DNA from: a virus
Taxonomy: Duplodnaviria > Caudoviricetes
DNA length: 53,852 bases
Strand: one strand, 5' to 3'
IMG/VR virus record: IMGVR_UViG_3300001679_000055
Coordinates: 1-53,852 of that record
In this document: one piece after another, positions 1 to 53,852 of the stretch
Layout of the letters: every line of letters starts with the position of its first letter
Numbering within the stretch: position 1 is the first letter of the stretch
Translations under genes and position numbers: made by a program
The notes under the pieces: model-generated
Database searches by the model: none
Seen by the model: the letters and a program-made list of their open reading frames with translations, nothing else
What the model was told of the DNA's origin: nothing

Positions 1-223
1 ACATCGCTGCCTGACCAGCTGATATCTGTGAAGCCCACCAAACTGCAACCACTGTTTGACCAAACACAGCGAAAATCAAAGCTACTGCTGTGGTTTTAAT
101 CCACTCAGGCGTCTCCATAGTGCTATTCAAGTGTTGAATATCTTTTGAAAGACTGGCGCTACACATATCCATGTCTGACCTTAGTTTTCTAAAATCATCT
201 TCTAAATCTTGCTTTCCTGCCAT
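1..223 (-). CDS. Membrane protein, truncated by window start; possible holin or lysis-associated protein
   Basis: Not in the ORF track. ATG at 223 reads MAGKQDLEDDFRKLRSDMDMCSASLSKDIQHLNSTMETPEWIKTTAVALIFAVFGQTVVAVWWASQISAGQAAM and stays open to the edge. One transmembrane stretch. Lies downstream of the tail genes, where N4-like lysis genes usually are. Confidence 0.55.
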   Translation of the reverse strand, partial: MAGKQDLEDDFRKLRSDMDMCSASLSKDIQHLNSTMETPEWIKTTAVALIFAVFGQTVVAVWWASQISAGQAAM

Positions 224-266
224 ACTTATATACCTATATTAATGCACCTAGCGAGATACCACACCA

Positions 267-710
267 CTACTCAGTAGTGTTGACATCCCATACATAATGA
301 GTATACAGGTACTCACCACTTGTTAAAGTACCTCTCAGTAAAAAATTATGGGTACCAGCCTCTGAAAACAGGCACTGTACTATCCCTGTATCACTGTCAA
401 GAATGAAAGGTTGTCGTATGGTGCCTACTATTACAAAGGCACTCAAGGTGATACCTGCATCTAAGTCTAGTTTAGTGTCATAGGTAGACGTTGCTCCTAC
501 AAATGCAGGAGTAGCAATCTTCGTATAGACACCACCAGTCTCAGAAGGTACTGTGTAGGGGATAACTTCTACCAAAACCCCCTGACTATTCATCATCCAG
601 GCTCCTGATATAAGCTTACCTTCATAGTACATCTTAGGCGGTATAGTGGTACTGCTAGATGAATCAGAACCTATCCTGTACTTACCATCATCGTGACCTA
701 TTCTATACAC
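267..710 (-). CDS. Hypothetical tail-associated protein
   Basis: 147-aa ORF overlapping the end of the 1021-aa gene; beta-rich composition; in the tail operon. Confidence 0.55.
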   Translation of the reverse strand: MYRIGHDDGKYRIGSDSSSSTTIPPKMYYEGKLISGAWMMNSQGVLVEVIPYTVPSETGGVYTKIATPAFVGATSTYDTKLDLDAGITLSAFVIVGTIRQPFILDSDTGIVQCLFSEAGTHNFLLRGTLTSGEYLYTHYVWDVNTTE

Positions 711-3700
711 TTAACTTAACTCCGTTAGGGATACAAAGTTTGGATACATTTGCAGTATCCGCTTTAATGTAGAGGTACATAGGTGTGTCTTTATTAACAG
801 TAACGCCATCAGGCATCTGATATGGAACCCCAGCTGTCCCTTGTCCTTCAGCTAGCGAAACCCATGACGATGGTTGAGCTATTTCGAACGCTTGTAACGC
901 CATCACTGCAATCTGCACACCCCCTCCTATAATAGCAAAAGGGAAACTTAGAGTTATCTGGCTTCCACTATCAAACCCTACCGACTTGGTATTTATTAAC
1001 ATTCTATAAATGTTATTCTTGCATTCAGCCATTATATGCAGCGTCATTTTTTGTTCGAAGTCATCACTGTTGTACAAAATAGCTGCCATACCAGCACTCC
1101 AAGGTATTAATACTTGGATCGGTCTACCTTCATCAGAAGTGGATAATATGTCAATAAGATTACCTCTGTAGTACTCGTTGCGGCGCAGGTCAGTACTGTT
1201 GCTAGTAGTAGACGTTGCATTAAAAGTAGTAAGGTCTTCTAACTTTTGCCCCAACGTATCCCAATACCCTAGTTTTCTATCTGCATTCAAAATGGATGTT
1301 TCCTTATACACCCTTTTGGTGGTCTCCGCACCAACTGAGTTTTCATAAGAATAATCATGTGTATAACCTACGTAGCTAAGAGTGAACCCATAACTACCGC
1401 CGTCAGGGAAATAATCAAGATGTTGTGGGATTAGGCCTTCAGCTGTGAACTCATTACTCAAAGTAACACTTGAGAAGTCTTCTGTTGGCCCATACTTGGC
1501 ATAGTTTCCCTTATCAATAGATCTGACTGTATGCAGGGGAGCCAGGTAACTAGTACTTGTATCACGGTAACTTGTATACTCTCTGCCCCCAGAAGACATG
1601 CGAACGCCACGGTAGTCGTTATATAAATAATTAATTATGACGTGTAGTCCTCCAAAAGAAATTGTATACGGTTCTTCGGTCCAGGTTTTACATACTCCCC
1701 AATTATTATCCAGGGGTGATCGGTATGGGTAGTTTTCCCAGTAATAACTGTAAATACCATCCGTAGGGGAATCCAGTGAGCCTAGCTCCGAAGTAAAGGC
1801 CTTCCCGTATAGTTGGTACGCAAAAATAGTTTCGATATCTGTTGAAGGATCTTTCATTCGCGAAGTAATAGGGCCTGCTGTATCCAAACTACTTGGATTT
1901 CCAAACACGTGGTGCGGGTACCTTTTTCCCGGAGCAATGAACCGTTTTACATAATACCCCTGCACGTGTTGTGCCTTAAAGTCTCCAGTACACCCTATAG
2001 CTATATCCCTACGCCCACAACAAGCTACAAGGTTATGTACTTCAACATCTTTTCCATACATCCAGATGTTGCCACCATAGTAGTTTCTCTGGGAAGTGCC
2101 TATGATAAGTTCTGGAGCAGCTACGTCCAAAAAACTCTCCCTTGGCAATCCTTTTATCATATCAGTGTTACTATAAAAGTTGTCCCACTTTTGCACTTTA
2201 GAAGCATCAAGATGTCCCCCCCAATACATAGGTTTATACTCACCTGCAACTGGTGGTGCGCCTAGCATCTTAAGCTCAAACTCCAAATCAGAATCAATAG
2301 GAATGTCTATATATAAAACCATGTAGCGCGCTTGATAACCAGAGGCTTTTCCTGTCACTCTAAATTGTTTTTGAGTTCCCCCAGTTCCAGAGGATAAACC
2401 ATCTTCATCCTTTAAATAATAAGTACCATAATAGGCGGAATACCACTTGGCTCCTGATATAGACCCTTTTGTTATGTTAAGAACCATAGTTACTTCATCG
2501 CCTGCACCCCAATTTCCGGCGGATGAATTATAATCAATGTAGTCACCATTCAACCAAATCTCCATTCTTGAAAGACGTGCTGGAAAAGCCGCAGTAGGTG
2601 TTAAGTTCCATTTATGGCCGGAGGGGTAATTAGCTGTACCCCATGTTGGGTTATCTTCATTAATTAAGTACGCATCCCTTGCTGCATTGTCAGGGAACAA
2701 TCGGTCCCCATTAGCGTCGTAAAAGTCATCAAAGATATAACGCCACTGTTGGTTGGTGGACAATCCATTGGCGGAATAGAAGTTAGCTTGGTACATGCTT
2801 ACAAATGGTGTCATATCTCCATTCTTGAGTATCCCGGTCTCACGCTCAGCTTCTGTTGGTACGTCCAATTCCGTATATCTAAACGGTGCAGTAAGCTCTT
2901 CGCTAAGTTGCATGTAGGTATATTGATAGTCATTCGGATAGGTCGAACCCGTTAAAACGTCTGATTCTCTGCTATCTGTGAAAAGCAATTGATGTTCCTG
3001 TGTATCATAATAGGACTGCTTCATCACTGATACTATATCCGGTCCCCCACGTACAGTTTCAGATATCCACCCCGAGGTTAGCGTTCCTCTCATATATGGG
3101 AAACAGTAATCCGTTTTTCCGGAATTCACCTTTGGTTCGGTGAAACCTCTAGGGTCATCACTCCTAGGCCATAGTACATAGTCGGAATGTAAGAACTGTG
3201 CTTGCGTTTCTGTATCCCCAGGTATAGGACCGTTAAGGTACTGATAAAAGCTAGTGCCTTTGTTGAGGCCCGGATATACTTTGCTGTAGTAAGAACTGGT
3301 AGTAGCATATGTGTAGTAAGTTTGATCACAGTAGTAGTACTTTCCACGATTATCTCTCCACCTAATAATTGAGGAGCCTGATGTCCGATTGCTGGAGTTT
3401 CTATATGCAGTAGCGTAGAACTCATCACCATAGCTCATCATATACCATTCAATGTTATAAGTATAGTTTGCACCACCGGTGTAGAGGTCACTAAGGTGTT
3501 TACGTATTTCTTTTCCAGTAACATACGGCAGTGTGTGGTCACTATATCCAGAGGTAGTTGTCCTGAACTTCAATGAATCACCTGTTGGTGTAATCCACGC
3601 CGCTTCTGGGGTAGCTTTAACACGGATTTCGTCAGTAGAAATTAGCCCCGGTATACTAGTGTATATATCGTAAGGATTGCTATACGAACCTTCTGTACCT

Positions 3701-3768
3701 ACACCTGTTGTTCCGTCAGAACCCCCAATTGGTGATGATAGGTGAATGTCTACCCAATATATTGCCAT
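703..3768 (-). CDS. Large virion structural protein, putative tail fibre or receptor-binding protein
   Basis: 1021 aa, rich in Tyr/Ser/Thr/Gly, beta-rich appearance, in the tail module. Confidence 0.55.
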   Translation of the reverse strand: MAIYWVDIHLSSPIGGSDGTTGVGTEGSYSNPYDIYTSIPGLISTDEIRVKATPEAAWITPTGDSLKFRTTTSGYSDHTLPYVTGKEIRKHLSDLYTGGANYTYNIEWYMMSYGDEFYATAYRNSSNRTSGSSIIRWRDNRGKYYYCDQTYYTYATTSSYYSKVYPGLNKGTSFYQYLNGPIPGDTETQAQFLHSDYVLWPRSDDPRGFTEPKVNSGKTDYCFPYMRGTLTSGWISETVRGGPDIVSVMKQSYYDTQEHQLLFTDSRESDVLTGSTYPNDYQYTYMQLSEELTAPFRYTELDVPTEAERETGILKNGDMTPFVSMYQANFYSANGLSTNQQWRYIFDDFYDANGDRLFPDNAARDAYLINEDNPTWGTANYPSGHKWNLTPTAAFPARLSRMEIWLNGDYIDYNSSAGNWGAGDEVTMVLNITKGSISGAKWYSAYYGTYYLKDEDGLSSGTGGTQKQFRVTGKASGYQARYMVLYIDIPIDSDLEFELKMLGAPPVAGEYKPMYWGGHLDASKVQKWDNFYSNTDMIKGLPRESFLDVAAPELIIGTSQRNYYGGNIWMYGKDVEVHNLVACCGRRDIAIGCTGDFKAQHVQGYYVKRFIAPGKRYPHHVFGNPSSLDTAGPITSRMKDPSTDIETIFAYQLYGKAFTSELGSLDSPTDGIYSYYWENYPYRSPLDNNWGVCKTWTEEPYTISFGGLHVIINYLYNDYRGVRMSSGGREYTSYRDTSTSYLAPLHTVRSIDKGNYAKYGPTEDFSSVTLSNEFTAEGLIPQHLDYFPDGGSYGFTLSYVGYTHDYSYENSVGAETTKRVYKETSILNADRKLGYWDTLGQKLEDLTTFNATSTTSNSTDLRRNEYYRGNLIDILSTSDEGRPIQVLIPWSAGMAAILYNSDDFEQKMTLHIMAECKNNIYRMLINTKSVGFDSGSQITLSFPFAIIGGGVQIAVMALQAFEIAQPSSWVSLAEGQGTAGVPYQMPDGVTVNKDTPMYLYIKADTANVSKLCIPNGVKLSV

Positions 3769-3770
3769 AC

Positions 3771-4115
3771 TTATGTCTCCAGGTGTTCTGTGCTATTTGC
3801 CACGTAATTAGTTATTTCTGTTTGTGCTTCCTCAAGATGTTCTGTTATAGTATCTATTTTTACACTAACGTCATCTATGTTATTTAAGGTGCGTATGAAT
3901 TCGTCTATAAAGGCATTTAGCATATCCGTATGCTCCTTCAGGTCTGTTACACCATCTAAATACAAGCGCACTACATTAAACACGTTCACACGTATTTGTC
4001 CTGGGGTAACTTCACCACTCGCTTGTTGAATATCTACTTGTATATTGTAAGTAAAGTTTAGGTACGTATATTCCGCATCCTCTAGAGTAAATTTTTCGTT
4101 TTTTAATATTATCAT
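3771..4115 (-). CDS. Hypothetical protein, possible fibre chaperone
   Basis: 114-aa acidic ORF tightly packed between two fibre genes. Confidence 0.5.
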   Translation of the reverse strand: MIILKNEKFTLEDAEYTYLNFTYNIQVDIQQASGEVTPGQIRVNVFNVVRLYLDGVTDLKEHTDMLNAFIDEFIRTLNNIDDVSVKIDTITEHLEEAQTEITNYVANSTEHLET

Positions 4116-4119
4116 AATG

Positions 4120-6678
4120 TTATGCCTGTACTAAGTATAAAACTCCTGGTGTTGGATCATTAGGTGCGAAAGATACTGACTCTACTACAAGACCTGCTGG
4201 TCCCTGTACGCCTGTGTCGCCTGTATCTCCCGTGACTCCTATGGGGCCTATTGGTCCTATTGGCCCTATTGCGCCGTCTACAACACTGTAGGTAAACACA
4301 GATGCATCTGACATTTCAATCGTTACTGTAGGTCCGCTTTTAGTAATTCCAGTTATGGATTTACCATCAGGAATATGGAAAGTATCTGCAGGGTCCCCGT
4401 TGTCATAACTAATAGTTAATGTTTCGTTGACCTTGTCTATAGTAGTAATGCCTTTACCATCTAGGCCTTGTACTAGAGGGTAGTTATCTTCTGTACCATC
4501 TGTGTAATTAAATGTAAGCACATCGTTTTCATGTACTGCACCTGTCACACCTCTACCATCTACAACATTATAACCAAAGTTAGTTCCGTCCGACATTGCA
4601 ACTGTAACTGTACTAGCTGCTTTAGTAATGCTAGTAATCGCATTTCCTGGATCACCTTGTATTCCAGTAGCACCTGGTACCGACATATCTGTTAAGAATG
4701 TCCACGTACCCTCGCTAGTCATCATGTACAAGTTACCATGGTCTTCATGGTATGGATCTGAGTTCACCAACATGGCGAACTCTCCTTCTAAAGCTGTGCT
4801 AGCTTGTAACTCCACTAATGTAGTGTATGTACCTGACATAACAAAAGCTTTACCAGAAGGCCCAGTATCACCTATCTCACCTTTTAAGTTACCTGTAGTA
4901 AACCCTAGACCTTGGTAGGAATTGAATGTTATCTGGTGTGTGATATTGTCATAGCTCGCACTAGACCAACCATCACCATCCGACACTGCATACTGGAAGG
5001 TAGGAGTTGTAATACTGTTAGTATGTATTGTTACGATACCCTCTGTTTTAGTAATATCCGTAATCGTATTACCATCAACACCATCACTAGTCGGATATTC
5101 CATATCCGGTATGTTGTTGAACGAGAATACAACCTTACTTATGTCGCCAGAATCATCACGACGTACATTAGTTACGTTTGTTCCACGTAGGTCGCCTGTA
5201 AGTACAGAAGGCTCCGTACCAGTAGGATCTGAGAAGATCACCTTACCTACATGTTCTGAAGTCTCATCTGAAATGTACGTAGGAAAAAAGGTAAGTCCAT
5301 CATGCATGTTAACGCGATTTACATACGTACCATCTTCATCGAAAAATTCAAGAAAGTTGCCGAGGATAACGGTATTATAGGCGTCCACGTAGGAATCCGT
5401 ACGTAGAGCACTCTTTATTGAAGCTCCTCTGGCTCCATCGATACCATCTATACCGCCGCTAGGGCCGGTAGGTCCTGTTATAGACAAAAGTTCAGTGGGG
5501 CTTAGTTGATTAAAATAGAAGTTTTTTCCATCTACACCATCTTTACCTGCAGGACCACCTAGAAGTCTTAGATCATCTAGTTGTTCAGGGGTAAACATAG
5601 CAAAGGTGAATGCGTCACCATCCTGACCATCTATACCCGCAAGTTCAGCTTTTTGTGTTTTACTTAAATCATCGAATGTGACACTAGGATCCCCTGCAGG
5701 TCCTACAGGACCTGGTACTGTACTTTTTAGTTCGCTAATCTGCGTAACATTAAGGTCTGCGTACTTCATTGCAGGACCAACTGGGCCAGTAGGTCCATCT
5801 ACACCGATAGGGCCAATTGGGCCATTCTTTAAATCATTTAACTGATCTGCTGTGAAGTATTCATATAGAAAGCTTGCGCCTGGTGCACCATCTCTACCGT
5901 CTATACCATTGTTTCCTGCAACACCTGGGGGTCCACCATAGAAACTTTGCCCTGGAGGTCCCGGATCTCCATCTTTACCGTTGGTGCCTGGAGGTCCCTC
6001 TCCGCCTGTTGGGCCTGGAGGTCCGCCTGGGGTACCAGCGTCACCTTGAGGACCTGTAATTTCAGCTATTTGACTATCAGTTAATGTATCAAAGTTTAAA
6101 CCGCCTGGGCCAATAGGTCCTCTTAAGCTTTCTAATTCGGCTGGCGTAAAGTCTTCAAAGTTAAATCTTAGATCTTCAACTTCTTGTGCTGAAAAATCAG
6201 AGAACTTCATACCAGGTACGCCCGGGGCACCTGGAGGTCCTTGTAAATTATATAGTTGGTAGTCCGTAAAATCGGTGTACACAAAGTTCTTACCATTACT
6301 GCCATTTTCACCTGGAGTACCTTGTTGTCCATCTGCACCCGGCTGACCAGTACTTAATGCGACTAGCTGTGCTTCTGAAAAATCTTCGTACACAAATGCT
6401 GGGCCTAGTTCTCCCTGAGGGCCATAAGGTCCTATTGGTCCCTGTAGCGATGCTAAATTATCAGGGTCAATCGTACCACTTAGATTAGACAAATCTTGCT
6501 TAAGCATACCTATGCCTGCAATATCAGCTTGTGTTTGGTCAGCTGTAGCACCAGTTTCTATTGCATCAAGCTTAAGCTTATCATCTGCTGACATGAAACC
6601 AATTTTGGCTTCTGTAGCTACACGTACGTTACCTGCTGCATTTATTAGATCAGCTAGTTTTCTTCCATTACTGCTCAT
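4120..6678 (-). CDS. Collagen-like tail fibre protein
   Basis: Many Gly-X-Y runs (GPIGPIGPIG, GPPGPTGGEGPPG), about 10 FxYxDFxxxQLxxL spacers, DGxxITxIxK beta repeats, and an N-terminal GFMSADDKLKLDAIE fibre motif. Confidence 0.85.
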   Translation of the reverse strand: MSSNGRKLADLINAAGNVRVATEAKIGFMSADDKLKLDAIETGATADQTQADIAGIGMLKQDLSNLSGTIDPDNLASLQGPIGPYGPQGELGPAFVYEDFSEAQLVALSTGQPGADGQQGTPGENGSNGKNFVYTDFTDYQLYNLQGPPGAPGVPGMKFSDFSAQEVEDLRFNFEDFTPAELESLRGPIGPGGLNFDTLTDSQIAEITGPQGDAGTPGGPPGPTGGEGPPGTNGKDGDPGPPGQSFYGGPPGVAGNNGIDGRDGAPGASFLYEYFTADQLNDLKNGPIGPIGVDGPTGPVGPAMKYADLNVTQISELKSTVPGPVGPAGDPSVTFDDLSKTQKAELAGIDGQDGDAFTFAMFTPEQLDDLRLLGGPAGKDGVDGKNFYFNQLSPTELLSITGPTGPSGGIDGIDGARGASIKSALRTDSYVDAYNTVILGNFLEFFDEDGTYVNRVNMHDGLTFFPTYISDETSEHVGKVIFSDPTGTEPSVLTGDLRGTNVTNVRRDDSGDISKVVFSFNNIPDMEYPTSDGVDGNTITDITKTEGIVTIHTNSITTPTFQYAVSDGDGWSSASYDNITHQITFNSYQGLGFTTGNLKGEIGDTGPSGKAFVMSGTYTTLVELQASTALEGEFAMLVNSDPYHEDHGNLYMMTSEGTWTFLTDMSVPGATGIQGDPGNAITSITKAASTVTVAMSDGTNFGYNVVDGRGVTGAVHENDVLTFNYTDGTEDNYPLVQGLDGKGITTIDKVNETLTISYDNGDPADTFHIPDGKSITGITKSGPTVTIEMSDASVFTYSVVDGAIGPIGPIGPIGVTGDTGDTGVQGPAGLVVESVSFAPNDPTPGVLYLVQA

Positions 6679-7016
6679 AAGTTAAAATCCTGTATTAGTT
6701 GTAACCTAAACGTTGATAAAGCATCTGAGATTTGTTTTTCAACATCTAGCTTAGTATACACATTAGCTATCTCAAAAGCTTTTACACCCACTACATCTAT
6801 CTCAGTGCCCTCAACTAGACCTTCAGTAAACACAATAGAAACATTATCAATAGCTGTAAAATCTACGCCGTTCTTTAGTTTGATACCATTGGCGAATACA
6901 TCAATGTACCCAGCATTATAATTAAAGTTAATAATTGTCTGCTCCGCACCAGCTTCAAAGCTATATCTAAACTGATATCCTTCCGGTAATGGATCTTTAC
7001 CGATATATGTAGCCAC
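6675..7016 (-). CDS. Tail or baseplate-associated small structural domain protein
   Basis: QTIINFNYNAGYIDVFANGIKL...DFTAIDNVSIVF resembles the 'QTxF...DVxxNGxKL...DYTA' domain common in marine phage tail proteins. Confidence 0.6.
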   Translation of the reverse strand: MATYIGKDPLPEGYQFRYSFEAGAEQTIINFNYNAGYIDVFANGIKLKNGVDFTAIDNVSIVFTEGLVEGTEIDVVGVKAFEIANVYTKLDVEKQISDALSTFRLQLIQDFNL

Positions 7017-7339
7017 TAGTCAGATTCCATAATAGATATGTGTACATCTAGTTGATTAATATCAGAACCTTTAACTCGCATAATGTCGCCTGCTTGCATC
7101 ACCATCTTACCCTCTAAGAATGATAAGGCTGTACTTGGTGGTATTGGAGTGTCTACTCCGATAACATTAATATCAGACGCACCATCATTGATGATCACTT
7201 GAACATTAGCACTAATGGGGGTTAAGTTAGATATTACAGTTCCGATAACTACTGTTGTGATGCCCGCCGGTACTGTATACACATCGACAAGTGAGTTACT
7301 TATATTTTTTGATGTTACTCTTTTAAATGTATTAGCCAT
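7016..7339 (-). CDS. Small structural protein (MANTFK-type, marine phage tail module)
   Basis: MANTFK...VYTVPAGITTVVIG...IPPSTALS..EGKMVMQAGD resembles a family recurrent in pelagiphage-like tail modules. Confidence 0.6.
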   Translation of the reverse strand: MANTFKRVTSKNISNSLVDVYTVPAGITTVVIGTVISNLTPISANVQVIINDGASDINVIGVDTPIPPSTALSFLEGKMVMQAGDIMRVKGSDINQLDVHISIMESD

Positions 7340-7347
7340 GTGTTCTC

Positions 7348-7560
7348 CTAACTAAGTGCGATCACCATCGCAATAGCATTATTTGCAGCATCAGTGGGGC
7401 TCACAGCACCTAGGTTAGACCTGGCTGTAGTCGTATCAGTTAACTCACTTAAGTTATTACTGACTTCCAACTTTTCTGCATTGATATTTTCAAAGTTAGC
7501 ATCTAACTCAGCATTAGTTAGAGGTGCCCCTTTAGAGTTCCTAGTTACGATTACAGACAT
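7348..7560 (-). CDS. Mini tail-fibre-like protein
   Basis: Built from fibre motifs RNSKGAPLTNAELDANF, NNLSEL..TTARSNLG and C-terminal AIAMVIAL. Confidence 0.6.
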   Translation of the reverse strand: MSVIVTRNSKGAPLTNAELDANFENINAEKLEVSNNLSELTDTTTARSNLGAVSPTDAANNAIAMVIALS

Positions 7561-7574
7561 TAGTCTACCTCAAG

Positions 7575-8033
7575 TTAAAGTGAAGATAACGTAATAGTCC
7601 ACGTAATAATCATGGAGTCATCTGCGGCCTTGTTAACTACCGGGAACGACGTGCGTGACAACATAGTGCCTGCCTCTTCCTGTGCAAATATACCCGCTTC
7701 AGCAATAATACCTGTACCTACACCAGCACCAAATGCACAAGTATATGTAATTTGGTTGCTATCTGGTCCAACAATTTCTGATGATGTAAGCGCTTGCCTG
7801 ACACTTGAAGCAGCACCTAAGGCTATATCCCCTGCTTGCGCTGGTACCACATCACTACCAACGCCCATGAAGGACATTACACCTGAGTCACTCGATACCA
7901 TACGATCAATAATATAAGAAACACCTGAAGCTACCACGAGGTTAGTTTCTTTGCGATCCTCTTTAACCTTACCATTTTTATCTGTAAGTACAATACGTAG
8001 CTCACCTTTAATTCCTAATTGTTCATTTATCAT
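7575..8033 (-). CDS. Tail-collar or fibre attachment-like protein
   Basis: NLVV..G..YIIDRM, MGVGS, IAEAGIF, GTMLSRT.FPVVNK..DD.MIITWTI pattern of tail-collar-like proteins. Confidence 0.6.
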   Translation of the reverse strand: MINEQLGIKGELRIVLTDKNGKVKEDRKETNLVVASGVSYIIDRMVSSDSGVMSFMGVGSDVVPAQAGDIALGAASSVRQALTSSEIVGPDSNQITYTCAFGAGVGTGIIAEAGIFAQEEAGTMLSRTSFPVVNKAADDSMIITWTITLSSL

Positions 8034-8048
8034 ATTAAATTCCTTTAT

Positions 8049-8825
8049 TTAAAATCTTACAGAAGCACCAACGTAATCCTCTGCTAAATAATCAGGGTTA
8101 CAATAACTCTGATTTGTTATTAAGCCTGCGCTGGTGATTGCGGGCTGGTCTAAAAATACTTTGTAGGTGTTCATTTGGTAATAGTCACGAGTCATCATGA
8201 ACTCAAGGATCGGAGCTTTCACTATTTCAATTTCAACTGGTCCTGAACTCACACTTGTGTACTCTGGAAATAACGTACGCCTAAACGTAGTAGCTGCAAT
8301 AACCTTATCAGTTATAGGCACTACGCTGTTTATGACCTTAGTTACGTGTATGGTTTGTTCGTCTAACGTAGAAGCAGCGCCATCTAAGTCATCGGTAATT
8401 ACTGCAGTGTCCTGTAGTCTCTTATACAACGACATACTGTCAACACCATCTGTTAATTCTAGGGATTCCCCAAAAACCTTAATCGGTGTTAAACTGTACT
8501 GATCAGTTGTAGATGATGCATCACTTAGCAGTTTGTGGGTATTTCGTTGTACAGCCTCAGTAACCTGGGCAATATCAGACAGTGGTTTGTTTATATCTAA
8601 CTCTGAAAACTCGGTTACTGCTATGTCATCTACTAGAAGTTTAGACGTAGCGAAAAACTGTACGTCATCTAATGTAACTGTGTTTCTCAGTCTCTTGTTA
8701 TCACTATCAGATACAACTGCAAAATCAGTCAGTGCGTATTTTCTGTAGTACGTATGTGCCGCCGGCACTCTACTAGCTGTAGAAGCCTGTAATTGTACTA
8801 AACTAATTGTAGCCCTGATAGCCAC
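8049..8825 (-). CDS. Putative tail structural protein with degenerate KxLxD repeats
   Basis: 258 aa with repeated K(P/L)LSD-like units and C-terminal DYLAEDYVG; tail operon context. Confidence 0.55.
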   Translation of the reverse strand: MAIRATISLVQLQASTASRVPAAHTYYRKYALTDFAVVSDSDNKRLRNTVTLDDVQFFATSKLLVDDIAVTEFSELDINKPLSDIAQVTEAVQRNTHKLLSDASSTTDQYSLTPIKVFGESLELTDGVDSMSLYKRLQDTAVITDDLDGAASTLDEQTIHVTKVINSVVPITDKVIAATTFRRTLFPEYTSVSSGPVEIEIVKAPILEFMMTRDYYQMNTYKVFLDQPAITSAGLITNQSYCNPDYLAEDYVGASVRF

Positions 8826-8827
8826 GG

Positions 8828-9205
8828 TTAGAAGCCTGCTCTAACCTTAAACTTTAGCTTATCGAATAGGGTTTGCTTGCGCCCATCAAAATCTTCTAAT
8901 TCTATTTCACCTTCATAGGTGCCTGCGGAGACGTCTAAAGTTGTATCTCCCCATTGCATGACACACTTACCATCTTCAAAAGGCGCGTATTTGGAGCACG
9001 TCATAGTATCTAGGATAGTGTCGCTGCCTAGAGTTCTAAAATGAACTCTTATAGTTTCATTAGTTAGATCAATAGGGCTCCACGTTTCAGGGTTGTCTTC
9101 ATCTAAGGTAACGCCCGTAGGTGAATTGTTAGAATCGCGCAATGTGAAATTTAATTCAGGTTTATCATCCCCTGCAACGAGGTTGATTGTATCGTAATAA
9201 GCCAT
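8828..9205 (-). CDS. BppU-like baseplate or fibre anchor domain protein
   Basis: GDDKPELNFTLRD...PIDLT...GTYEGEIEL...QT pattern; strong GGAGGAG RBS upstream. Confidence 0.55.
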   Translation of the reverse strand: MAYYDTINLVAGDDKPELNFTLRDSNNSPTGVTLDEDNPETWSPIDLTNETIRVHFRTLGSDTILDTMTCSKYAPFEDGKCVMQWGDTTLDVSAGTYEGEIELEDFDGRKQTLFDKLKFKVRAGF

Positions 9206-9262
9206 TATTTAACTCCTCCTGGAGGTTGTTCTCAGCATTTGGCATGCAATAAATTTATCTTT

Positions 9263-9271
9263 AGTATAACA
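9263..9271 (-). promoter_or_regulatory. Putative late sigma70 extended -10 promoter for the tail operon
   Basis: Minus strand TGT-TATACT in the intergenic gap upstream of 9205. Confidence 0.5.
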
Positions 9272-9279
9272 GCGTTGTC

Positions 9280-9951
9280 TCAGACAAACCCGCTATCTAT
9301 TAATTTAATATTAGTATCAAGATTGTCCGGGTTACGTAAACCTAACAGATTGATTTGCTTACAACTCTCATTGAATCTTAAGTAATAAGTGTTGTTCTGG
9401 TCTTTCATATCACCACTAATTGTAGCGTGTGATTTGTACGCTACATAGTTGATTAGTGCCTCTGTGTATATCTGAGGTAAACCTACATTACTGGTAATCT
9501 TTCTAGCTAATTCGGGTGCAGCTGCATAGGTAAGTATCATATCTTTCCTACCATCTTCGTCAGTGCCTTTGATAGTTACTTTAGTGGGGTCTTTAAACAA
9601 TACAGATACATTTACATCTATACCATTTACGAAATTAGTTCTTTCGTTATTGATAGTGACTTCATCCCCATCTTTAAAAGTACAACTGATAGCATGTAGG
9701 AAGTTATCATCTAGACTGAACTCCTCGCCATTAAGTGCAAAGTCTAATTCCATATCTACCTGTCGGATATTAAACTTCTTATGCAGCTCAATGTTAGCTA
9801 AGTTAATGAATGTACGAATCTTATCCCTGTTTTTTAGTTGTACAGCAGTAGGTTCATCAGTAGCACCTAATGTCATGTCTCCCACATCAGATGTAGCTAA
9901 CTGGCTAATCTCACCATTGACTAAGAATTCTATATATTCGTAAACTTTCAA
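9280..9951 (-). CDS. Head-tail adaptor protein (N4 gp67-like)
   Basis: GEISQL...INLANIELHKKF...LPQIYTEALINYVAYK...GFV. Lies immediately downstream of TerL, as in N4. TTG start. Confidence 0.75.
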   Translation of the reverse strand: MKVYEYIEFLVNGEISQLATSDVGDMTLGATDEPTAVQLKNRDKIRTFINLANIELHKKFNIRQVDMELDFALNGEEFSLDDNFLHAISCTFKDGDEVTINNERTNFVNGIDVNVSVLFKDPTKVTIKGTDEDGRKDMILTYAAAPELARKITSNVGLPQIYTEALINYVAYKSHATISGDMKDQNNTYYLRFNESCKQINLLGLRNPDNLDTNIKLIDSGFV

Positions 9952-9983
9952 GAGGTTTCCCCAAAAATAAATACTGTGTATTT

Positions 9984-10012
9984 ATCATACCACTTTTTAC
10001 TATACGAAGTAA
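9984..10012 (-). promoter_or_regulatory. Putative late sigma70 promoter
   Basis: Minus strand TTACTT, 17-nt spacer, then TATGAT with a TGG extension, upstream of the adaptor gene. Confidence 0.45.
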
Positions 10013-11586
10013 GAACTTTCTCCTACATCTTCAGGATCATCATCCCATAACATACTTCCATCTGAGCTTTCTGTATCAGAAGATACCTCACTAGGTTTCC
10101 ATGCCTTAAACTCTCCCAACATAGAAATATTATCTATCTGATCATCATGTTTAGACTTAAACCCTTTAGGAGTGGCTAGGTGTAGCTCATTCAACATCTC
10201 GGATAGCTCTGCAGAGTCTCTAAGCTCCTCAGGAAACCATATCTTTCCTGATTTAAATAGTGGTACTGCCATTTGCTGGAATCGGCTCATCTTGTCCTTA
10301 TTTGGACGTATACCAGGACTAGTCTTCCCGCGGCCTGAAGCTAAGGTGAAGTAAATATTACGATTCATCATCTCATTCTGAATCCATGAAATAAAGCCCC
10401 CCTGCTGCCCCGTCACCTCAACGCCTACTTCTTGTGGGTTGTATTTCTGACATAATCTAAATAATTCATTGATAGATTCATCCATTAAAGCATGTTTACA
10501 AAAACCATCTACCCATAACCAATCCCCGTTATTATTGTAAGCCCAAACGTTAATAGTACTAAAGTCTGCGGATTCCTTCGCACTAGTTGCAAAGTCAGTG
10601 GTAATGTAGAAGTTAAACGCTCCAGGGTTAGATTTAACGTTTGCATGTTTATACCAGGTAAAATCACCATCTTTGATTAGGCGTTCTTCGTCAGACATAA
10701 TACGAAGCATAAGCTCTTGATTAAAACCGTCTAACTTGCCAGTTTTAATGGCCTTCTCATATTGGGCGCTAACATATCTATAGTCGAATCTATCACCCCA
10801 AGCACCTTTAAACTCCTCTTTAGAACATGGAAACTTCTCACATACAGGGTAAACATTGACATGCCAGGCACCAGATTCCACTGCCTTGTATAAAGGATCT
10901 TTAGCATTGAAGGGGGTTCCTGACCATATAGTCTTCTTTTTAGTTGGGTGTAATGCATAATCTACAGCTTTATAGACTGTATCCTCGATAGAGGCAATTA
11001 CTGTGGGTGATCTAGCGTCATCATCACTGATCAAGTCATCTAGCACTGCCAGGGTAGGACGTTGCCCCATTTCTTTCGCTCCACGAACACCAGTTTTAGC
11101 GCCATACATCTTAACAATAAATTGTTTTCCAGAAGCATTCTCAAATTCCATTCTAGAATCAGTGAATCTAATCCTAGGTATGTACTTCATTAGGAAGTCA
11201 GAGTTATGATAACGATACTCAACGTTTTTACGCATATTTTTAACACCATTCTCCATGGAGTCAGATACGTAGATCGCCAAGTTTACTCTACCAAATCCAG
11301 GGATTGAGCCGTAAGTAGCTATATATAGGAACAAATACTCACCCAGTACTGTAGTCTTAGCTAAACCTCGTGAACACATATTGGCAATGTTTTCTTTCAT
11401 GCCTCCTACGTTATCTAGCATTTTGTAGTGTATTACAGGTGATTTGTGTTCCTCACCATCTTCTCCATTAACTAACTTGATAAAGCTAATGAATTCTAGT
11501 GCAAACTCTGTAGGTGTGTAGGTGGGGTCCTCTGCGTAATTTATACTATTTAACCAATCATCTACATCTTTTTTAACTAATCCCAA
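10000..11586 (-). CDS. terL: Terminase large subunit (N4 gp68-like)
   Basis: Walker A variant SRGLAKTT, GAKTGVRG, Walker B LAVLDD, coupling motif GTP, nuclease TTDFA...DFS...HDDQID. Confidence 0.95.
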   Translation of the reverse strand: MGLVKKDVDDWLNSINYAEDPTYTPTEFALEFISFIKLVNGEDGEEHKSPVIHYKMLDNVGGMKENIANMCSRGLAKTTVLGEYLFLYIATYGSIPGFGRVNLAIYVSDSMENGVKNMRKNVEYRYHNSDFLMKYIPRIRFTDSRMEFENASGKQFIVKMYGAKTGVRGAKEMGQRPTLAVLDDLISDDDARSPTVIASIEDTVYKAVDYALHPTKKKTIWSGTPFNAKDPLYKAVESGAWHVNVYPVCEKFPCSKEEFKGAWGDRFDYRYVSAQYEKAIKTGKLDGFNQELMLRIMSDEERLIKDGDFTWYKHANVKSNPGAFNFYITTDFATSAKESADFSTINVWAYNNNGDWLWVDGFCKHALMDESINELFRLCQKYNPQEVGVEVTGQQGGFISWIQNEMMNRNIYFTLASGRGKTSPGIRPNKDKMSRFQQMAVPLFKSGKIWFPEELRDSAELSEMLNELHLATPKGFKSKHDDQIDNISMLGEFKAWKPSEVSSDTESSDGSMLWDDDPEDVGESSYFV

Positions 11587-11789
11587 TGTGATTCCTCCCT
11601 GTCATTTCGTAGAAAGCTGTCCCCGGAGTTTGCATCTGATTCCGCCTCAACTATCAGATAGCTAACTTCCATTGATATTTGTTCAAATGTATTTCTTTCA
11701 GGCTGGTCACTAACCTCGTGCATACCACTTTGTGCCAACTTTTTAATGGCTCGTAATTTAGTTAGACAATCACTCATGCAATGTATCAT
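11577..11789 (-). CDS. Hypothetical protein
   Basis: 70-aa ORF coupled to its neighbours (ATGA overlap upstream, overlaps the terL start). Confidence 0.5.
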   Translation of the reverse strand: MIHCMSDCLTKLRAIKKLAQSGMHEVSDQPERNTFEQISMEVSYLIVEAESDANSGDSFLRNDREESHWD

Positions 11790-11875
11790 TTATCATCCCC
11801 ATATTTATCTATAAGTCTAAGAATAGCCCCGCCCAATATCAACGAAAGTAGCAAGATAAGATGGTCTATTTCCAT
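11786..11875 (-). CDS. Small membrane peptide (29 aa)
   Basis: Not in track. MEIDHLILLLSLILGGAILRLIDKYGDDK; its stop overlaps the next ATG (ATGA). Confidence 0.45.
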   Translation of the reverse strand: MEIDHLILLLSLILGGAILRLIDKYGDDK

Positions 11876-11970
11876 TTAGTAGCTTTAATGTGATCGGAAA
11901 ATATACTATAAAGCACACCTACCCCAAACAATATTCCAACTAGTATTAGCGCTATTATTATTTCTCCCAC
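11866..11970 (-). CDS. Small membrane peptide (34 aa)
   Basis: Not in track. GTG start, MGEIIIALILVGILFGVGVLYSIFSDHIKATKWK; fills the gap and overlaps both neighbours. Confidence 0.45.
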   Translation of the reverse strand: MGEIIIALILVGILFGVGVLYSIFSDHIKATKWK

Positions 11971-12695
11971 CGCACTTCTTCATATTCTGTTTCTATAGCT
12001 GTATTTTTTCTAGCAATAATATCTGAGTGTGCCATAGCCTCAGCAGTAACAGCTCCACTCTGAATTAGTTTCAGTTGTTGTTGAGCTAATGCTCTAGTAG
12101 TGTCTCTCAGCTCTTCGATAGAGTCTGATGAATAATTGACAGCTACTTCAATTTTAGCTGTTTCTGGGGCTTTTAATTGCATAATCAAGCACTCAGCTGC
12201 CTTCTGCCTAACCGTCTCTGATTTGGCACTCCTCATGAGCTCAGCCTGTGTATTGATGGCTTCCTGATGTACATCCATATTAAGAATATGCACAGGCACT
12301 AATGTACGCTCTAGGATCTTATGAACTAAATCAGTTTTATTGAATGCTGTGGCAAAGCTTGATATGTTCTTAGATGGTGTGCCTTTATCTATTTGTCTCT
12401 GGTATCTTTCAGGAAAGACCTTAGCGTACGCCATAAGATTAGTAGAACCCAATAGTTTGAAACTAACGAACTTCACTGCATCTACGTAACTCGTCATTTT
12501 GTACTTGCCAGTCTGGATAACATCAGCAAAACCTAATAGATTATCTTTATAGATTTGTCTGAAATCTTCATCAGGCTCAGAGTTGATCATTGTGATCATG
12601 TCTTCAGTAACATTATGTCTCCACTTTTTAGGCACGCTTGCCTGAAGTTGATCCATAGTTAAAATACTGGCGTTGTTTTTAGTCTCTAATTTCAT
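11958..12695 (-). CDS. N4 gp69-like conserved protein, possible terminase small subunit
   Basis: YVDAVKFVSFKLLG..N..AY...FPERY...LNMDVHQEAIN...LMRSAKSETVRQKAA motif series; upstream of terL. Confidence 0.75.
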   Translation of the reverse strand: MKLETKNNASILTMDQLQASVPKKWRHNVTEDMITMINSEPDEDFRQIYKDNLLGFADVIQTGKYKMTSYVDAVKFVSFKLLGSTNLMAYAKVFPERYQRQIDKGTPSKNISSFATAFNKTDLVHKILERTLVPVHILNMDVHQEAINTQAELMRSAKSETVRQKAAECLIMQLKAPETAKIEVAVNYSSDSIEELRDTTRALAQQQLKLIQSGAVTAEAMAHSDIIARKNTAIETEYEEVRWEK

Positions 12696-13041
12696 GTTTC
12701 TCCAATTTACGTTTATCCCACTCCTCTCTAGCTTTTAATTTACGAACAGGTAGACCATACCACCAGTTATATGGATTAACATGGAAGTGTATACCTTCAC
12801 GTTGAATATGCTCATTTTTAACTAACCAAGAAATGGATCTGCTGATGTTTGCTTTGTCTACATTGAGATGCTCACCAATTTCTTTATTCGTAGTAGCCAC
12901 ATGTCCATCTAAATCACGCATATCAAATAAACTTTTCCACACCCTACCATGAGGCTTGGGCATAGCTAGTAATAAATCTATAGGGTCTTGGCCTTCTTCA
13001 AATAAAATATCCATACATGCTTGTTCAAATTCTCTATTCAT
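12679..13041 (-). CDS. Winged-HTH DNA-binding protein (RepL-like)
   Basis: TNKEIGEHLNVDKANISRSISWLVKNEHI HTH followed by FHVNPY..WYG. Confidence 0.6.
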   Translation of the reverse strand: MNREFEQACMDILFEEGQDPIDLLLAMPKPHGRVWKSLFDMRDLDGHVATTNKEIGEHLNVDKANISRSISWLVKNEHIQREGIHFHVNPYNWWYGLPVRKLKAREEWDKRKLEKHEIRD

Positions 13042-13048
13042 GACCGCA

Positions 13049-13076
13049 AGTATAGCATCTTGTATGATCTACACAA
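13049..13076 (-). promoter_or_regulatory. Putative sigma70 promoter giving a near-leaderless mRNA
   Basis: Minus strand TTGTGT, 16-nt spacer ending in TGC, then TATACT. Only 7 nt lie before the ATG at 13041 and there is no SD. Confidence 0.5.
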
Positions 13077-13120
13077 CAGTAATTGTAGGATTATGCCATA
13101 TTAAGCTAAAATAAGCAAAA

Positions 13121-13154
13121 AAGTATACAACAACGTCTGCAGGAAGTATACAAC
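13121..13154. repeat. 11-bp direct repeat AAGTATACAAC x2
   Basis: Exact copies at 13121-13131 and 13144-13154, each containing the palindrome GTATAC. Confidence 0.7.
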
Positions 13155-13489
13155 TTTTTCCCAGTAAGAATGCGGGTTGTAGCGATTCCCTATTAAGGGC
13201 CTTAGAGAGCGCAGCGAACAGGAGCTTGCTCCCCTAGGTTTTTAGCTACAGAAGATACGTAGTATTGAGTTAATAGATACTCACATACTTACCCCCATCC
13301 CTGGCGAGAGCTGAAGCTCTCTTGGGCGCGGGACGTATGCTCGTATTAGAAAGAGGTTAGAAATGGACTATTTGGTATTAGTAGAAATTTCAATAATAGT
13401 TTTAGGTTAGTAACTTACTGTGGGGAGTGTGGAATTTGGAAGGTACCCCCCCTATGCGTTATGGGTAACTATCTTTTTTGCTAAGACAC

Positions 13490-13513
13490 AAGCGAAGTCT
13501 CGCTTAACAGGCA
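13490..13513 (+). promoter_or_regulatory. Putative vRNAP early hairpin promoter 1
   Basis: AAGCGA-AGTC-TCGCTT-AA-CAGGCA upstream of the first early gene. Confidence 0.7.
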
Positions 13514-13545
13514 ATTTTGTCATTTAATTTAAGGATATATATATT

Positions 13546-13848
13546 ATGAGCGACGCTATCAATACAACAGATACAACTAAAACTAAAATGCAATCAGTAA
13601 AGTTTCCTTTCCGTATGTACAACAAGAACACTATGGAATGGGACGCTATTGCTTACGGTAATATCCCTGAGTCTGGTACATCTCTAGATCATTTCAAGAT
13701 GTTCGAAGGGTGGTTACAGCAGGCTATCGATGGTGGTGCTATCTTAATCGATGAGGCTAAACTGAAGGAGCTGGGTATTCCGAATATCAAACTTACAGCA
13801 GAGTCACTATTTCAAAAGACTGAACGCCTATCCAACGCATACATCTAA
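13546..13848 (+). CDS. Early hypothetical protein
   Basis: 100 aa, AAGGA RBS, first gene after the hairpin. Confidence 0.75.
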   Translation: MSDAINTTDTTKTKMQSVKFPFRMYNKNTMEWDAIAYGNIPESGTSLDHFKMFEGWLQQAIDGGAILIDEAKLKELGIPNIKLTAESLFQKTERLSNAYI

Positions 13849-13864
13849 CCTAAACATTAACCTT

Positions 13865-13909
13865 GCTATACCTTCATCCCATATCGGGTGTTGGTGTAGC
13901 TCTTTTTTT
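13865..13909 (+). terminator. Intrinsic terminator
   Basis: GCTATACC...CATCC-loop-GGGTG...GGTGTAGC stem followed by T7. Confidence 0.7.
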
Positions 13910-13982
13910 GACACAGACACAGGTCAACGGCCACCAGACAGTAACCAACCAAAGCCAGCAAATATTCAGTTCACCGTGCCCT

Positions 13983-14006
13983 ACGCGAAGTCTCGCGTTT
14001 CAGGCA
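13983..14006 (+). promoter_or_regulatory. Putative vRNAP early hairpin promoter 2
   Basis: ACGCGA-AGTC-TCGCGT-TT-CAGGCA, a covarying copy of the 13490 element. Confidence 0.7.
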
Positions 14007-14046
14007 TATTCATCTTGTATATGTTAATTAAAATAAGGTAAACATC

Positions 14047-14304
14047 ATGAAAGTAATCAGCAATATTAGTAACACTATAGGGGCATTAGCTCAAGCAACA
14101 CAGTCAGCCGCAATGCTTATTGAAAAAGTAGTAGGTGATAATGGGTTAGGTAGATTCGTAGACCAAATATCAGAAATGTCAGCAGAAGGTTTAGACGAAA
14201 ATTTAGAAGATATGCGACTAGACAGACAAGAACGTCAAATTGAAAGAACTCATAGAATCGCAGAACTTAAAGAAAAATTCAAGGTAGATACAAATGTCGA
14301 ATAA
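14047..14304 (+). CDS. Early hypothetical protein (helical)
   Basis: 85 aa, AAGGT RBS. Confidence 0.7.
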   Translation: MKVISNISNTIGALAQATQSAAMLIEKVVGDNGLGRFVDQISEMSAEGLDENLEDMRLDRQERQIERTHRIAELKEKFKVDTNVE

Positions 14305-14392
14305 CACTAAAGCATTCTTAGAAGTACTAATCGATACCATTACCTTTGCCATAATAGCTATAGGTTTCATCTTGTTAATTACTGCCATCTGA
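14294..14392 (+). CDS. Early small membrane peptide (32 aa)
   Basis: Not in track. MSNNTKAFLEVLIDTITFAIIAIGFILLITAI; AAGGT upstream; ends just before a terminator-like hairpin. Confidence 0.5.
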   Translation: MSNNTKAFLEVLIDTITFAIIAIGFILLITAI

Positions 14393-14401
14393 TCAACTCT
14401 T

Positions 14402-14435
14402 ACATGTACCTAGTTGGGTATGTGTTGGACTTTTT
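14402..14435 (+). terminator. Possible intrinsic terminator
   Basis: ACATGTACCT-AGTT-GGGTATGTGT stem with G-U pairs, and a T5 tract shortly after. Confidence 0.45.
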
Positions 14436-14559
14436 ACCTTGTGATAGTAGACAGAAAACTATACAAACGATAACACCCTCATTTATTTAAACCGAGTATT
14501 CACAGAAGCTACCCTGTGACTATTCTTTCATTCCAGGTAGCATTAAAACGGAGAATATT

Positions 14560-14964
14560 ATGGGCTTACTAGCTATTAATAACACAGAAACAACTAAAGC
14601 TTACAACAACGATAAAGTAATCTACATCAAGATTACTGGTCAAGAGAAGTCAGCACAATTTAAACCAAGTAAGGCATTTGAGAACATTGTATCTAACGCA
14701 GACGTGTTGAAGATTATTACTAAGGGTGACATTCGTCCTACTAAAGCTAATGACAAGGGTTATGTTAACTTTGTACTAGGTAATGGTACTAATCAATTTG
14801 GTTTCATTAATTACTTAGAAAACTCTCTAGGTAATGACTCAACTGATGATGATAAGACAGAAGCTTTATTCGCTGTAGAGGCTAAGCTATCACAAGTAAC
14901 TCTTGATGATATCAGCAGACCACTAACTGCAGATGAAGCACGTAACGCACTAGACATGCTGTAA
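14560..14964 (+). CDS. Early protein, possible N4 gp2/Drc-like RNAP II cofactor
   Basis: 134 aa, GGAG RBS, directly upstream of the RNAP. Size and a KANDKGYVNF segment are only weakly reminiscent of gp2; the function is a guess. Confidence 0.4.
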   Translation: MGLLAINNTETTKAYNNDKVIYIKITGQEKSAQFKPSKAFENIVSNADVLKIITKGDIRPTKANDKGYVNFVLGNGTNQFGFINYLENSLGNDSTDDDKTEALFAVEAKLSQVTLDDISRPLTADEARNALDML

Positions 14965-14975
14965 TACAACTATAC

Positions 14976-15012
14976 ATGGGTACATCAGAAATGATGTATT
15001 CATTTATTTTTT
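14976..15012 (+). terminator. Intrinsic terminator
   Basis: ATGGGTACATCA-GAAA-TGATGTATTCAT followed by TTATTTTTT. Confidence 0.75.
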
Positions 15013-15051
15013 AATATATCTAAAACTATAAACAATTCTTGGGAATACATT

Positions 15052-16833
15052 ATGAACTTTCAATTACACAACGAGTTAGAATACTCAAAGAGACAACGTA
15101 ACAACTTAATACTGTTAGACATATTAGATGAAGTGCCTACTGAGGTTACTGATCATCTTACCAATGCTATTGATACCTATAGATCTGGAGAATACTATGC
15201 CTCTAAGCAAACTAGAGTACGTAACCTACCTAATACTATGGAGATCGTAAGTAAGATCTTAGCTATTGTTTTATCTAATGATAGTAAGCAACCCATTCAA
15301 GGCCCAGCTACTGAATTAGGTTTGTCTATGGGGTATAGGAACCCAGTAGATGCTGTTAAGACTGGTGCTGAAATATTAGCTATTGTACATGGTAGTCTAT
15401 TTGACATCTCTATGCACTCTGAAGGAACTGACATACTTCCTAAATTAAAGTTAGATGACAATACTATGGATAAGTTAAAAGTATTACAATTCCTGCCACC
15501 TATGCTGCAAGAACCTGAAGACTGGGTCTCTAACGTCCAAGGAGGGTGGTTGTGGGAACGTAAATCAATTATCTTAGGCAAAGGTAATCATCATGAAGAG
15601 TATCAGTCGTATGACGCTGTTAATCTAATGCAGATGGTACCTTGGACTATCGATATACCTACGTACATTAATCATGATAATCCTAATGAGAATATGGATA
15701 GAGATCAATACAACCGTGTCATTACAGACAACCTAGGTAAACCATTCTACTTTGTATGGCGATTTGATAAACGTGGGAGGAGTTATTCTTCAGGTTATGA
15801 CTTAAATATTCAATCTAATGAGTATGGTAAAGCTATGTTGTCGCTAACTAACAAACGCCCTGTTAACAAGGTTGATAACCTTAAGATTGCTGTTGCAAAT
15901 CATGCTGGACATGATAAGTTAACTTGGCAAGGACGTATTGACTGGTTTAATAAACAGTTAAGCTTTGATATGGGGCAGTTTAATGAACCTATTCTTGGTG
16001 CTAAGGCATTAAGAGCTTATCATGAAGTTAAACAAGGTCATAAGACTGGTTACGTTATGTCTATTGATGCTACTGCCTCTGGTTTACAGATAATGAGTGC
16101 ATTATCAGGCTGTAAAGATACTGCTAGAGTTTGTAACATGATCGATACAGGTGATAGAGAAGATGTTTACCAAATGATAGCTGATAGAATGAACAAACGC
16201 TTGAATAGTAGAGACTCAGTCAGTAGGAACATGGTTAAGAAGCCTACCATGACAACATTTTATAACTCTAAAGCTAATCCTAAGCAGGTGTTTAATGAGG
16301 AACAGTTAGAGGCATTTTATGTTACGTTAGATGGGTTAATGCCAGGTGCTATGCATATTATGGAGGATATCAATACATGTTGGCAATATGATAGTGATTT
16401 TCATCAGTGGACATTGCCTGATACACACGTAGCACGTGTACCAGTTACTGAAATGGTTGATATTAGGGTAGAAATCGATGAGTTAGACCATAGAACGTTT
16501 ACCTATCGGTATAACAAGCAACAACCTAGTGAGAACTATAGAAGTTTAGTTGCTAATATCATTCACAGTGTAGATGGGTATGTTGCTAGGGAGATGGTTA
16601 GACGAAATCATTATGAAGGTACTGAATTAGTACATATTCATGACTGTTTTGTATTTACACCAGATGCTATGCAAGATGTAGCTAGACATTACAGAGAAAT
16701 ACTAGCTGAAATAGCTGATAGTAATTTACTAGAAGACATTTTGTCTGAAGTCACGGGGACTAAGTTAACCATAAATAAGATGTCTAGTGATCTTTCTAAA
16801 GATATCCTAAACAGTCAATACATGCTATCTTAA
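15052..16833 (+). CDS. T7-superfamily RNA polymerase, single-chain N4 RNAP II (gp15+gp16 equivalent)
   Basis: PPM, GNHH, FDKRGRSY..GY..N.QS, ANHAGHDK..WQGRIDW, motif A DATASGLQ, motif B RNMVKKPTMTTFY, NIIHSVDG, motif C IHDCF. Confidence 0.92.
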   Translation: MNFQLHNELEYSKRQRNNLILLDILDEVPTEVTDHLTNAIDTYRSGEYYASKQTRVRNLPNTMEIVSKILAIVLSNDSKQPIQGPATELGLSMGYRNPVDAVKTGAEILAIVHGSLFDISMHSEGTDILPKLKLDDNTMDKLKVLQFLPPMLQEPEDWVSNVQGGWLWERKSIILGKGNHHEEYQSYDAVNLMQMVPWTIDIPTYINHDNPNENMDRDQYNRVITDNLGKPFYFVWRFDKRGRSYSSGYDLNIQSNEYGKAMLSLTNKRPVNKVDNLKIAVANHAGHDKLTWQGRIDWFNKQLSFDMGQFNEPILGAKALRAYHEVKQGHKTGYVMSIDATASGLQIMSALSGCKDTARVCNMIDTGDREDVYQMIADRMNKRLNSRDSVSRNMVKKPTMTTFYNSKANPKQVFNEEQLEAFYVTLDGLMPGAMHIMEDINTCWQYDSDFHQWTLPDTHVARVPVTEMVDIRVEIDELDHRTFTYRYNKQQPSENYRSLVANIIHSVDGYVAREMVRRNHYEGTELVHIHDCFVFTPDAMQDVARHYREILAEIADSNLLEDILSEVTGTKLTINKMSSDLSKDILNSQYMLS

Positions 16834-16866
16834 AATATATAATCAAGTTGAACCACAAGTAAAGTT

Positions 16867-16908
16867 ATAATAGACGTGCCCATTACGGGTATTTCTATTA
16901 TTTTTTTT
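16867..16908 (+). terminator. Intrinsic terminator after the RNAP gene
   Basis: ATAATAGA-CGTGCCC-ATTAC-GGGTATT-TCTATTAT followed by a T run. Confidence 0.7.
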
Positions 16909-16931
16909 ACTGTTTTTTTTACTATCTTAAA

Positions 16932-16944
16932 CGTCCTCCGGACG
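16932..16944 (+). promoter_or_regulatory. TCC-triloop hairpin, putative phage promoter
   Basis: CGTCC-TCC-GGACG (template strand C-GGA-G) at the head of the middle region. Confidence 0.5.
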
Positions 16945-17028
16945 CTTTTTTAAATGTATTAGAACTGTTTATTAAATCCAGGATTAATACAGATAACACT
17001 GGGGTTGACTTAAGGAGAACACTAAAAA

Positions 17029-17223
17029 ATGGAAAACAAATTTCATATAGTAAATTGCCAACTAAAAGGATGTCACCATAATAGAAAAAGTATTTGTCGA
17101 TTAGATACTTTACCAATTATGGGATTCGCGGACAGTATGCAATTTTTTAGAGATAGTAAGACGTGTCAAGTAAGACATCAGATAAGTATTCACCGAACAG
17201 AACAATTAATAGGAAAAGATTAA
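17029..17223 (+). CDS. Small Cys-rich protein (DUF1540-like pattern)
   Basis: C-x4-C-x7-C-xL-xx-LPI...C; AAGGAG RBS; paralog of 19306-19533. Confidence 0.6.
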   Translation: MENKFHIVNCQLKGCHHNRKSICRLDTLPIMGFADSMQFFRDSKTCQVRHQISIHRTEQLIGKD

Positions 17224-18623
17224 TGGATTTAAGTAGATTATCAGGGGTTACTTCCCCAAAAATTGTACTAACTAGTAAACAGCAAGCTATCGTAGATAGT
17301 AAAGCTAAAGCTATACTTGTAAACGCTGTGGCAGGTAGTGGTAAGACCGCTACTTTAATGGAATTAGCAAAGAATTATAATAACGGACTATACATAGCCT
17401 TTAACAAAGCTATTGTTACTGATGTAATTGATAAGCTTCCTATTGGTTGGAGTTGTAAAACCTTCAATGCACTAGGATTAGCTATTACAAGGCAACATCT
17501 ATTGAATGCTAAAGTAGATTTTAGTAAATATAGACAAAAAGGTAGTACATACAGTAAATCTTGTGATTTAGCAGTTCACCATATGAGTATGAATGGTGCA
17601 CCTACACAAGATTCTTGGGAAGTTACAGCTAAAAGATTTTCAATACCTAAGTTACATATTAGAGAGGCTTCCAGTATATTAACTGAAGGTAAAGCTGACA
17701 CTAGTGCAATTAGTGGAGAGGATATGCTTCAATACCCAATTGATAATGGTTGGAAAACTGATCATTATGATATTGTTCTAGTAGATGAGTGCCAAGATCT
17801 TAACCCACAGCAAATAGCATTTTTAGCCTGTATTCCTACTGAGAAAATTGTGTTTGTAGGTGATAGAAATCAAGCTATATATGGCTTTAGAGGTAGTGAT
17901 CCTAAAGCATTAACTAAGATCGTTGATGATTACCAGCCTGTTGAATTCGAGATGTCTGAAAGCTTCAGATGTCCTACTGCTGTTGTTGAAAGAGTTAATC
18001 ACGTAGCTCCTAGAATGATGAGTAGTAAAGTAGGTGGGCAAATAGAACGTATTAGTTACGATGATGCCATCTATGATGATGAATGTTTTATTTTGAGCAG
18101 GAGTAATGGCAAACTTATCTCACTAGCTTATAGCTTCATGAAAACTAATAAACATTTCTCTATTGGAACTAACTTTATTAAACAATTAGAACGTGATTTA
18201 AATCCTCATTTAAAAAACGCTACGAATCTGCAACAAGTACATGATAGAGTAATACAAACGTTTAAGCTTGCGCTCAACAAAGCTCAACAAAATAACTGGT
18301 CAACTATAACACTGGATAATAAGTATCAAGCTTTATTAGAATTGATAACCACTGTAGACACTCTACAAGAGGTTAAACTTTTTGCTAATTCATTAAAGAT
18401 GCATACTGATGGTGCTAGTGAACGAAAGCTTATGACTATTCACGCAGCTAAAGGCTTAGAAACTGATCATGTTTACTTTTTAGAACCCGACATGATAGAA
18501 TTTATGAAAAGAAAAGCTACGGATCAGTGGCAACGACAAGAAGAGGATAATCTCTACTATGTTGCATGTACTAGATCCTTATCTAAATTGACATTCATAC
18601 AAAAGAACTCATGGAGAAATTAG
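17223..18623 (+). CDS. UvrD-like superfamily 1A DNA helicase
   Basis: LTSKQQAI, AVAGSGKT, VDECQD, VGDRNQAIYGFRG, SFRCP, TIHAAKGLE, EEDNLYYVACTRS. Start reassigned to the ATG in the TAATG overlap. Confidence 0.9.
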   Translation: MDLSRLSGVTSPKIVLTSKQQAIVDSKAKAILVNAVAGSGKTATLMELAKNYNNGLYIAFNKAIVTDVIDKLPIGWSCKTFNALGLAITRQHLLNAKVDFSKYRQKGSTYSKSCDLAVHHMSMNGAPTQDSWEVTAKRFSIPKLHIREASSILTEGKADTSAISGEDMLQYPIDNGWKTDHYDIVLVDECQDLNPQQIAFLACIPTEKIVFVGDRNQAIYGFRGSDPKALTKIVDDYQPVEFEMSESFRCPTAVVERVNHVAPRMMSSKVGGQIERISYDDAIYDDECFILSRSNGKLISLAYSFMKTNKHFSIGTNFIKQLERDLNPHLKNATNLQQVHDRVIQTFKLALNKAQQNNWSTITLDNKYQALLELITTVDTLQEVKLFANSLKMHTDGASERKLMTIHAAKGLETDHVYFLEPDMIEFMKRKATDQWQRQEEDNLYYVACTRSLSKLTFIQKNSWRN

Positions 18624-18865
18624 CATTTAAAGACATAGTTAAAGACATGCTGGTTTTAGTTAAGATACCTAATGAAGATACTTTATTTTTGTCTAGGGTA
18701 GTAGAAACATCTCTTGGACACCCATCTATACCTAAATTAAGATTAGGTACTGGACACTCTGTTATCTATGGGCAGTCCTGGATTATTTATGCTAATAATA
18801 ATGTTAATCGTACAGAGGTACTATTAACCCAAACGACAATTCAAGAAAACCCAACAATGCTCTAA
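18611..18865 (+). CDS. Hypothetical protein
   Basis: 84-aa ORF overlapping the helicase end. Confidence 0.55.
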   Translation: MEKLAFKDIVKDMLVLVKIPNEDTLFLSRVVETSLGHPSIPKLRLGTGHSVIYGQSWIIYANNNVNRTEVLLTQTTIQENPTML

Positions 18866-18873
18866 GGAGGCTT

Positions 18874-19089
18874 ATGAACGACCTAAATGAAATATTATTA
18901 CTAAAAAGTGTGTGTCAATACATTGATGTAAAAGGAAATATCTACCCTATGGATGACAGTGGTAATATTGATGACATGTCTATTTCAACTATAGGAAATA
19001 TCTCAAATGCACCATTAGATTGGTGGAAAGAATTATCAAATTACGATACAAAATTAGCAGACATTCTTTATGGAGGCCTCATGCAATGA
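18874..19089 (+). CDS. Hypothetical protein, paralog of 19888-20103
   Basis: AAGGAGG RBS; KS..YID..G...GNI.D...DWW..LS.YD.KLADI.YG.L. Confidence 0.75.
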   Translation: MNDLNEILLLKSVCQYIDVKGNIYPMDDSGNIDDMSISTIGNISNAPLDWWKELSNYDTKLADILYGGLMQ

Positions 19090-19199
19090 TATGTAACTGT
19101 GGCTGCATAATGCTAAAACGTGCACATTTTTGGGAATGTCCTACTAAACCTTTCGGAGAACCTGGAGGGTGTGGACGAGTTGAATTTTTCAAGTTGTAA
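19086..19199 (+). CDS. Small zinc-ribbon-like protein (37 aa)
   Basis: Not in track. MICNCGCIMLKRAHFWECPTKPFGEPGGCGRVEFFKL; GGAGG RBS and ATGA overlap. Confidence 0.55.
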   Translation: MICNCGCIMLKRAHFWECPTKPFGEPGGCGRVEFFKL

Positions 19200-19210
19200 A
19201 AATATTTTAA

Positions 19211-19287
19211 GCCCCTTTAGCTCAGTTGGTTAGAGCATCCGACTCATAATCGGCAGGTCGTTAGTTCAAGTCTAACAAGGGGCACCA
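19211..19287 (+). tRNA. tRNA with CAU anticodon, probably tRNA-Ile2 (lysidine) rather than Met
   Basis: Acceptor GCCCCTT/AAGGGGC, D arm GCTC..GAGC, anticodon loop CT-CAT-AA, T loop GTTCAAGTC, encoded ACCA end. C4-G69 and C5-G68 pairs as in Ile2. Confidence 0.9.
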
Positions 19288-19305
19288 AATTAAATAGGAA
19301 ATATA

Positions 19306-19533
19306 ATGGAACATTTTGATATTGCTTCATGTAAAGATGAAGCATGTATAAATTATATTAGTGGTACTTGTGTTTTAAATAAATTACCAATAATACGCTG
19401 GGTATGGGCAGATGAAGCTCTTGGAGGAGCTAGAAGGTTTCAACTACCTACTACTACTGGTAATTGCGCAGCACAACCACAAGTTAATGTATTTCGCACA
19501 CATAAGCTAATTGAAGGTACCACTCATGGGTAG
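19306..19533 (+). CDS. Small Cys-rich protein, paralog of 17029-17223
   Basis: C-x4-C-x7-C-xL-xx-LPI...C...Q....RT..LI. Confidence 0.65.
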   Translation: MEHFDIASCKDEACINYISGTCVLNKLPIIRWVWADEALGGARRFQLPTTTGNCAAQPQVNVFRTHKLIEGTTHG

Positions 19534-19885
19534 ATATTATCAAGGTGATATTGAAGGTAAGTTCTGGTTCGGAGTACAAAACTCAGATGACGGTGAATTC
19601 TTCGGAGCTAAAGAGCTACAAAGTACTCTAATTGACTATGAAATCAATGTCAATGATGTACAGGTAGTTAAAGAAGGAATTATGATGTGTAAGAAACGGT
19701 TAAGACACGCTCTACTAGAGTATGACCCTGATGTGGGCTTCAAGCCATCTTTTTGGAAGCATCTAACTGGAGAAGAACAACGTTATTATTCTGAATGGAT
19801 GGCTAGACTAGAAATGGGTATGAAAATACTCATATTTTTTAACGACAATCCCGACAATGATTGTTACTTTACTGCGGAGACATAG
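19526..19885 (+). CDS. Conserved phage hypothetical protein
   Basis: MGRYYQGDIEGKFWFGVQNSDD N-terminus and C.F..E C-terminus resemble a recurrent phage family. Start moved to ATG 19526. Confidence 0.7.
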   Translation: MGRYYQGDIEGKFWFGVQNSDDGEFFGAKELQSTLIDYEINVNDVQVVKEGIMMCKKRLRHALLEYDPDVGFKPSFWKHLTGEEQRYYSEWMARLEMGMKILIFFNDNPDNDCYFTAET

Positions 19886-19887
19886 AT

Positions 19888-20103
19888 ATGGTGAACAATT
19901 ACGTATACGTAAAAAGCATTAATAAGTACATTGATACAACTACTGGAATTATCTTTAACGTTAACTCTAATGGAAATATAGAAGATGCTGATAAAAGCAA
20001 TAATTTAAGTGAAATGTCACAAGATTGGTGGGATTCGCTATCAACATATGACTTGAAACTGGCAGACATTATTTATGGTGAGTTAATTGAAAAGGAGAAA
20101 TAA
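19888..20103 (+). CDS. Hypothetical protein, paralog of 18874-19089
   Basis: GGAG RBS before ATG 19888; shares the DWW..LS.YD.KLADI.YG motif. Confidence 0.75.
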   Translation: MVNNYVYVKSINKYIDTTTGIIFNVNSNGNIEDADKSNNLSEMSQDWWDSLSTYDLKLADIIYGELIEKEK

Positions 20104-20247
20104 ATGACAAGCTGGATAATTACTTATTATGATGCAATTCAAGATCAAAAAATGTGGGTTGAAATCTTTGCTAACACAGTTGACCAGGCTTCTGATCAAT
20201 TTCAAAAAATGTATGGCACTTCAATGCCAATCGTTAACATTCGATAA
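20104..20247 (+). CDS. Small hypothetical protein (47 aa)
   Basis: Not in track. AAGGAG RBS, MTSWIITYYDAIQDQKMWVEIFANTVDQASDQFQKMYGTSMPIVNIR; fills the gap exactly. Confidence 0.6.
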   Translation: MTSWIITYYDAIQDQKMWVEIFANTVDQASDQFQKMYGTSMPIVNIR

Positions 20248-20255
20248 GGAGAAAT

Positions 20256-20633
20256 ATGGGAAAAGTTAAAGCACAACTATTAGACGAACAAGAACATGAT
20301 CAATTTATGAGAGATCAGGAACCTGACTTCGATGATTATGCACTAGCTACTAAGGATAAAGCTTTAGATATAAATGCTCTCCTTAAATTGATAGATGCTT
20401 TTGCAGCTAAAAAGGATATTAATGTCTTACTGTACAAAAAGCTGATCAAAATAATAGAAGAGTCAGTTAATAAGGACGATCAACGTGAGATGGAGGCTGT
20501 ATTCGAGGAAGGTGTGTATTGCCAGACTTGTGAGCACTGTGAACTTACACGTGACGCATATGGCACTGGTGACAGTCCTACATTACGTGAGTGTACTGCA
20601 GATGATCCATCTGAATGTCCAGGACTACTATGA
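20256..20633 (+). CDS. Hypothetical protein with C-terminal Cys cluster
   Basis: AAGGAG RBS; CQTCEHC...DAYGTGDSPT..EC......CP. Confidence 0.7.
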   Translation: MGKVKAQLLDEQEHDQFMRDQEPDFDDYALATKDKALDINALLKLIDAFAAKKDINVLLYKKLIKIIEESVNKDDQREMEAVFEEGVYCQTCEHCELTRDAYGTGDSPTLRECTADDPSECPGLL

Positions 20634-20815
20634 GTAATACAATAGCAGTACATCAAGCATACACAGATATGCAGAAAGTAACTACTAAACACCCCAAACT
20701 AAAAGAAAGAATCGAAGATGCATTCGATTTAATGCGTCAAGAAATTGATGATGGAGAATGGGAAGATTTAGAGGTAGATAGATTTTATAACTATATGGTG
20801 GAACTAACAACATGA
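20630..20815 (+). CDS. Hypothetical protein
   Basis: ATGA-coupled small acidic ORF. Confidence 0.6.
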   Translation: MSNTIAVHQAYTDMQKVTTKHPKLKERIEDAFDLMRQEIDDGEWEDLEVDRFYNYMVELTT

Positions 20816-21297
20816 TTAAATTAACAAATAAGAACATCAAACTATTAGGGGCATCACTTTTAATCTTAACTTATGTATCACCAGTTAAAGCCAAATCCTT
20901 ATATCAAGATAGGGGGTTAATCTTTAATGGGTCTGGAGAGGGTTGTTATTTCACTCAAGAAGATGAGATAGGTTCTTCGTATTTCTCTAACTTTACGTCA
21001 AATGTAGGTACTGTAACCTTTAAAAATCCTGAGTGTATGTATAAAAATACTCAGATAGGTCAGATGGTTAACATCAACCAAATCAATAGAAAAATCGCAC
21101 AATGGTATACCAATACTCATTTTAATTTTTACACTTCCGCTTTATATACAACTAGTGCTTTACAAAAAACCGGGGTATGTATGCAATCTAAGTTGAGCAA
21201 AAATTCAGCTATAACAATAAGTTACATAACAAACACGAGTGGTTCTATATATAAATTCAAACATGGACCAGCTTTAGGCGGATGCACTTCTAAATAA
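20812..21297 (+). CDS. Putative secreted or periplasmic protein
   Basis: Basic N-terminus, hydrophobic core and V-K-A cleavage-like site; four Cys. Confidence 0.6.
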   Translation: MIKLTNKNIKLLGASLLILTYVSPVKAKSLYQDRGLIFNGSGEGCYFTQEDEIGSSYFSNFTSNVGTVTFKNPECMYKNTQIGQMVNINQINRKIAQWYTNTHFNFYTSALYTTSALQKTGVCMQSKLSKNSAITISYITNTSGSIYKFKHGPALGGCTSK

Positions 21298-21304
21298 CTT
21301 AAAA

Positions 21305-21319
21305 GTGGTCTCCGACCAC
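21305..21319 (+). promoter_or_regulatory. TCC-triloop hairpin, putative phage promoter
   Basis: GTGGTC-TCC-GACCAC in an intergenic gap. Confidence 0.5.
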
Positions 21320-21354
21320 CTATATGAATGATTACATAATCCAAGGAGATTAAT

Positions 21355-21762
21355 ATGCCAACAGGCAAAAGACTAACGCTGAAACAGCGTGCAGAAATAA
21401 TGGAAGTTTACAAAACAGGAAACTTAACTCAATCAGAAATTGCTAGCTTAGTAGACCTAGGAATCTCTACAGTTAGTAGAGTTATTGCACAAGAGCAAGG
21501 ATTTAAACCCATGCCTGAACCTAGGAAACTAAAAACTAAGTTTAAAACCACAGTATCTATAGCTGCAACAAATGCAGATCATGCTAAAGTAGCTGCGTAT
21601 GCTAAGCTACATGATTTGGCTATGCATAATGCTCTACATATCATGTTGAGTGATAGTGCCCATACCAACCTAATAAATACTATTCAACGTGAAGTTGAAA
21701 TTATGGTATCAGCAGCTAAGACTGAAGTTGCGATCATTAAAAAGAAATGGTGGCATCTATGA
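21355..21762 (+). CDS. HTH DNA-binding protein
   Basis: RLTLKQRAEI...LTQSEIASLVDLGISTVSRVI; AAGGAG RBS. Confidence 0.75.
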   Translation: MPTGKRLTLKQRAEIMEVYKTGNLTQSEIASLVDLGISTVSRVIAQEQGFKPMPEPRKLKTKFKTTVSIAATNADHAKVAAYAKLHDLAMHNALHIMLSDSAHTNLINTIQREVEIMVSAAKTEVAIIKKKWWHL

Positions 21763-22361
21763 AACTAAGTATTGTAAAAAAGAGTGAAATCACACATAAC
21801 ATTTTAGATATCTACGAAAAGCCAATGGATCTACTGGATAAAGAACGTCAGCATGTAGTTCTTGAAAATTACCTATTGTGGATTGCCCAATATCAAACAG
21901 ACATTGACAATTTGCCTATTGAATTTTTTAATACGTCTTCTGTTTTAAAAACATTAATAGAGGTTGACTCTTCAGGCCTTAAACACCTTAATACTGTTTG
22001 GCACTATTCTCATGATGTTAAAGTTCCAGTAATGTCCCAAGACTCAGGATATTATGCTGAACCTGAAGCTCAAGAATTACATCCAACATTACAAAGCAAG
22101 GTTGAAGACATCCTGCAACGTTTCGATAAGCTAATTTCCGAAAAGAGTAATTTACGTACATTCGTAGACGAAAGTCTAGATCAGGTAACTACAACTAAGC
22201 AGTTGCGTGACTTATGGGCTAATTATGGGGCGTTACTTAAACATATCCCACCTGAACCTTCTAGAGTTAAAAAATCAAAACAAACAGTTTTAAACCTTAA
22301 AACTAAATTGGATATTCAGGCGATAAATCAAAGATTAACAGAACATTTATTAGAAGGATAA
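21759..22361 (+). CDS. Hypothetical protein, possibly Nmad5-like
   Basis: Helical, with LDQVTTTKQLRDLW...LKHIP near the C-terminus; family call tentative. Confidence 0.45.
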   Translation: MKLSIVKKSEITHNILDIYEKPMDLLDKERQHVVLENYLLWIAQYQTDIDNLPIEFFNTSSVLKTLIEVDSSGLKHLNTVWHYSHDVKVPVMSQDSGYYAEPEAQELHPTLQSKVEDILQRFDKLISEKSNLRTFVDESLDQVTTTKQLRDLWANYGALLKHIPPEPSRVKKSKQTVLNLKTKLDIQAINQRLTEHLLEG

Positions 22362-22362
22362 T

Positions 22363-22542
22363 ATGCCTAAACCTACATATGATGATAATCGAATAGAGCG
22401 TGAATACGCCATGGAAGTGCACGATTACTTAGCTATACAGTTACAACGAGCTAAAGTGCGCCACTACAATGTTAAAGAAAAATTCTTTCAAGACCTTGTT
22501 GACAAACAAGACATGGTTATTGAGTACATGGAGAAAACATGA
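22363..22542 (+). CDS. Small hypothetical protein (59 aa)
   Basis: Not in track. MPKPTYDDNRIEREYAMEVHD...; AAGGA RBS; ATGA overlap with the next gene. Confidence 0.55.
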   Translation: MPKPTYDDNRIEREYAMEVHDYLAIQLQRAKVRHYNVKEKFFQDLVDKQDMVIEYMEKT

Positions 22543-22706
22543 ATGTGTTAGATTCATTGACCTGCGATAGGTATGCACTAGTTAACCGCCTATCTCTAGC
22601 TATAGATGTAAAGGATAGAGAGGTGACAAAAGAAATTCTTGATAATCTAATCAAAATAAACAAAGTAATTAAAGAAATTAACCCTCTAGAGGAGTATGAC
22701 ACATGA
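22539..22706 (+). CDS. Small hypothetical protein (55 aa)
   Basis: Not in track. GGAG RBS, MNVLDSLTCDRYALVNRL...; ATGA overlap with the AAA gene. Confidence 0.55.
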   Translation: MNVLDSLTCDRYALVNRLSLAIDVKDREVTKEILDNLIKINKVIKEINPLEEYDT

Positions 22707-23734
22707 GTATTGAAATTTCAGCAACAGAGATGATAGAAGCTTTGAATAGCGTATTAACTTCTGGGCTAACCCCTATGTTAGTGGGGTCACCTGGTATAGG
22801 TAAATCAGATATCGTTAGATCGGTAGCTAAAATGCACAATCTTAAACTGATTGATATGCGCTTAGCCCAGTCAGATCCTACTGACCTAAATGGTTTCCCT
22901 ACGTTACAGCAGGATGGTACTCGCATGGACTATGCGCCACCAATGACATTTCCTTTACAGGATATGGACGAAGTTCCTGATGGATACGATGGTTGGTTAC
23001 TATTCTTAGATGAGATTAATGCAGCACCACCGGCTATTCAAGCAGCAGCTTACAAGCTAGTATTAGATAGACAAATCGGTGCTCATGACATACATAAACG
23101 AGTAGCTATTGTATGTGCTGGTAATAAGGCTACAGATAAGGCTATTGTTAATAGGTTATCTACGGCAATGCAGTCTCGCATGATTCATCTTAATCTAATG
23201 GTAGACACAGCTAGCTGGTTAGACTGGGGTAATTCTAACGGTATTGACCACAGAGTCATATCATTTATTAAATATAGGCCTGAGTTGTTGCATAAGTTTA
23301 ACCCCAATCATTCAGATGACACATTTGCATCACCTAGAACCTGGGAATTCTTATCTAAAATCATCAAAGGCAAGGAAACGTTCAATAGAACTGATCATGC
23401 AGTATTAGTTGGTACAGTGGGTGAGGGTGCAGCAACAGAGTTCAGAGCATTCTGTGCAGTATACAAAGATTTGCCTGATATTGAGACTATGATTAAACAT
23501 CCTGAAATCATTAAAATACCTAAGGAACCAGGCCATCAATACGCTATTACAACTTTAATCAGCCATAATGCATCATCTGATACGGTCAAACCATTAATGA
23601 TAATCATTAAAAAACTGCCAGTAGAATTTCAGGTAGTTGTGTTAAAAGACATTTATGCTCTTAAACCTGAACTCAAAACTCACCCAGTAATCCAAGATTG
23701 GATTCAAAAAAACGCAGACAAACTATTTGGATAA
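22703..23734 (+). CDS. AAA+ ATPase (N4 gp24-like)
   Basis: GSPGIGKS, LLFLDEIN, AGN, arginine finger AMQSR, SPRTWE. Confidence 0.9.
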   Translation: MSIEISATEMIEALNSVLTSGLTPMLVGSPGIGKSDIVRSVAKMHNLKLIDMRLAQSDPTDLNGFPTLQQDGTRMDYAPPMTFPLQDMDEVPDGYDGWLLFLDEINAAPPAIQAAAYKLVLDRQIGAHDIHKRVAIVCAGNKATDKAIVNRLSTAMQSRMIHLNLMVDTASWLDWGNSNGIDHRVISFIKYRPELLHKFNPNHSDDTFASPRTWEFLSKIIKGKETFNRTDHAVLVGTVGEGAATEFRAFCAVYKDLPDIETMIKHPEIIKIPKEPGHQYAITTLISHNASSDTVKPLMIIIKKLPVEFQVVVLKDIYALKPELKTHPVIQDWIQKNADKLFG

Positions 23735-23738
23735 TACT

Positions 23739-24845
23739 ATGGAAAACAAGAAAGTAGAGGATTACCTTAGGCATGCTAAGATTGAACTTATGACTAAATC
23801 AGTATTTTTATCTACTGTCTGCCTAAGTTTAAAACATAAATTCTCAGACTCATTGCCTACTGCAGGTACTGATGGTATTTCTATTATTTACAATCCTAAG
23901 TTCTTTGAAGAACTAACAGCTCCTGAAAGAGCCGGGCTACTGGCACATGAAGTGTGGCATGTAGCATTCAATCACTTTGCTAGAGTAAATGGGCGTGATA
24001 AGCGTACATGGAACCTGGCAGGAGACTACGTAATTAACTACATGCTAACTGAAACAGGTTACTCACTGCCTAAGGGTGGTTTATATGATGAACGTTTTAA
24101 AGATATGTCAACAGAGGAAGTCTACGACATTATTAAAGACGAGGACGAAAATGACCAAGGTAGAGGTGATTTCTTAGAAGACTTACTTGATTCACCAGAT
24201 GGAATTAAAGAGGCTGATATATTTGATAAAGTTACAGACATTATCATTCAAGCCCAAATACAATCTAAAGCAGCAGGTAAAGAACATGGTGAAATACCTG
24301 GAGAAATAGCTAGAGCTATTGATGAGTTAATCAACCCTAAGCTACCATGGAATCAGTTACTTACCCGATTCTTAACTAATATGATTAAGGATGATTACAC
24401 TTGGACTAAGCCCAATAGACGCTTTTTCCCACAACATTACTTACCTAGCCAACACTCTCCGACTATCGGAGATATAGTTGTAGCTATAGACACCAGTGGT
24501 AGTGTTACAGATGAAGACCTACTAGAGATGTTGTCTGAAATACAAGACATCAGAAACGTGTACAAACCAGACTCACTCAAGATAATTGATTGTGACTGGG
24601 AAATACATAATGTTTTTGATGTAGATAAACATGATAACATTCTAGACTTAAAGTTTACGGGAGGTGGAGGAACTAGTTTCGACCCTGTTATAAAGTATTG
24701 TGATGCTCACCAGCCACAACTACTAATCTACTTTACTGACCTATACGCTGAAGAACTTAACGAGGAAACATCGTACCCTATTATGTGGATATGCAATTCA
24801 GATCATGAACCTGCACCATATGGGGAGACGGTTTATATTAAATAA
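23739..24845 (+). CDS. Metallopeptidase-vWA domain protein (N4 gp25-like)
   Basis: TAGTDG, HEVWH, WNLAGDYVIN, MIDAS DTSGS, GGGGTSF, YFTD. Confidence 0.9.
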   Translation: MENKKVEDYLRHAKIELMTKSVFLSTVCLSLKHKFSDSLPTAGTDGISIIYNPKFFEELTAPERAGLLAHEVWHVAFNHFARVNGRDKRTWNLAGDYVINYMLTETGYSLPKGGLYDERFKDMSTEEVYDIIKDEDENDQGRGDFLEDLLDSPDGIKEADIFDKVTDIIIQAQIQSKAAGKEHGEIPGEIARAIDELINPKLPWNQLLTRFLTNMIKDDYTWTKPNRRFFPQHYLPSQHSPTIGDIVVAIDTSGSVTDEDLLEMLSEIQDIRNVYKPDSLKIIDCDWEIHNVFDVDKHDNILDLKFTGGGGTSFDPVIKYCDAHQPQLLIYFTDLYAEELNEETSYPIMWICNSDHEPAPYGETVYIK

Positions 24846-24846
24846 T

Positions 24847-25068
24847 ATGGCAGCAATACAATTGGACTTCTTAGTTGAAGTCATCTCTAAAGCTTTATGC
24901 TTTGAATATTATGTAGCTTTACAAGGTATAGATGACCCTGAAGATATTGATATTGAAGAAGCCTTAAAGTTTTACGAAGAACGCACTGAAGAATACGTAT
25001 CTAAAGCAACTTCTCTACTAATAATGGTAGAAAGTTCAGACGACTTACTAAACGAAACATTCCATTAA
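24847..25068 (+). CDS. Hypothetical protein
   Basis: Acidic ORF; start moved to ATG 24847. Confidence 0.55.
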   Translation: MAAIQLDFLVEVISKALCFEYYVALQGIDDPEDIDIEEALKFYEERTEEYVSKATSLLIMVESSDDLLNETFH

Positions 25069-25077
25069 GGAGCACCT

Positions 25078-27579
25078 ATGCGTAATATCCAGTTTGGGGA
25101 CGGAGATGTAACTACGCTTATCTTAATTAAGGATGACGCTGTTATTACAACAGAATTAACCAAATATTATGTAAACCCTTTATTGGACAGGGGCTTGATT
25201 AAAGGCGAGATAGCCGCATTAGGTCTACTATATGAAAATAATAAGATTAAAGCTGATTTAGGTAAAAACTATCTACGGATGTTATTACCTAAGCTAGCTA
25301 AACTAGCTAAATTAAAGAGGATTATCGTTGCTGACACTAATTACTTTAAGTGGTTAACTAAGCAAACAAAAGTAACAAATTGTTATGGCGAAACTTTTAA
25401 AGGTCAACTAGAAGGTTTTACAGAGTATGACATTGTTATAGTTCCCAATCATAAATCTTTGTTTTATAATCCGGCTAACCATGAGTTAATCGATGAAGGC
25501 ATCACAGCTATTACTGGATTTAAAAAACCAGGAATTATACATAGTGCTGAATACCTACATACACCTGAAGAAGCTTCTAAGTTCTTTATGAAGTTGTTCA
25601 AGTACCCAGCTCTTACAGTGGATATTGAAACAACAGGATTAAACTTGGGAATAGAAATATTATCTATAGCATTTGCTTGGAATAAACATAATGGTGGTGT
25701 GTTTTACTTACGTGACACTGGGACAGAATACCTAAAAGGCTTTTTTGAGTCTTATGAGGGTGATTTAATCTTTCATAACGCGCTATTTGACTGTAAACAC
25801 TTAATCTACAACCTATTTATGCGCCAAGAAGATGACTTCGAAGGTATGCATAAAGGTTGTACTGTCTTCGCTAACGTAGAAGATAGTTTAATTTATACGT
25901 ATCTGGCTAAAAATAGTACAGCAGAAGTAAAATTAGATTTGAAATCTAATTCATTAGAATTCGCAGGTAATTATGGTTTAGATATAAGAAATGCAGATGC
26001 ATTGCCTGTTAAAGATCTTCTAGAATACAATTTAAAGGACTGCTTAGCCACTTGGTTTGTTTATGATAAATATAAAGCTATCGTAACTGATCAGAAGCTA
26101 TTACAGCCCTACAATACGATATTTCAGCCGTCTATTAAGGTTATGCTTAAGATGATGCTCACAGGGCTTCCTTTGGATGCTAAGCGGGTAGATGAAGTAT
26201 CAATTGAATTATCAATTAAGTATGATGAGCACTTTAAAACATTGCGTAAATACTCTGAAATTAACAAATTTAATGAGGAATTACGTATTCGTAAGATGCT
26301 CGAGGCTAATGCTCAATTAAAAAAGAAAGTTAGGCCTGTAAGTGACTTTACTCACGAAGAATTTAATCCTAAGTCTAACAATCACATACGTCATTTGATG
26401 TATGAGCAGTTAGGCTATGAACCTATTGATTACACAGACACTAATCAAGCAGCTACTGGTGCTAAAACATTGAAGAAACTTCTTAATGTAAGCACCCACC
26501 AAAATCATACTGAGATATTAGAACATCTTATAGGTATTGGACAAACTAGTAAGATACTAGGTACCTTTATTAAAGCTTTTAAAAAGCACAATATTAGAGG
26601 TAATCTACACGGTAGTTTAAAGCTAGGTGGTACACAATCAGGACGTCTAAGTTCTAGCGATCCTAATCTACAAAACTTACCTAGTGGAAGTCTATATGGA
26701 AAAGCAATTAAGTCTTGTTTTAAGGCACCTAAAGGGTGGCTATGGGCAGGTGCTGACTTTGCATCTCTAGAAGATAGGGTTAATGCAATCCTAACTAAAG
26801 ACCCTAACAAAATTAAAGTCTACACAGACGGATATGATGGACATTGTTTGAGAACTTTTGCATACTTCAAAGATCAGATGCCTGATATTGAAGATACTGT
26901 TGAAAGTATTAATTCAATAGACACTAAATACCCTAAGCTAAGACAAAAATCTAAAGGACCTACTTTTGCGTTAACGTATAACGGTACATGGAATACTTTA
27001 GTAGCGAATAGTGGATTTACTCCAAAAGAAGCTAAACAAATTGAATCTAATTATCATAAACTTTATACAGTATCTGATAAGTTTAGTAACAAGAATGTAA
27101 AATTCGCTAGTAAAAACGGTTACATGAAACTGGCGTTCGGAATGGTAATAAAGTGCCCAATGTTGTCTATAGTCGTCAATAGAGACCCATCAGGGAGAAA
27201 CACACCCTATGCAGCTATAGCAGAAGCTAGAAGTGCAAACAATGCTGTGACACAGTCCTGGGGTATGTTAATTAATAGAGCTCTAATTGCAACAAATGAT
27301 GCTATAGAGTCTTCAAATTTCCTATATGATATACGTCCTATCAATACAATTCATGATGCTGCTTATTTTCTAGTTAGAGATACACCTGAAGCTATTCAGT
27401 TTCTAAATGACACTTTAATTAAAGAGATGCAATGGAATGCTCATCCGAGCATTCAATCGAAAAATGTTTTTATGGAGGCTGACCTAGAAATAGGTAAGTC
27501 TTGGGATAAACAAACTAGTCTACCTAATGGAGCTAGTTTAGAACAAATTAAAGAAACACTAAACACCCTGGGAGGGTAA
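25078..27579 (+). CDS. Family A DNA polymerase (N4 gp39-like)
   Basis: Exonuclease DIETTG, HNALFD, YNLKD; SGRLSSSDPNLQNLP; motif A ADFASLE; motif B RQKSKGPTFALTY; motif C IHDA. Confidence 0.95.
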   Translation: MRNIQFGDGDVTTLILIKDDAVITTELTKYYVNPLLDRGLIKGEIAALGLLYENNKIKADLGKNYLRMLLPKLAKLAKLKRIIVADTNYFKWLTKQTKVTNCYGETFKGQLEGFTEYDIVIVPNHKSLFYNPANHELIDEGITAITGFKKPGIIHSAEYLHTPEEASKFFMKLFKYPALTVDIETTGLNLGIEILSIAFAWNKHNGGVFYLRDTGTEYLKGFFESYEGDLIFHNALFDCKHLIYNLFMRQEDDFEGMHKGCTVFANVEDSLIYTYLAKNSTAEVKLDLKSNSLEFAGNYGLDIRNADALPVKDLLEYNLKDCLATWFVYDKYKAIVTDQKLLQPYNTIFQPSIKVMLKMMLTGLPLDAKRVDEVSIELSIKYDEHFKTLRKYSEINKFNEELRIRKMLEANAQLKKKVRPVSDFTHEEFNPKSNNHIRHLMYEQLGYEPIDYTDTNQAATGAKTLKKLLNVSTHQNHTEILEHLIGIGQTSKILGTFIKAFKKHNIRGNLHGSLKLGGTQSGRLSSSDPNLQNLPSGSLYGKAIKSCFKAPKGWLWAGADFASLEDRVNAILTKDPNKIKVYTDGYDGHCLRTFAYFKDQMPDIEDTVESINSIDTKYPKLRQKSKGPTFALTYNGTWNTLVANSGFTPKEAKQIESNYHKLYTVSDKFSNKNVKFASKNGYMKLAFGMVIKCPMLSIVVNRDPSGRNTPYAAIAEARSANNAVTQSWGMLINRALIATNDAIESSNFLYDIRPINTIHDAAYFLVRDTPEAIQFLNDTLIKEMQWNAHPSIQSKNVFMEADLEIGKSWDKQTSLPNGASLEQIKETLNTLGG

Positions 27580-27581
27580 AC

Positions 27582-27788
27582 ATGAACATTGAATACAAAA
27601 AATTACACACATTATCTTTACACGCTTCAATAACTGTAAGTGAACGTTTAACCGTTACACGCGTACCTGGAGGCCTTATTTACTATTTTAAAGATCTTGA
27701 TTTTACAACTGAAGGATTTAATGTAGCAAATAGTGTATTCGTCCCTTTTACTGATTTTGAAAGTAATGGTAAAGGTGTATTCGGATAA
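27582..27788 (+). CDS. Hypothetical protein
   Basis: TRVPGGLIY...SVFVP; GGAGG RBS. Confidence 0.65.
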   Translation: MNIEYKKLHTLSLHASITVSERLTVTRVPGGLIYYFKDLDFTTEGFNVANSVFVPFTDFESNGKGVFG

Positions 27789-28771
27789 TGGCTTTTACAT
27801 ACACAAACAACAGTAATGTCAGTCTTCCATTAGCCGTATGGTTAATGCATGATGACTATGACTACGATAGTAGACCTAATGTAATTAGCGCTACATCATT
27901 ATTAAAACCCACTAGAGCATTAGTCCTCAAACGTCAGAACGCAGGGTTAGATAAGTCAGTAGATATCACAGATTTAGTTAGCGCTCGTATGGGATCAGCT
28001 ATTCATGCTATTGCTGAAGAAGCATGGTTAAATAAAGATAATATTAAGAAAGCCTTATCAGCTATGGGAACGTCGAACTTATTTGATAAGTTTGTTATTA
28101 ACTCTGACACACCAGTAAGTGGAGACCAAATTCCTGTATACATAGAACAACGCCATGAAACTGCCGTAGACGATTACATCATCTCAGGTAAATATGACCT
28201 TGTACTAGATGGCACTATCTCAGATTATAAGAGTACGTCTGTATGGACATATATCTATGATTCTAATGCTCTTAAGTACACCCAACAGGGCAGTATATAC
28301 AAGTGGTTAGCTCCAGATAGAATTACCGATAACAAGATCAGTATTCAATTTATTTTTACAGATTGGTCAGGTGCTAATGCTAAAAGAGACTCTAAATACC
28401 CTCAATCACGCGTTCTAACTAAAGATTACCCATTATGGTCTGTTGAACAAACGGATAAGTTTATTAAAGATAAGCTTAAGTTAATTTCTGAGTTGAAATC
28501 GCTGCCACAGGATGCACTTCCTGAATGCACTTCCGAAGAGTTATGGGAATCTCAAACTAAGTATAAATATTTTAAGAATCCTACCAAAATGACGAGAGCA
28601 ACTAAAAACTTTGACACTATGGACGAAGCAAGCGCTAGATTATCAGCTGATGGAAATATTGGTGTAATTCAAACTGTGCGTGGAGAAGTTAAAGCATGCC
28701 GCTACTGTGAAGTAGTAGACATTTGTACACAAGCAAAAAATTTACAAGCACAAGGGAGACTAGTATTATGA
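27788..28771 (+). CDS. PD-(D/E)xK nuclease (N4 gp42-like)
   Basis: ISATSLLKP, RMGSAIH, EQR, ISGKYD, DYKSTS, Q.SIY.W, C-terminal CRYC....C. Confidence 0.85.
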   Translation: MAFTYTNNSNVSLPLAVWLMHDDYDYDSRPNVISATSLLKPTRALVLKRQNAGLDKSVDITDLVSARMGSAIHAIAEEAWLNKDNIKKALSAMGTSNLFDKFVINSDTPVSGDQIPVYIEQRHETAVDDYIISGKYDLVLDGTISDYKSTSVWTYIYDSNALKYTQQGSIYKWLAPDRITDNKISIQFIFTDWSGANAKRDSKYPQSRVLTKDYPLWSVEQTDKFIKDKLKLISELKSLPQDALPECTSEELWESQTKYKYFKNPTKMTRATKNFDTMDEASARLSADGNIGVIQTVRGEVKACRYCEVVDICTQAKNLQAQGRLVL

Positions 28772-29145
28772 ATTTAGACGCTAAATTACTAAAACATCTA
28801 GCTATATTTTGTGAAAATGTTGCATTAGATATTGATGCACATCTAAATACTCCTAAAAGCACAGTTATCATACCTTCAGATAAACTAGGTACCACTATAG
28901 CCACACTAAAAAGTATGACTAAAGAAAAACCTAAAATTAAAACTAAACGTAAGAGACGAGATACAACTCGACTCACAGTCAAGCAATGTGCTCTAGTTAA
29001 ACAAATGCGTAAAGCTAATCCTCATTTATTTGATGATCAATTCGGTGAAAGGATGAATCAAGAATTCGGTCTTAGTAAATCAACAACTACCTGGCGTAAT
29101 GTTGTATCAAGAAATACTGAATATTTTAAATCACTAGACTACTAA
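28768..29145 (+). CDS. Hypothetical basic protein, possibly DNA-binding
   Basis: GGGAG RBS and ATGA overlap; C-terminal RLTVKQ...MNQEFGLSKSTTTWRNV is HTH-like. Confidence 0.6.
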   Translation: MNLDAKLLKHLAIFCENVALDIDAHLNTPKSTVIIPSDKLGTTIATLKSMTKEKPKIKTKRKRRDTTRLTVKQCALVKQMRKANPHLFDDQFGERMNQEFGLSKSTTTWRNVVSRNTEYFKSLDY

Positions 29146-29148
29146 ATT

Positions 29149-31299
29149 ATGGACGATCCTAAATATAATAAATTATCTGAAGAGATAGTCGATATTCTTG
29201 TCGCTAAAACTCAGTCGCAGAATAGACACTTCTTCCGAATTTTAGTAGCATACTATCTTTCAAAAGTAGCATCTATGATGCGTTGTAACATTGAAACTAA
29301 AGATAGAGGTGTCATCCCAGTTAATACCTATGTATTAAACTTAATGCCCTCTGGAGCTGGTAAGGGTTTTTCAACTAACATTATTGAAGAAGATATTATT
29401 GAGGGTTTCAGATTAAACTTTTTGACACATATCTTGCCTGAAGAAAGTGCTAATGAGTTATCTATATTAGCTAATTTAAGAGCTGCTAGAGATCCTGAAT
29501 TGTCACAAGAAGAGGCTATGACAGATGTGCAAAAAGAATATGACGCACTCGGCAATCTAGCATTCAGTTTTGATAGTGGAACATCCCCAGCTGTAAAGCA
29601 GATGAGACAAAAATTGCTTATGTCTAATTGTGGATCTATGAATCTAGAATTGGATGAGGTAGGGTCTAACCTAACTAACAATGCTGAAATGCTAAATACC
29701 TTTTTAGAACTTTATGATGTAGGTAAAGTTAAACAGAAATTAACAAAGAATACTGCTGATAATAAGCGTGGGGAAGAGCTTACAGGTAGAACTCCTACCA
29801 ACATGATGTTATTTGGTACTCCTACTAAATTACTTGATGGTAGTCGAGTAGAAGACGAATTCAAACAAATGCTGGAAACGGGCTATGCTCGTAGAATGTT
29901 ATTTGGCTATGACACCACAGTCAATAATGTACACCAGCAAACAGCTGAAGAGTTGTATGATGCCTTAACTAATACCAATGTATCTAAAGATACTTTACGT
30001 ATTGAAAGTCTCATAACTAATCTTGCAGACAGGGCTAAGTTTAATACTGTGCTTACTATGAGTAAGGTAGATACCATACACTTACTGCAATATAAAATAA
30101 CCTGCGAAAGTTTATCCAGAGATCTTAAACCTCATGAAGAAACCCAGAAGGCTGAACTCGCACACAGATACTATAAAGCTTTAAAGTTAGCAGGAGCTTA
30201 TGCTTTTGCTGAAGGATCCTCTGTAATTGCTAAGGAACATCTAGACAGTGCTATACAACTAGTCGAAGACTCAGGTGAGCATTTCAAACGCATTATGTGT
30301 AAAGAAGGGCCTTATGCTAGATTAGCTAGATACATTGCTGATGTGGGGCGTGAGATTACTCAAGTTGATCTTGTAGAGGAACTGCCATTTTATAAAGGGC
30401 AGGAATCCCAAAAGAAAGAAATGTTGAAACTGGCAATTGCGTATGGGTATAAGAATAATATTATTATTCGTAAAACCTACGTGGATGACATTGAGTTCTT
30501 ATCAGGAGAAGCTCTACAAGAGACTGACCTAGATAACGTACATGTTAGTTATAGTACTGATATCACTACAGGTTACGTTGAGGGTGTTGGTGCGTTTAGC
30601 GCATTAAATAACCTAGTATGTACTACAGGACACCATTACACAGCTCACAACTTCTTAGATGGTTACAGATCATCAGAGAAAGCTATTCCAGGCTTTGACC
30701 TACTAATCTTAGACATTGATAGCGGTACAAGCGTTAATACAGCTATGGAGCTGTTAAGCGACTTCACAGCGATGTACGCAACTACAAAACGACACACTGA
30801 AGATAAGCACCGATTTAGAGTTATATTGCCTATGTCTCACTACATTAAGTTAAGTCCTAAGGACTATTCAAAATTTATGGAGAATGTGTTTAATTGGTTA
30901 CCTTTCGAAACTGACACAGCTACTAAAGATATTGCACGTAAGTGGATGTCCCATAATGGAGAATGTCACTTCAACACAGGTGAATTAATTGATGCTACGT
31001 TATTTATACCTCAGACTAAAAAAGCTATGGAGCAGGAAAAGATCCTGTTAGATGCTAAAGGTATGGATAATATGGAAAGGTGGTTTGCTTCACGTATTGA
31101 AGTAGGCAACAGAGCCACTATGGTTATCCGTTATGGTTTTATGTTGGTAGATAATGAACTACCTCTAGACTTTATTATGTCTAAGCTTCATGGCTTTAAT
31201 GATAAGTTACCTGATCCATTGACCAGGGAAGAACTAGACACAAAGATACAAATCTCAATATCGAGAAAGATGATTCAAAAGGAGAGTATGCATGAATAA
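29149..31299 (+). CDS. DNA primase with N-terminal P-loop domain (N4 gp43-like)
   Basis: PSGAGKG, ELDEVGSNL, LFGTP, GYARR; primase LILDID, TKRH, RFRVILP; GNR. Confidence 0.88.
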   Translation: MDDPKYNKLSEEIVDILVAKTQSQNRHFFRILVAYYLSKVASMMRCNIETKDRGVIPVNTYVLNLMPSGAGKGFSTNIIEEDIIEGFRLNFLTHILPEESANELSILANLRAARDPELSQEEAMTDVQKEYDALGNLAFSFDSGTSPAVKQMRQKLLMSNCGSMNLELDEVGSNLTNNAEMLNTFLELYDVGKVKQKLTKNTADNKRGEELTGRTPTNMMLFGTPTKLLDGSRVEDEFKQMLETGYARRMLFGYDTTVNNVHQQTAEELYDALTNTNVSKDTLRIESLITNLADRAKFNTVLTMSKVDTIHLLQYKITCESLSRDLKPHEETQKAELAHRYYKALKLAGAYAFAEGSSVIAKEHLDSAIQLVEDSGEHFKRIMCKEGPYARLARYIADVGREITQVDLVEELPFYKGQESQKKEMLKLAIAYGYKNNIIIRKTYVDDIEFLSGEALQETDLDNVHVSYSTDITTGYVEGVGAFSALNNLVCTTGHHYTAHNFLDGYRSSEKAIPGFDLLILDIDSGTSVNTAMELLSDFTAMYATTKRHTEDKHRFRVILPMSHYIKLSPKDYSKFMENVFNWLPFETDTATKDIARKWMSHNGECHFNTGELIDATLFIPQTKKAMEQEKILLDAKGMDNMERWFASRIEVGNRATMVIRYGFMLVDNELPLDFIMSKLHGFNDKLPDPLTREELDTKIQISISRKMIQKESMHE

Positions 31300-32011
31300 C
31301 AACCTAGTATTGTTATGCGGTAAATCCGCAACAGGAAAATCAGCCAGTTTGGTTGATATCAAAAACCCAAAAGGGGTAATGTACTTAAATTGTGAAAACA
31401 ATAAGAAGTTACCTTTCAACTCTAAATTTCAAGAATATACAATTACGGATCCTACAGATGTGCCTGATGCTATTGACTCAGTACAAGATAATGGTGACAT
31501 TCACACTATCGTCATCGATAGTTTGACATACCTAATGGATATGTTTGAAAGTACCAAAGTGCTAACTTCATCTAATACGATGAAAGCCTGGGGTAGCTAT
31601 GCCCAGTTCTTAAAGAATCTGATGGCACAAAATGTAGCCAACTCTAACAAGAACATCATTTTCATTGCACATACATCAGATGTATTTAATGAATCTGAAA
31701 TGGTAAATGAAACTATGGTTAAAGTTAAAGGTTCTTTAATGAACACAGGTATTGAGAGCTTTTTTAGTACGGTGATCGCATGTAAGAAATTACCTTTAAA
31801 AAGTATTGAAGATTCTAAATCTAAAATGCTCAAGGTTAACGATGAAGAGGAGTTACTTGGATTTAAATACGTGTATCAGACACGTCTAACAAAAGACACT
31901 GTAAATGAGCGTATTAGAAGTCCTATGCGTATGTGGGGTATTGAAGAAACCTATGTTGATAATAACTTACAGCATGTGCTAGATAAATTACACACTTACT
32001 ACGATGCCTAG
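31292..32011 (+). CDS. Sak4-like AAA ATPase (N4 gp44-like)
   Basis: GKSATGKS, YLNCE, IVIDS, IAH, VKGSL, RIRSP. Confidence 0.85.
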   Translation: MNNNLVLLCGKSATGKSASLVDIKNPKGVMYLNCENNKKLPFNSKFQEYTITDPTDVPDAIDSVQDNGDIHTIVIDSLTYLMDMFESTKVLTSSNTMKAWGSYAQFLKNLMAQNVANSNKNIIFIAHTSDVFNESEMVNETMVKVKGSLMNTGIESFFSTVIACKKLPLKSIEDSKSKMLKVNDEEELLGFKYVYQTRLTKDTVNERIRSPMRMWGIEETYVDNNLQHVLDKLHTYYDA

Positions 32012-32204
32012 AGCATTAAACAAAAAACAGAAGCAAATACTTAATAGGTATAACTACTGTACTCACGAAAGTGATCTCCCTAAAGACGTTTTAGGTCAAA
32101 TAATTGACTTAAACAACTATGATGAGGTGTACATGGATGTAACAAGGTATTTATATGATACTTACGTACAACTGAATGGTACACCTCTCAAAAAACACTC
32201 GTGA
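32004..32204 (+). CDS. Hypothetical protein
   Basis: 66-aa ORF overlapping the upstream stop. Confidence 0.55.
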   Translation: MPRALNKKQKQILNRYNYCTHESDLPKDVLGQIIDLNNYDEVYMDVTRYLYDTYVQLNGTPLKKHS

Positions 32205-32210
32205 AGGGGT

Positions 32211-32317
32211 GTAGGTGTTTATGTGTAAGCACATGGTTTAGCCTGTAATCTCTGGGAGGGTATTACGAAGTAAACTTAAGAGGCATGTCATAGGTATGGA
32301 CATTAACTTACCTACCA
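32211..32317 (+). ncRNA. Candidate structured (cloverleaf-like) ncRNA
   Basis: Closing stem GTAGGT/ACCTAC, three internal hairpins, 3' ACCA; intergenic. Confidence 0.4.
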
Positions 32318-32332
32318 AATTACGGAGAAAAA

Positions 32333-32494
32333 ATGAACGATACTAAACTAGTAACAATCAAAACTTTAGTTGAGATGTTGGATAAAAACACACCTGAACT
32401 AAATTGCACACTAATAGCTGTGGTAGATAAAGAAGGACGTCATATAGAGTCTCCAGACAGTATCGAAGCAGTAATACAATTTGAGAATAAATAA
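32333..32494 (+). CDS. Small hypothetical protein (53 aa)
   Basis: Not in track. GGAG RBS, MNDTKLVTIKTLVEMLDK...; TAATG overlap with the next gene. Confidence 0.6.
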   Translation: MNDTKLVTIKTLVEMLDKNTPELNCTLIAVVDKEGRHIESPDSIEAVIQFENK

Positions 32495-32790
32495 TGTTAA
32501 AACATATGTTAGAAAATGCCGCACAGACGTGGCGGAAAAAACAACTAATTAGAGCTGAGGTAGCTTCAGCTATAGGTGAATATAACCTTTCTGAAACAGC
32601 TGAAGACATTTACATATTTGCAGCAGCTAGTAAAGCAAATATTTCAAATATACGTCAGCACAGTTATTTTGCTAATAAGTCCCACTCAACCATTAAACGA
32701 GCAGTTATTGAGCTAAAAACTCATAACTTATTGAAATCCGTAGAAGATACAATAGACAGGCGTGTTCAGTGGTTAATCCCTACTGATTAG
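32494..32790 (+). CDS. MarR-like winged-HTH protein
   Basis: LSETAEDI...SHSTIKRAVIELKTHNLL....DTIDRRVQWL wing. Confidence 0.7.
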   Translation: MLKHMLENAAQTWRKKQLIRAEVASAIGEYNLSETAEDIYIFAAASKANISNIRQHSYFANKSHSTIKRAVIELKTHNLLKSVEDTIDRRVQWLIPTD

Positions 32791-32794
32791 TTTT

Positions 32795-33205
32795 ATGGGA
32801 AACAGGAAAATAAGAGACTACGTACTTTCAGATGGATCTATAACTAATGCTCCTAAGGTCGCAGCCAAAGCTAATTTACACATAACCACAGCAAGGTGTC
32901 GACTAGCCAGAACAGACGATCCTAAATTGATTTACGCTGCTAAAAGCGAGAACAATAAAAAAGGTAAGTTTAAATCCTACATTCTAGATGATGGTAGTGT
33001 TTGGACCATTCCTGAGATCGTAAAAAAAGCAGGCATAACTAAGCAATGTGCAGCGGCTAGATTACATGTGTCTAAGGACGCAGCAAAGGTATTACGCCCA
33101 AAAGTATTTGTGGAAGGTGAATCTTCTAAAATAGCCAGTAGGGCCATCACACGCCGTATGTACTTTGACCCAGATGGTTTTTGGAAGATATTTAACAGAA
33201 TTTAG
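32795..33205 (+). CDS. Tandem-repeat HTH-like protein
   Basis: Two repeats, YVLSDGSITNAPKVAAKANLHITTARCRL and YILDDGSVWTIPEIVKKAGITKQCAAARL. Confidence 0.65.
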   Translation: MGNRKIRDYVLSDGSITNAPKVAAKANLHITTARCRLARTDDPKLIYAAKSENNKKGKFKSYILDDGSVWTIPEIVKKAGITKQCAAARLHVSKDAAKVLRPKVFVEGESSKIASRAITRRMYFDPDGFWKIFNRI

Positions 33206-33339
33206 TAAGAATGAGGGCAACGGGGGAAGTCCCACTGATGAAGCAGCCTTAAACTAATTATCCAAATACTACGGTTTGGGTGTTAATGAAAGATAACTAC
33301 TGTGAAGATCCCAACTAATTATTTATAACAAAGGTAAAA

Positions 33340-33663
33340 ATGAAAAATAAGATTAAAGAGTTTTTTACGAGTGAACCTGACTATGACCTAAGATGGTTAT
33401 TTATTACTGTTGTGTTACTGGTACTAATTACCTTAAGCACTAAATCAAAAGCTTATGAACCATTCCCCGCTGATGTTATAACCATGGATGTCACTAAATC
33501 ATATGGTGGCGGTGGTACTTTTTTATGTCCTACTGTACGAGATTGTTTTGTATACACACGCTACGCAGAGCAACGCGGTGCTAATCAGTACTGTGAGTCA
33601 GTTGTTATTAAACGTAATGGTGTAGTCGTTTGGTCAAAATATTTTTACAAAAACAAATACTAA
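33340..33663 (+). CDS. Membrane-anchored or secreted protein
   Basis: Hydrophobic WLFITVVLLVLITL then SKA; three Cys. Confidence 0.65.
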   Translation: MKNKIKEFFTSEPDYDLRWLFITVVLLVLITLSTKSKAYEPFPADVITMDVTKSYGGGGTFLCPTVRDCFVYTRYAEQRGANQYCESVVIKRNGVVVWSKYFYKNKY

Positions 33664-33800
33664 TGAGCAATCTACTAGAACTTCCTGAGGATTATTGGGA
33701 TAGACAAGCTAGACAAAATAACTTATTAGAAAAGCTGCGTAAGCTTAAGCGGGAAGAAAATGAACAAAGGCAAATTCTGTTGGCCAGACGGTACAGGTAA
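33663..33800 (+). CDS. Small hypothetical protein (45 aa)
   Basis: Not in track. TAATG overlap; MSNLLELPEDYWDRQARQNNLLEKLRKLKREENEQRQILLARRYR. Confidence 0.4.
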   Translation: MSNLLELPEDYWDRQARQNNLLEKLRKLKREENEQRQILLARRYR

Positions 33801-33969
33801 ACAATATTGTATATCTGCAGAAGATATGTTTGATGAGGATGTAGGAATTATTCTTGCAGACGTTTGGGAAGAAGAGTATCCTATTCAAGATAGCTTAAAA
33901 ATTCTTGAGGAGATTACCAATAATGAAAGTAGTATTTCATGTAACACCTGTACCAGCAGCAAGACCTAG
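33760..33969 (+). CDS. Hypothetical protein
   Basis: 69-aa ORF overlapping both neighbours. Confidence 0.45.
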   Translation: MNKGKFCWPDGTGKQYCISAEDMFDEDVGIILADVWEEEYPIQDSLKILEEITNNESSISCNTCTSSKT

Positions 33970-34315
33970 AGTGACTAGATGGTCTACCTTCTACCCAAAG
34001 AAATATACAGAATTCAAAGCAGCTATGGAAATAGCTAAAAGTGATATACATTGTGTACCTTTAGAGAACAACGTATACGCTAAATTAGACTTCTTTGTTA
34101 AGATCCCTATGTCGTGGTCTAAAAAGAAAAAAGAGTCGAAACTGGGTAAATATTGTGATAATAATGCAGATATTGATAATTACTGTAAAGCCATAATGGA
34201 TTCCTTAAACGGGAAATATTATTTAGATGACAGGCAGGTAGTAATGTTACGTGCCCGTATGTTTTGGTCTAACACCCCAAGAATCCAATGTGAGTTTTTA
34301 CCAATACAAGAGTAG
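33923..34315 (+). CDS. rusA: RusA-family Holliday junction resolvase
   Basis: PVPAARPR, P.SWSKKKK, DIDNYCKAIMDSLNG..Y.DDRQV; GAGGAG RBS before ATG 33923. Confidence 0.88.
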   Translation: MKVVFHVTPVPAARPRVTRWSTFYPKKYTEFKAAMEIAKSDIHCVPLENNVYAKLDFFVKIPMSWSKKKKESKLGKYCDNNADIDNYCKAIMDSLNGKYYLDDRQVVMLRARMFWSNTPRIQCEFLPIQE

Positions 34316-34318
34316 ATT

Positions 34319-34510
34319 ATGAAAAACTTATCTAGAGAAGAATTATGCGAAGCACTAGCTGAAGACTATGCAGATAGAGCAGCAAAAGGTGGAAACGATT
34401 ACACTAAGTCATACGTACATTACTTAGAAAGGTGTTTATTACGCAAAACTACAGATTTACTACAACAATATAAAGTACAAGGATTACATAATTTAGGCTT
34501 TATATTTTAA
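34319..34510 (+). CDS. Hypothetical protein
   Basis: 63-aa ORF. Confidence 0.6.
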   Translation: MKNLSREELCEALAEDYADRAAKGGNDYTKSYVHYLERCLLRKTTDLLQQYKVQGLHNLGFIF

Positions 34511-34512
34511 AT

Positions 34513-34952
34513 TCGGTATGTAGATGGTGAAACGTCTTTGGGAGGGTTTACTCTTGAGGAATAGAGCCCACCTACATGCTGAGAATGTTAACACATTAGT
34601 TGAAGATGAATACGCCATCTCTAGCCCGAAGACTAAACTTCCTAGGGCCAGGTTCATAAGACGGTAAAGGTTGCTACCGTGCGTATAAGTAACCACTTAA
34701 GCCAAGGTTCCGAGTGGATTACTTTCATTTACACTCTCCCACCTTAATGAAGGTTCGTATGTTTCCTAAGATGCTGTAAAACATACCCCCCTTTCTTTTA
34801 ACTCTCAGGAGCATAAAGCAAAGTTGACGGCCTGGCTCACTCCGATATGGAGCCTCTAATTTAAGAACACATAAGTACGTCGGTCCTGTTGGCCAACTCC
34901 TTGTTAAGAGCTAGTTTGAGAGTACTAGTGTGTACAAACTCTCACCAAACTA
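34513..34952 (+). ncRNA. Candidate structured ncRNA or cluster of ncRNAs
   Basis: About 440 nt without a convincing ORF, densely packed with stems containing G-U pairs. Confidence 0.4.
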
Positions 34953-34957
34953 TAACT

Positions 34958-34976
34958 AAGGGTTCTCCGAACCCTT
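34958..34976 (+). promoter_or_regulatory. TCC-triloop hairpin, putative promoter for ssb
   Basis: AAGGGTTC-TCC-GAACCCTT, 8-bp stem. Confidence 0.55.
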
Positions 34977-35064
34977 TGTAAGAAATTAATTTAAAACGCT
35001 ATAGAGTATGTTGTCAACTTTATGGTTTTCTATTATCGACAACAATTACAAAAAGGAAAATATT

Positions 35065-35778
35065 ATGAATTTTGGAAACCTAAAAATTGATGATGATGTT
35101 AAATTAGATGAAGATACCGTTGGTGGTGGTTCATTTACGTGGGACTCTGGTGTATACGATTGTATCGTGGACATGGCATACTTAGACGAGTCTAAAGGTG
35201 GAGCTATGGGCTTACATGTAACTTTGTTAAATGGCACTAAGAAGATGAAAGAAACTTTATGGATCACTTCAGGTGAACTAAAAGGTCAGAAATCTACATA
35301 CATTGATGCTAAAGGCACTAAACGCCCATTGCCTGGATATACACAAGGTTTAAACCTTTGTATGTCTGCTATTGATTTAACTTTAGAAGACGCAGCTAAT
35401 GCATCTGAAGCTAAAACAATCAACATATACAACTTTGATGCTAAAAAAGAGATGCCTACTGCTAAAGAACATGTAATGACTAACCTAATTGGTAAAAAAG
35501 TTAAAGTTGGTATTATTAAGCGTATCGAGAATAAGCGCGGTAATGATGGTACTGGTAAATACGTTGACTTACCTGAAACTCGTGAAGTAAATGTAATCTC
35601 ACAATTCTTTTATGCTGACACTGGCTTATCCGTAATGGAAAAAGCTAAAGGTGATACTGAAGCTAAGTTTATTGAAACGTGGACAGCGGCTAATGCAGGT
35701 AAAACTCATGACCGTTCTAAAAAAGTTAAAGATTCTGTAGCTACTCCAGCAGCAGGCACTAAAAAACTATTCGGTTAA
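35065..35778 (+). CDS. ssb: N4-type single-stranded DNA-binding protein and late transcription activator (gp45-like)
   Basis: GGGSFTWDSGVY, AYLDESKGGA, ETLWITSG..KG.K..Y, LPGY, C-terminal KKLFG; AAGGA RBS before ATG 35065. Confidence 0.85.
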   Translation: MNFGNLKIDDDVKLDEDTVGGGSFTWDSGVYDCIVDMAYLDESKGGAMGLHVTLLNGTKKMKETLWITSGELKGQKSTYIDAKGTKRPLPGYTQGLNLCMSAIDLTLEDAANASEAKTINIYNFDAKKEMPTAKEHVMTNLIGKKVKVGIIKRIENKRGNDGTGKYVDLPETREVNVISQFFYADTGLSVMEKAKGDTEAKFIETWTAANAGKTHDRSKKVKDSVATPAAGTKKLFG

Positions 35779-35788
35779 GGGGTTAGGT

Positions 35789-36028
35789 ATGAAAATTAGT
35801 TTAAATAGACATGATCTTCATACTGCTATCCGCGAGTATCTAACTCACCGTAATATCGCTACAGATACTACAGAGTTAGATATTTCTATTAAAGCTGTTA
35901 AGGGTGGTCAACCCTCAGCTGATATTAGTGTCGTGGATAACGTATCAACTAATCATAACCCAATAGATACTACTGAAAGCACCCAGAAGACGGACTCACC
36001 ATTTGGTGATCGCCTGAAAGGTGTGTAG
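35789..36028 (+). CDS. Hypothetical protein of the type found after ssb in N4-like phages
   Basis: MKISLNRHDLHTAIREYL N-terminus; position after ssb. Confidence 0.65.
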   Translation: MKISLNRHDLHTAIREYLTHRNIATDTTELDISIKAVKGGQPSADISVVDNVSTNHNPIDTTESTQKTDSPFGDRLKGV

Positions 36029-36201
36029 TGAGTAACTGGTTAGAACACGTTAAGCTACTACTGTTCACAATTTTGTTATCTGGGGTAGTGATCGCTGGCA
36101 TTGTATTAGCAGCGATTGCCATCCCTATAGTGATAGGTATAGGTATTGTATTAGCTAGTTACGTAACTATACGAGTCTTAAATGAAGACTCAAAACACTA
36201 A
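36028..36201 (+). CDS. Small hydrophobic membrane protein (57 aa)
   Basis: Not in track. GTG start, MSNWLEHVKLLLFTILLSGVVIAGIVLAAIAIPIVIGIGIVLASYVTIRVLNEDSKH; ends 1 nt from the vRNAP stop. Confidence 0.6.
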   Translation: MSNWLEHVKLLLFTILLSGVVIAGIVLAAIAIPIVIGIGIVLASYVTIRVLNEDSKH

Positions 36202-36202
36202 C

Positions 36203-39200
36203 TTACCAACCCTCACCCATACTGATTTCCCATGCTGGTGGAATAATAACTTCTTTTAAGATTTTAGCTATTCCACCATCAGTAGGTAATAACTTACCTC
36301 CAAGTATTGAGGAATCTGTTATATCAGCAAAGTCTGCATCTAGAGCCACTTCAGTAGCTAAGTAAGCCATTAAGTTCAACGGCTCTTTTCTAGCTAAATT
36401 CGTAACCATTGATTGAATTCTTAAGAAGTATCTAACAAACATGATAATTCCTAGGTCATTCATATATTGAATATTACGATTCATAGGCTGATCATAGTTT
36501 ACGAATAATCTAGTGATTAGACTCCAAGCTTCTGTGTGTGATGCACCTTGCTGTTCAGTTTTATGCTTATACATAGCGTATCTAAATAGAAAATCAGATA
36601 TCTGTGTTGCATGCATGGCTGATTTACCCAACTTACTATCAGGTGACATGTACGCCATACTAATTACATTTGATATGGACTTAGGTACTGTTACGCCTGT
36701 TTTGTCTTTTATCCACTTTCCTGTCTTAGAACGGGTTTGCATGTCAAATCCATGTATATCCTCTGTAATACTTGAAAATAGGCCTGAACTCATAAACATG
36801 TGCATATCACTGGTATTAACGTCACTTGCTAGTTGCTTCATTTTTTTGATGATAGCTGGTTTAGTGGCCAACTCAGGTCTAGCTGCTACTCTGTGACGGA
36901 GTTCAGCTAGTTCCTCCATATTATCACGGTAAGCTTCTAAATCTTGCCAACCTCTGTTTATATGCTTAGTTAAGTATGTAGGCGGTATACCATGAACTAT
37001 ACTTGCAATAACATTACTCGTAATGTTCTCACGAATTACCATAGGAATTTTAACAACGATGGCTACAACAGCTGTTTTAACTAAGCCCTTGATAGCTTTC
37101 TCTACTATTCCCGTGATTCTGCGTACAGCATGTGTATCTCTAATCAGAGGTAAATTCATCAAGGTTCTATGCTTGTAGCCAAATATTGTGTCCAACAAGC
37201 CTTCTTGAACCCAAAACTCTTTTCCACCCTCTTTGTTATACGTAATATTTTTTTCAATATCATAACGCATTTGTTTGGGTAATGTATCAAAGTATTCCTC
37301 TTTATGATCACCATCAAAGATGTTTACCCATTTCTTAGCATTCTTAGTCGTACGATTTTTATCTGCATCAGCCATCATAAGCTGGACACTTCTAGCATTC
37401 ACTTTAAGTGTAGCTGCTTTGTCTGCTTTACGCATAAACATTGAAGATAGTATCTCAATACTATTCATATCTTGGTTTAAATGCTGTTTAACTAGAGCAT
37501 GTGACATGCTAACTCTATAATCTACAATTTCATTATTGGAGTTAGTGATTGGTATAAGTTGTTTCTTACCAGTGCGTTGACCTGTCTTAAGCTGCTTTGT
37601 TTCTTTTTTGTTTTCTTGTATGAAGAAGTCACTAAGCACTTTTTTGATCATACCTTCATACTTTGGATTTCTAGCAATAATAGATTTAAGTGAAGTACCC
37701 TTAGCTTTGCGCGCAGTAACTGAGTTAATACCTTTGGTTCGTGGAGTTTCTACAATATTAGTTCCCACAAATAAAGCCAACTCTACTTGATCAATGCCTT
37801 TGATACCTTTTAAAGTCTCAACCATCTTGTAACCTTTACGTTTAAGTATGGCTGCATTGTCAATCATCTTAGGGTTACCATTAGAATCAGTACGTGGGAA
37901 ACCATTGCCATCTAGCTCTGGTACGTATAAAGGTTCAACAATGATGTCTGTGTCTGTATCCGTAATCACTGTGATATATCCCTTATCCATCAAAGCTCTA
38001 TCTTTACCAAACAACTCTATAACTGCTTCTTGTTTAAATGATCTGTGTTGTGATAACATTTCGGTAAAGCCATTAAACTCTTTATCAACATCCATTTCAC
38101 GTTTAGCAAGATTTACTAATGATTCTTGCATTGATTTACTATTGTTAATAGTCTTCTGTATTGCTTGTAGCGATGCTAATATGTCAATAGCATGTTCATC
38201 TTTAGTATCACCTTTAGGATCTAAAGTAATACTGTAAGCATTCAAGTACTGATGTGCTGTTTCAGTTTCACCGAAAACCATGTAGTCAGATAACCCATCA
38301 ATTTCTAGTCGGTAGAAAGAATTATTTGCAGTTCCAAGAAGCTTCTCGTATATATTAATAGCTGAAGCTAGCTTTTTAGGGTCTTCGATTAATTTAACAA
38401 TATGCTCCATGCTGTACTTACCTTCATCAAGCAATGAAACAGCATCTGTTTTTAATAATAACAAAGTCATAGCCTCTAATTCTAGCTCTGTAGGCTCTGT
38501 GTCTGATATAAAGCTATTACGTAAGATCTTAGCTATAGACTCTTTAGTTTGGGCTCTGTTAGCATCAACAGCCTGCCTAGACTCTAATACCATATCCAAA
38601 AATTCTTGTGGTGTTATCCCTGCAACTTCACGGAGTACAGATCGCATAGTCTTAGCTATCTCACCTTTAAATACATAATGTGCATTAGTTATGTATCTAC
38701 GCATCTCTTTAGGTGTTAGGTGTAGTGCTGCTAGTGGTACGTTAACTAGCACACCTCTAATAATTTTAGAGAACAGGCTGTCTGAAGGTAGAATTTTATC
38801 TTTTAGCTCATCTCTACGTCTCTGTGCTACTTCATGTAACTTAGGTATGCCTTTATTAATCACTAAATTTTGGAAATCAATAATCTTTTGGTTAGCTGCA
38901 CTATGTTTAGCTGATACACCCTTTCTAAACAGGTATCTAGATAATGCATTACGGCGATCAGTATTAATAGCCACAATCTCTTCAGCTAAATTAGTTATCT
39001 GGTCATGAACAGTAGCGCTGTGCTTTCTATTCTCGAACATATTTTCTTGGAAAGAGGTCAGTATTCTATTTAGTAAATTAAAGAATCGTTGTAGTAAACC
39101 TGTGGACTCATCGCTAGTATGTCTTTTAGCTTCAGTACTCTTAAGCTTACGTATCATGCCTGGATTAGTTAAAGCATAGGCTAGAAATTCGTAAGGTGCG

Positions 39201-42200
39201 TGCTTCGTTTTACCTTTATCACCAAATAAATAATCATAAAGCTCTTTCGCTGCTTTTTCCTCCGCCTTTATATCAGCTGAGGCTTCCGGGTGCATAAAGT
39301 CTTCCCAAGTAACTTCTTTACTCATTTCACGATGTAATCTATCTAGATCACCTCTAATCTTCGTATCAGTATTAATTACCCGATATGAGATAGCGTGTAT
39401 AAGCTCATGGATATAAACCTCTTGAGGTGTCTGTTGTGTAAATGACTTTGGCTTAAATCTTCCAATGTTAACTTCAACATGTCCTGTTACAGGATTATAC
39501 TCACCACCTGATTTATCAGTCTTACGTGTAATCACCTCAACAGATGTGCTATCAAGAATTGAAGCACTAGGAATAATAAACTTTTGTAAGATACGTTCTA
39601 GGTGCTCACGTTGTTCTCTGGACGCTTCAGGGGACGAATAATTGTCCTTAAACACATCATTAAGATTGTCAAAGATATCTTGTGTAAGGTGGCTTATCGA
39701 GCTCCTACTAAAAGTCTGTTCTATCTCAGCTGAAGCGCTTTCGTTGCTTGAACCTAAACTACCATTGTTTGTCTTTACTTTCCCTAGGTCTGCCCAATTC
39801 ATTTGATTAACAACTAGTTCGTTTTTCGCAAACAAATCTTTAACTTCTTGTAGGTCTTTCAATGCACCTTGATGTGCATAATCTAATGCTTTAATTTGTT
39901 TGTTGATATTGAGTGAATACCTAATTTTAAGATTACCTGTGTTAACAGCCTGGTGGGACTTTTCACGGTACGCATCAGTAGCCCTCTTTATCCTATTTTC
40001 TTTAAGCGCTAGAGCTGCAACTGCTTTAAGCTCCTCCAACACAACACCTAAAACATTGTTCTCTAAATTGGTTTTAATGAAGTCATCATTATAAGTTTTA
40101 CTGCCCTTATCTAAATCAGATATTGAGAACTGTCCAGCATCATACAATGACAGGAATTCAAAGCGCATAGATACAGCAGCTATATGATGCGCATCTAAAT
40201 TCTGAATAACGTTAGCTTGTACTTTAGAACCGCCGCTTGCTGGGTCAGTATTAACAGAAGGGGCTGACATTGATAGACGGCTAGTTTTAGTTTGGTCAAG
40301 AGTCATAACGCCGTCAGCACTTGTAGTGTGCTCATACACATAATGCCCCAGCTTAACTGGTATACGTGATTCTGCATCCGGAGATTTCTTCTGCGAAATC
40401 ATAGCAATAAAAGAATCTGCTTCTGTATCAGATTGATGTACTGGGCCTTTATACCTTGGGTAGTAAGTGCCTAGTAAGCTACGTGCTATTTCACGTTTTT
40501 GTTCAGGGCTGATTTTATTAGTATCTGAAGCGTCACGAATAGCCTTAACTTTTTCCTCATAGGCATCGAGATAAAAGAAGTATATCCACTCAAAAGCATT
40601 ACCTAATTCTGTACGTCTACCCATCATGCTATTCTTATCTTCAGGATCACCTAGTAAAGATTTAAGACCAGCATCCATCATAGGACCGTAAACGAATTCA
40701 ATACCCTCTTGTACTTCACGTAATATTTTTTCGTTAGTACGGGTGTGCTCAGTACTCTTACCTGAAGGTTCAGTAACGTTTAACGTTGCATCTAGGTTTC
40801 CTTTTTCTAAAATTTCAACAAAACCCAGTTTGGCAGTTCCACCACGAAGTTCGCTTATAGCATTATCTAAACGTTGGGCATCTTTAGAGGCCTCTTCGGT
40901 ATTTCCATCATTAAAGTTTCTTTGTATCGCAGCCATCTTGTCCAGTAAACCATCCATTGCTGATGCTGATACTTTACGTAGAACAGACGCTAGGGCTGCA
41001 CCATAGTTAGTAGTCATTAGTGGGTCTTTTGCCAGATCTCTGGCAAAGTCAGTCAATGTACCATCTTTGAGAATCTCTCCATGAACTTCCTCTAATGCAT
41101 GTAATACATTTACTTTAAGTTCTGCATTTTTGGTCATCCTATCGTAGATTTTGCCTTTATATAGGCCTGCGTCTTTATTTTTCTTTTGTGCTTTTAGCAT
41201 CGCTTCCAGTTGGAAGTTTGCAATAGCACTAACATCCCTAGCATCATTCATAGATTTAGCTAGTTCTTGGTACACGTCTAAGTTTTCTGGGTCTGTAATC
41301 CATTCACCAAATTCTGTACCTAATTTAGCATCGTAAACACCTACACGCTGTAGACTGGCCATTAAATTATGTCCACCGAACTGTAATAATGCAATAGCAT
41401 AACCATTAGTAATGCCATCTATCTCAGCAGTCATATCAGTAGTGAATTGGGTAGACGCTCCAGGACGGTAATCAGCTAAGCCAGCTAAGCCTTCAATCAA
41501 ATGTACTTTATTAGCGAATACAGGCTTACCTTTATCATCCTTTAGGTTATGCACTGACATAACAGCTTCACGTATCTCAACATCTGTAGCGCTATTATTC
41601 TTAAATACCTCTACCGCAGCTTCAACAACAGGATTCTCGTATACTTCATTAAAGAATCTAATTGAGGTTACTGCGCTCTGTTTATCAATAGGTGCTCCAA
41701 ATGCAGCTGCTACTGCAACTTTAAATGCATTACGCAATCTTGGTGTATCTACAACAGTAGGGTTAGATAGTGCTGCTACTAAGTGTCTATGAATCTTACT
41801 ATTCATCGGATTAATACCTGCACTCTTAATCATCATACGGCCTTGCTTCTGTACGCCGTACTTGTAGTAGAATATGCCATCAGCATACTCATCCATAGCT
41901 TCAATTTCAGCTCTTAATGCTGAATTAGCTGCTTCAAAAGAGTCCCTTCGATCCCAGTGTTCACTATCTTTATTCACTACACCGGCTATATCTTCCTTCT
42001 GTTTTATAGATAGTGCTCGCCATAGACGTAATGGGCCTTTCATTCCTGTCTGTGGGGTATCTTGTAGTTTGCGTATCAATTTTTGATCTGCAGTTGATAC
42101 TGCTGATAAGCTTCCGGCTACCTTGGTTTGTACTTCTTTTAATGGCTCAGAATACACACCCGACTTACTAACCACCATTCCTGTAATTGCTTCTAAATGC

Positions 42201-45200
42201 TCTACCTCACCTCGTAAGAATTTTAAAGCTTCAGCATGTTCTTTAGGGTTGATACCTTTTGGTTTAGCATTGGATTGAATAGTATTTACATTTTTATCAC
42301 CAAGGAATACATTATTACCCTCTGTTCGTTTTTTGATGACAGGTTTACCATGTCTTAATATAACAAACGGTTGAGAGCTAGCTTGTTTAGATATACGTTT
42401 AGGTAGAATGCTTGAAGCATCTACTTGAGATAACAAAGTTATTGCTAAGATGCCTAAGGCATTAGATAAAGTATCTTGTAATTCTAGTGGCGATAGAGGG
42501 TAGTCTTTAAGTTCCTCACTACGTTTATTTACAGCTTTGACATTTAGAGCATTAAGCACGTTTGCACCTATGTCTGTGTGCATCATATAAATAGGTATAC
42601 CTATCATTTTAATGGTGGATCTTTCTTGGTTAGTCAATTTGTCTTTTTGATTTAATCCTAGTACGCGCTTAACCATTACGTCATCTAAATTTTTAATAGC
42701 AGAAGCATCTGTACTAATGAAAGCCAGTGCCTGTGTAGCTAAAGCAAACAATACCTCATCAGGTAAAGTCTCAACACCTCTAGGGTCAACAATATGTAAT
42801 ATGTTTAATATATTACTGGAGCTAACACCCTCTTCTTCATTAATTTTGTGCCTGATAGGTTTCTTGTTGCCTTTAGAATCTAAATTAGCTGTCTTATAGA
42901 TTTCCTTAAACTGTTTGAAAGTTTCAGTTAATGTTTCAATATACTCTGGGCTAGCAACAATAGGCTCCATATTATTAGATAATCTGGTTTCATTGACTTT
43001 AGCCACTGCATTTTCTGCTTGCGTTTTAATAGTGTCAGCTGTTACTTCACCTGTAGGAGTAAATACTCGTACCACTTCCCGTTTCTTATCTTTAACTTCA
43101 AGTAAGTTAGCAGCATTGCCTCCCTTGGTTTTAAATACAGGGACAAATTCTTGTATGTTATTAGACAAGATAGTGTCACCAGTTAAACCAACTACAAAAG
43201 TTTCAGAGGTTACTTCTGATTCTAACTCTTGTTGTACAACAGGGACAGGCTTAGCTTTAGTTACTGACTTAGTCTTAACAGCTTTGCGCATACGGGTAAC
43301 TTCACGCATAGCTACAGCATTAGCATGGTTTTCCCTTTTATGTCCTTGAGGGCGTTTTAAATTAGCTTCAGTGAAATGGGCCCTTTCGTGAGCTACAACA
43401 AACGTTTCCCATTCTTCATACGTCTTAAACGCATCTTCAGCATACGGGGTAACACCTTCCATCTTAGGATTAGTCCAAGCCTTTCTATCAAATGTAGCTT
43501 TAAGCTCAGCTTTATCTATAAGTATTTGGTTATTCTTTCTATCTGCTTGCGCACCAATACGTCGTTTACCATCAACAGATGAAGTAATGTTATCTACGTA
43601 CTTAATAGTCACAGCTGCTGCTAAATCTTTACTAATACCTTTGGCTGTAGAAGTTTCAGGATCAGTACCGAACATAATAGTATCTTCTTCCACACTTTTA
43701 GAAGTCTCATCCTTTACAGACTCCGTCTGCCCGGCTTCGTCTTCAACTTTACCTTTATTAGAGGTATTTGCTACTATCTTATCAACGTCATTTACATTAT
43801 CAGAGTTACTAGATTCTGTATTAGCTTTACCTATGTCACTTAAACTACCTATATTATCTTTTTGTTCCTTTAACAGGTTTGTAATACTGGCTTCATCAGC
43901 AGATGTGTAGTTATTAGGATCTAATTTAACTTGTTCTTTAGCTGCGACAACCTGTGTAATCACTTCTTGAGTGGCCATACCATAGGCTGCTTCATTCTGT
44001 ACGGACTCTACAAAAGGTTTACTGTAATCTGAAAGAAACTTTTTGTTTGTATCTGTTTGAGATATGGCGTAATGACTTTTAGATTTATTAAAGTCCTGAG
44101 CATCTGTCAATACAACATCTTTAGGAAGTGCTTCACCATCTCTCATAATAAGAGGTTCAGCAGTTAAATCAGTCTTGTTAACGTAAACAATAGCAACGCC
44201 ATCTTCTTTAGAAGTTTCTAGAGCTTTAGTTAGAACTTCAGCCTTAGTATTCATGTGTTTAACAAAATTATCTAAGCGATTAAGTACTCGCTTAGTTGCT
44301 GTACCTTCGTCTGCCTGATTAGCATACATGTCGAAACTTTGATTAATACCTGATTCAGCATCTATAATCTCATGACTAACTATTTCAGTAGTCTTATCAC
44401 GGTTACTATCTAAATCTAAACGCTTCTTTTGGGACTTTAATAAAGCCTGTTGTTCAGTAGTAAGCTCTTCAGATTTATTTGCAAGTTCATCAAGGGCTGT
44501 AACATCAATTTCATTGATATTTAGTGATTGAAGTACATAGTCATTAGGATTTAGTTTATCGGCAGAACCATCTTTTAAACGTGTCACCTGTTCAGCAGCT
44601 ATATCTTCTAACACATATTGTGATTCATCTAGGATATCTACGTAGTCTTGGATATCAGCGTCTGTTTTGCCTTCTCTTTTCATTCCAGCAACAACTGTCT
44701 TAAGGTTCTTGTGGTGCTTTAACAAGCTAATGGCAGTGTCAGCACCTATAGCCTTATTGTTATCCATTTCACTTAATATAGTTAACACAGAAGTGTATGG
44801 GTTGTAATCCGTGGATTTAACATCCATTCCAGTTACAGCTGAAAAGTTTAGCCTGTTAGTCTCTTTAGACTTCTGGACAGTGTCAGTTTTTGCTTTAAGA
44901 CCCACTTCGATGTTTTCGCCGATAGTGTCTAGAGCTTGCTGTAAATCTTCTTTGATTGTAGCAATATGTTCGTCACGTTGAGTAGTGAATAAACCCTCTT
45001 TATGTGGCTCTTTATCAATACGTTCTTGAAAGTCTTCAGTAGTGTACTTAATATTAATATTTGCATTATCCTGCTCAAAGGATCTAACACGTTCTTTGGC
45101 TGCATTTACTGTGTCTACTGATTTTGCATTCGCTGATGTAAAGTTGCCAGCAGTAGCAAGAGCTCTATCAAGCTCAATCTGCTGCTCATACATTTTGATA

Positions 45201-47614
45201 CCTCTCTCGAGGCCTTTAATTAACCTAAAGTCAATGTCTGTCTGACTATTACCTTGCTTTAATGTCTCCAATAAAGCATAACTTAGATTAGCTACATGGG
45301 TAGTGTCTAGGATTTTTTTATCTAAAGACTTCTCTGCAATAGCTAATACGTTTATTTCGTCTAAATACGCGTCTATATCCATCCACTCAGTTCTAGCATC
45401 ACCATACTTAGGTTGAAATGCTTTTATCTTATCGCCACGTTTGGAAATTAATTTATCGACTAACTTATCTCTAGACTTTTCAACGTTAACTTTTTGCTTG
45501 TCACTTAGTGTCTCATCTTTTAATACTTCAGCACGTTTAGCTATCTTGTCTACCGTAGTCTTAAGACTAGGTGAGATAGTGTTTTTAGCTGCTTTAATTG
45601 CAGATACCGGAGCTGAGATTGAAAGACCACCCATAGCTTCATTAACGAAACCTTCACTAGCTTCAAAACCAGTAGGTGTTACTACACTACCGTCTTCCTG
45701 GATACCATGCTTAGCAATAGTCTCAGCAGTAGTAGACGTTAGACCTGAAATACCTTCAATAGTCGCAGGTACAAGTACTGCTGCAACAGGTTTAACTACC
45801 ATAGATACTAGAGGATTCTTAATACCTATTTCACTTACCCATGTAGTCAGGTTTGGAAGCCTGCCTGTAATGGCTTTAACACCCAATTTCTCTGCAGCGA
45901 TACTAACTACTGCCATAGAGTTTAATAATGCTAAATCAGATCCCTCTGGGACCTCACCATGTATGTCTGTGTACTCACGCTTGAAGTTCTCTTGCGCAGA
46001 TGCAATAGCAGCAGCTACACCTACATAAGGGATCATTAATTCACCCATGAATGCTGCAGATTCAACTAAGCTATGTACAGCAGATACTTTACGATTCTGT
46101 AAAGAATATACTAAGTAATCCCAACCACTATCATCGTAAATCTTCTCAGCTACTTTCTTTTCAAATCCTGACTGTCTACGGTTAACTTTACTGGCAGCTT
46201 CAGCTTCTTTAGCTAATGACTTATTGTCTCTAGCTACTCTGTTAATTACTTTAGAGTCTAAGCTTGATAAGTAAGTAAACTTAGGTTGTTGACTGAACAG
46301 TATTTCATCTTCTGATAGTTGATCACCTAATGCCAATTTAGTTTCAATGGCTCTATGGTTAGCTTGGTCTTCTTTAGAGATCACATCGTTTTCAGTAATG
46401 ACCTTGGAGTCACCGGTGTGGCCTAGCGCTTTTAAATCTCTATTCTGTGGGGATTGCCACCAGTTAGTGTGTGTACCTACTAATTGGTTCCATTGATCTA
46501 CACCTTCTAACTTTGTTAGTGGTCCATCATCTAGAGCTCTTTTGAATCCTTGATTTACAGATACTCCGCCTGAAGCTAGTTCGTTACCTACATTTGTCCA
46601 TGAGTTAACATCTGCTTCTGCATCTGGGTTAGCTTCAATTTCTTGCTTGTACCAACGAGCTTCTTCAAGTGTTAATTCTGTTTTGTAGAAACCTACTTTG
46701 TCTTTTCGTGCTGGGTAGTAAACAGAGAAACTGTTCTTACCAGTTACTATATTAACCTGCCCGTCTCTACCAGCTGCCTTAACATCTTTGGGAATCTCTG
46801 CAGTTTGTTCTTCAGGCATTGGGGTGCCCATAGCTCGTGCGTAACTAGCTCTCTTGTCTACATCGAGCATACGCTTTGATGCAACAGTGGGTATATCGTA
46901 ACCCTTCTTAAACTCTTCGTACTTATTGCCATTCGTAGCTTCATACGATTCACGAATAGCTGTTTGTTTATCGTTGTTGTCGAACCATCTGGTATTAAAC
47001 TCAGGTGTATTCATAGCAGCGTATAAATCTACACCTGTTTCTGGGTTAGATAATGTACTCTTTACACGCTTAGAACCGGCACGTTTCATATCACTTGGAT
47101 CGTATGAAACATCAACTTCAGGTAGGTACCATTGAGGCTCCATACCTTCATAGTCTGAGCGTTCCACAACACCCATTTCAGCGTCATAAACACCTTGACC
47201 TTCTGTAGCTAAAGCATTGAACTTAACGTCTGCTTTCTTACCCATCTCATAGACCATAGCACTGTTAACTTGGCTAACATCTATGTCCCATAATCTAGCG
47301 TAGTGTTCTTTTTGGTAGGGTCTTAATGTAGATTCGTTGCGGTAAGCACTGTGCTCTGCAGTATCGATATCATTAGCACGAGCACCGAAAGAAACACCTT
47401 CATCTGTAGTTAGATATCCAGAGTCAGCATCAGTACCTTTGCCTGCCATGTCATCAAACGTAGCATTAGTAGTATTCCATTCATCTAAGAATGGGACATT
47501 GCCTTGGCTTATTCGTTCTTGTTTCTCTTTTGACTTTTTGGCTATATCACTACGTTTCTTACGTATAACTTCATCGAAGCCTTTAAATTGGTCTTCGCCA
47601 GCATATATAGCCAT
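36203..47614 (-). CDS. Virion-encapsidated RNA polymerase (N4 gp50-like vRNAP)
   Basis: 3803 aa with no Cys seen. QGRMM..NPMNSKIHR, motif A EIDGITNG (about 41402-41425), motif B RDLAKDPLMTTNYG (about 41001-41041), motif C LYDA, C-terminal HELIH..EFLAYALTN, F.NYD tail. Confidence 0.95.
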   Translation of the reverse strand: MAIYAGEDQFKGFDEVIRKKRSDIAKKSKEKQERISQGNVPFLDEWNTTNATFDDMAGKGTDADSGYLTTDEGVSFGARANDIDTAEHSAYRNESTLRPYQKEHYARLWDIDVSQVNSAMVYEMGKKADVKFNALATEGQGVYDAEMGVVERSDYEGMEPQWYLPEVDVSYDPSDMKRAGSKRVKSTLSNPETGVDLYAAMNTPEFNTRWFDNNDKQTAIRESYEATNGNKYEEFKKGYDIPTVASKRMLDVDKRASYARAMGTPMPEEQTAEIPKDVKAAGRDGQVNIVTGKNSFSVYYPARKDKVGFYKTELTLEEARWYKQEIEANPDAEADVNSWTNVGNELASGGVSVNQGFKRALDDGPLTKLEGVDQWNQLVGTHTNWWQSPQNRDLKALGHTGDSKVITENDVISKEDQANHRAIETKLALGDQLSEDEILFSQQPKFTYLSSLDSKVINRVARDNKSLAKEAEAASKVNRRQSGFEKKVAEKIYDDSGWDYLVYSLQNRKVSAVHSLVESAAFMGELMIPYVGVAAAIASAQENFKREYTDIHGEVPEGSDLALLNSMAVVSIAAEKLGVKAITGRLPNLTTWVSEIGIKNPLVSMVVKPVAAVLVPATIEGISGLTSTTAETIAKHGIQEDGSVVTPTGFEASEGFVNEAMGGLSISAPVSAIKAAKNTISPSLKTTVDKIAKRAEVLKDETLSDKQKVNVEKSRDKLVDKLISKRGDKIKAFQPKYGDARTEWMDIDAYLDEINVLAIAEKSLDKKILDTTHVANLSYALLETLKQGNSQTDIDFRLIKGLERGIKMYEQQIELDRALATAGNFTSANAKSVDTVNAAKERVRSFEQDNANINIKYTTEDFQERIDKEPHKEGLFTTQRDEHIATIKEDLQQALDTIGENIEVGLKAKTDTVQKSKETNRLNFSAVTGMDVKSTDYNPYTSVLTILSEMDNNKAIGADTAISLLKHHKNLKTVVAGMKREGKTDADIQDYVDILDESQYVLEDIAAEQVTRLKDGSADKLNPNDYVLQSLNINEIDVTALDELANKSEELTTEQQALLKSQKKRLDLDSNRDKTTEIVSHEIIDAESGINQSFDMYANQADEGTATKRVLNRLDNFVKHMNTKAEVLTKALETSKEDGVAIVYVNKTDLTAEPLIMRDGEALPKDVVLTDAQDFNKSKSHYAISQTDTNKKFLSDYSKPFVESVQNEAAYGMATQEVITQVVAAKEQVKLDPNNYTSADEASITNLLKEQKDNIGSLSDIGKANTESSNSDNVNDVDKIVANTSNKGKVEDEAGQTESVKDETSKSVEEDTIMFGTDPETSTAKGISKDLAAAVTIKYVDNITSSVDGKRRIGAQADRKNNQILIDKAELKATFDRKAWTNPKMEGVTPYAEDAFKTYEEWETFVVAHERAHFTEANLKRPQGHKRENHANAVAMREVTRMRKAVKTKSVTKAKPVPVVQQELESEVTSETFVVGLTGDTILSNNIQEFVPVFKTKGGNAANLLEVKDKKREVVRVFTPTGEVTADTIKTQAENAVAKVNETRLSNNMEPIVASPEYIETLTETFKQFKEIYKTANLDSKGNKKPIRHKINEEEGVSSSNILNILHIVDPRGVETLPDEVLFALATQALAFISTDASAIKNLDDVMVKRVLGLNQKDKLTNQERSTIKMIGIPIYMMHTDIGANVLNALNVKAVNKRSEELKDYPLSPLELQDTLSNALGILAITLLSQVDASSILPKRISKQASSQPFVILRHGKPVIKKRTEGNNVFLGDKNVNTIQSNAKPKGINPKEHAEALKFLRGEVEHLEAITGMVVSKSGVYSEPLKEVQTKVAGSLSAVSTADQKLIRKLQDTPQTGMKGPLRLWRALSIKQKEDIAGVVNKDSEHWDRRDSFEAANSALRAEIEAMDEYADGIFYYKYGVQKQGRMMIKSAGINPMNSKIHRHLVAALSNPTVVDTPRLRNAFKVAVAAAFGAPIDKQSAVTSIRFFNEVYENPVVEAAVEVFKNNSATDVEIREAVMSVHNLKDDKGKPVFANKVHLIEGLAGLADYRPGASTQFTTDMTAEIDGITNGYAIALLQFGGHNLMASLQRVGVYDAKLGTEFGEWITDPENLDVYQELAKSMNDARDVSAIANFQLEAMLKAQKKNKDAGLYKGKIYDRMTKNAELKVNVLHALEEVHGEILKDGTLTDFARDLAKDPLMTTNYGAALASVLRKVSASAMDGLLDKMAAIQRNFNDGNTEEASKDAQRLDNAISELRGGTAKLGFVEILEKGNLDATLNVTEPSGKSTEHTRTNEKILREVQEGIEFVYGPMMDAGLKSLLGDPEDKNSMMGRRTELGNAFEWIYFFYLDAYEEKVKAIRDASDTNKISPEQKREIARSLLGTYYPRYKGPVHQSDTEADSFIAMISQKKSPDAESRIPVKLGHYVYEHTTSADGVMTLDQTKTSRLSMSAPSVNTDPASGGSKVQANVIQNLDAHHIAAVSMRFEFLSLYDAGQFSISDLDKGSKTYNDDFIKTNLENNVLGVVLEELKAVAALALKENRIKRATDAYREKSHQAVNTGNLKIRYSLNINKQIKALDYAHQGALKDLQEVKDLFAKNELVVNQMNWADLGKVKTNNGSLGSSNESASAEIEQTFSRSSISHLTQDIFDNLNDVFKDNYSSPEASREQREHLERILQKFIIPSASILDSTSVEVITRKTDKSGGEYNPVTGHVEVNIGRFKPKSFTQQTPQEVYIHELIHAISYRVINTDTKIRGDLDRLHREMSKEVTWEDFMHPEASADIKAEEKAAKELYDYLFGDKGKTKHAPYEFLAYALTNPGMIRKLKSTEAKRHTSDESTGLLQRFFNLLNRILTSFQENMFENRKHSATVHDQITNLAEEIVAINTDRRNALSRYLFRKGVSAKHSAANQKIIDFQNLVINKGIPKLHEVAQRRRDELKDKILPSDSLFSKIIRGVLVNVPLAALHLTPKEMRRYITNAHYVFKGEIAKTMRSVLREVAGITPQEFLDMVLESRQAVDANRAQTKESIAKILRNSFISDTEPTELELEAMTLLLLKTDAVSLLDEGKYSMEHIVKLIEDPKKLASAINIYEKLLGTANNSFYRLEIDGLSDYMVFGETETAHQYLNAYSITLDPKGDTKDEHAIDILASLQAIQKTINNSKSMQESLVNLAKREMDVDKEFNGFTEMLSQHRSFKQEAVIELFGKDRALMDKGYITVITDTDTDIIVEPLYVPELDGNGFPRTDSNGNPKMIDNAAILKRKGYKMVETLKGIKGIDQVELALFVGTNIVETPRTKGINSVTARKAKGTSLKSIIARNPKYEGMIKKVLSDFFIQENKKETKQLKTGQRTGKKQLIPITNSNNEIVDYRVSMSHALVKQHLNQDMNSIEILSSMFMRKADKAATLKVNARSVQLMMADADKNRTTKNAKKWVNIFDGDHKEEYFDTLPKQMRYDIEKNITYNKEGGKEFWVQEGLLDTIFGYKHRTLMNLPLIRDTHAVRRITGIVEKAIKGLVKTAVVAIVVKIPMVIRENITSNVIASIVHGIPPTYLTKHINRGWQDLEAYRDNMEELAELRHRVAARPELATKPAIIKKMKQLASDVNTSDMHMFMSSGLFSSITEDIHGFDMQTRSKTGKWIKDKTGVTVPKSISNVISMAYMSPDSKLGKSAMHATQISDFLFRYAMYKHKTEQQGASHTEAWSLITRLFVNYDQPMNRNIQYMNDLGIIMFVRYFLRIQSMVTNLARKEPLNLMAYLATEVALDADFADITDSSILGGKLLPTDGGIAKILKEVIIPPAWEISMGEGW

Positions 47615-47636
47615 GTTATGTCCTTAGTTGAAATTT

Positions 47637-49235
47637 TTAATTAGAGTTGAATCTTTTATAATAGTTTTGTAAGCTGCCTGTAGATGCCTTGTTAACCTCA
47701 CTATCACGTTTAAAGCCATTAGCTCTTAGGATATCTTCCCAATCACTTCTTGCGACATCGCTGATAGAACCTTCACCACCTGGTACTAGTGTATTTCCAG
47801 AATCACCTGATTGATCACCTAGATGGAACTCATCTGCACCAGCTTCATCAAATCTAACAATGTTAGCTAAGATGTAGTAAGCTCTGTTTCTCTCAGCTAC
47901 AGTGTACTGAGTATCACCTGGAGTGGTAACACCATCTTTTACAGTTTCTTCAACATGTCCAGCTCTAACAGCGAATAGGTTTCTATCTAGAACTTCAAAG
48001 AACTTAGTTATTGGGCTAGCATTTGGAGACCATTCATTAGAAACAGTAGCGTAGTTTTTAGTGAAGAAATCAATAGTCTTAGATTTATCCCATTGCTTAT
48101 TACTAGAACCCCAGTTTGAAACACCATTCTTAGCGCGATTTTCAGCTTTTTTAACCTCAATCTCTGCAAATGTATCAACAGCCTTTTCTTTCTTGTATTT
48201 ATCGAAGGTCTTAACAGCGTCTAAACGTGACTTAATTGATTTAAGACCTGAGTCTTCCATAAGTTGGTTAACAAACATCTTTCTAGCTTCAGTATCTGCA
48301 CCAGGAAAACTAGCTGCTGCTTCATTTATTAACCTAACACCCTCCATAAGATCTTGTTCTGTAATGTTTTCACTACCTAAATCAAATTTAGGCGATGTTG
48401 TTCTTAGGTGGTCTAACTTGTACGCATTAAGTTGATTGTAGAATGCCTTATCTTTAACGCCTGTAGCTACTGCTCCCTGTGTCAGTTGCTTAAGTATGTC
48501 TGCATTCTGGTAATTATTATTTTCCGTCAGACCAGATAAACTAGCATTAACAAAATTTTCTCTATTTACTTGTGCGACTTCTGCAGTTTTTTTAATTTCA
48601 TCACGACTTAAATTTAGTTTATCGTGATCTATATTTACAAGAAATTTGGCTAACTCCAACGGATTCTTTTTATTATTGTAGTTGTACGTTTGCATAGCAG
48701 TTAAGACTTTTTGGTCTGTTGCTTTATTATCTAATTTAAGCTTATCTAATAAATAAGGTCTCTGTTCAGCCCTAATCGAATTAGATTGTTTTGCATTTAC
48801 AGTTGTTTGTTTTGTAGCTTCTGCATCTAAGTTTAACTGCTCTAGAGATATAGCTCGTTGTTCTTCAGCAATCTGCATAGCTTGCGTTGTTTGTTCACGG
48901 GCTTGTAAATTAGAAGCTAACAAGTCTTCATGTGTAGCTATGTCTCTAAACGTTTGATTTTGTTCTTTAAATGACTGACCTAAAGTATCATTATTTATAA
49001 AACCATTGCCTTGTGTAGAGTAGTCAGTGTATAGAGCTTTAGCTTCCTCTTGGGTATTTGCACCCATAATAGCTGCAGTAGCTTTATCTGTTTGTAACTT
49101 AGAGTAGTCGTCACCGAAGCCTGTAATAGAGTCTAAAATTTGCTGTCTACCTGCGTTAGCCAACTTATCTGAATCATTCATAGCATTAAGAATGCCTGAG
49201 CTATTTGCGTACTGTACATTCTTCCAGTTATACAT
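47637..49235 (-). CDS. Ejection protein (N4 gp51-like)
   Basis: Cys-free, helical, W.NV N-terminus, directly upstream of vRNAP. Confidence 0.7.
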   Translation of the reverse strand: MYNWKNVQYANSSGILNAMNDSDKLANAGRQQILDSITGFGDDYSKLQTDKATAAIMGANTQEEAKALYTDYSTQGNGFINNDTLGQSFKEQNQTFRDIATHEDLLASNLQAREQTTQAMQIAEEQRAISLEQLNLDAEATKQTTVNAKQSNSIRAEQRPYLLDKLKLDNKATDQKVLTAMQTYNYNNKKNPLELAKFLVNIDHDKLNLSRDEIKKTAEVAQVNRENFVNASLSGLTENNNYQNADILKQLTQGAVATGVKDKAFYNQLNAYKLDHLRTTSPKFDLGSENITEQDLMEGVRLINEAAASFPGADTEARKMFVNQLMEDSGLKSIKSRLDAVKTFDKYKKEKAVDTFAEIEVKKAENRAKNGVSNWGSSNKQWDKSKTIDFFTKNYATVSNEWSPNASPITKFFEVLDRNLFAVRAGHVEETVKDGVTTPGDTQYTVAERNRAYYILANIVRFDEAGADEFHLGDQSGDSGNTLVPGGEGSISDVARSDWEDILRANGFKRDSEVNKASTGSLQNYYKRFNSN

Positions 49236-49243
49236 AACTACTC

Positions 49244-49687
49244 CTAAGTATTAGCTACACTAAGTTTTTCTAAATCATAATCTCTGAATCTGTTTGAACG
49301 TTGGCTCTCACTTAAGAAACCACCAGCGTGAGCATTACGTTTATCTTCGACCTCTCGTATAGTAGCTAACTGTAAGCCTGCATTAATATCAAAAGACTTA
49401 GCATTTTGAGCTAACTGTTGTTCAGTAATTCGATTACGTTTTTCAGCTGCTTTGGTAGCTTCCATACCCTGCCACCAACCTAATGCTGCTGTACCTGCGT
49501 CAAGTGTACCCTTATTGAACCCAAAATCAAAGTCTTGGTTTAAACTATTACTATCCACAAAGCTGCCATCCAGGAATGAGTTTTGATCTGACCCTAACCC
49601 CATAAATTGTTGTCTGTTTGCTAATTGTAAGGCGTTAGCGTTCGTACCGCCCCAATAATTATTAAATTTGTTTTGATTGAATGCCAT
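49244..49687 (-). CDS. Small ejection protein (N4 gp52-like)
   Basis: 147 aa, Cys-free, Gly-rich amphipathic segment followed by a coiled segment; synteny. Confidence 0.7.
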   Translation of the reverse strand: MAFNQNKFNNYWGGTNANALQLANRQQFMGLGSDQNSFLDGSFVDSNSLNQDFDFGFNKGTLDAGTAALGWWQGMEATKAAEKRNRITEQQLAQNAKSFDINAGLQLATIREVEDKRNAHAGGFLSESQRSNRFRDYDLEKLSVANT

Positions 49688-49700
49688 AATTGGTCTCCTA

Positions 49701-52013
49701 TTATGTGTAATTGTATTGTAGTCTATAAGTGTGTCTAGGTGAAGTTGTTTTCAATACCCTCTGGAAGTACTGTGCAGAAGGCATAGGATCGAAAGTATCT
49801 ACCTTCTGAATATTAAGTAAACCTTGTTGAACGTAGCGTCTATTAATCGCACTATAGTAGTAACCAGAAGCTTCATACTCAGCATCTAGGTCATCTTGCA
49901 ACTCCTCTATTAGTAATCCTTGGCTTATAGTAGCTGAAGCCATTTGCTCTGCATCACTGATAAGATGCTGCATTTTGTAAGTGTTCATAATGTTTACTAC
50001 ATCTAAAGCTAGCATAGCTGTATACGAATTAGCACCTAGAGTAGAACCACTGGTACCCATAGTAATCAGCAACATACCTACCTGGCCTAAGACTACGTAA
50101 TCTTCACCAAATACTCCCATAGAAGCTAAGAGTACAACTGCTATGATTACGTAAGCGGTAGACACAGTTATACCTAATGTAGCTGCTAACGTGGCAGCAG
50201 TAGCACTTAAGTAAGCTGTTCCTGCGGTAGCTGCCCCTCCTCCAGCGGCCGCACTCGCACTTCCCGCAGCGGGGGCGGCTGTACCTGCAGAGAGTATTAT
50301 TACTATAATAGTAAGCACGAGGATAATAAATTGAAAATCCCACTCTTCCTTTTGTTCCCAGAATGCATAATACATTTCTAGGTGTAAGCTACTAGTAGCT
50401 ATAGAAGTCATTGCTTGGTTATTATAGGACTTAATAATACGCCAATCTAAGGGTAGATATACACCTCCGTCATCTGAAGTTAGGTCTATGTATACTATCT
50501 TGTGTTGTTGTGATTGAACGTCTCTAACATAGTGTGTTATAACAGGGCTAACTATCATATAACTATCTACACTACCATCTGCATTGATCTTATAGTAAGT
50601 CATAGTAGATACTGTAGCATTCAACGCATTTTCATAGGCTATATTCAGGAAATCACGTATCTCATCAGGTATATCAATACCTGTTATAGTTGATGTTAGA
50701 TCAAGGGTCCCTTGTATAGACTTATATGTAGTTGGCCCCTGTAACCTACCATACTCCCGTAAGTTAATAGGATCCTCACGTACCCCTTTTAATACACTAT
50801 TAGAGTCTACATCAGCTTTACTATGGTGCTGTATGTCAATATGAGAGTACCTTAAACCATATGCAGATTCATCGAAGGAGACAATTAAATCTATTCCTGT
50901 TACATCTATAAGCTCTGTGGCTACGTTACTCTGTTCCATGACATATACAGGAAGACTGTCTATATCTTGCTCGACTGTAAAACCTCTAGTAGATCTAGTA
51001 TTGAAACTGCCTACGATATTGTCATTAGCACCATCTACTTCATAGTTAAAGGTATGTGTATCGGCTAAAGCTTTAAGCTTAGTAATAAATTCTATACAGT
51101 ATTTTAAGCTATGCTTATCTTTAGCTTTTAGGTCTACTCCTTGACTAACTGCGACATGATCTAACTTATCCATATCAGGGTGCTCTGCAAAAGCTTCAGC
51201 AAGATCCTTAGAGTTAATTCCTAAGAAATTTGCGTAGTCATCATAATCCTTATGTCTATTTTCATCATCATGGAGGTATTTACCATCTCTGCGTATATCT
51301 AGTGGTGGCATTATCTGAAATACCGTAGGGTCATTTTCCGGAAGAGTAGTATACGTATCCAGTTCTGGGTATACCCCTGAACCTATATCATAAGTCCAAG
51401 TACGTGTAGAGGATGCTTTAGGCCCATCTGGAGTAGCTATATCTACAGTGTAAGTAACATTGTAAGCAGAGCCTAGAGGCTCTGGAGGTAAGTCGAGTGT
51501 ATAAGAATTACTTGTTACTGTGTTAGTAACCTCAACAGTGTTAGCTACATCATCAGCTGTAGTGAGATCTACATAGAACTCTACGTTGTCCCTTCTAAAT
51601 GTATTTGTAGAGGTATCTAGATTAAACTCATTAACTAAATAGGCAGACACCCACTCTGCATAATCTAAGTCAATAACAGAGCTATTAAGAATAGTTACTG
51701 CACTAGGGTTGCTCGGATTAATTCTAGCTTTAACTAAGCTAGCAGGGACATAGTTGTTACCTATGTTAATCTCAGCAAAACCCTCGTAGTAATCCTTAGT
51801 AGCGAACTTCTTAGTTAACTGTCTATATTTACGTCTACTGCCTGCATTATATTCTAGGTATTCTAAACTCTTAAAGTAGTCAATGCCATTAACAGCTTCA
51901 TTAATAATTGCAAAGTCATGATACCCATCAGGAAGAGCATCATCCGTTAGAGGTGTAGTCACTACATTCCAGTACTGATAAGTTCTAGTAGTTTTAAAAG
52001 GGTTCCATCCCAT
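49701..52013 (-). CDS. Tail structural protein (N4 gp53-like)
   Basis: WTYDIGSGVYPELD, P....R.D, a long C-terminal hydrophobic Ala-rich region; synteny. Confidence 0.75.
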   Translation of the reverse strand: MGWNPFKTTRTYQYWNVVTTPLTDDALPDGYHDFAIINEAVNGIDYFKSLEYLEYNAGSRRKYRQLTKKFATKDYYEGFAEINIGNNYVPASLVKARINPSNPSAVTILNSSVIDLDYAEWVSAYLVNEFNLDTSTNTFRRDNVEFYVDLTTADDVANTVEVTNTVTSNSYTLDLPPEPLGSAYNVTYTVDIATPDGPKASSTRTWTYDIGSGVYPELDTYTTLPENDPTVFQIMPPLDIRRDGKYLHDDENRHKDYDDYANFLGINSKDLAEAFAEHPDMDKLDHVAVSQGVDLKAKDKHSLKYCIEFITKLKALADTHTFNYEVDGANDNIVGSFNTRSTRGFTVEQDIDSLPVYVMEQSNVATELIDVTGIDLIVSFDESAYGLRYSHIDIQHHSKADVDSNSVLKGVREDPINLREYGRLQGPTTYKSIQGTLDLTSTITGIDIPDEIRDFLNIAYENALNATVSTMTYYKINADGSVDSYMIVSPVITHYVRDVQSQQHKIVYIDLTSDDGGVYLPLDWRIIKSYNNQAMTSIATSSLHLEMYYAFWEQKEEWDFQFIILVLTIIVIILSAGTAAPAAGSASAAAGGGAATAGTAYLSATAATLAATLGITVSTAYVIIAVVLLASMGVFGEDYVVLGQVGMLLITMGTSGSTLGANSYTAMLALDVVNIMNTYKMQHLISDAEQMASATISQGLLIEELQDDLDAEYEASGYYYSAINRRYVQQGLLNIQKVDTFDPMPSAQYFQRVLKTTSPRHTYRLQYNYT

Positions 52014-52022
52014 AACTTTAAG

Positions 52023-52973
52023 TTATGCAGTGGTTACAGTGTCAGATGTTTCCTTAGACGAAGGGGCTACATTTGCATCATCAGGGTAGATGTCGAGTAA
52101 ATGCCCTACATCCAGGTACATATCTGCATCAAAGTCGCCAGCAGTGTTGATCTGCATCTTGATGATATCTGCAACGTTCCTATTAAAGGCGTTTTTAGCA
52201 TCATTCACAAAACCTTGAGCTTGTTGAGTAAACAATGATGATTGTTTGCCCATGATGCTGTCGACATGAATAGTCTGTGCATCAGTATTACCCGTCAAGG
52301 TTTGAGCATGCTCAGTAATACGTTTCTGTTTAAGTAAATCAACCTCTTCCTGTGTCTTAGCAATTGTAGTAGCTGATAATGAAACACCTTTATGTTGTAA
52401 GTTGTTAGTCTGGTTAAGAGTCACAGCGTTAACTACAGGGTAAGCTGCGTCATGTGGATCAGCTGTCATCAAGGCTACGACATCATTCTCAGTCAAGTTC
52501 TGTATAGTCACATACGTATATGTATTACCTAGATTACCTACATACTCAATCTCCCAGAGATACTCATTAACTTCCATTCCGTTCTGGAAATGTTCATTAA
52601 TAACTTGTTGGCGCTTAATGGCTAAGTCAGCATCACTAGACTGGACACCGCTAACTGTCTGAAAAGATAGTTGGGTAGCTTTCTTTTCTTCAGTTACAAT
52701 TTGTTTAGTTAGTAAGTCAGCTTGCTTGTCTGCTTGCTGCTTACCTAAAACAAACTGTACAGAGTTCTGTAGAGAGCTCTGAATAGCTCCTAAGTACACC
52801 GTAGCGTAATCGGTACCTGTTAGTCTACCTAAACTAAACTGGGCGCTTAGATGGGCGTTAACGGCCTCCATAAGGTCATCAAATACTCCAGTACCCGTTA
52901 CAGTGTATTTACCGTCTGTACTAGTAGTTACGCCACTAGCTTGCGTTAAATCTGAAGTATTGATTATTGCCAT
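52023..52973 (-). CDS. Tail structural protein (N4 gp54-like)
   Basis: GTGVFDDLMEAVNAHL..QF..GRLTG.DYA.VYLGA; GKQ..LF.QQ..GF. Confidence 0.8.
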   Translation of the reverse strand: MAIINTSDLTQASGVTTSTDGKYTVTGTGVFDDLMEAVNAHLSAQFSLGRLTGTDYATVYLGAIQSSLQNSVQFVLGKQQADKQADLLTKQIVTEEKKATQLSFQTVSGVQSSDADLAIKRQQVINEHFQNGMEVNEYLWEIEYVGNLGNTYTYVTIQNLTENDVVALMTADPHDAAYPVVNAVTLNQTNNLQHKGVSLSATTIAKTQEEVDLLKQKRITEHAQTLTGNTDAQTIHVDSIMGKQSSLFTQQAQGFVNDAKNAFNRNVADIIKMQINTAGDFDADMYLDVGHLLDIYPDDANVAPSSKETSDTVTTA

Positions 52974-52977
52974 ATTG

Positions 52978-53559
52978 TTATCCTACTGAGTTAGTTGCCT
53001 TTTGCTTTATTGCAATCTTGTCGATTTCAGCTTGTGTAAGTGGAGGTAACACCTCAACGTTATAAGCCTTAATTGTAGTTGACTCCATAGAGTCTTGACC
53101 ATTACGTGTAGTCTTCTTAAAGATCTGACACTCTGCAGCCTTGATATTTTCAAAGATAATATTAGGGATGTGCCAACCCTCATCATTATTGAAAGGTACA
53201 TACTTACGTACAGATTTACCACGATTAGCTGTGCTATTACCAAATGTAAAAATCTCACCATTAGCATCTAACTTAAGTGGATCGTTAGGCCTAACTACTA
53301 CTCTAATTAACTTCATCGCGTCCTGGTCACGAAGACCTTCTAGCTCTACACCATTAATTTTAAAATCTTGTAGCATGTTTGGAGTGATTTCTGTCACACC
53401 TGTATCTGTTGTTTGTACTTCCATAATGTTATCCTCATTATTACTTAAATTAGTCAAAGCTTCCTCAAGCTTTGATCTACTTGAATTATAGTGCATCTTA
53501 ATACCGTTTTCGGCTAGCTTATCGCTGATCTGTTTAGATGTCATTTCATTCATGTTCAT
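52978..53559 (-). CDS. N4 gp55-like protein
   Basis: AMKLIRV....DP.K...GEIFT.GN...KYVPF...GWHIP...EVLPPLT; follows the MCP. Confidence 0.8.
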   Translation of the reverse strand: MNMNEMTSKQISDKLAENGIKMHYNSSRSKLEEALTNLSNNEDNIMEVQTTDTGVTEITPNMLQDFKINGVELEGLRDQDAMKLIRVVVRPNDPLKLDANGEIFTFGNSTANRGKSVRKYVPFNNDEGWHIPNIIFENIKAAECQIFKKTTRNGQDSMESTTIKAYNVEVLPPLTQAEIDKIAIKQKATNSVG

Positions 53560-53581
53560 AGTTCCTCCCGGGAATTAGTGA

Positions 53582-53618
53582 GGCAGCCCGCACCGCACTT
53601 ACGTGCTAACGGGCCACC
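53582..53618 (-). other. GC-rich GNRA-capped hairpin after the major capsid gene
   Basis: Minus strand GGTGGCCCGTTA-GCAC-GTAA-GTGC-GGTGCGGGCTGCC; no U tract. Confidence 0.55.
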
Positions 53619-53634
53619 AAAACCAAAGCTCTAA

Positions 53635-53852
53635 TTAAGCAGCTTTAGTCCAAATGATACCTAAACGTTCAGGGCGTAATGCCATGAAGCCGTAGTACCA
53701 TTTGATAGAGTAGAAACCTTTCTCGCCGTAAGGGTCGTTAAGGTCTGCAATCTCTTTACCAGGCTTCTTGTGAGTAGTAGTGAACTTCACAGTCTTACCA
53801 TCAGTTTGGAAACCAATAGTAGTAAATGAGCCATCACCTACAACAAGCATAG
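53635..53852 (-). CDS. Major capsid protein, C-terminal part (N4 gp56-like), truncated by window end
   Basis: [14 protein letters not shown]....KKPG...AD..DPYGE.GF.SIKWYYG....RPER, the typical N4-like MCP C-terminus. Confidence 0.9.

Follow-up and report, generated by a model that had tools for sequence, protein, structure and literature searches.

TCC-loop hairpins at the heads of three replication operons in an uncultured marine N4-like phage: most likely hairpin promoters of the middle genes

The window analyzed here, a stretch of 53,852 nucleotides (IMG/VR record IMGVR_UViG_3300001679_000055), belongs to an N4-like phage that is uncultured, marine, and known from metagenomes alone, and a megablast search of positions 13000-36300 against phage records gave no match. 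Among public sequencing runs, none of RNA was listed as containing it. Two candidate polymerases are encoded in the window (Table 1), a single-chain T7-like RNA polymerase (RNAPII) and a virion RNA polymerase (vRNAP). Relatives that retain the hairpins described below have an RNAPII 57-82% identical to that of the window, which matched cultured N4-like phages in two to three pieces. The vRNAP showed 23-24% identity to annotated N4-like vRNAPs over 96% of its last 999 aa (tblastn), and its polymerase domain (aa 1470-2620) gave no phmmer match to PDB sequences even at E 10. An early 134-aa protein encoded upstream of RNAPII was considered as a gp2/Drc-like cofactor and rejected, with no PHROG match and no likeness to LUZ7 gp14 or N4 gp2 in BLASTP; its AlphaFold model, built from 9 sequences, had a mean pLDDT of 37.7.

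Table 1. Hairpins, polymerase genes, and terminator in the window. Offsets (+) are counted from the central loop base.
Feature	Position	Strand	Sequence	Loop centre	Predicted start	Intergenic gap	Context or basis
Early-region hairpin	13306-13321	+	GAGAGC TGAA GCTCTC, then TTGGG				Outside the TCC family
Early-region hairpin	13490-13505	+	AAGCGA AGTC TCGCTT, then AACAGGCA				40 nt ahead of the first + strand gene
Early-region hairpin	13983-13998	+	ACGCGA AGTC TCGCGT, then TTCAGGCA				Second AGTC copy; stem covaries
RNAPII gene (593 aa)	15052-16833	+					Pfam PF00940, E 4.8e-18
Intrinsic terminator of the early/RNAPII operon	16876-16920	+	Stem-loop 16876-16892, then long T runs				Terminator scan
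TCC hairpin 1	16932-16944	+	CGTCC TCC GGACG	16938	A at 16952 (+14)	16834-17028	Head of operon: 64-aa ORF, DNA helicase
TCC hairpin 2	21305-21319	+	GTGGTC TCC GACCAC	21312	G at 21326	21298-21354	Head of operon: HTH, Nmad5-like, ATPase, DUF2201, DNA polymerase A, exonuclease, primase, Sak4
TCC hairpin 3	34958-34976	+	AAGGGTTC TCC GAACCCTT	34967	A at 34981	34511-35064	Head of SSB operon 35065-36201 (SSB: phrog_743, E 1.6e-57)
vRNAP gene (3803 aa)	36203-47614	-					tblastn match to annotated N4-like vRNAPs
Fourth C-TCC-G hairpin	43717-43729	+	CAGAC TCC GTCTG				Within the vRNAP gene, antisense to it

Three intergenic hairpins with the same C-TCC-G core each head a separate operon of replication ("middle") genes, and their cores all lie on the coding strand of the downstream genes, so that the template strand carries C-GGA-G in each case. 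Their stems are 5, 6, and 8 bp long around a loop of 3 nt, and the DNA downstream of all three is AT-rich, with AATG in hairpins 1 and 2 at offsets +15 to +18, counted from the middle base of the loop. An earlier note on this DNA had described these sequences, positions, and shared orientation correctly. The bases after the stem are CTTTTTT (T6) in hairpin 1, which begins a T-rich spacer (16945-16951), CTATATG in hairpin 2, and TGTAAG in hairpin 3.

The scan against shuffled controls that the earlier note had proposed showed clear enrichment. Perfect stems of at least 5 pairs around a C-TCC-G core were searched for on both strands of the window, giving four hairpins on the + strand and none on the - strand, whereas 500 dinucleotide-preserving shuffles, also searched on both strands, averaged 0.17 hairpins with at most 2 in any one, and none of the 500 reached 3. 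Intergenic DNA makes up 2786 of the 53852 bases under a rough gene model, yet contains three of the four. When folded as single-stranded DNA, each hairpin was better than its shuffles on both strands (z -2.2 to -3.9). The fourth hairpin, absent from the earlier list, has A instead of G at -5 and T instead of a purine at +14, and was therefore taken as a chance match. The sole Rfam match was a tRNA, with no family at the TCC hairpins.

In related marine N4-like contigs, TCC hairpins were found at the same three operon heads, confirming that the three form a true family as the earlier note had held. The first of these sites follows the RNAPII gene and its terminator, the second precedes the ATPase/DNA polymerase block, and the third precedes the SSB gene. 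At the first site, 56-98 nt past the RNAPII gene, a C-TCC-G hairpin was present in 22 of 23 related loci with RNAPII of at least 57% identity, many of them near-duplicates that together hold 8 distinct stems, the window's included; the remaining locus (L007) has a T-TCC-A hairpin. Hairpin 1 has a 5-bp stem in the window and a 6-bp stem in L002, the closest relative. The second site has its hairpin in the window and in L002, G001, G002, G004, L006, L007, L009, and L033, with stems differing from that of the window. The third has one in all seven records examined (the window, L036, G001-G004, and L040), with 5 different stems; the protein-pattern search with SSB gave one locus, and the remaining SSB sites came from a direct search of five records.

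An alignment of 30 distinct hairpin copies with 19 stems (5 to 8 pairs, at least 6 in 29 copies, with pair 8-22 unpaired in one) defined the element more closely. The TCC loop, G at -5, and C at +5 occurred in 30/30 copies, and the closing pair was C:G in 25 and T:A in 5. Downstream, T at +8 was present in 29/30 and a purine at +14 in 30/30 (A in 21, G in 9), followed by A at +15 in 26/30; a pyrimidine-purine step at +13/+14 and then AA are kept. Of 12 non-syntenic TCC hairpins, only 6 had a purine at +14. Five of the six stem pairs showed changes on both sides, although such pairing statistics are partly circular because the copies were gathered by a perfect-stem search. Judged by sequence, the fixed loop, the G:C pair, T at +8, and the purine at +14 have the anatomy of an N4/LUZ7-type hairpin promoter, not of a terminator.

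A different hairpin family, mentioned in the earlier note as well, occupies the left-end early region (Table 1). The hairpin at 13306 is kept in a relative (L003) with a compensatory change (GAAAGC TGAA GCTTTC TTGG), and left-end loops vary by record, being AGTC or TGAA in the window, TAC in G003, G005, L005, and L006, and TTC in G004. In the clade of the window, the TCC family is confined to DNA beyond the RNAPII gene and the terminator that follows it. In a sister clade (RNAPII 43-48% identical), it is the left-end early region that contains TCC hairpins, built on the same G(-5)/C(+5) core and probably read there by vRNAP, and the middle region contains none. There, the place of hairpin 1 is taken by a linear AT-rich motif, which was considered as a repeated promoter and rejected, since it occurs once per record in four of five records (at most 3 mismatches).

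The closest known counterpart is the N4-like Pseudomonas phage LUZ7, where a 2022 study (PMC9163698) used TSS sequencing to map hairpin promoters for middle as well as early genes. As described in the main text of that study, the four middle promoters are GC-rich hairpins with a stem of at least 6 bp, a loop of 3-4 nt, and a G start about 15 bp downstream; their TSSs appear at 10 min, not at 5 min, and they were assigned to RNAPII by timing, not by enzyme assays. In the LUZ7 genome, we found four [C/T]-TCC-[G/A] hairpins at 8238, 9521, 35252, and 39354, with stems of 6-7 bp, all intergenic, co-oriented with genes, and followed by G at +14, the first of them 9 nt past the RNAPII stop. We infer that these are the four published middle promoters, which they fit; six numbers around the predicted LUZ7 starts are absent from the main text of PMC9163698. 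The window and its relatives share with LUZ7 the GC-rich hairpin with a 3-nt loop, a purine about 14-15 nt from the loop (the start in LUZ7, a predicted start in the marine copies), the location ahead of middle (replication) genes, and a separate early hairpin class, as well as the layout, in which one hairpin directly follows the RNAPII gene and another precedes the Sak4/SSB genes. They differ in that LUZ7 RNAPII consists of two proteins and that of the window of one chain, in the start G of LUZ7 against a predicted start purine that is mostly A in the marine copies, and in the -5/+5 pair, for which two of the four hairpins of LUZ7 have C:G and the marine copies an invariant G:C. The two hairpin classes had been put forward in the earlier note as an undescribed system. 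Since the LUZ7 hairpins of the same build fit the middle promoters of 2022, such a programme has already been described, and the TCC hairpins are a real find but not a new kind of system.

In N4 itself, RNAPII middle promoters are AT-rich and linear, extending from -7 to +2, with no hairpin described for them in section 2.2 of PMC4496689, and their start is T according to the main text of PMC9163698. The statement in the earlier note that N4 RNAPII promoters are not described as hairpins holds for N4 only. The N4 promoters nevertheless serve the same gene class through a polymerase of the same family, and the N4 enzyme is described as using a single-stranded template and an SSB cofactor (PMC4496689).

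Taken together, the TCC hairpins are most likely promoters of the kind mapped in LUZ7, and we favor, with a probability of roughly 0.55, the reading that they are N4/LUZ7-type promoters of the three replication operons whose reader is most likely RNAPII. The inverted repeat would be extruded by negative supercoiling or a single-strand-binding cofactor, and the template strand would fold into a mini-hairpin whose 5'-GGA-3' loop is closed by a C:G pair. A phage T7-like RNA polymerase would then read the loop together with its closing pair and, three steps further down the stem, the invariant G:C, and would initiate at the purine that lies exactly 14 nt past the middle base of the loop, after a T-rich (template A-rich) spacer. 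If the early-expressed single-chain RNAPII is the reader, the left-end hairpins would serve the early genes through the injected vRNAP and the TCC family would serve the middle genes, matching the scheme proposed for LUZ7.

The same hairpins might instead be read by the injected vRNAP, like N4 P1-P3, making vRNAP a polymerase with two promoter classes and "middle" timing a consequence of stepwise DNA entry or of the need for an early cofactor. We consider this unlikely. The earlier note had recognized template C-GGA-G as the loop of N4 vRNAP promoters, and the N4 genome bears this out, with AAGAAGC TCC GCTTCTT at 557-573 and AAGCTGC TCC GCAGCTT at 4546-4562. These two (P2 and P3) have a C-TCC-G core identical to that of the window hairpins, and the N4 promoters at 90, 557, and 4546 all combine a T(T/C)C loop, C:G closing, a T-rich coding spacer, and a G start, their template hairpins having stems of 5-7 bp and a 3-nt G-R-A loop (PMC4496689). 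The left-end TCC hairpins of the sister clade, with the same G-N-N-C TCC G-N-N-C core, point the same way. To our knowledge, hairpin recognition has been shown biochemically for the N4 vRNAP only, which also counts for this alternative. In other respects P1-P3 differ: N4 transcription begins 11 nt beyond the loop centre, whereas the conserved purine of the marine copies is at 14, and +11, by sequence, is T in hairpin 1 and in 18/30 copies. The template G at -8 of the N4 promoters (coding C beside the closing G) is not kept, the base after the closing G being G, A, and A in window hairpins 1, 2, and 3 and the coding base at +3 being A in 12, C in 3, G in 8, and T in 7 copies. Hairpin 3, with its 8 bp, has a longer stem than the N4 promoters. 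P1-P3 are left-end promoters that precede the early genes, RNAPII among them, whereas all three window hairpins lie downstream of the RNAPII gene. RNAPII is favored as the reader by this confinement, by the different left-end loops in the clade of the window, and by the constancy of the motif where RNAPII is 58-68% identical and the polymerase domain of vRNAP merely 23-26%. The LUZ7 TSS data in the main text of PMC9163698, which place such hairpins in the middle class, likewise argue against vRNAP.

It is improbable that the hairpins act as RNA in read-through transcripts, as terminators, processing sites, or operators of RNA-binding proteins. They do lie between genes in the transcribed orientation, have short GC-rich stem-loops like intrinsic terminators, and in hairpin 1 are followed by a T run, which led the terminator scan to pick that hairpin as well. 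Nevertheless, only one of the three is followed directly by such a run, and a terminator would require no fixed loop, G:C pair, or purine at a set distance from the loop regardless of stem length, nor does any Rfam family match. In addition, the stretch from the RNAPII stop to hairpin 1 contains a proper terminator, and a stem-loop plus T7-9 occurred at this site in 13/13 sequences inspected by eye. Because this terminator is separate and upstream, hairpin 1 is not itself the terminator, and the downstream operon needs its own promoter. The comparative data fit a promoter and argue against the terminator role that the earlier note had named as a possible refutation.

Also improbable is a role as DNA sites for another process, such as replication priming or repressor binding (e.g., by the HTH protein encoded at 21355): the hairpins are conserved, sequence-specific DNA elements adjoining replication genes, the sole indication of this kind, but their strict co-orientation with downstream genes, their location at operon heads and right after a terminator, the +13/+14 pyrimidine-purine step followed by AA, and their likeness to mapped N4 and LUZ7 promoters argue against it.

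These results extend the two-hairpin-class programme of LUZ7 to an uncultured marine N4-like lineage with a fused, single-chain RNAPII. They also provide a sharper description of the middle element than is in print, namely G-N-N-C TCC G-N-N-C with T at +8 and, counted from the loop, purine-A-A at +14. Specific mutants can be designed from this description to test which polymerase acts on the element.

More tentatively, the TCC hairpin could represent an ancient promoter code shared across Schitoviridae and used by their small RNAPII, whether split or fused; the linear AT-rich middle promoters of N4 may then be a derived exception, and a minimal T7-like polymerase may read an extruded GGA mini-hairpin. 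Among eight cultured genera sampled, four had intergenic TCC hairpins downstream of RNAPII (LUZ7, a Litunavirus, pYD6-A, and Salmonella TR2), as does the marine clade, and the early regions of these four carry TAC or TTC loops.

Three hairpins with a TCC loop closed by a C:G pair (C-TCC-G) were found in the window exactly as an earlier note had given them, at the heads of the helicase, ATPase/DNA polymerase and SSB operons (hairpins 1, 2 and 3, respectively). The genome-wide scan proposed in that note, run on both strands for perfect stems of at least 5 pairs around C-TCC-G with 500 dinucleotide shuffles as control, returned four such hairpins, all on the + strand; the shuffle mean was 0.17, and three were never reached in 500. 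Intergenic gaps of the + strand gene block contain three of the four, and the fourth (43717) lies within the gene of the giant virion RNA polymerase (vRNAP), without the family's other features. The hairpins are real and well conserved, and their best reading is as promoters of a phage polymerase (probability about 0.8).

The window is an N4-like phage of 53,852 bases (IMG/VR virus record, completeness rating 73%), and no close relative was found among deposited phage genomes. DNA runs containing it come from vent and marine metagenomes, and the public runs listed included no RNA run. The + strand block (13546-36201) is flanked on both sides by late genes on the - strand and begins with small ORFs without known family, followed by the small T7-like RNA polymerase (RNAPII), helicase, tRNA-Met, an HTH protein, Nmad5-like, ATPase, DUF2201, DNA polymerase A, exonuclease, primase, Sak4-like and SSB genes.

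Features of the window
Feature	Position	Strand	Remark
Tail fibre protein (late)	4120-6678	-	
Terminase large subunit (late)	10000-11586	-	
Hairpin GAGAGC TGAA GCTCTC (C-TGAA-G) + TTGGG	13306		conserved in related contig L003 (compensatory change)
Two A-AGTC-T hairpins	13490, 13983		covarying stems; common CAGGCA a few bases downstream
134-aa early protein	14560-14964		directly 5' of RNAPII
RNAPII, single-chain T7-like RNA polymerase, 593 aa	15052-16833	+	PF00940
Stem-loop with long T runs	16876-16920		between RNAPII stop and hairpin 1
Hairpin 1	16932-16944	+	C-TCC-G
tRNA-Met (CAT)	19211-19287		within first middle operon
Hairpin 2	21305-21319	+	C-TCC-G
Non-coding DNA, about 450 bases	34511-34957		5' of hairpin 3
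Hairpin 3	34958-34976	+	C-TCC-G
vRNAP, 3803 aa	36203-47614	-	match to annotated vRNAPs
Virion structural protein (late)	52023-52973	-	

A protein search with RNAPII gave 34 related viral contigs (43-82% identity). In all 23 loci with RNAPII identity of at least 57%, many of them near-duplicates, a hairpin lies 56-98 nt 3' of the RNAPII gene; it is C-TCC-G in 22 and T-TCC-A in one (L007). Eight distinct stems occur here: CGTCC, GCGTCC, CCGTCC, CCGTTC, CCGTTT, GTGGAC, AGTGGAC and GTGACC. When the records of four relatives (48-67 kb) were scanned at full length, each had co-directional TCC hairpins at only 2-3 sites, following RNAPII, preceding the Nmad5-like/ATPase/DUF2201 block and preceding the SSB gene. 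The hairpin at the SSB site was present in 7/7 records examined, with the stems AAGGGTTC, GGGTTC, CGGTGC, GGGTAC and GAGGGTAC.

Thirty distinct copies with 19 distinct stems were aligned without gaps on the loop, with positions counted from its central base on the coding strand. The TCC loop and a G(-5):C(+5) pair are present in 30/30 copies, and the closing pair is C:G in 25 and T:A in 5. Downstream, T is found at +8 (29/30) and +13 (20/30), a purine at +14 in all 30 (A 21, G 9), and A at +15 (26/30) and +16 (21/30); the AATG that the earlier note had correctly seen at equal offset in hairpins 1 and 2 belongs to this wider consensus. The +14 purine keeps a constant distance from the loop across stems of 5, 6, 7 and 8 pairs, and the distance is thus set from the loop and not from the stem foot. 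Among 12 other TCC hairpins (intragenic or non-syntenic), 6 had a purine at +14. Both-sided changes occurred in 5/6 stem pairs, and 99.4% of cells pair, a figure that is partly built in because the copies were gathered by a perfect-stem search. The independent evidence for the family is its presence at sites defined by gene order. The alignment also provides a sharper definition of the motif.

Two relatives keep a T-TCC-A hairpin inside the helicase gene on the opposite strand (G001, 51193-51205, CTCTT/AAGAG; G002, 45922-45934, TTCTT/AAGAA), with A at +14; this may reflect chance or an antisense promoter.

Coliphage N4 has three vRNAP promoters (PMC4496689), and the hairpins in its first 12 kb, GTTGC TTC GCAAC (90), AAGAAGC TCC GCTTCTT (557) and AAGCTGC TCC GCAGCTT (4546), which precede gp1, gp2 and gp15 and are each followed by T-rich DNA and GG, are consistent with them. 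The template loop C-GGA-G that the earlier note gave for the N4 vRNAP promoter is therefore right, as seen at 557 and 4546. In the Pseudomonas N4-like phage LUZ7, nine early transcription start sites (TSSs) are described, mostly behind hairpins with stems of at least 4 bp and 3-nt loops, starting with G 13-14 nt from the hairpin centre; four middle TSSs, ascribed by the authors to RNAPII, have GC-rich hairpins about 15 bp upstream with stems of at least 6 bp and loops of 3-4 nt (PMC9163698). We found C-TTC-G and C-TAC-G hairpins in the early region of LUZ7, where two that precede gp14 are separated by 32 nt, and exactly four intergenic co-directional [C/T]-TCC-[G/A] hairpins in the genome (8238, 9521, 35252 and 39354), with stems of 6-7 bp and G at +14 in 4/4. 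Nine nt separate the RNAPII stop from the first of these, and the last is upstream of the Sak4 and SSB genes. A fifth such hairpin, at 66578, lies within a late gene in antisense orientation and has C at +14. We infer that the four intergenic hairpins are the published middle promoters. Intergenic TCC hairpins located downstream of RNAPII were also found in pYD6-A, Salmonella TR2 and a Litunavirus, and were absent in the stretches examined of N4, phiAxp-3, DFL12phi1 and Vibrio D445. In pYD6-A, a tRNA-Met is also present, directly after one of its TCC hairpins. The earlier note had proposed an undescribed system; hairpin middle promoters are already in print for LUZ7 (PMC9163698), and the present case adds a new member, from a distant lineage of marine phages whose RNAPII is fused. 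The fusion follows from the matches of the 593-aa RNAPII chain, which aligns as one stretch in 34/34 related loci, whereas in cultured N4-like phages the same query breaks into 2-3 separate matches that fall in genes annotated as two subunits.

As the reader of the TCC hairpins, we lean towards RNAPII. Within the window's clade, the TCC hairpins are confined to the region downstream of the RNAPII gene, and the early left end (13042-14100) carries a different hairpin family, whose members are candidate vRNAP promoters. Left-end loops also vary among relatives, with three C-TAC-G in G003 and G005 and two C-TTC-G in G004. Between the window and relatives G001-G004, identity is 58-68% for RNAPII, 50-67% for DNA polymerase and 23-26% for the vRNAP polymerase domain; this domain is 22-26% identical to relatives whose RNAPII is 46-68% identical, and the vRNAP is 23-24% identical to annotated vRNAPs. 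A constant TCC promoter would thereby pair with a conserved RNAPII, and variable early loops with a fast-changing vRNAP. In favour of vRNAP, no other enzyme has been shown to recognise such hairpins, and the N4 promoters P2 and P3 share their core. In addition, the only GC-rich intergenic hairpins of a complete genome from the sister clade are in its left-end non-coding region, and one of these is C-TCC-G with the same G/C pair. However, the left end of the window's clade has other hairpins, not TCC, and we consider vRNAP the less likely reader.

The TCC hairpin is most likely not a terminator, the alternative raised in the earlier note, since the early operon has its own: a separate stem-loop stands after the RNAPII stop and before hairpin 1, the next conserved element, and no T run follows hairpin 2 or 3. 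By eye, a stem-loop with T7-9 was seen 10-25 nt 5' of the TCC hairpin in 13/13 sequences viewed. The sister clade (11 loci, RNAPII 43-53% identity) retains the terminator but has, in place of hairpin 1, a linear AT-rich stretch that is conserved, is single-copy in the searched records and may be a linear promoter. This stretch, cATACTTAAgATTAtAaT (L024-L035), stands just after the RNAPII terminator and before the same small Cys-rich ORF.

The non-coding DNA 5' of hairpin 3 had no Rfam match; compared with the closest relative, L036, it is 71% identical over 550 nt, and 34899-34945 (47 nt) is 87% identical to a stretch of G004. The 134-aa early protein is conserved, with orthologues in eight relatives, and was assigned to no known family; its structure model was too poor for use, and its position makes it a candidate ssDNA-binding cofactor of RNAPII. 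The vRNAP polymerase domain gave no match to the PDB with phmmer. The vRNAP has no cysteine in its 3803 residues, like that of LUZ7 (PMC3715699), and carries two HExxH motifs, at aa 1409 and 2736.
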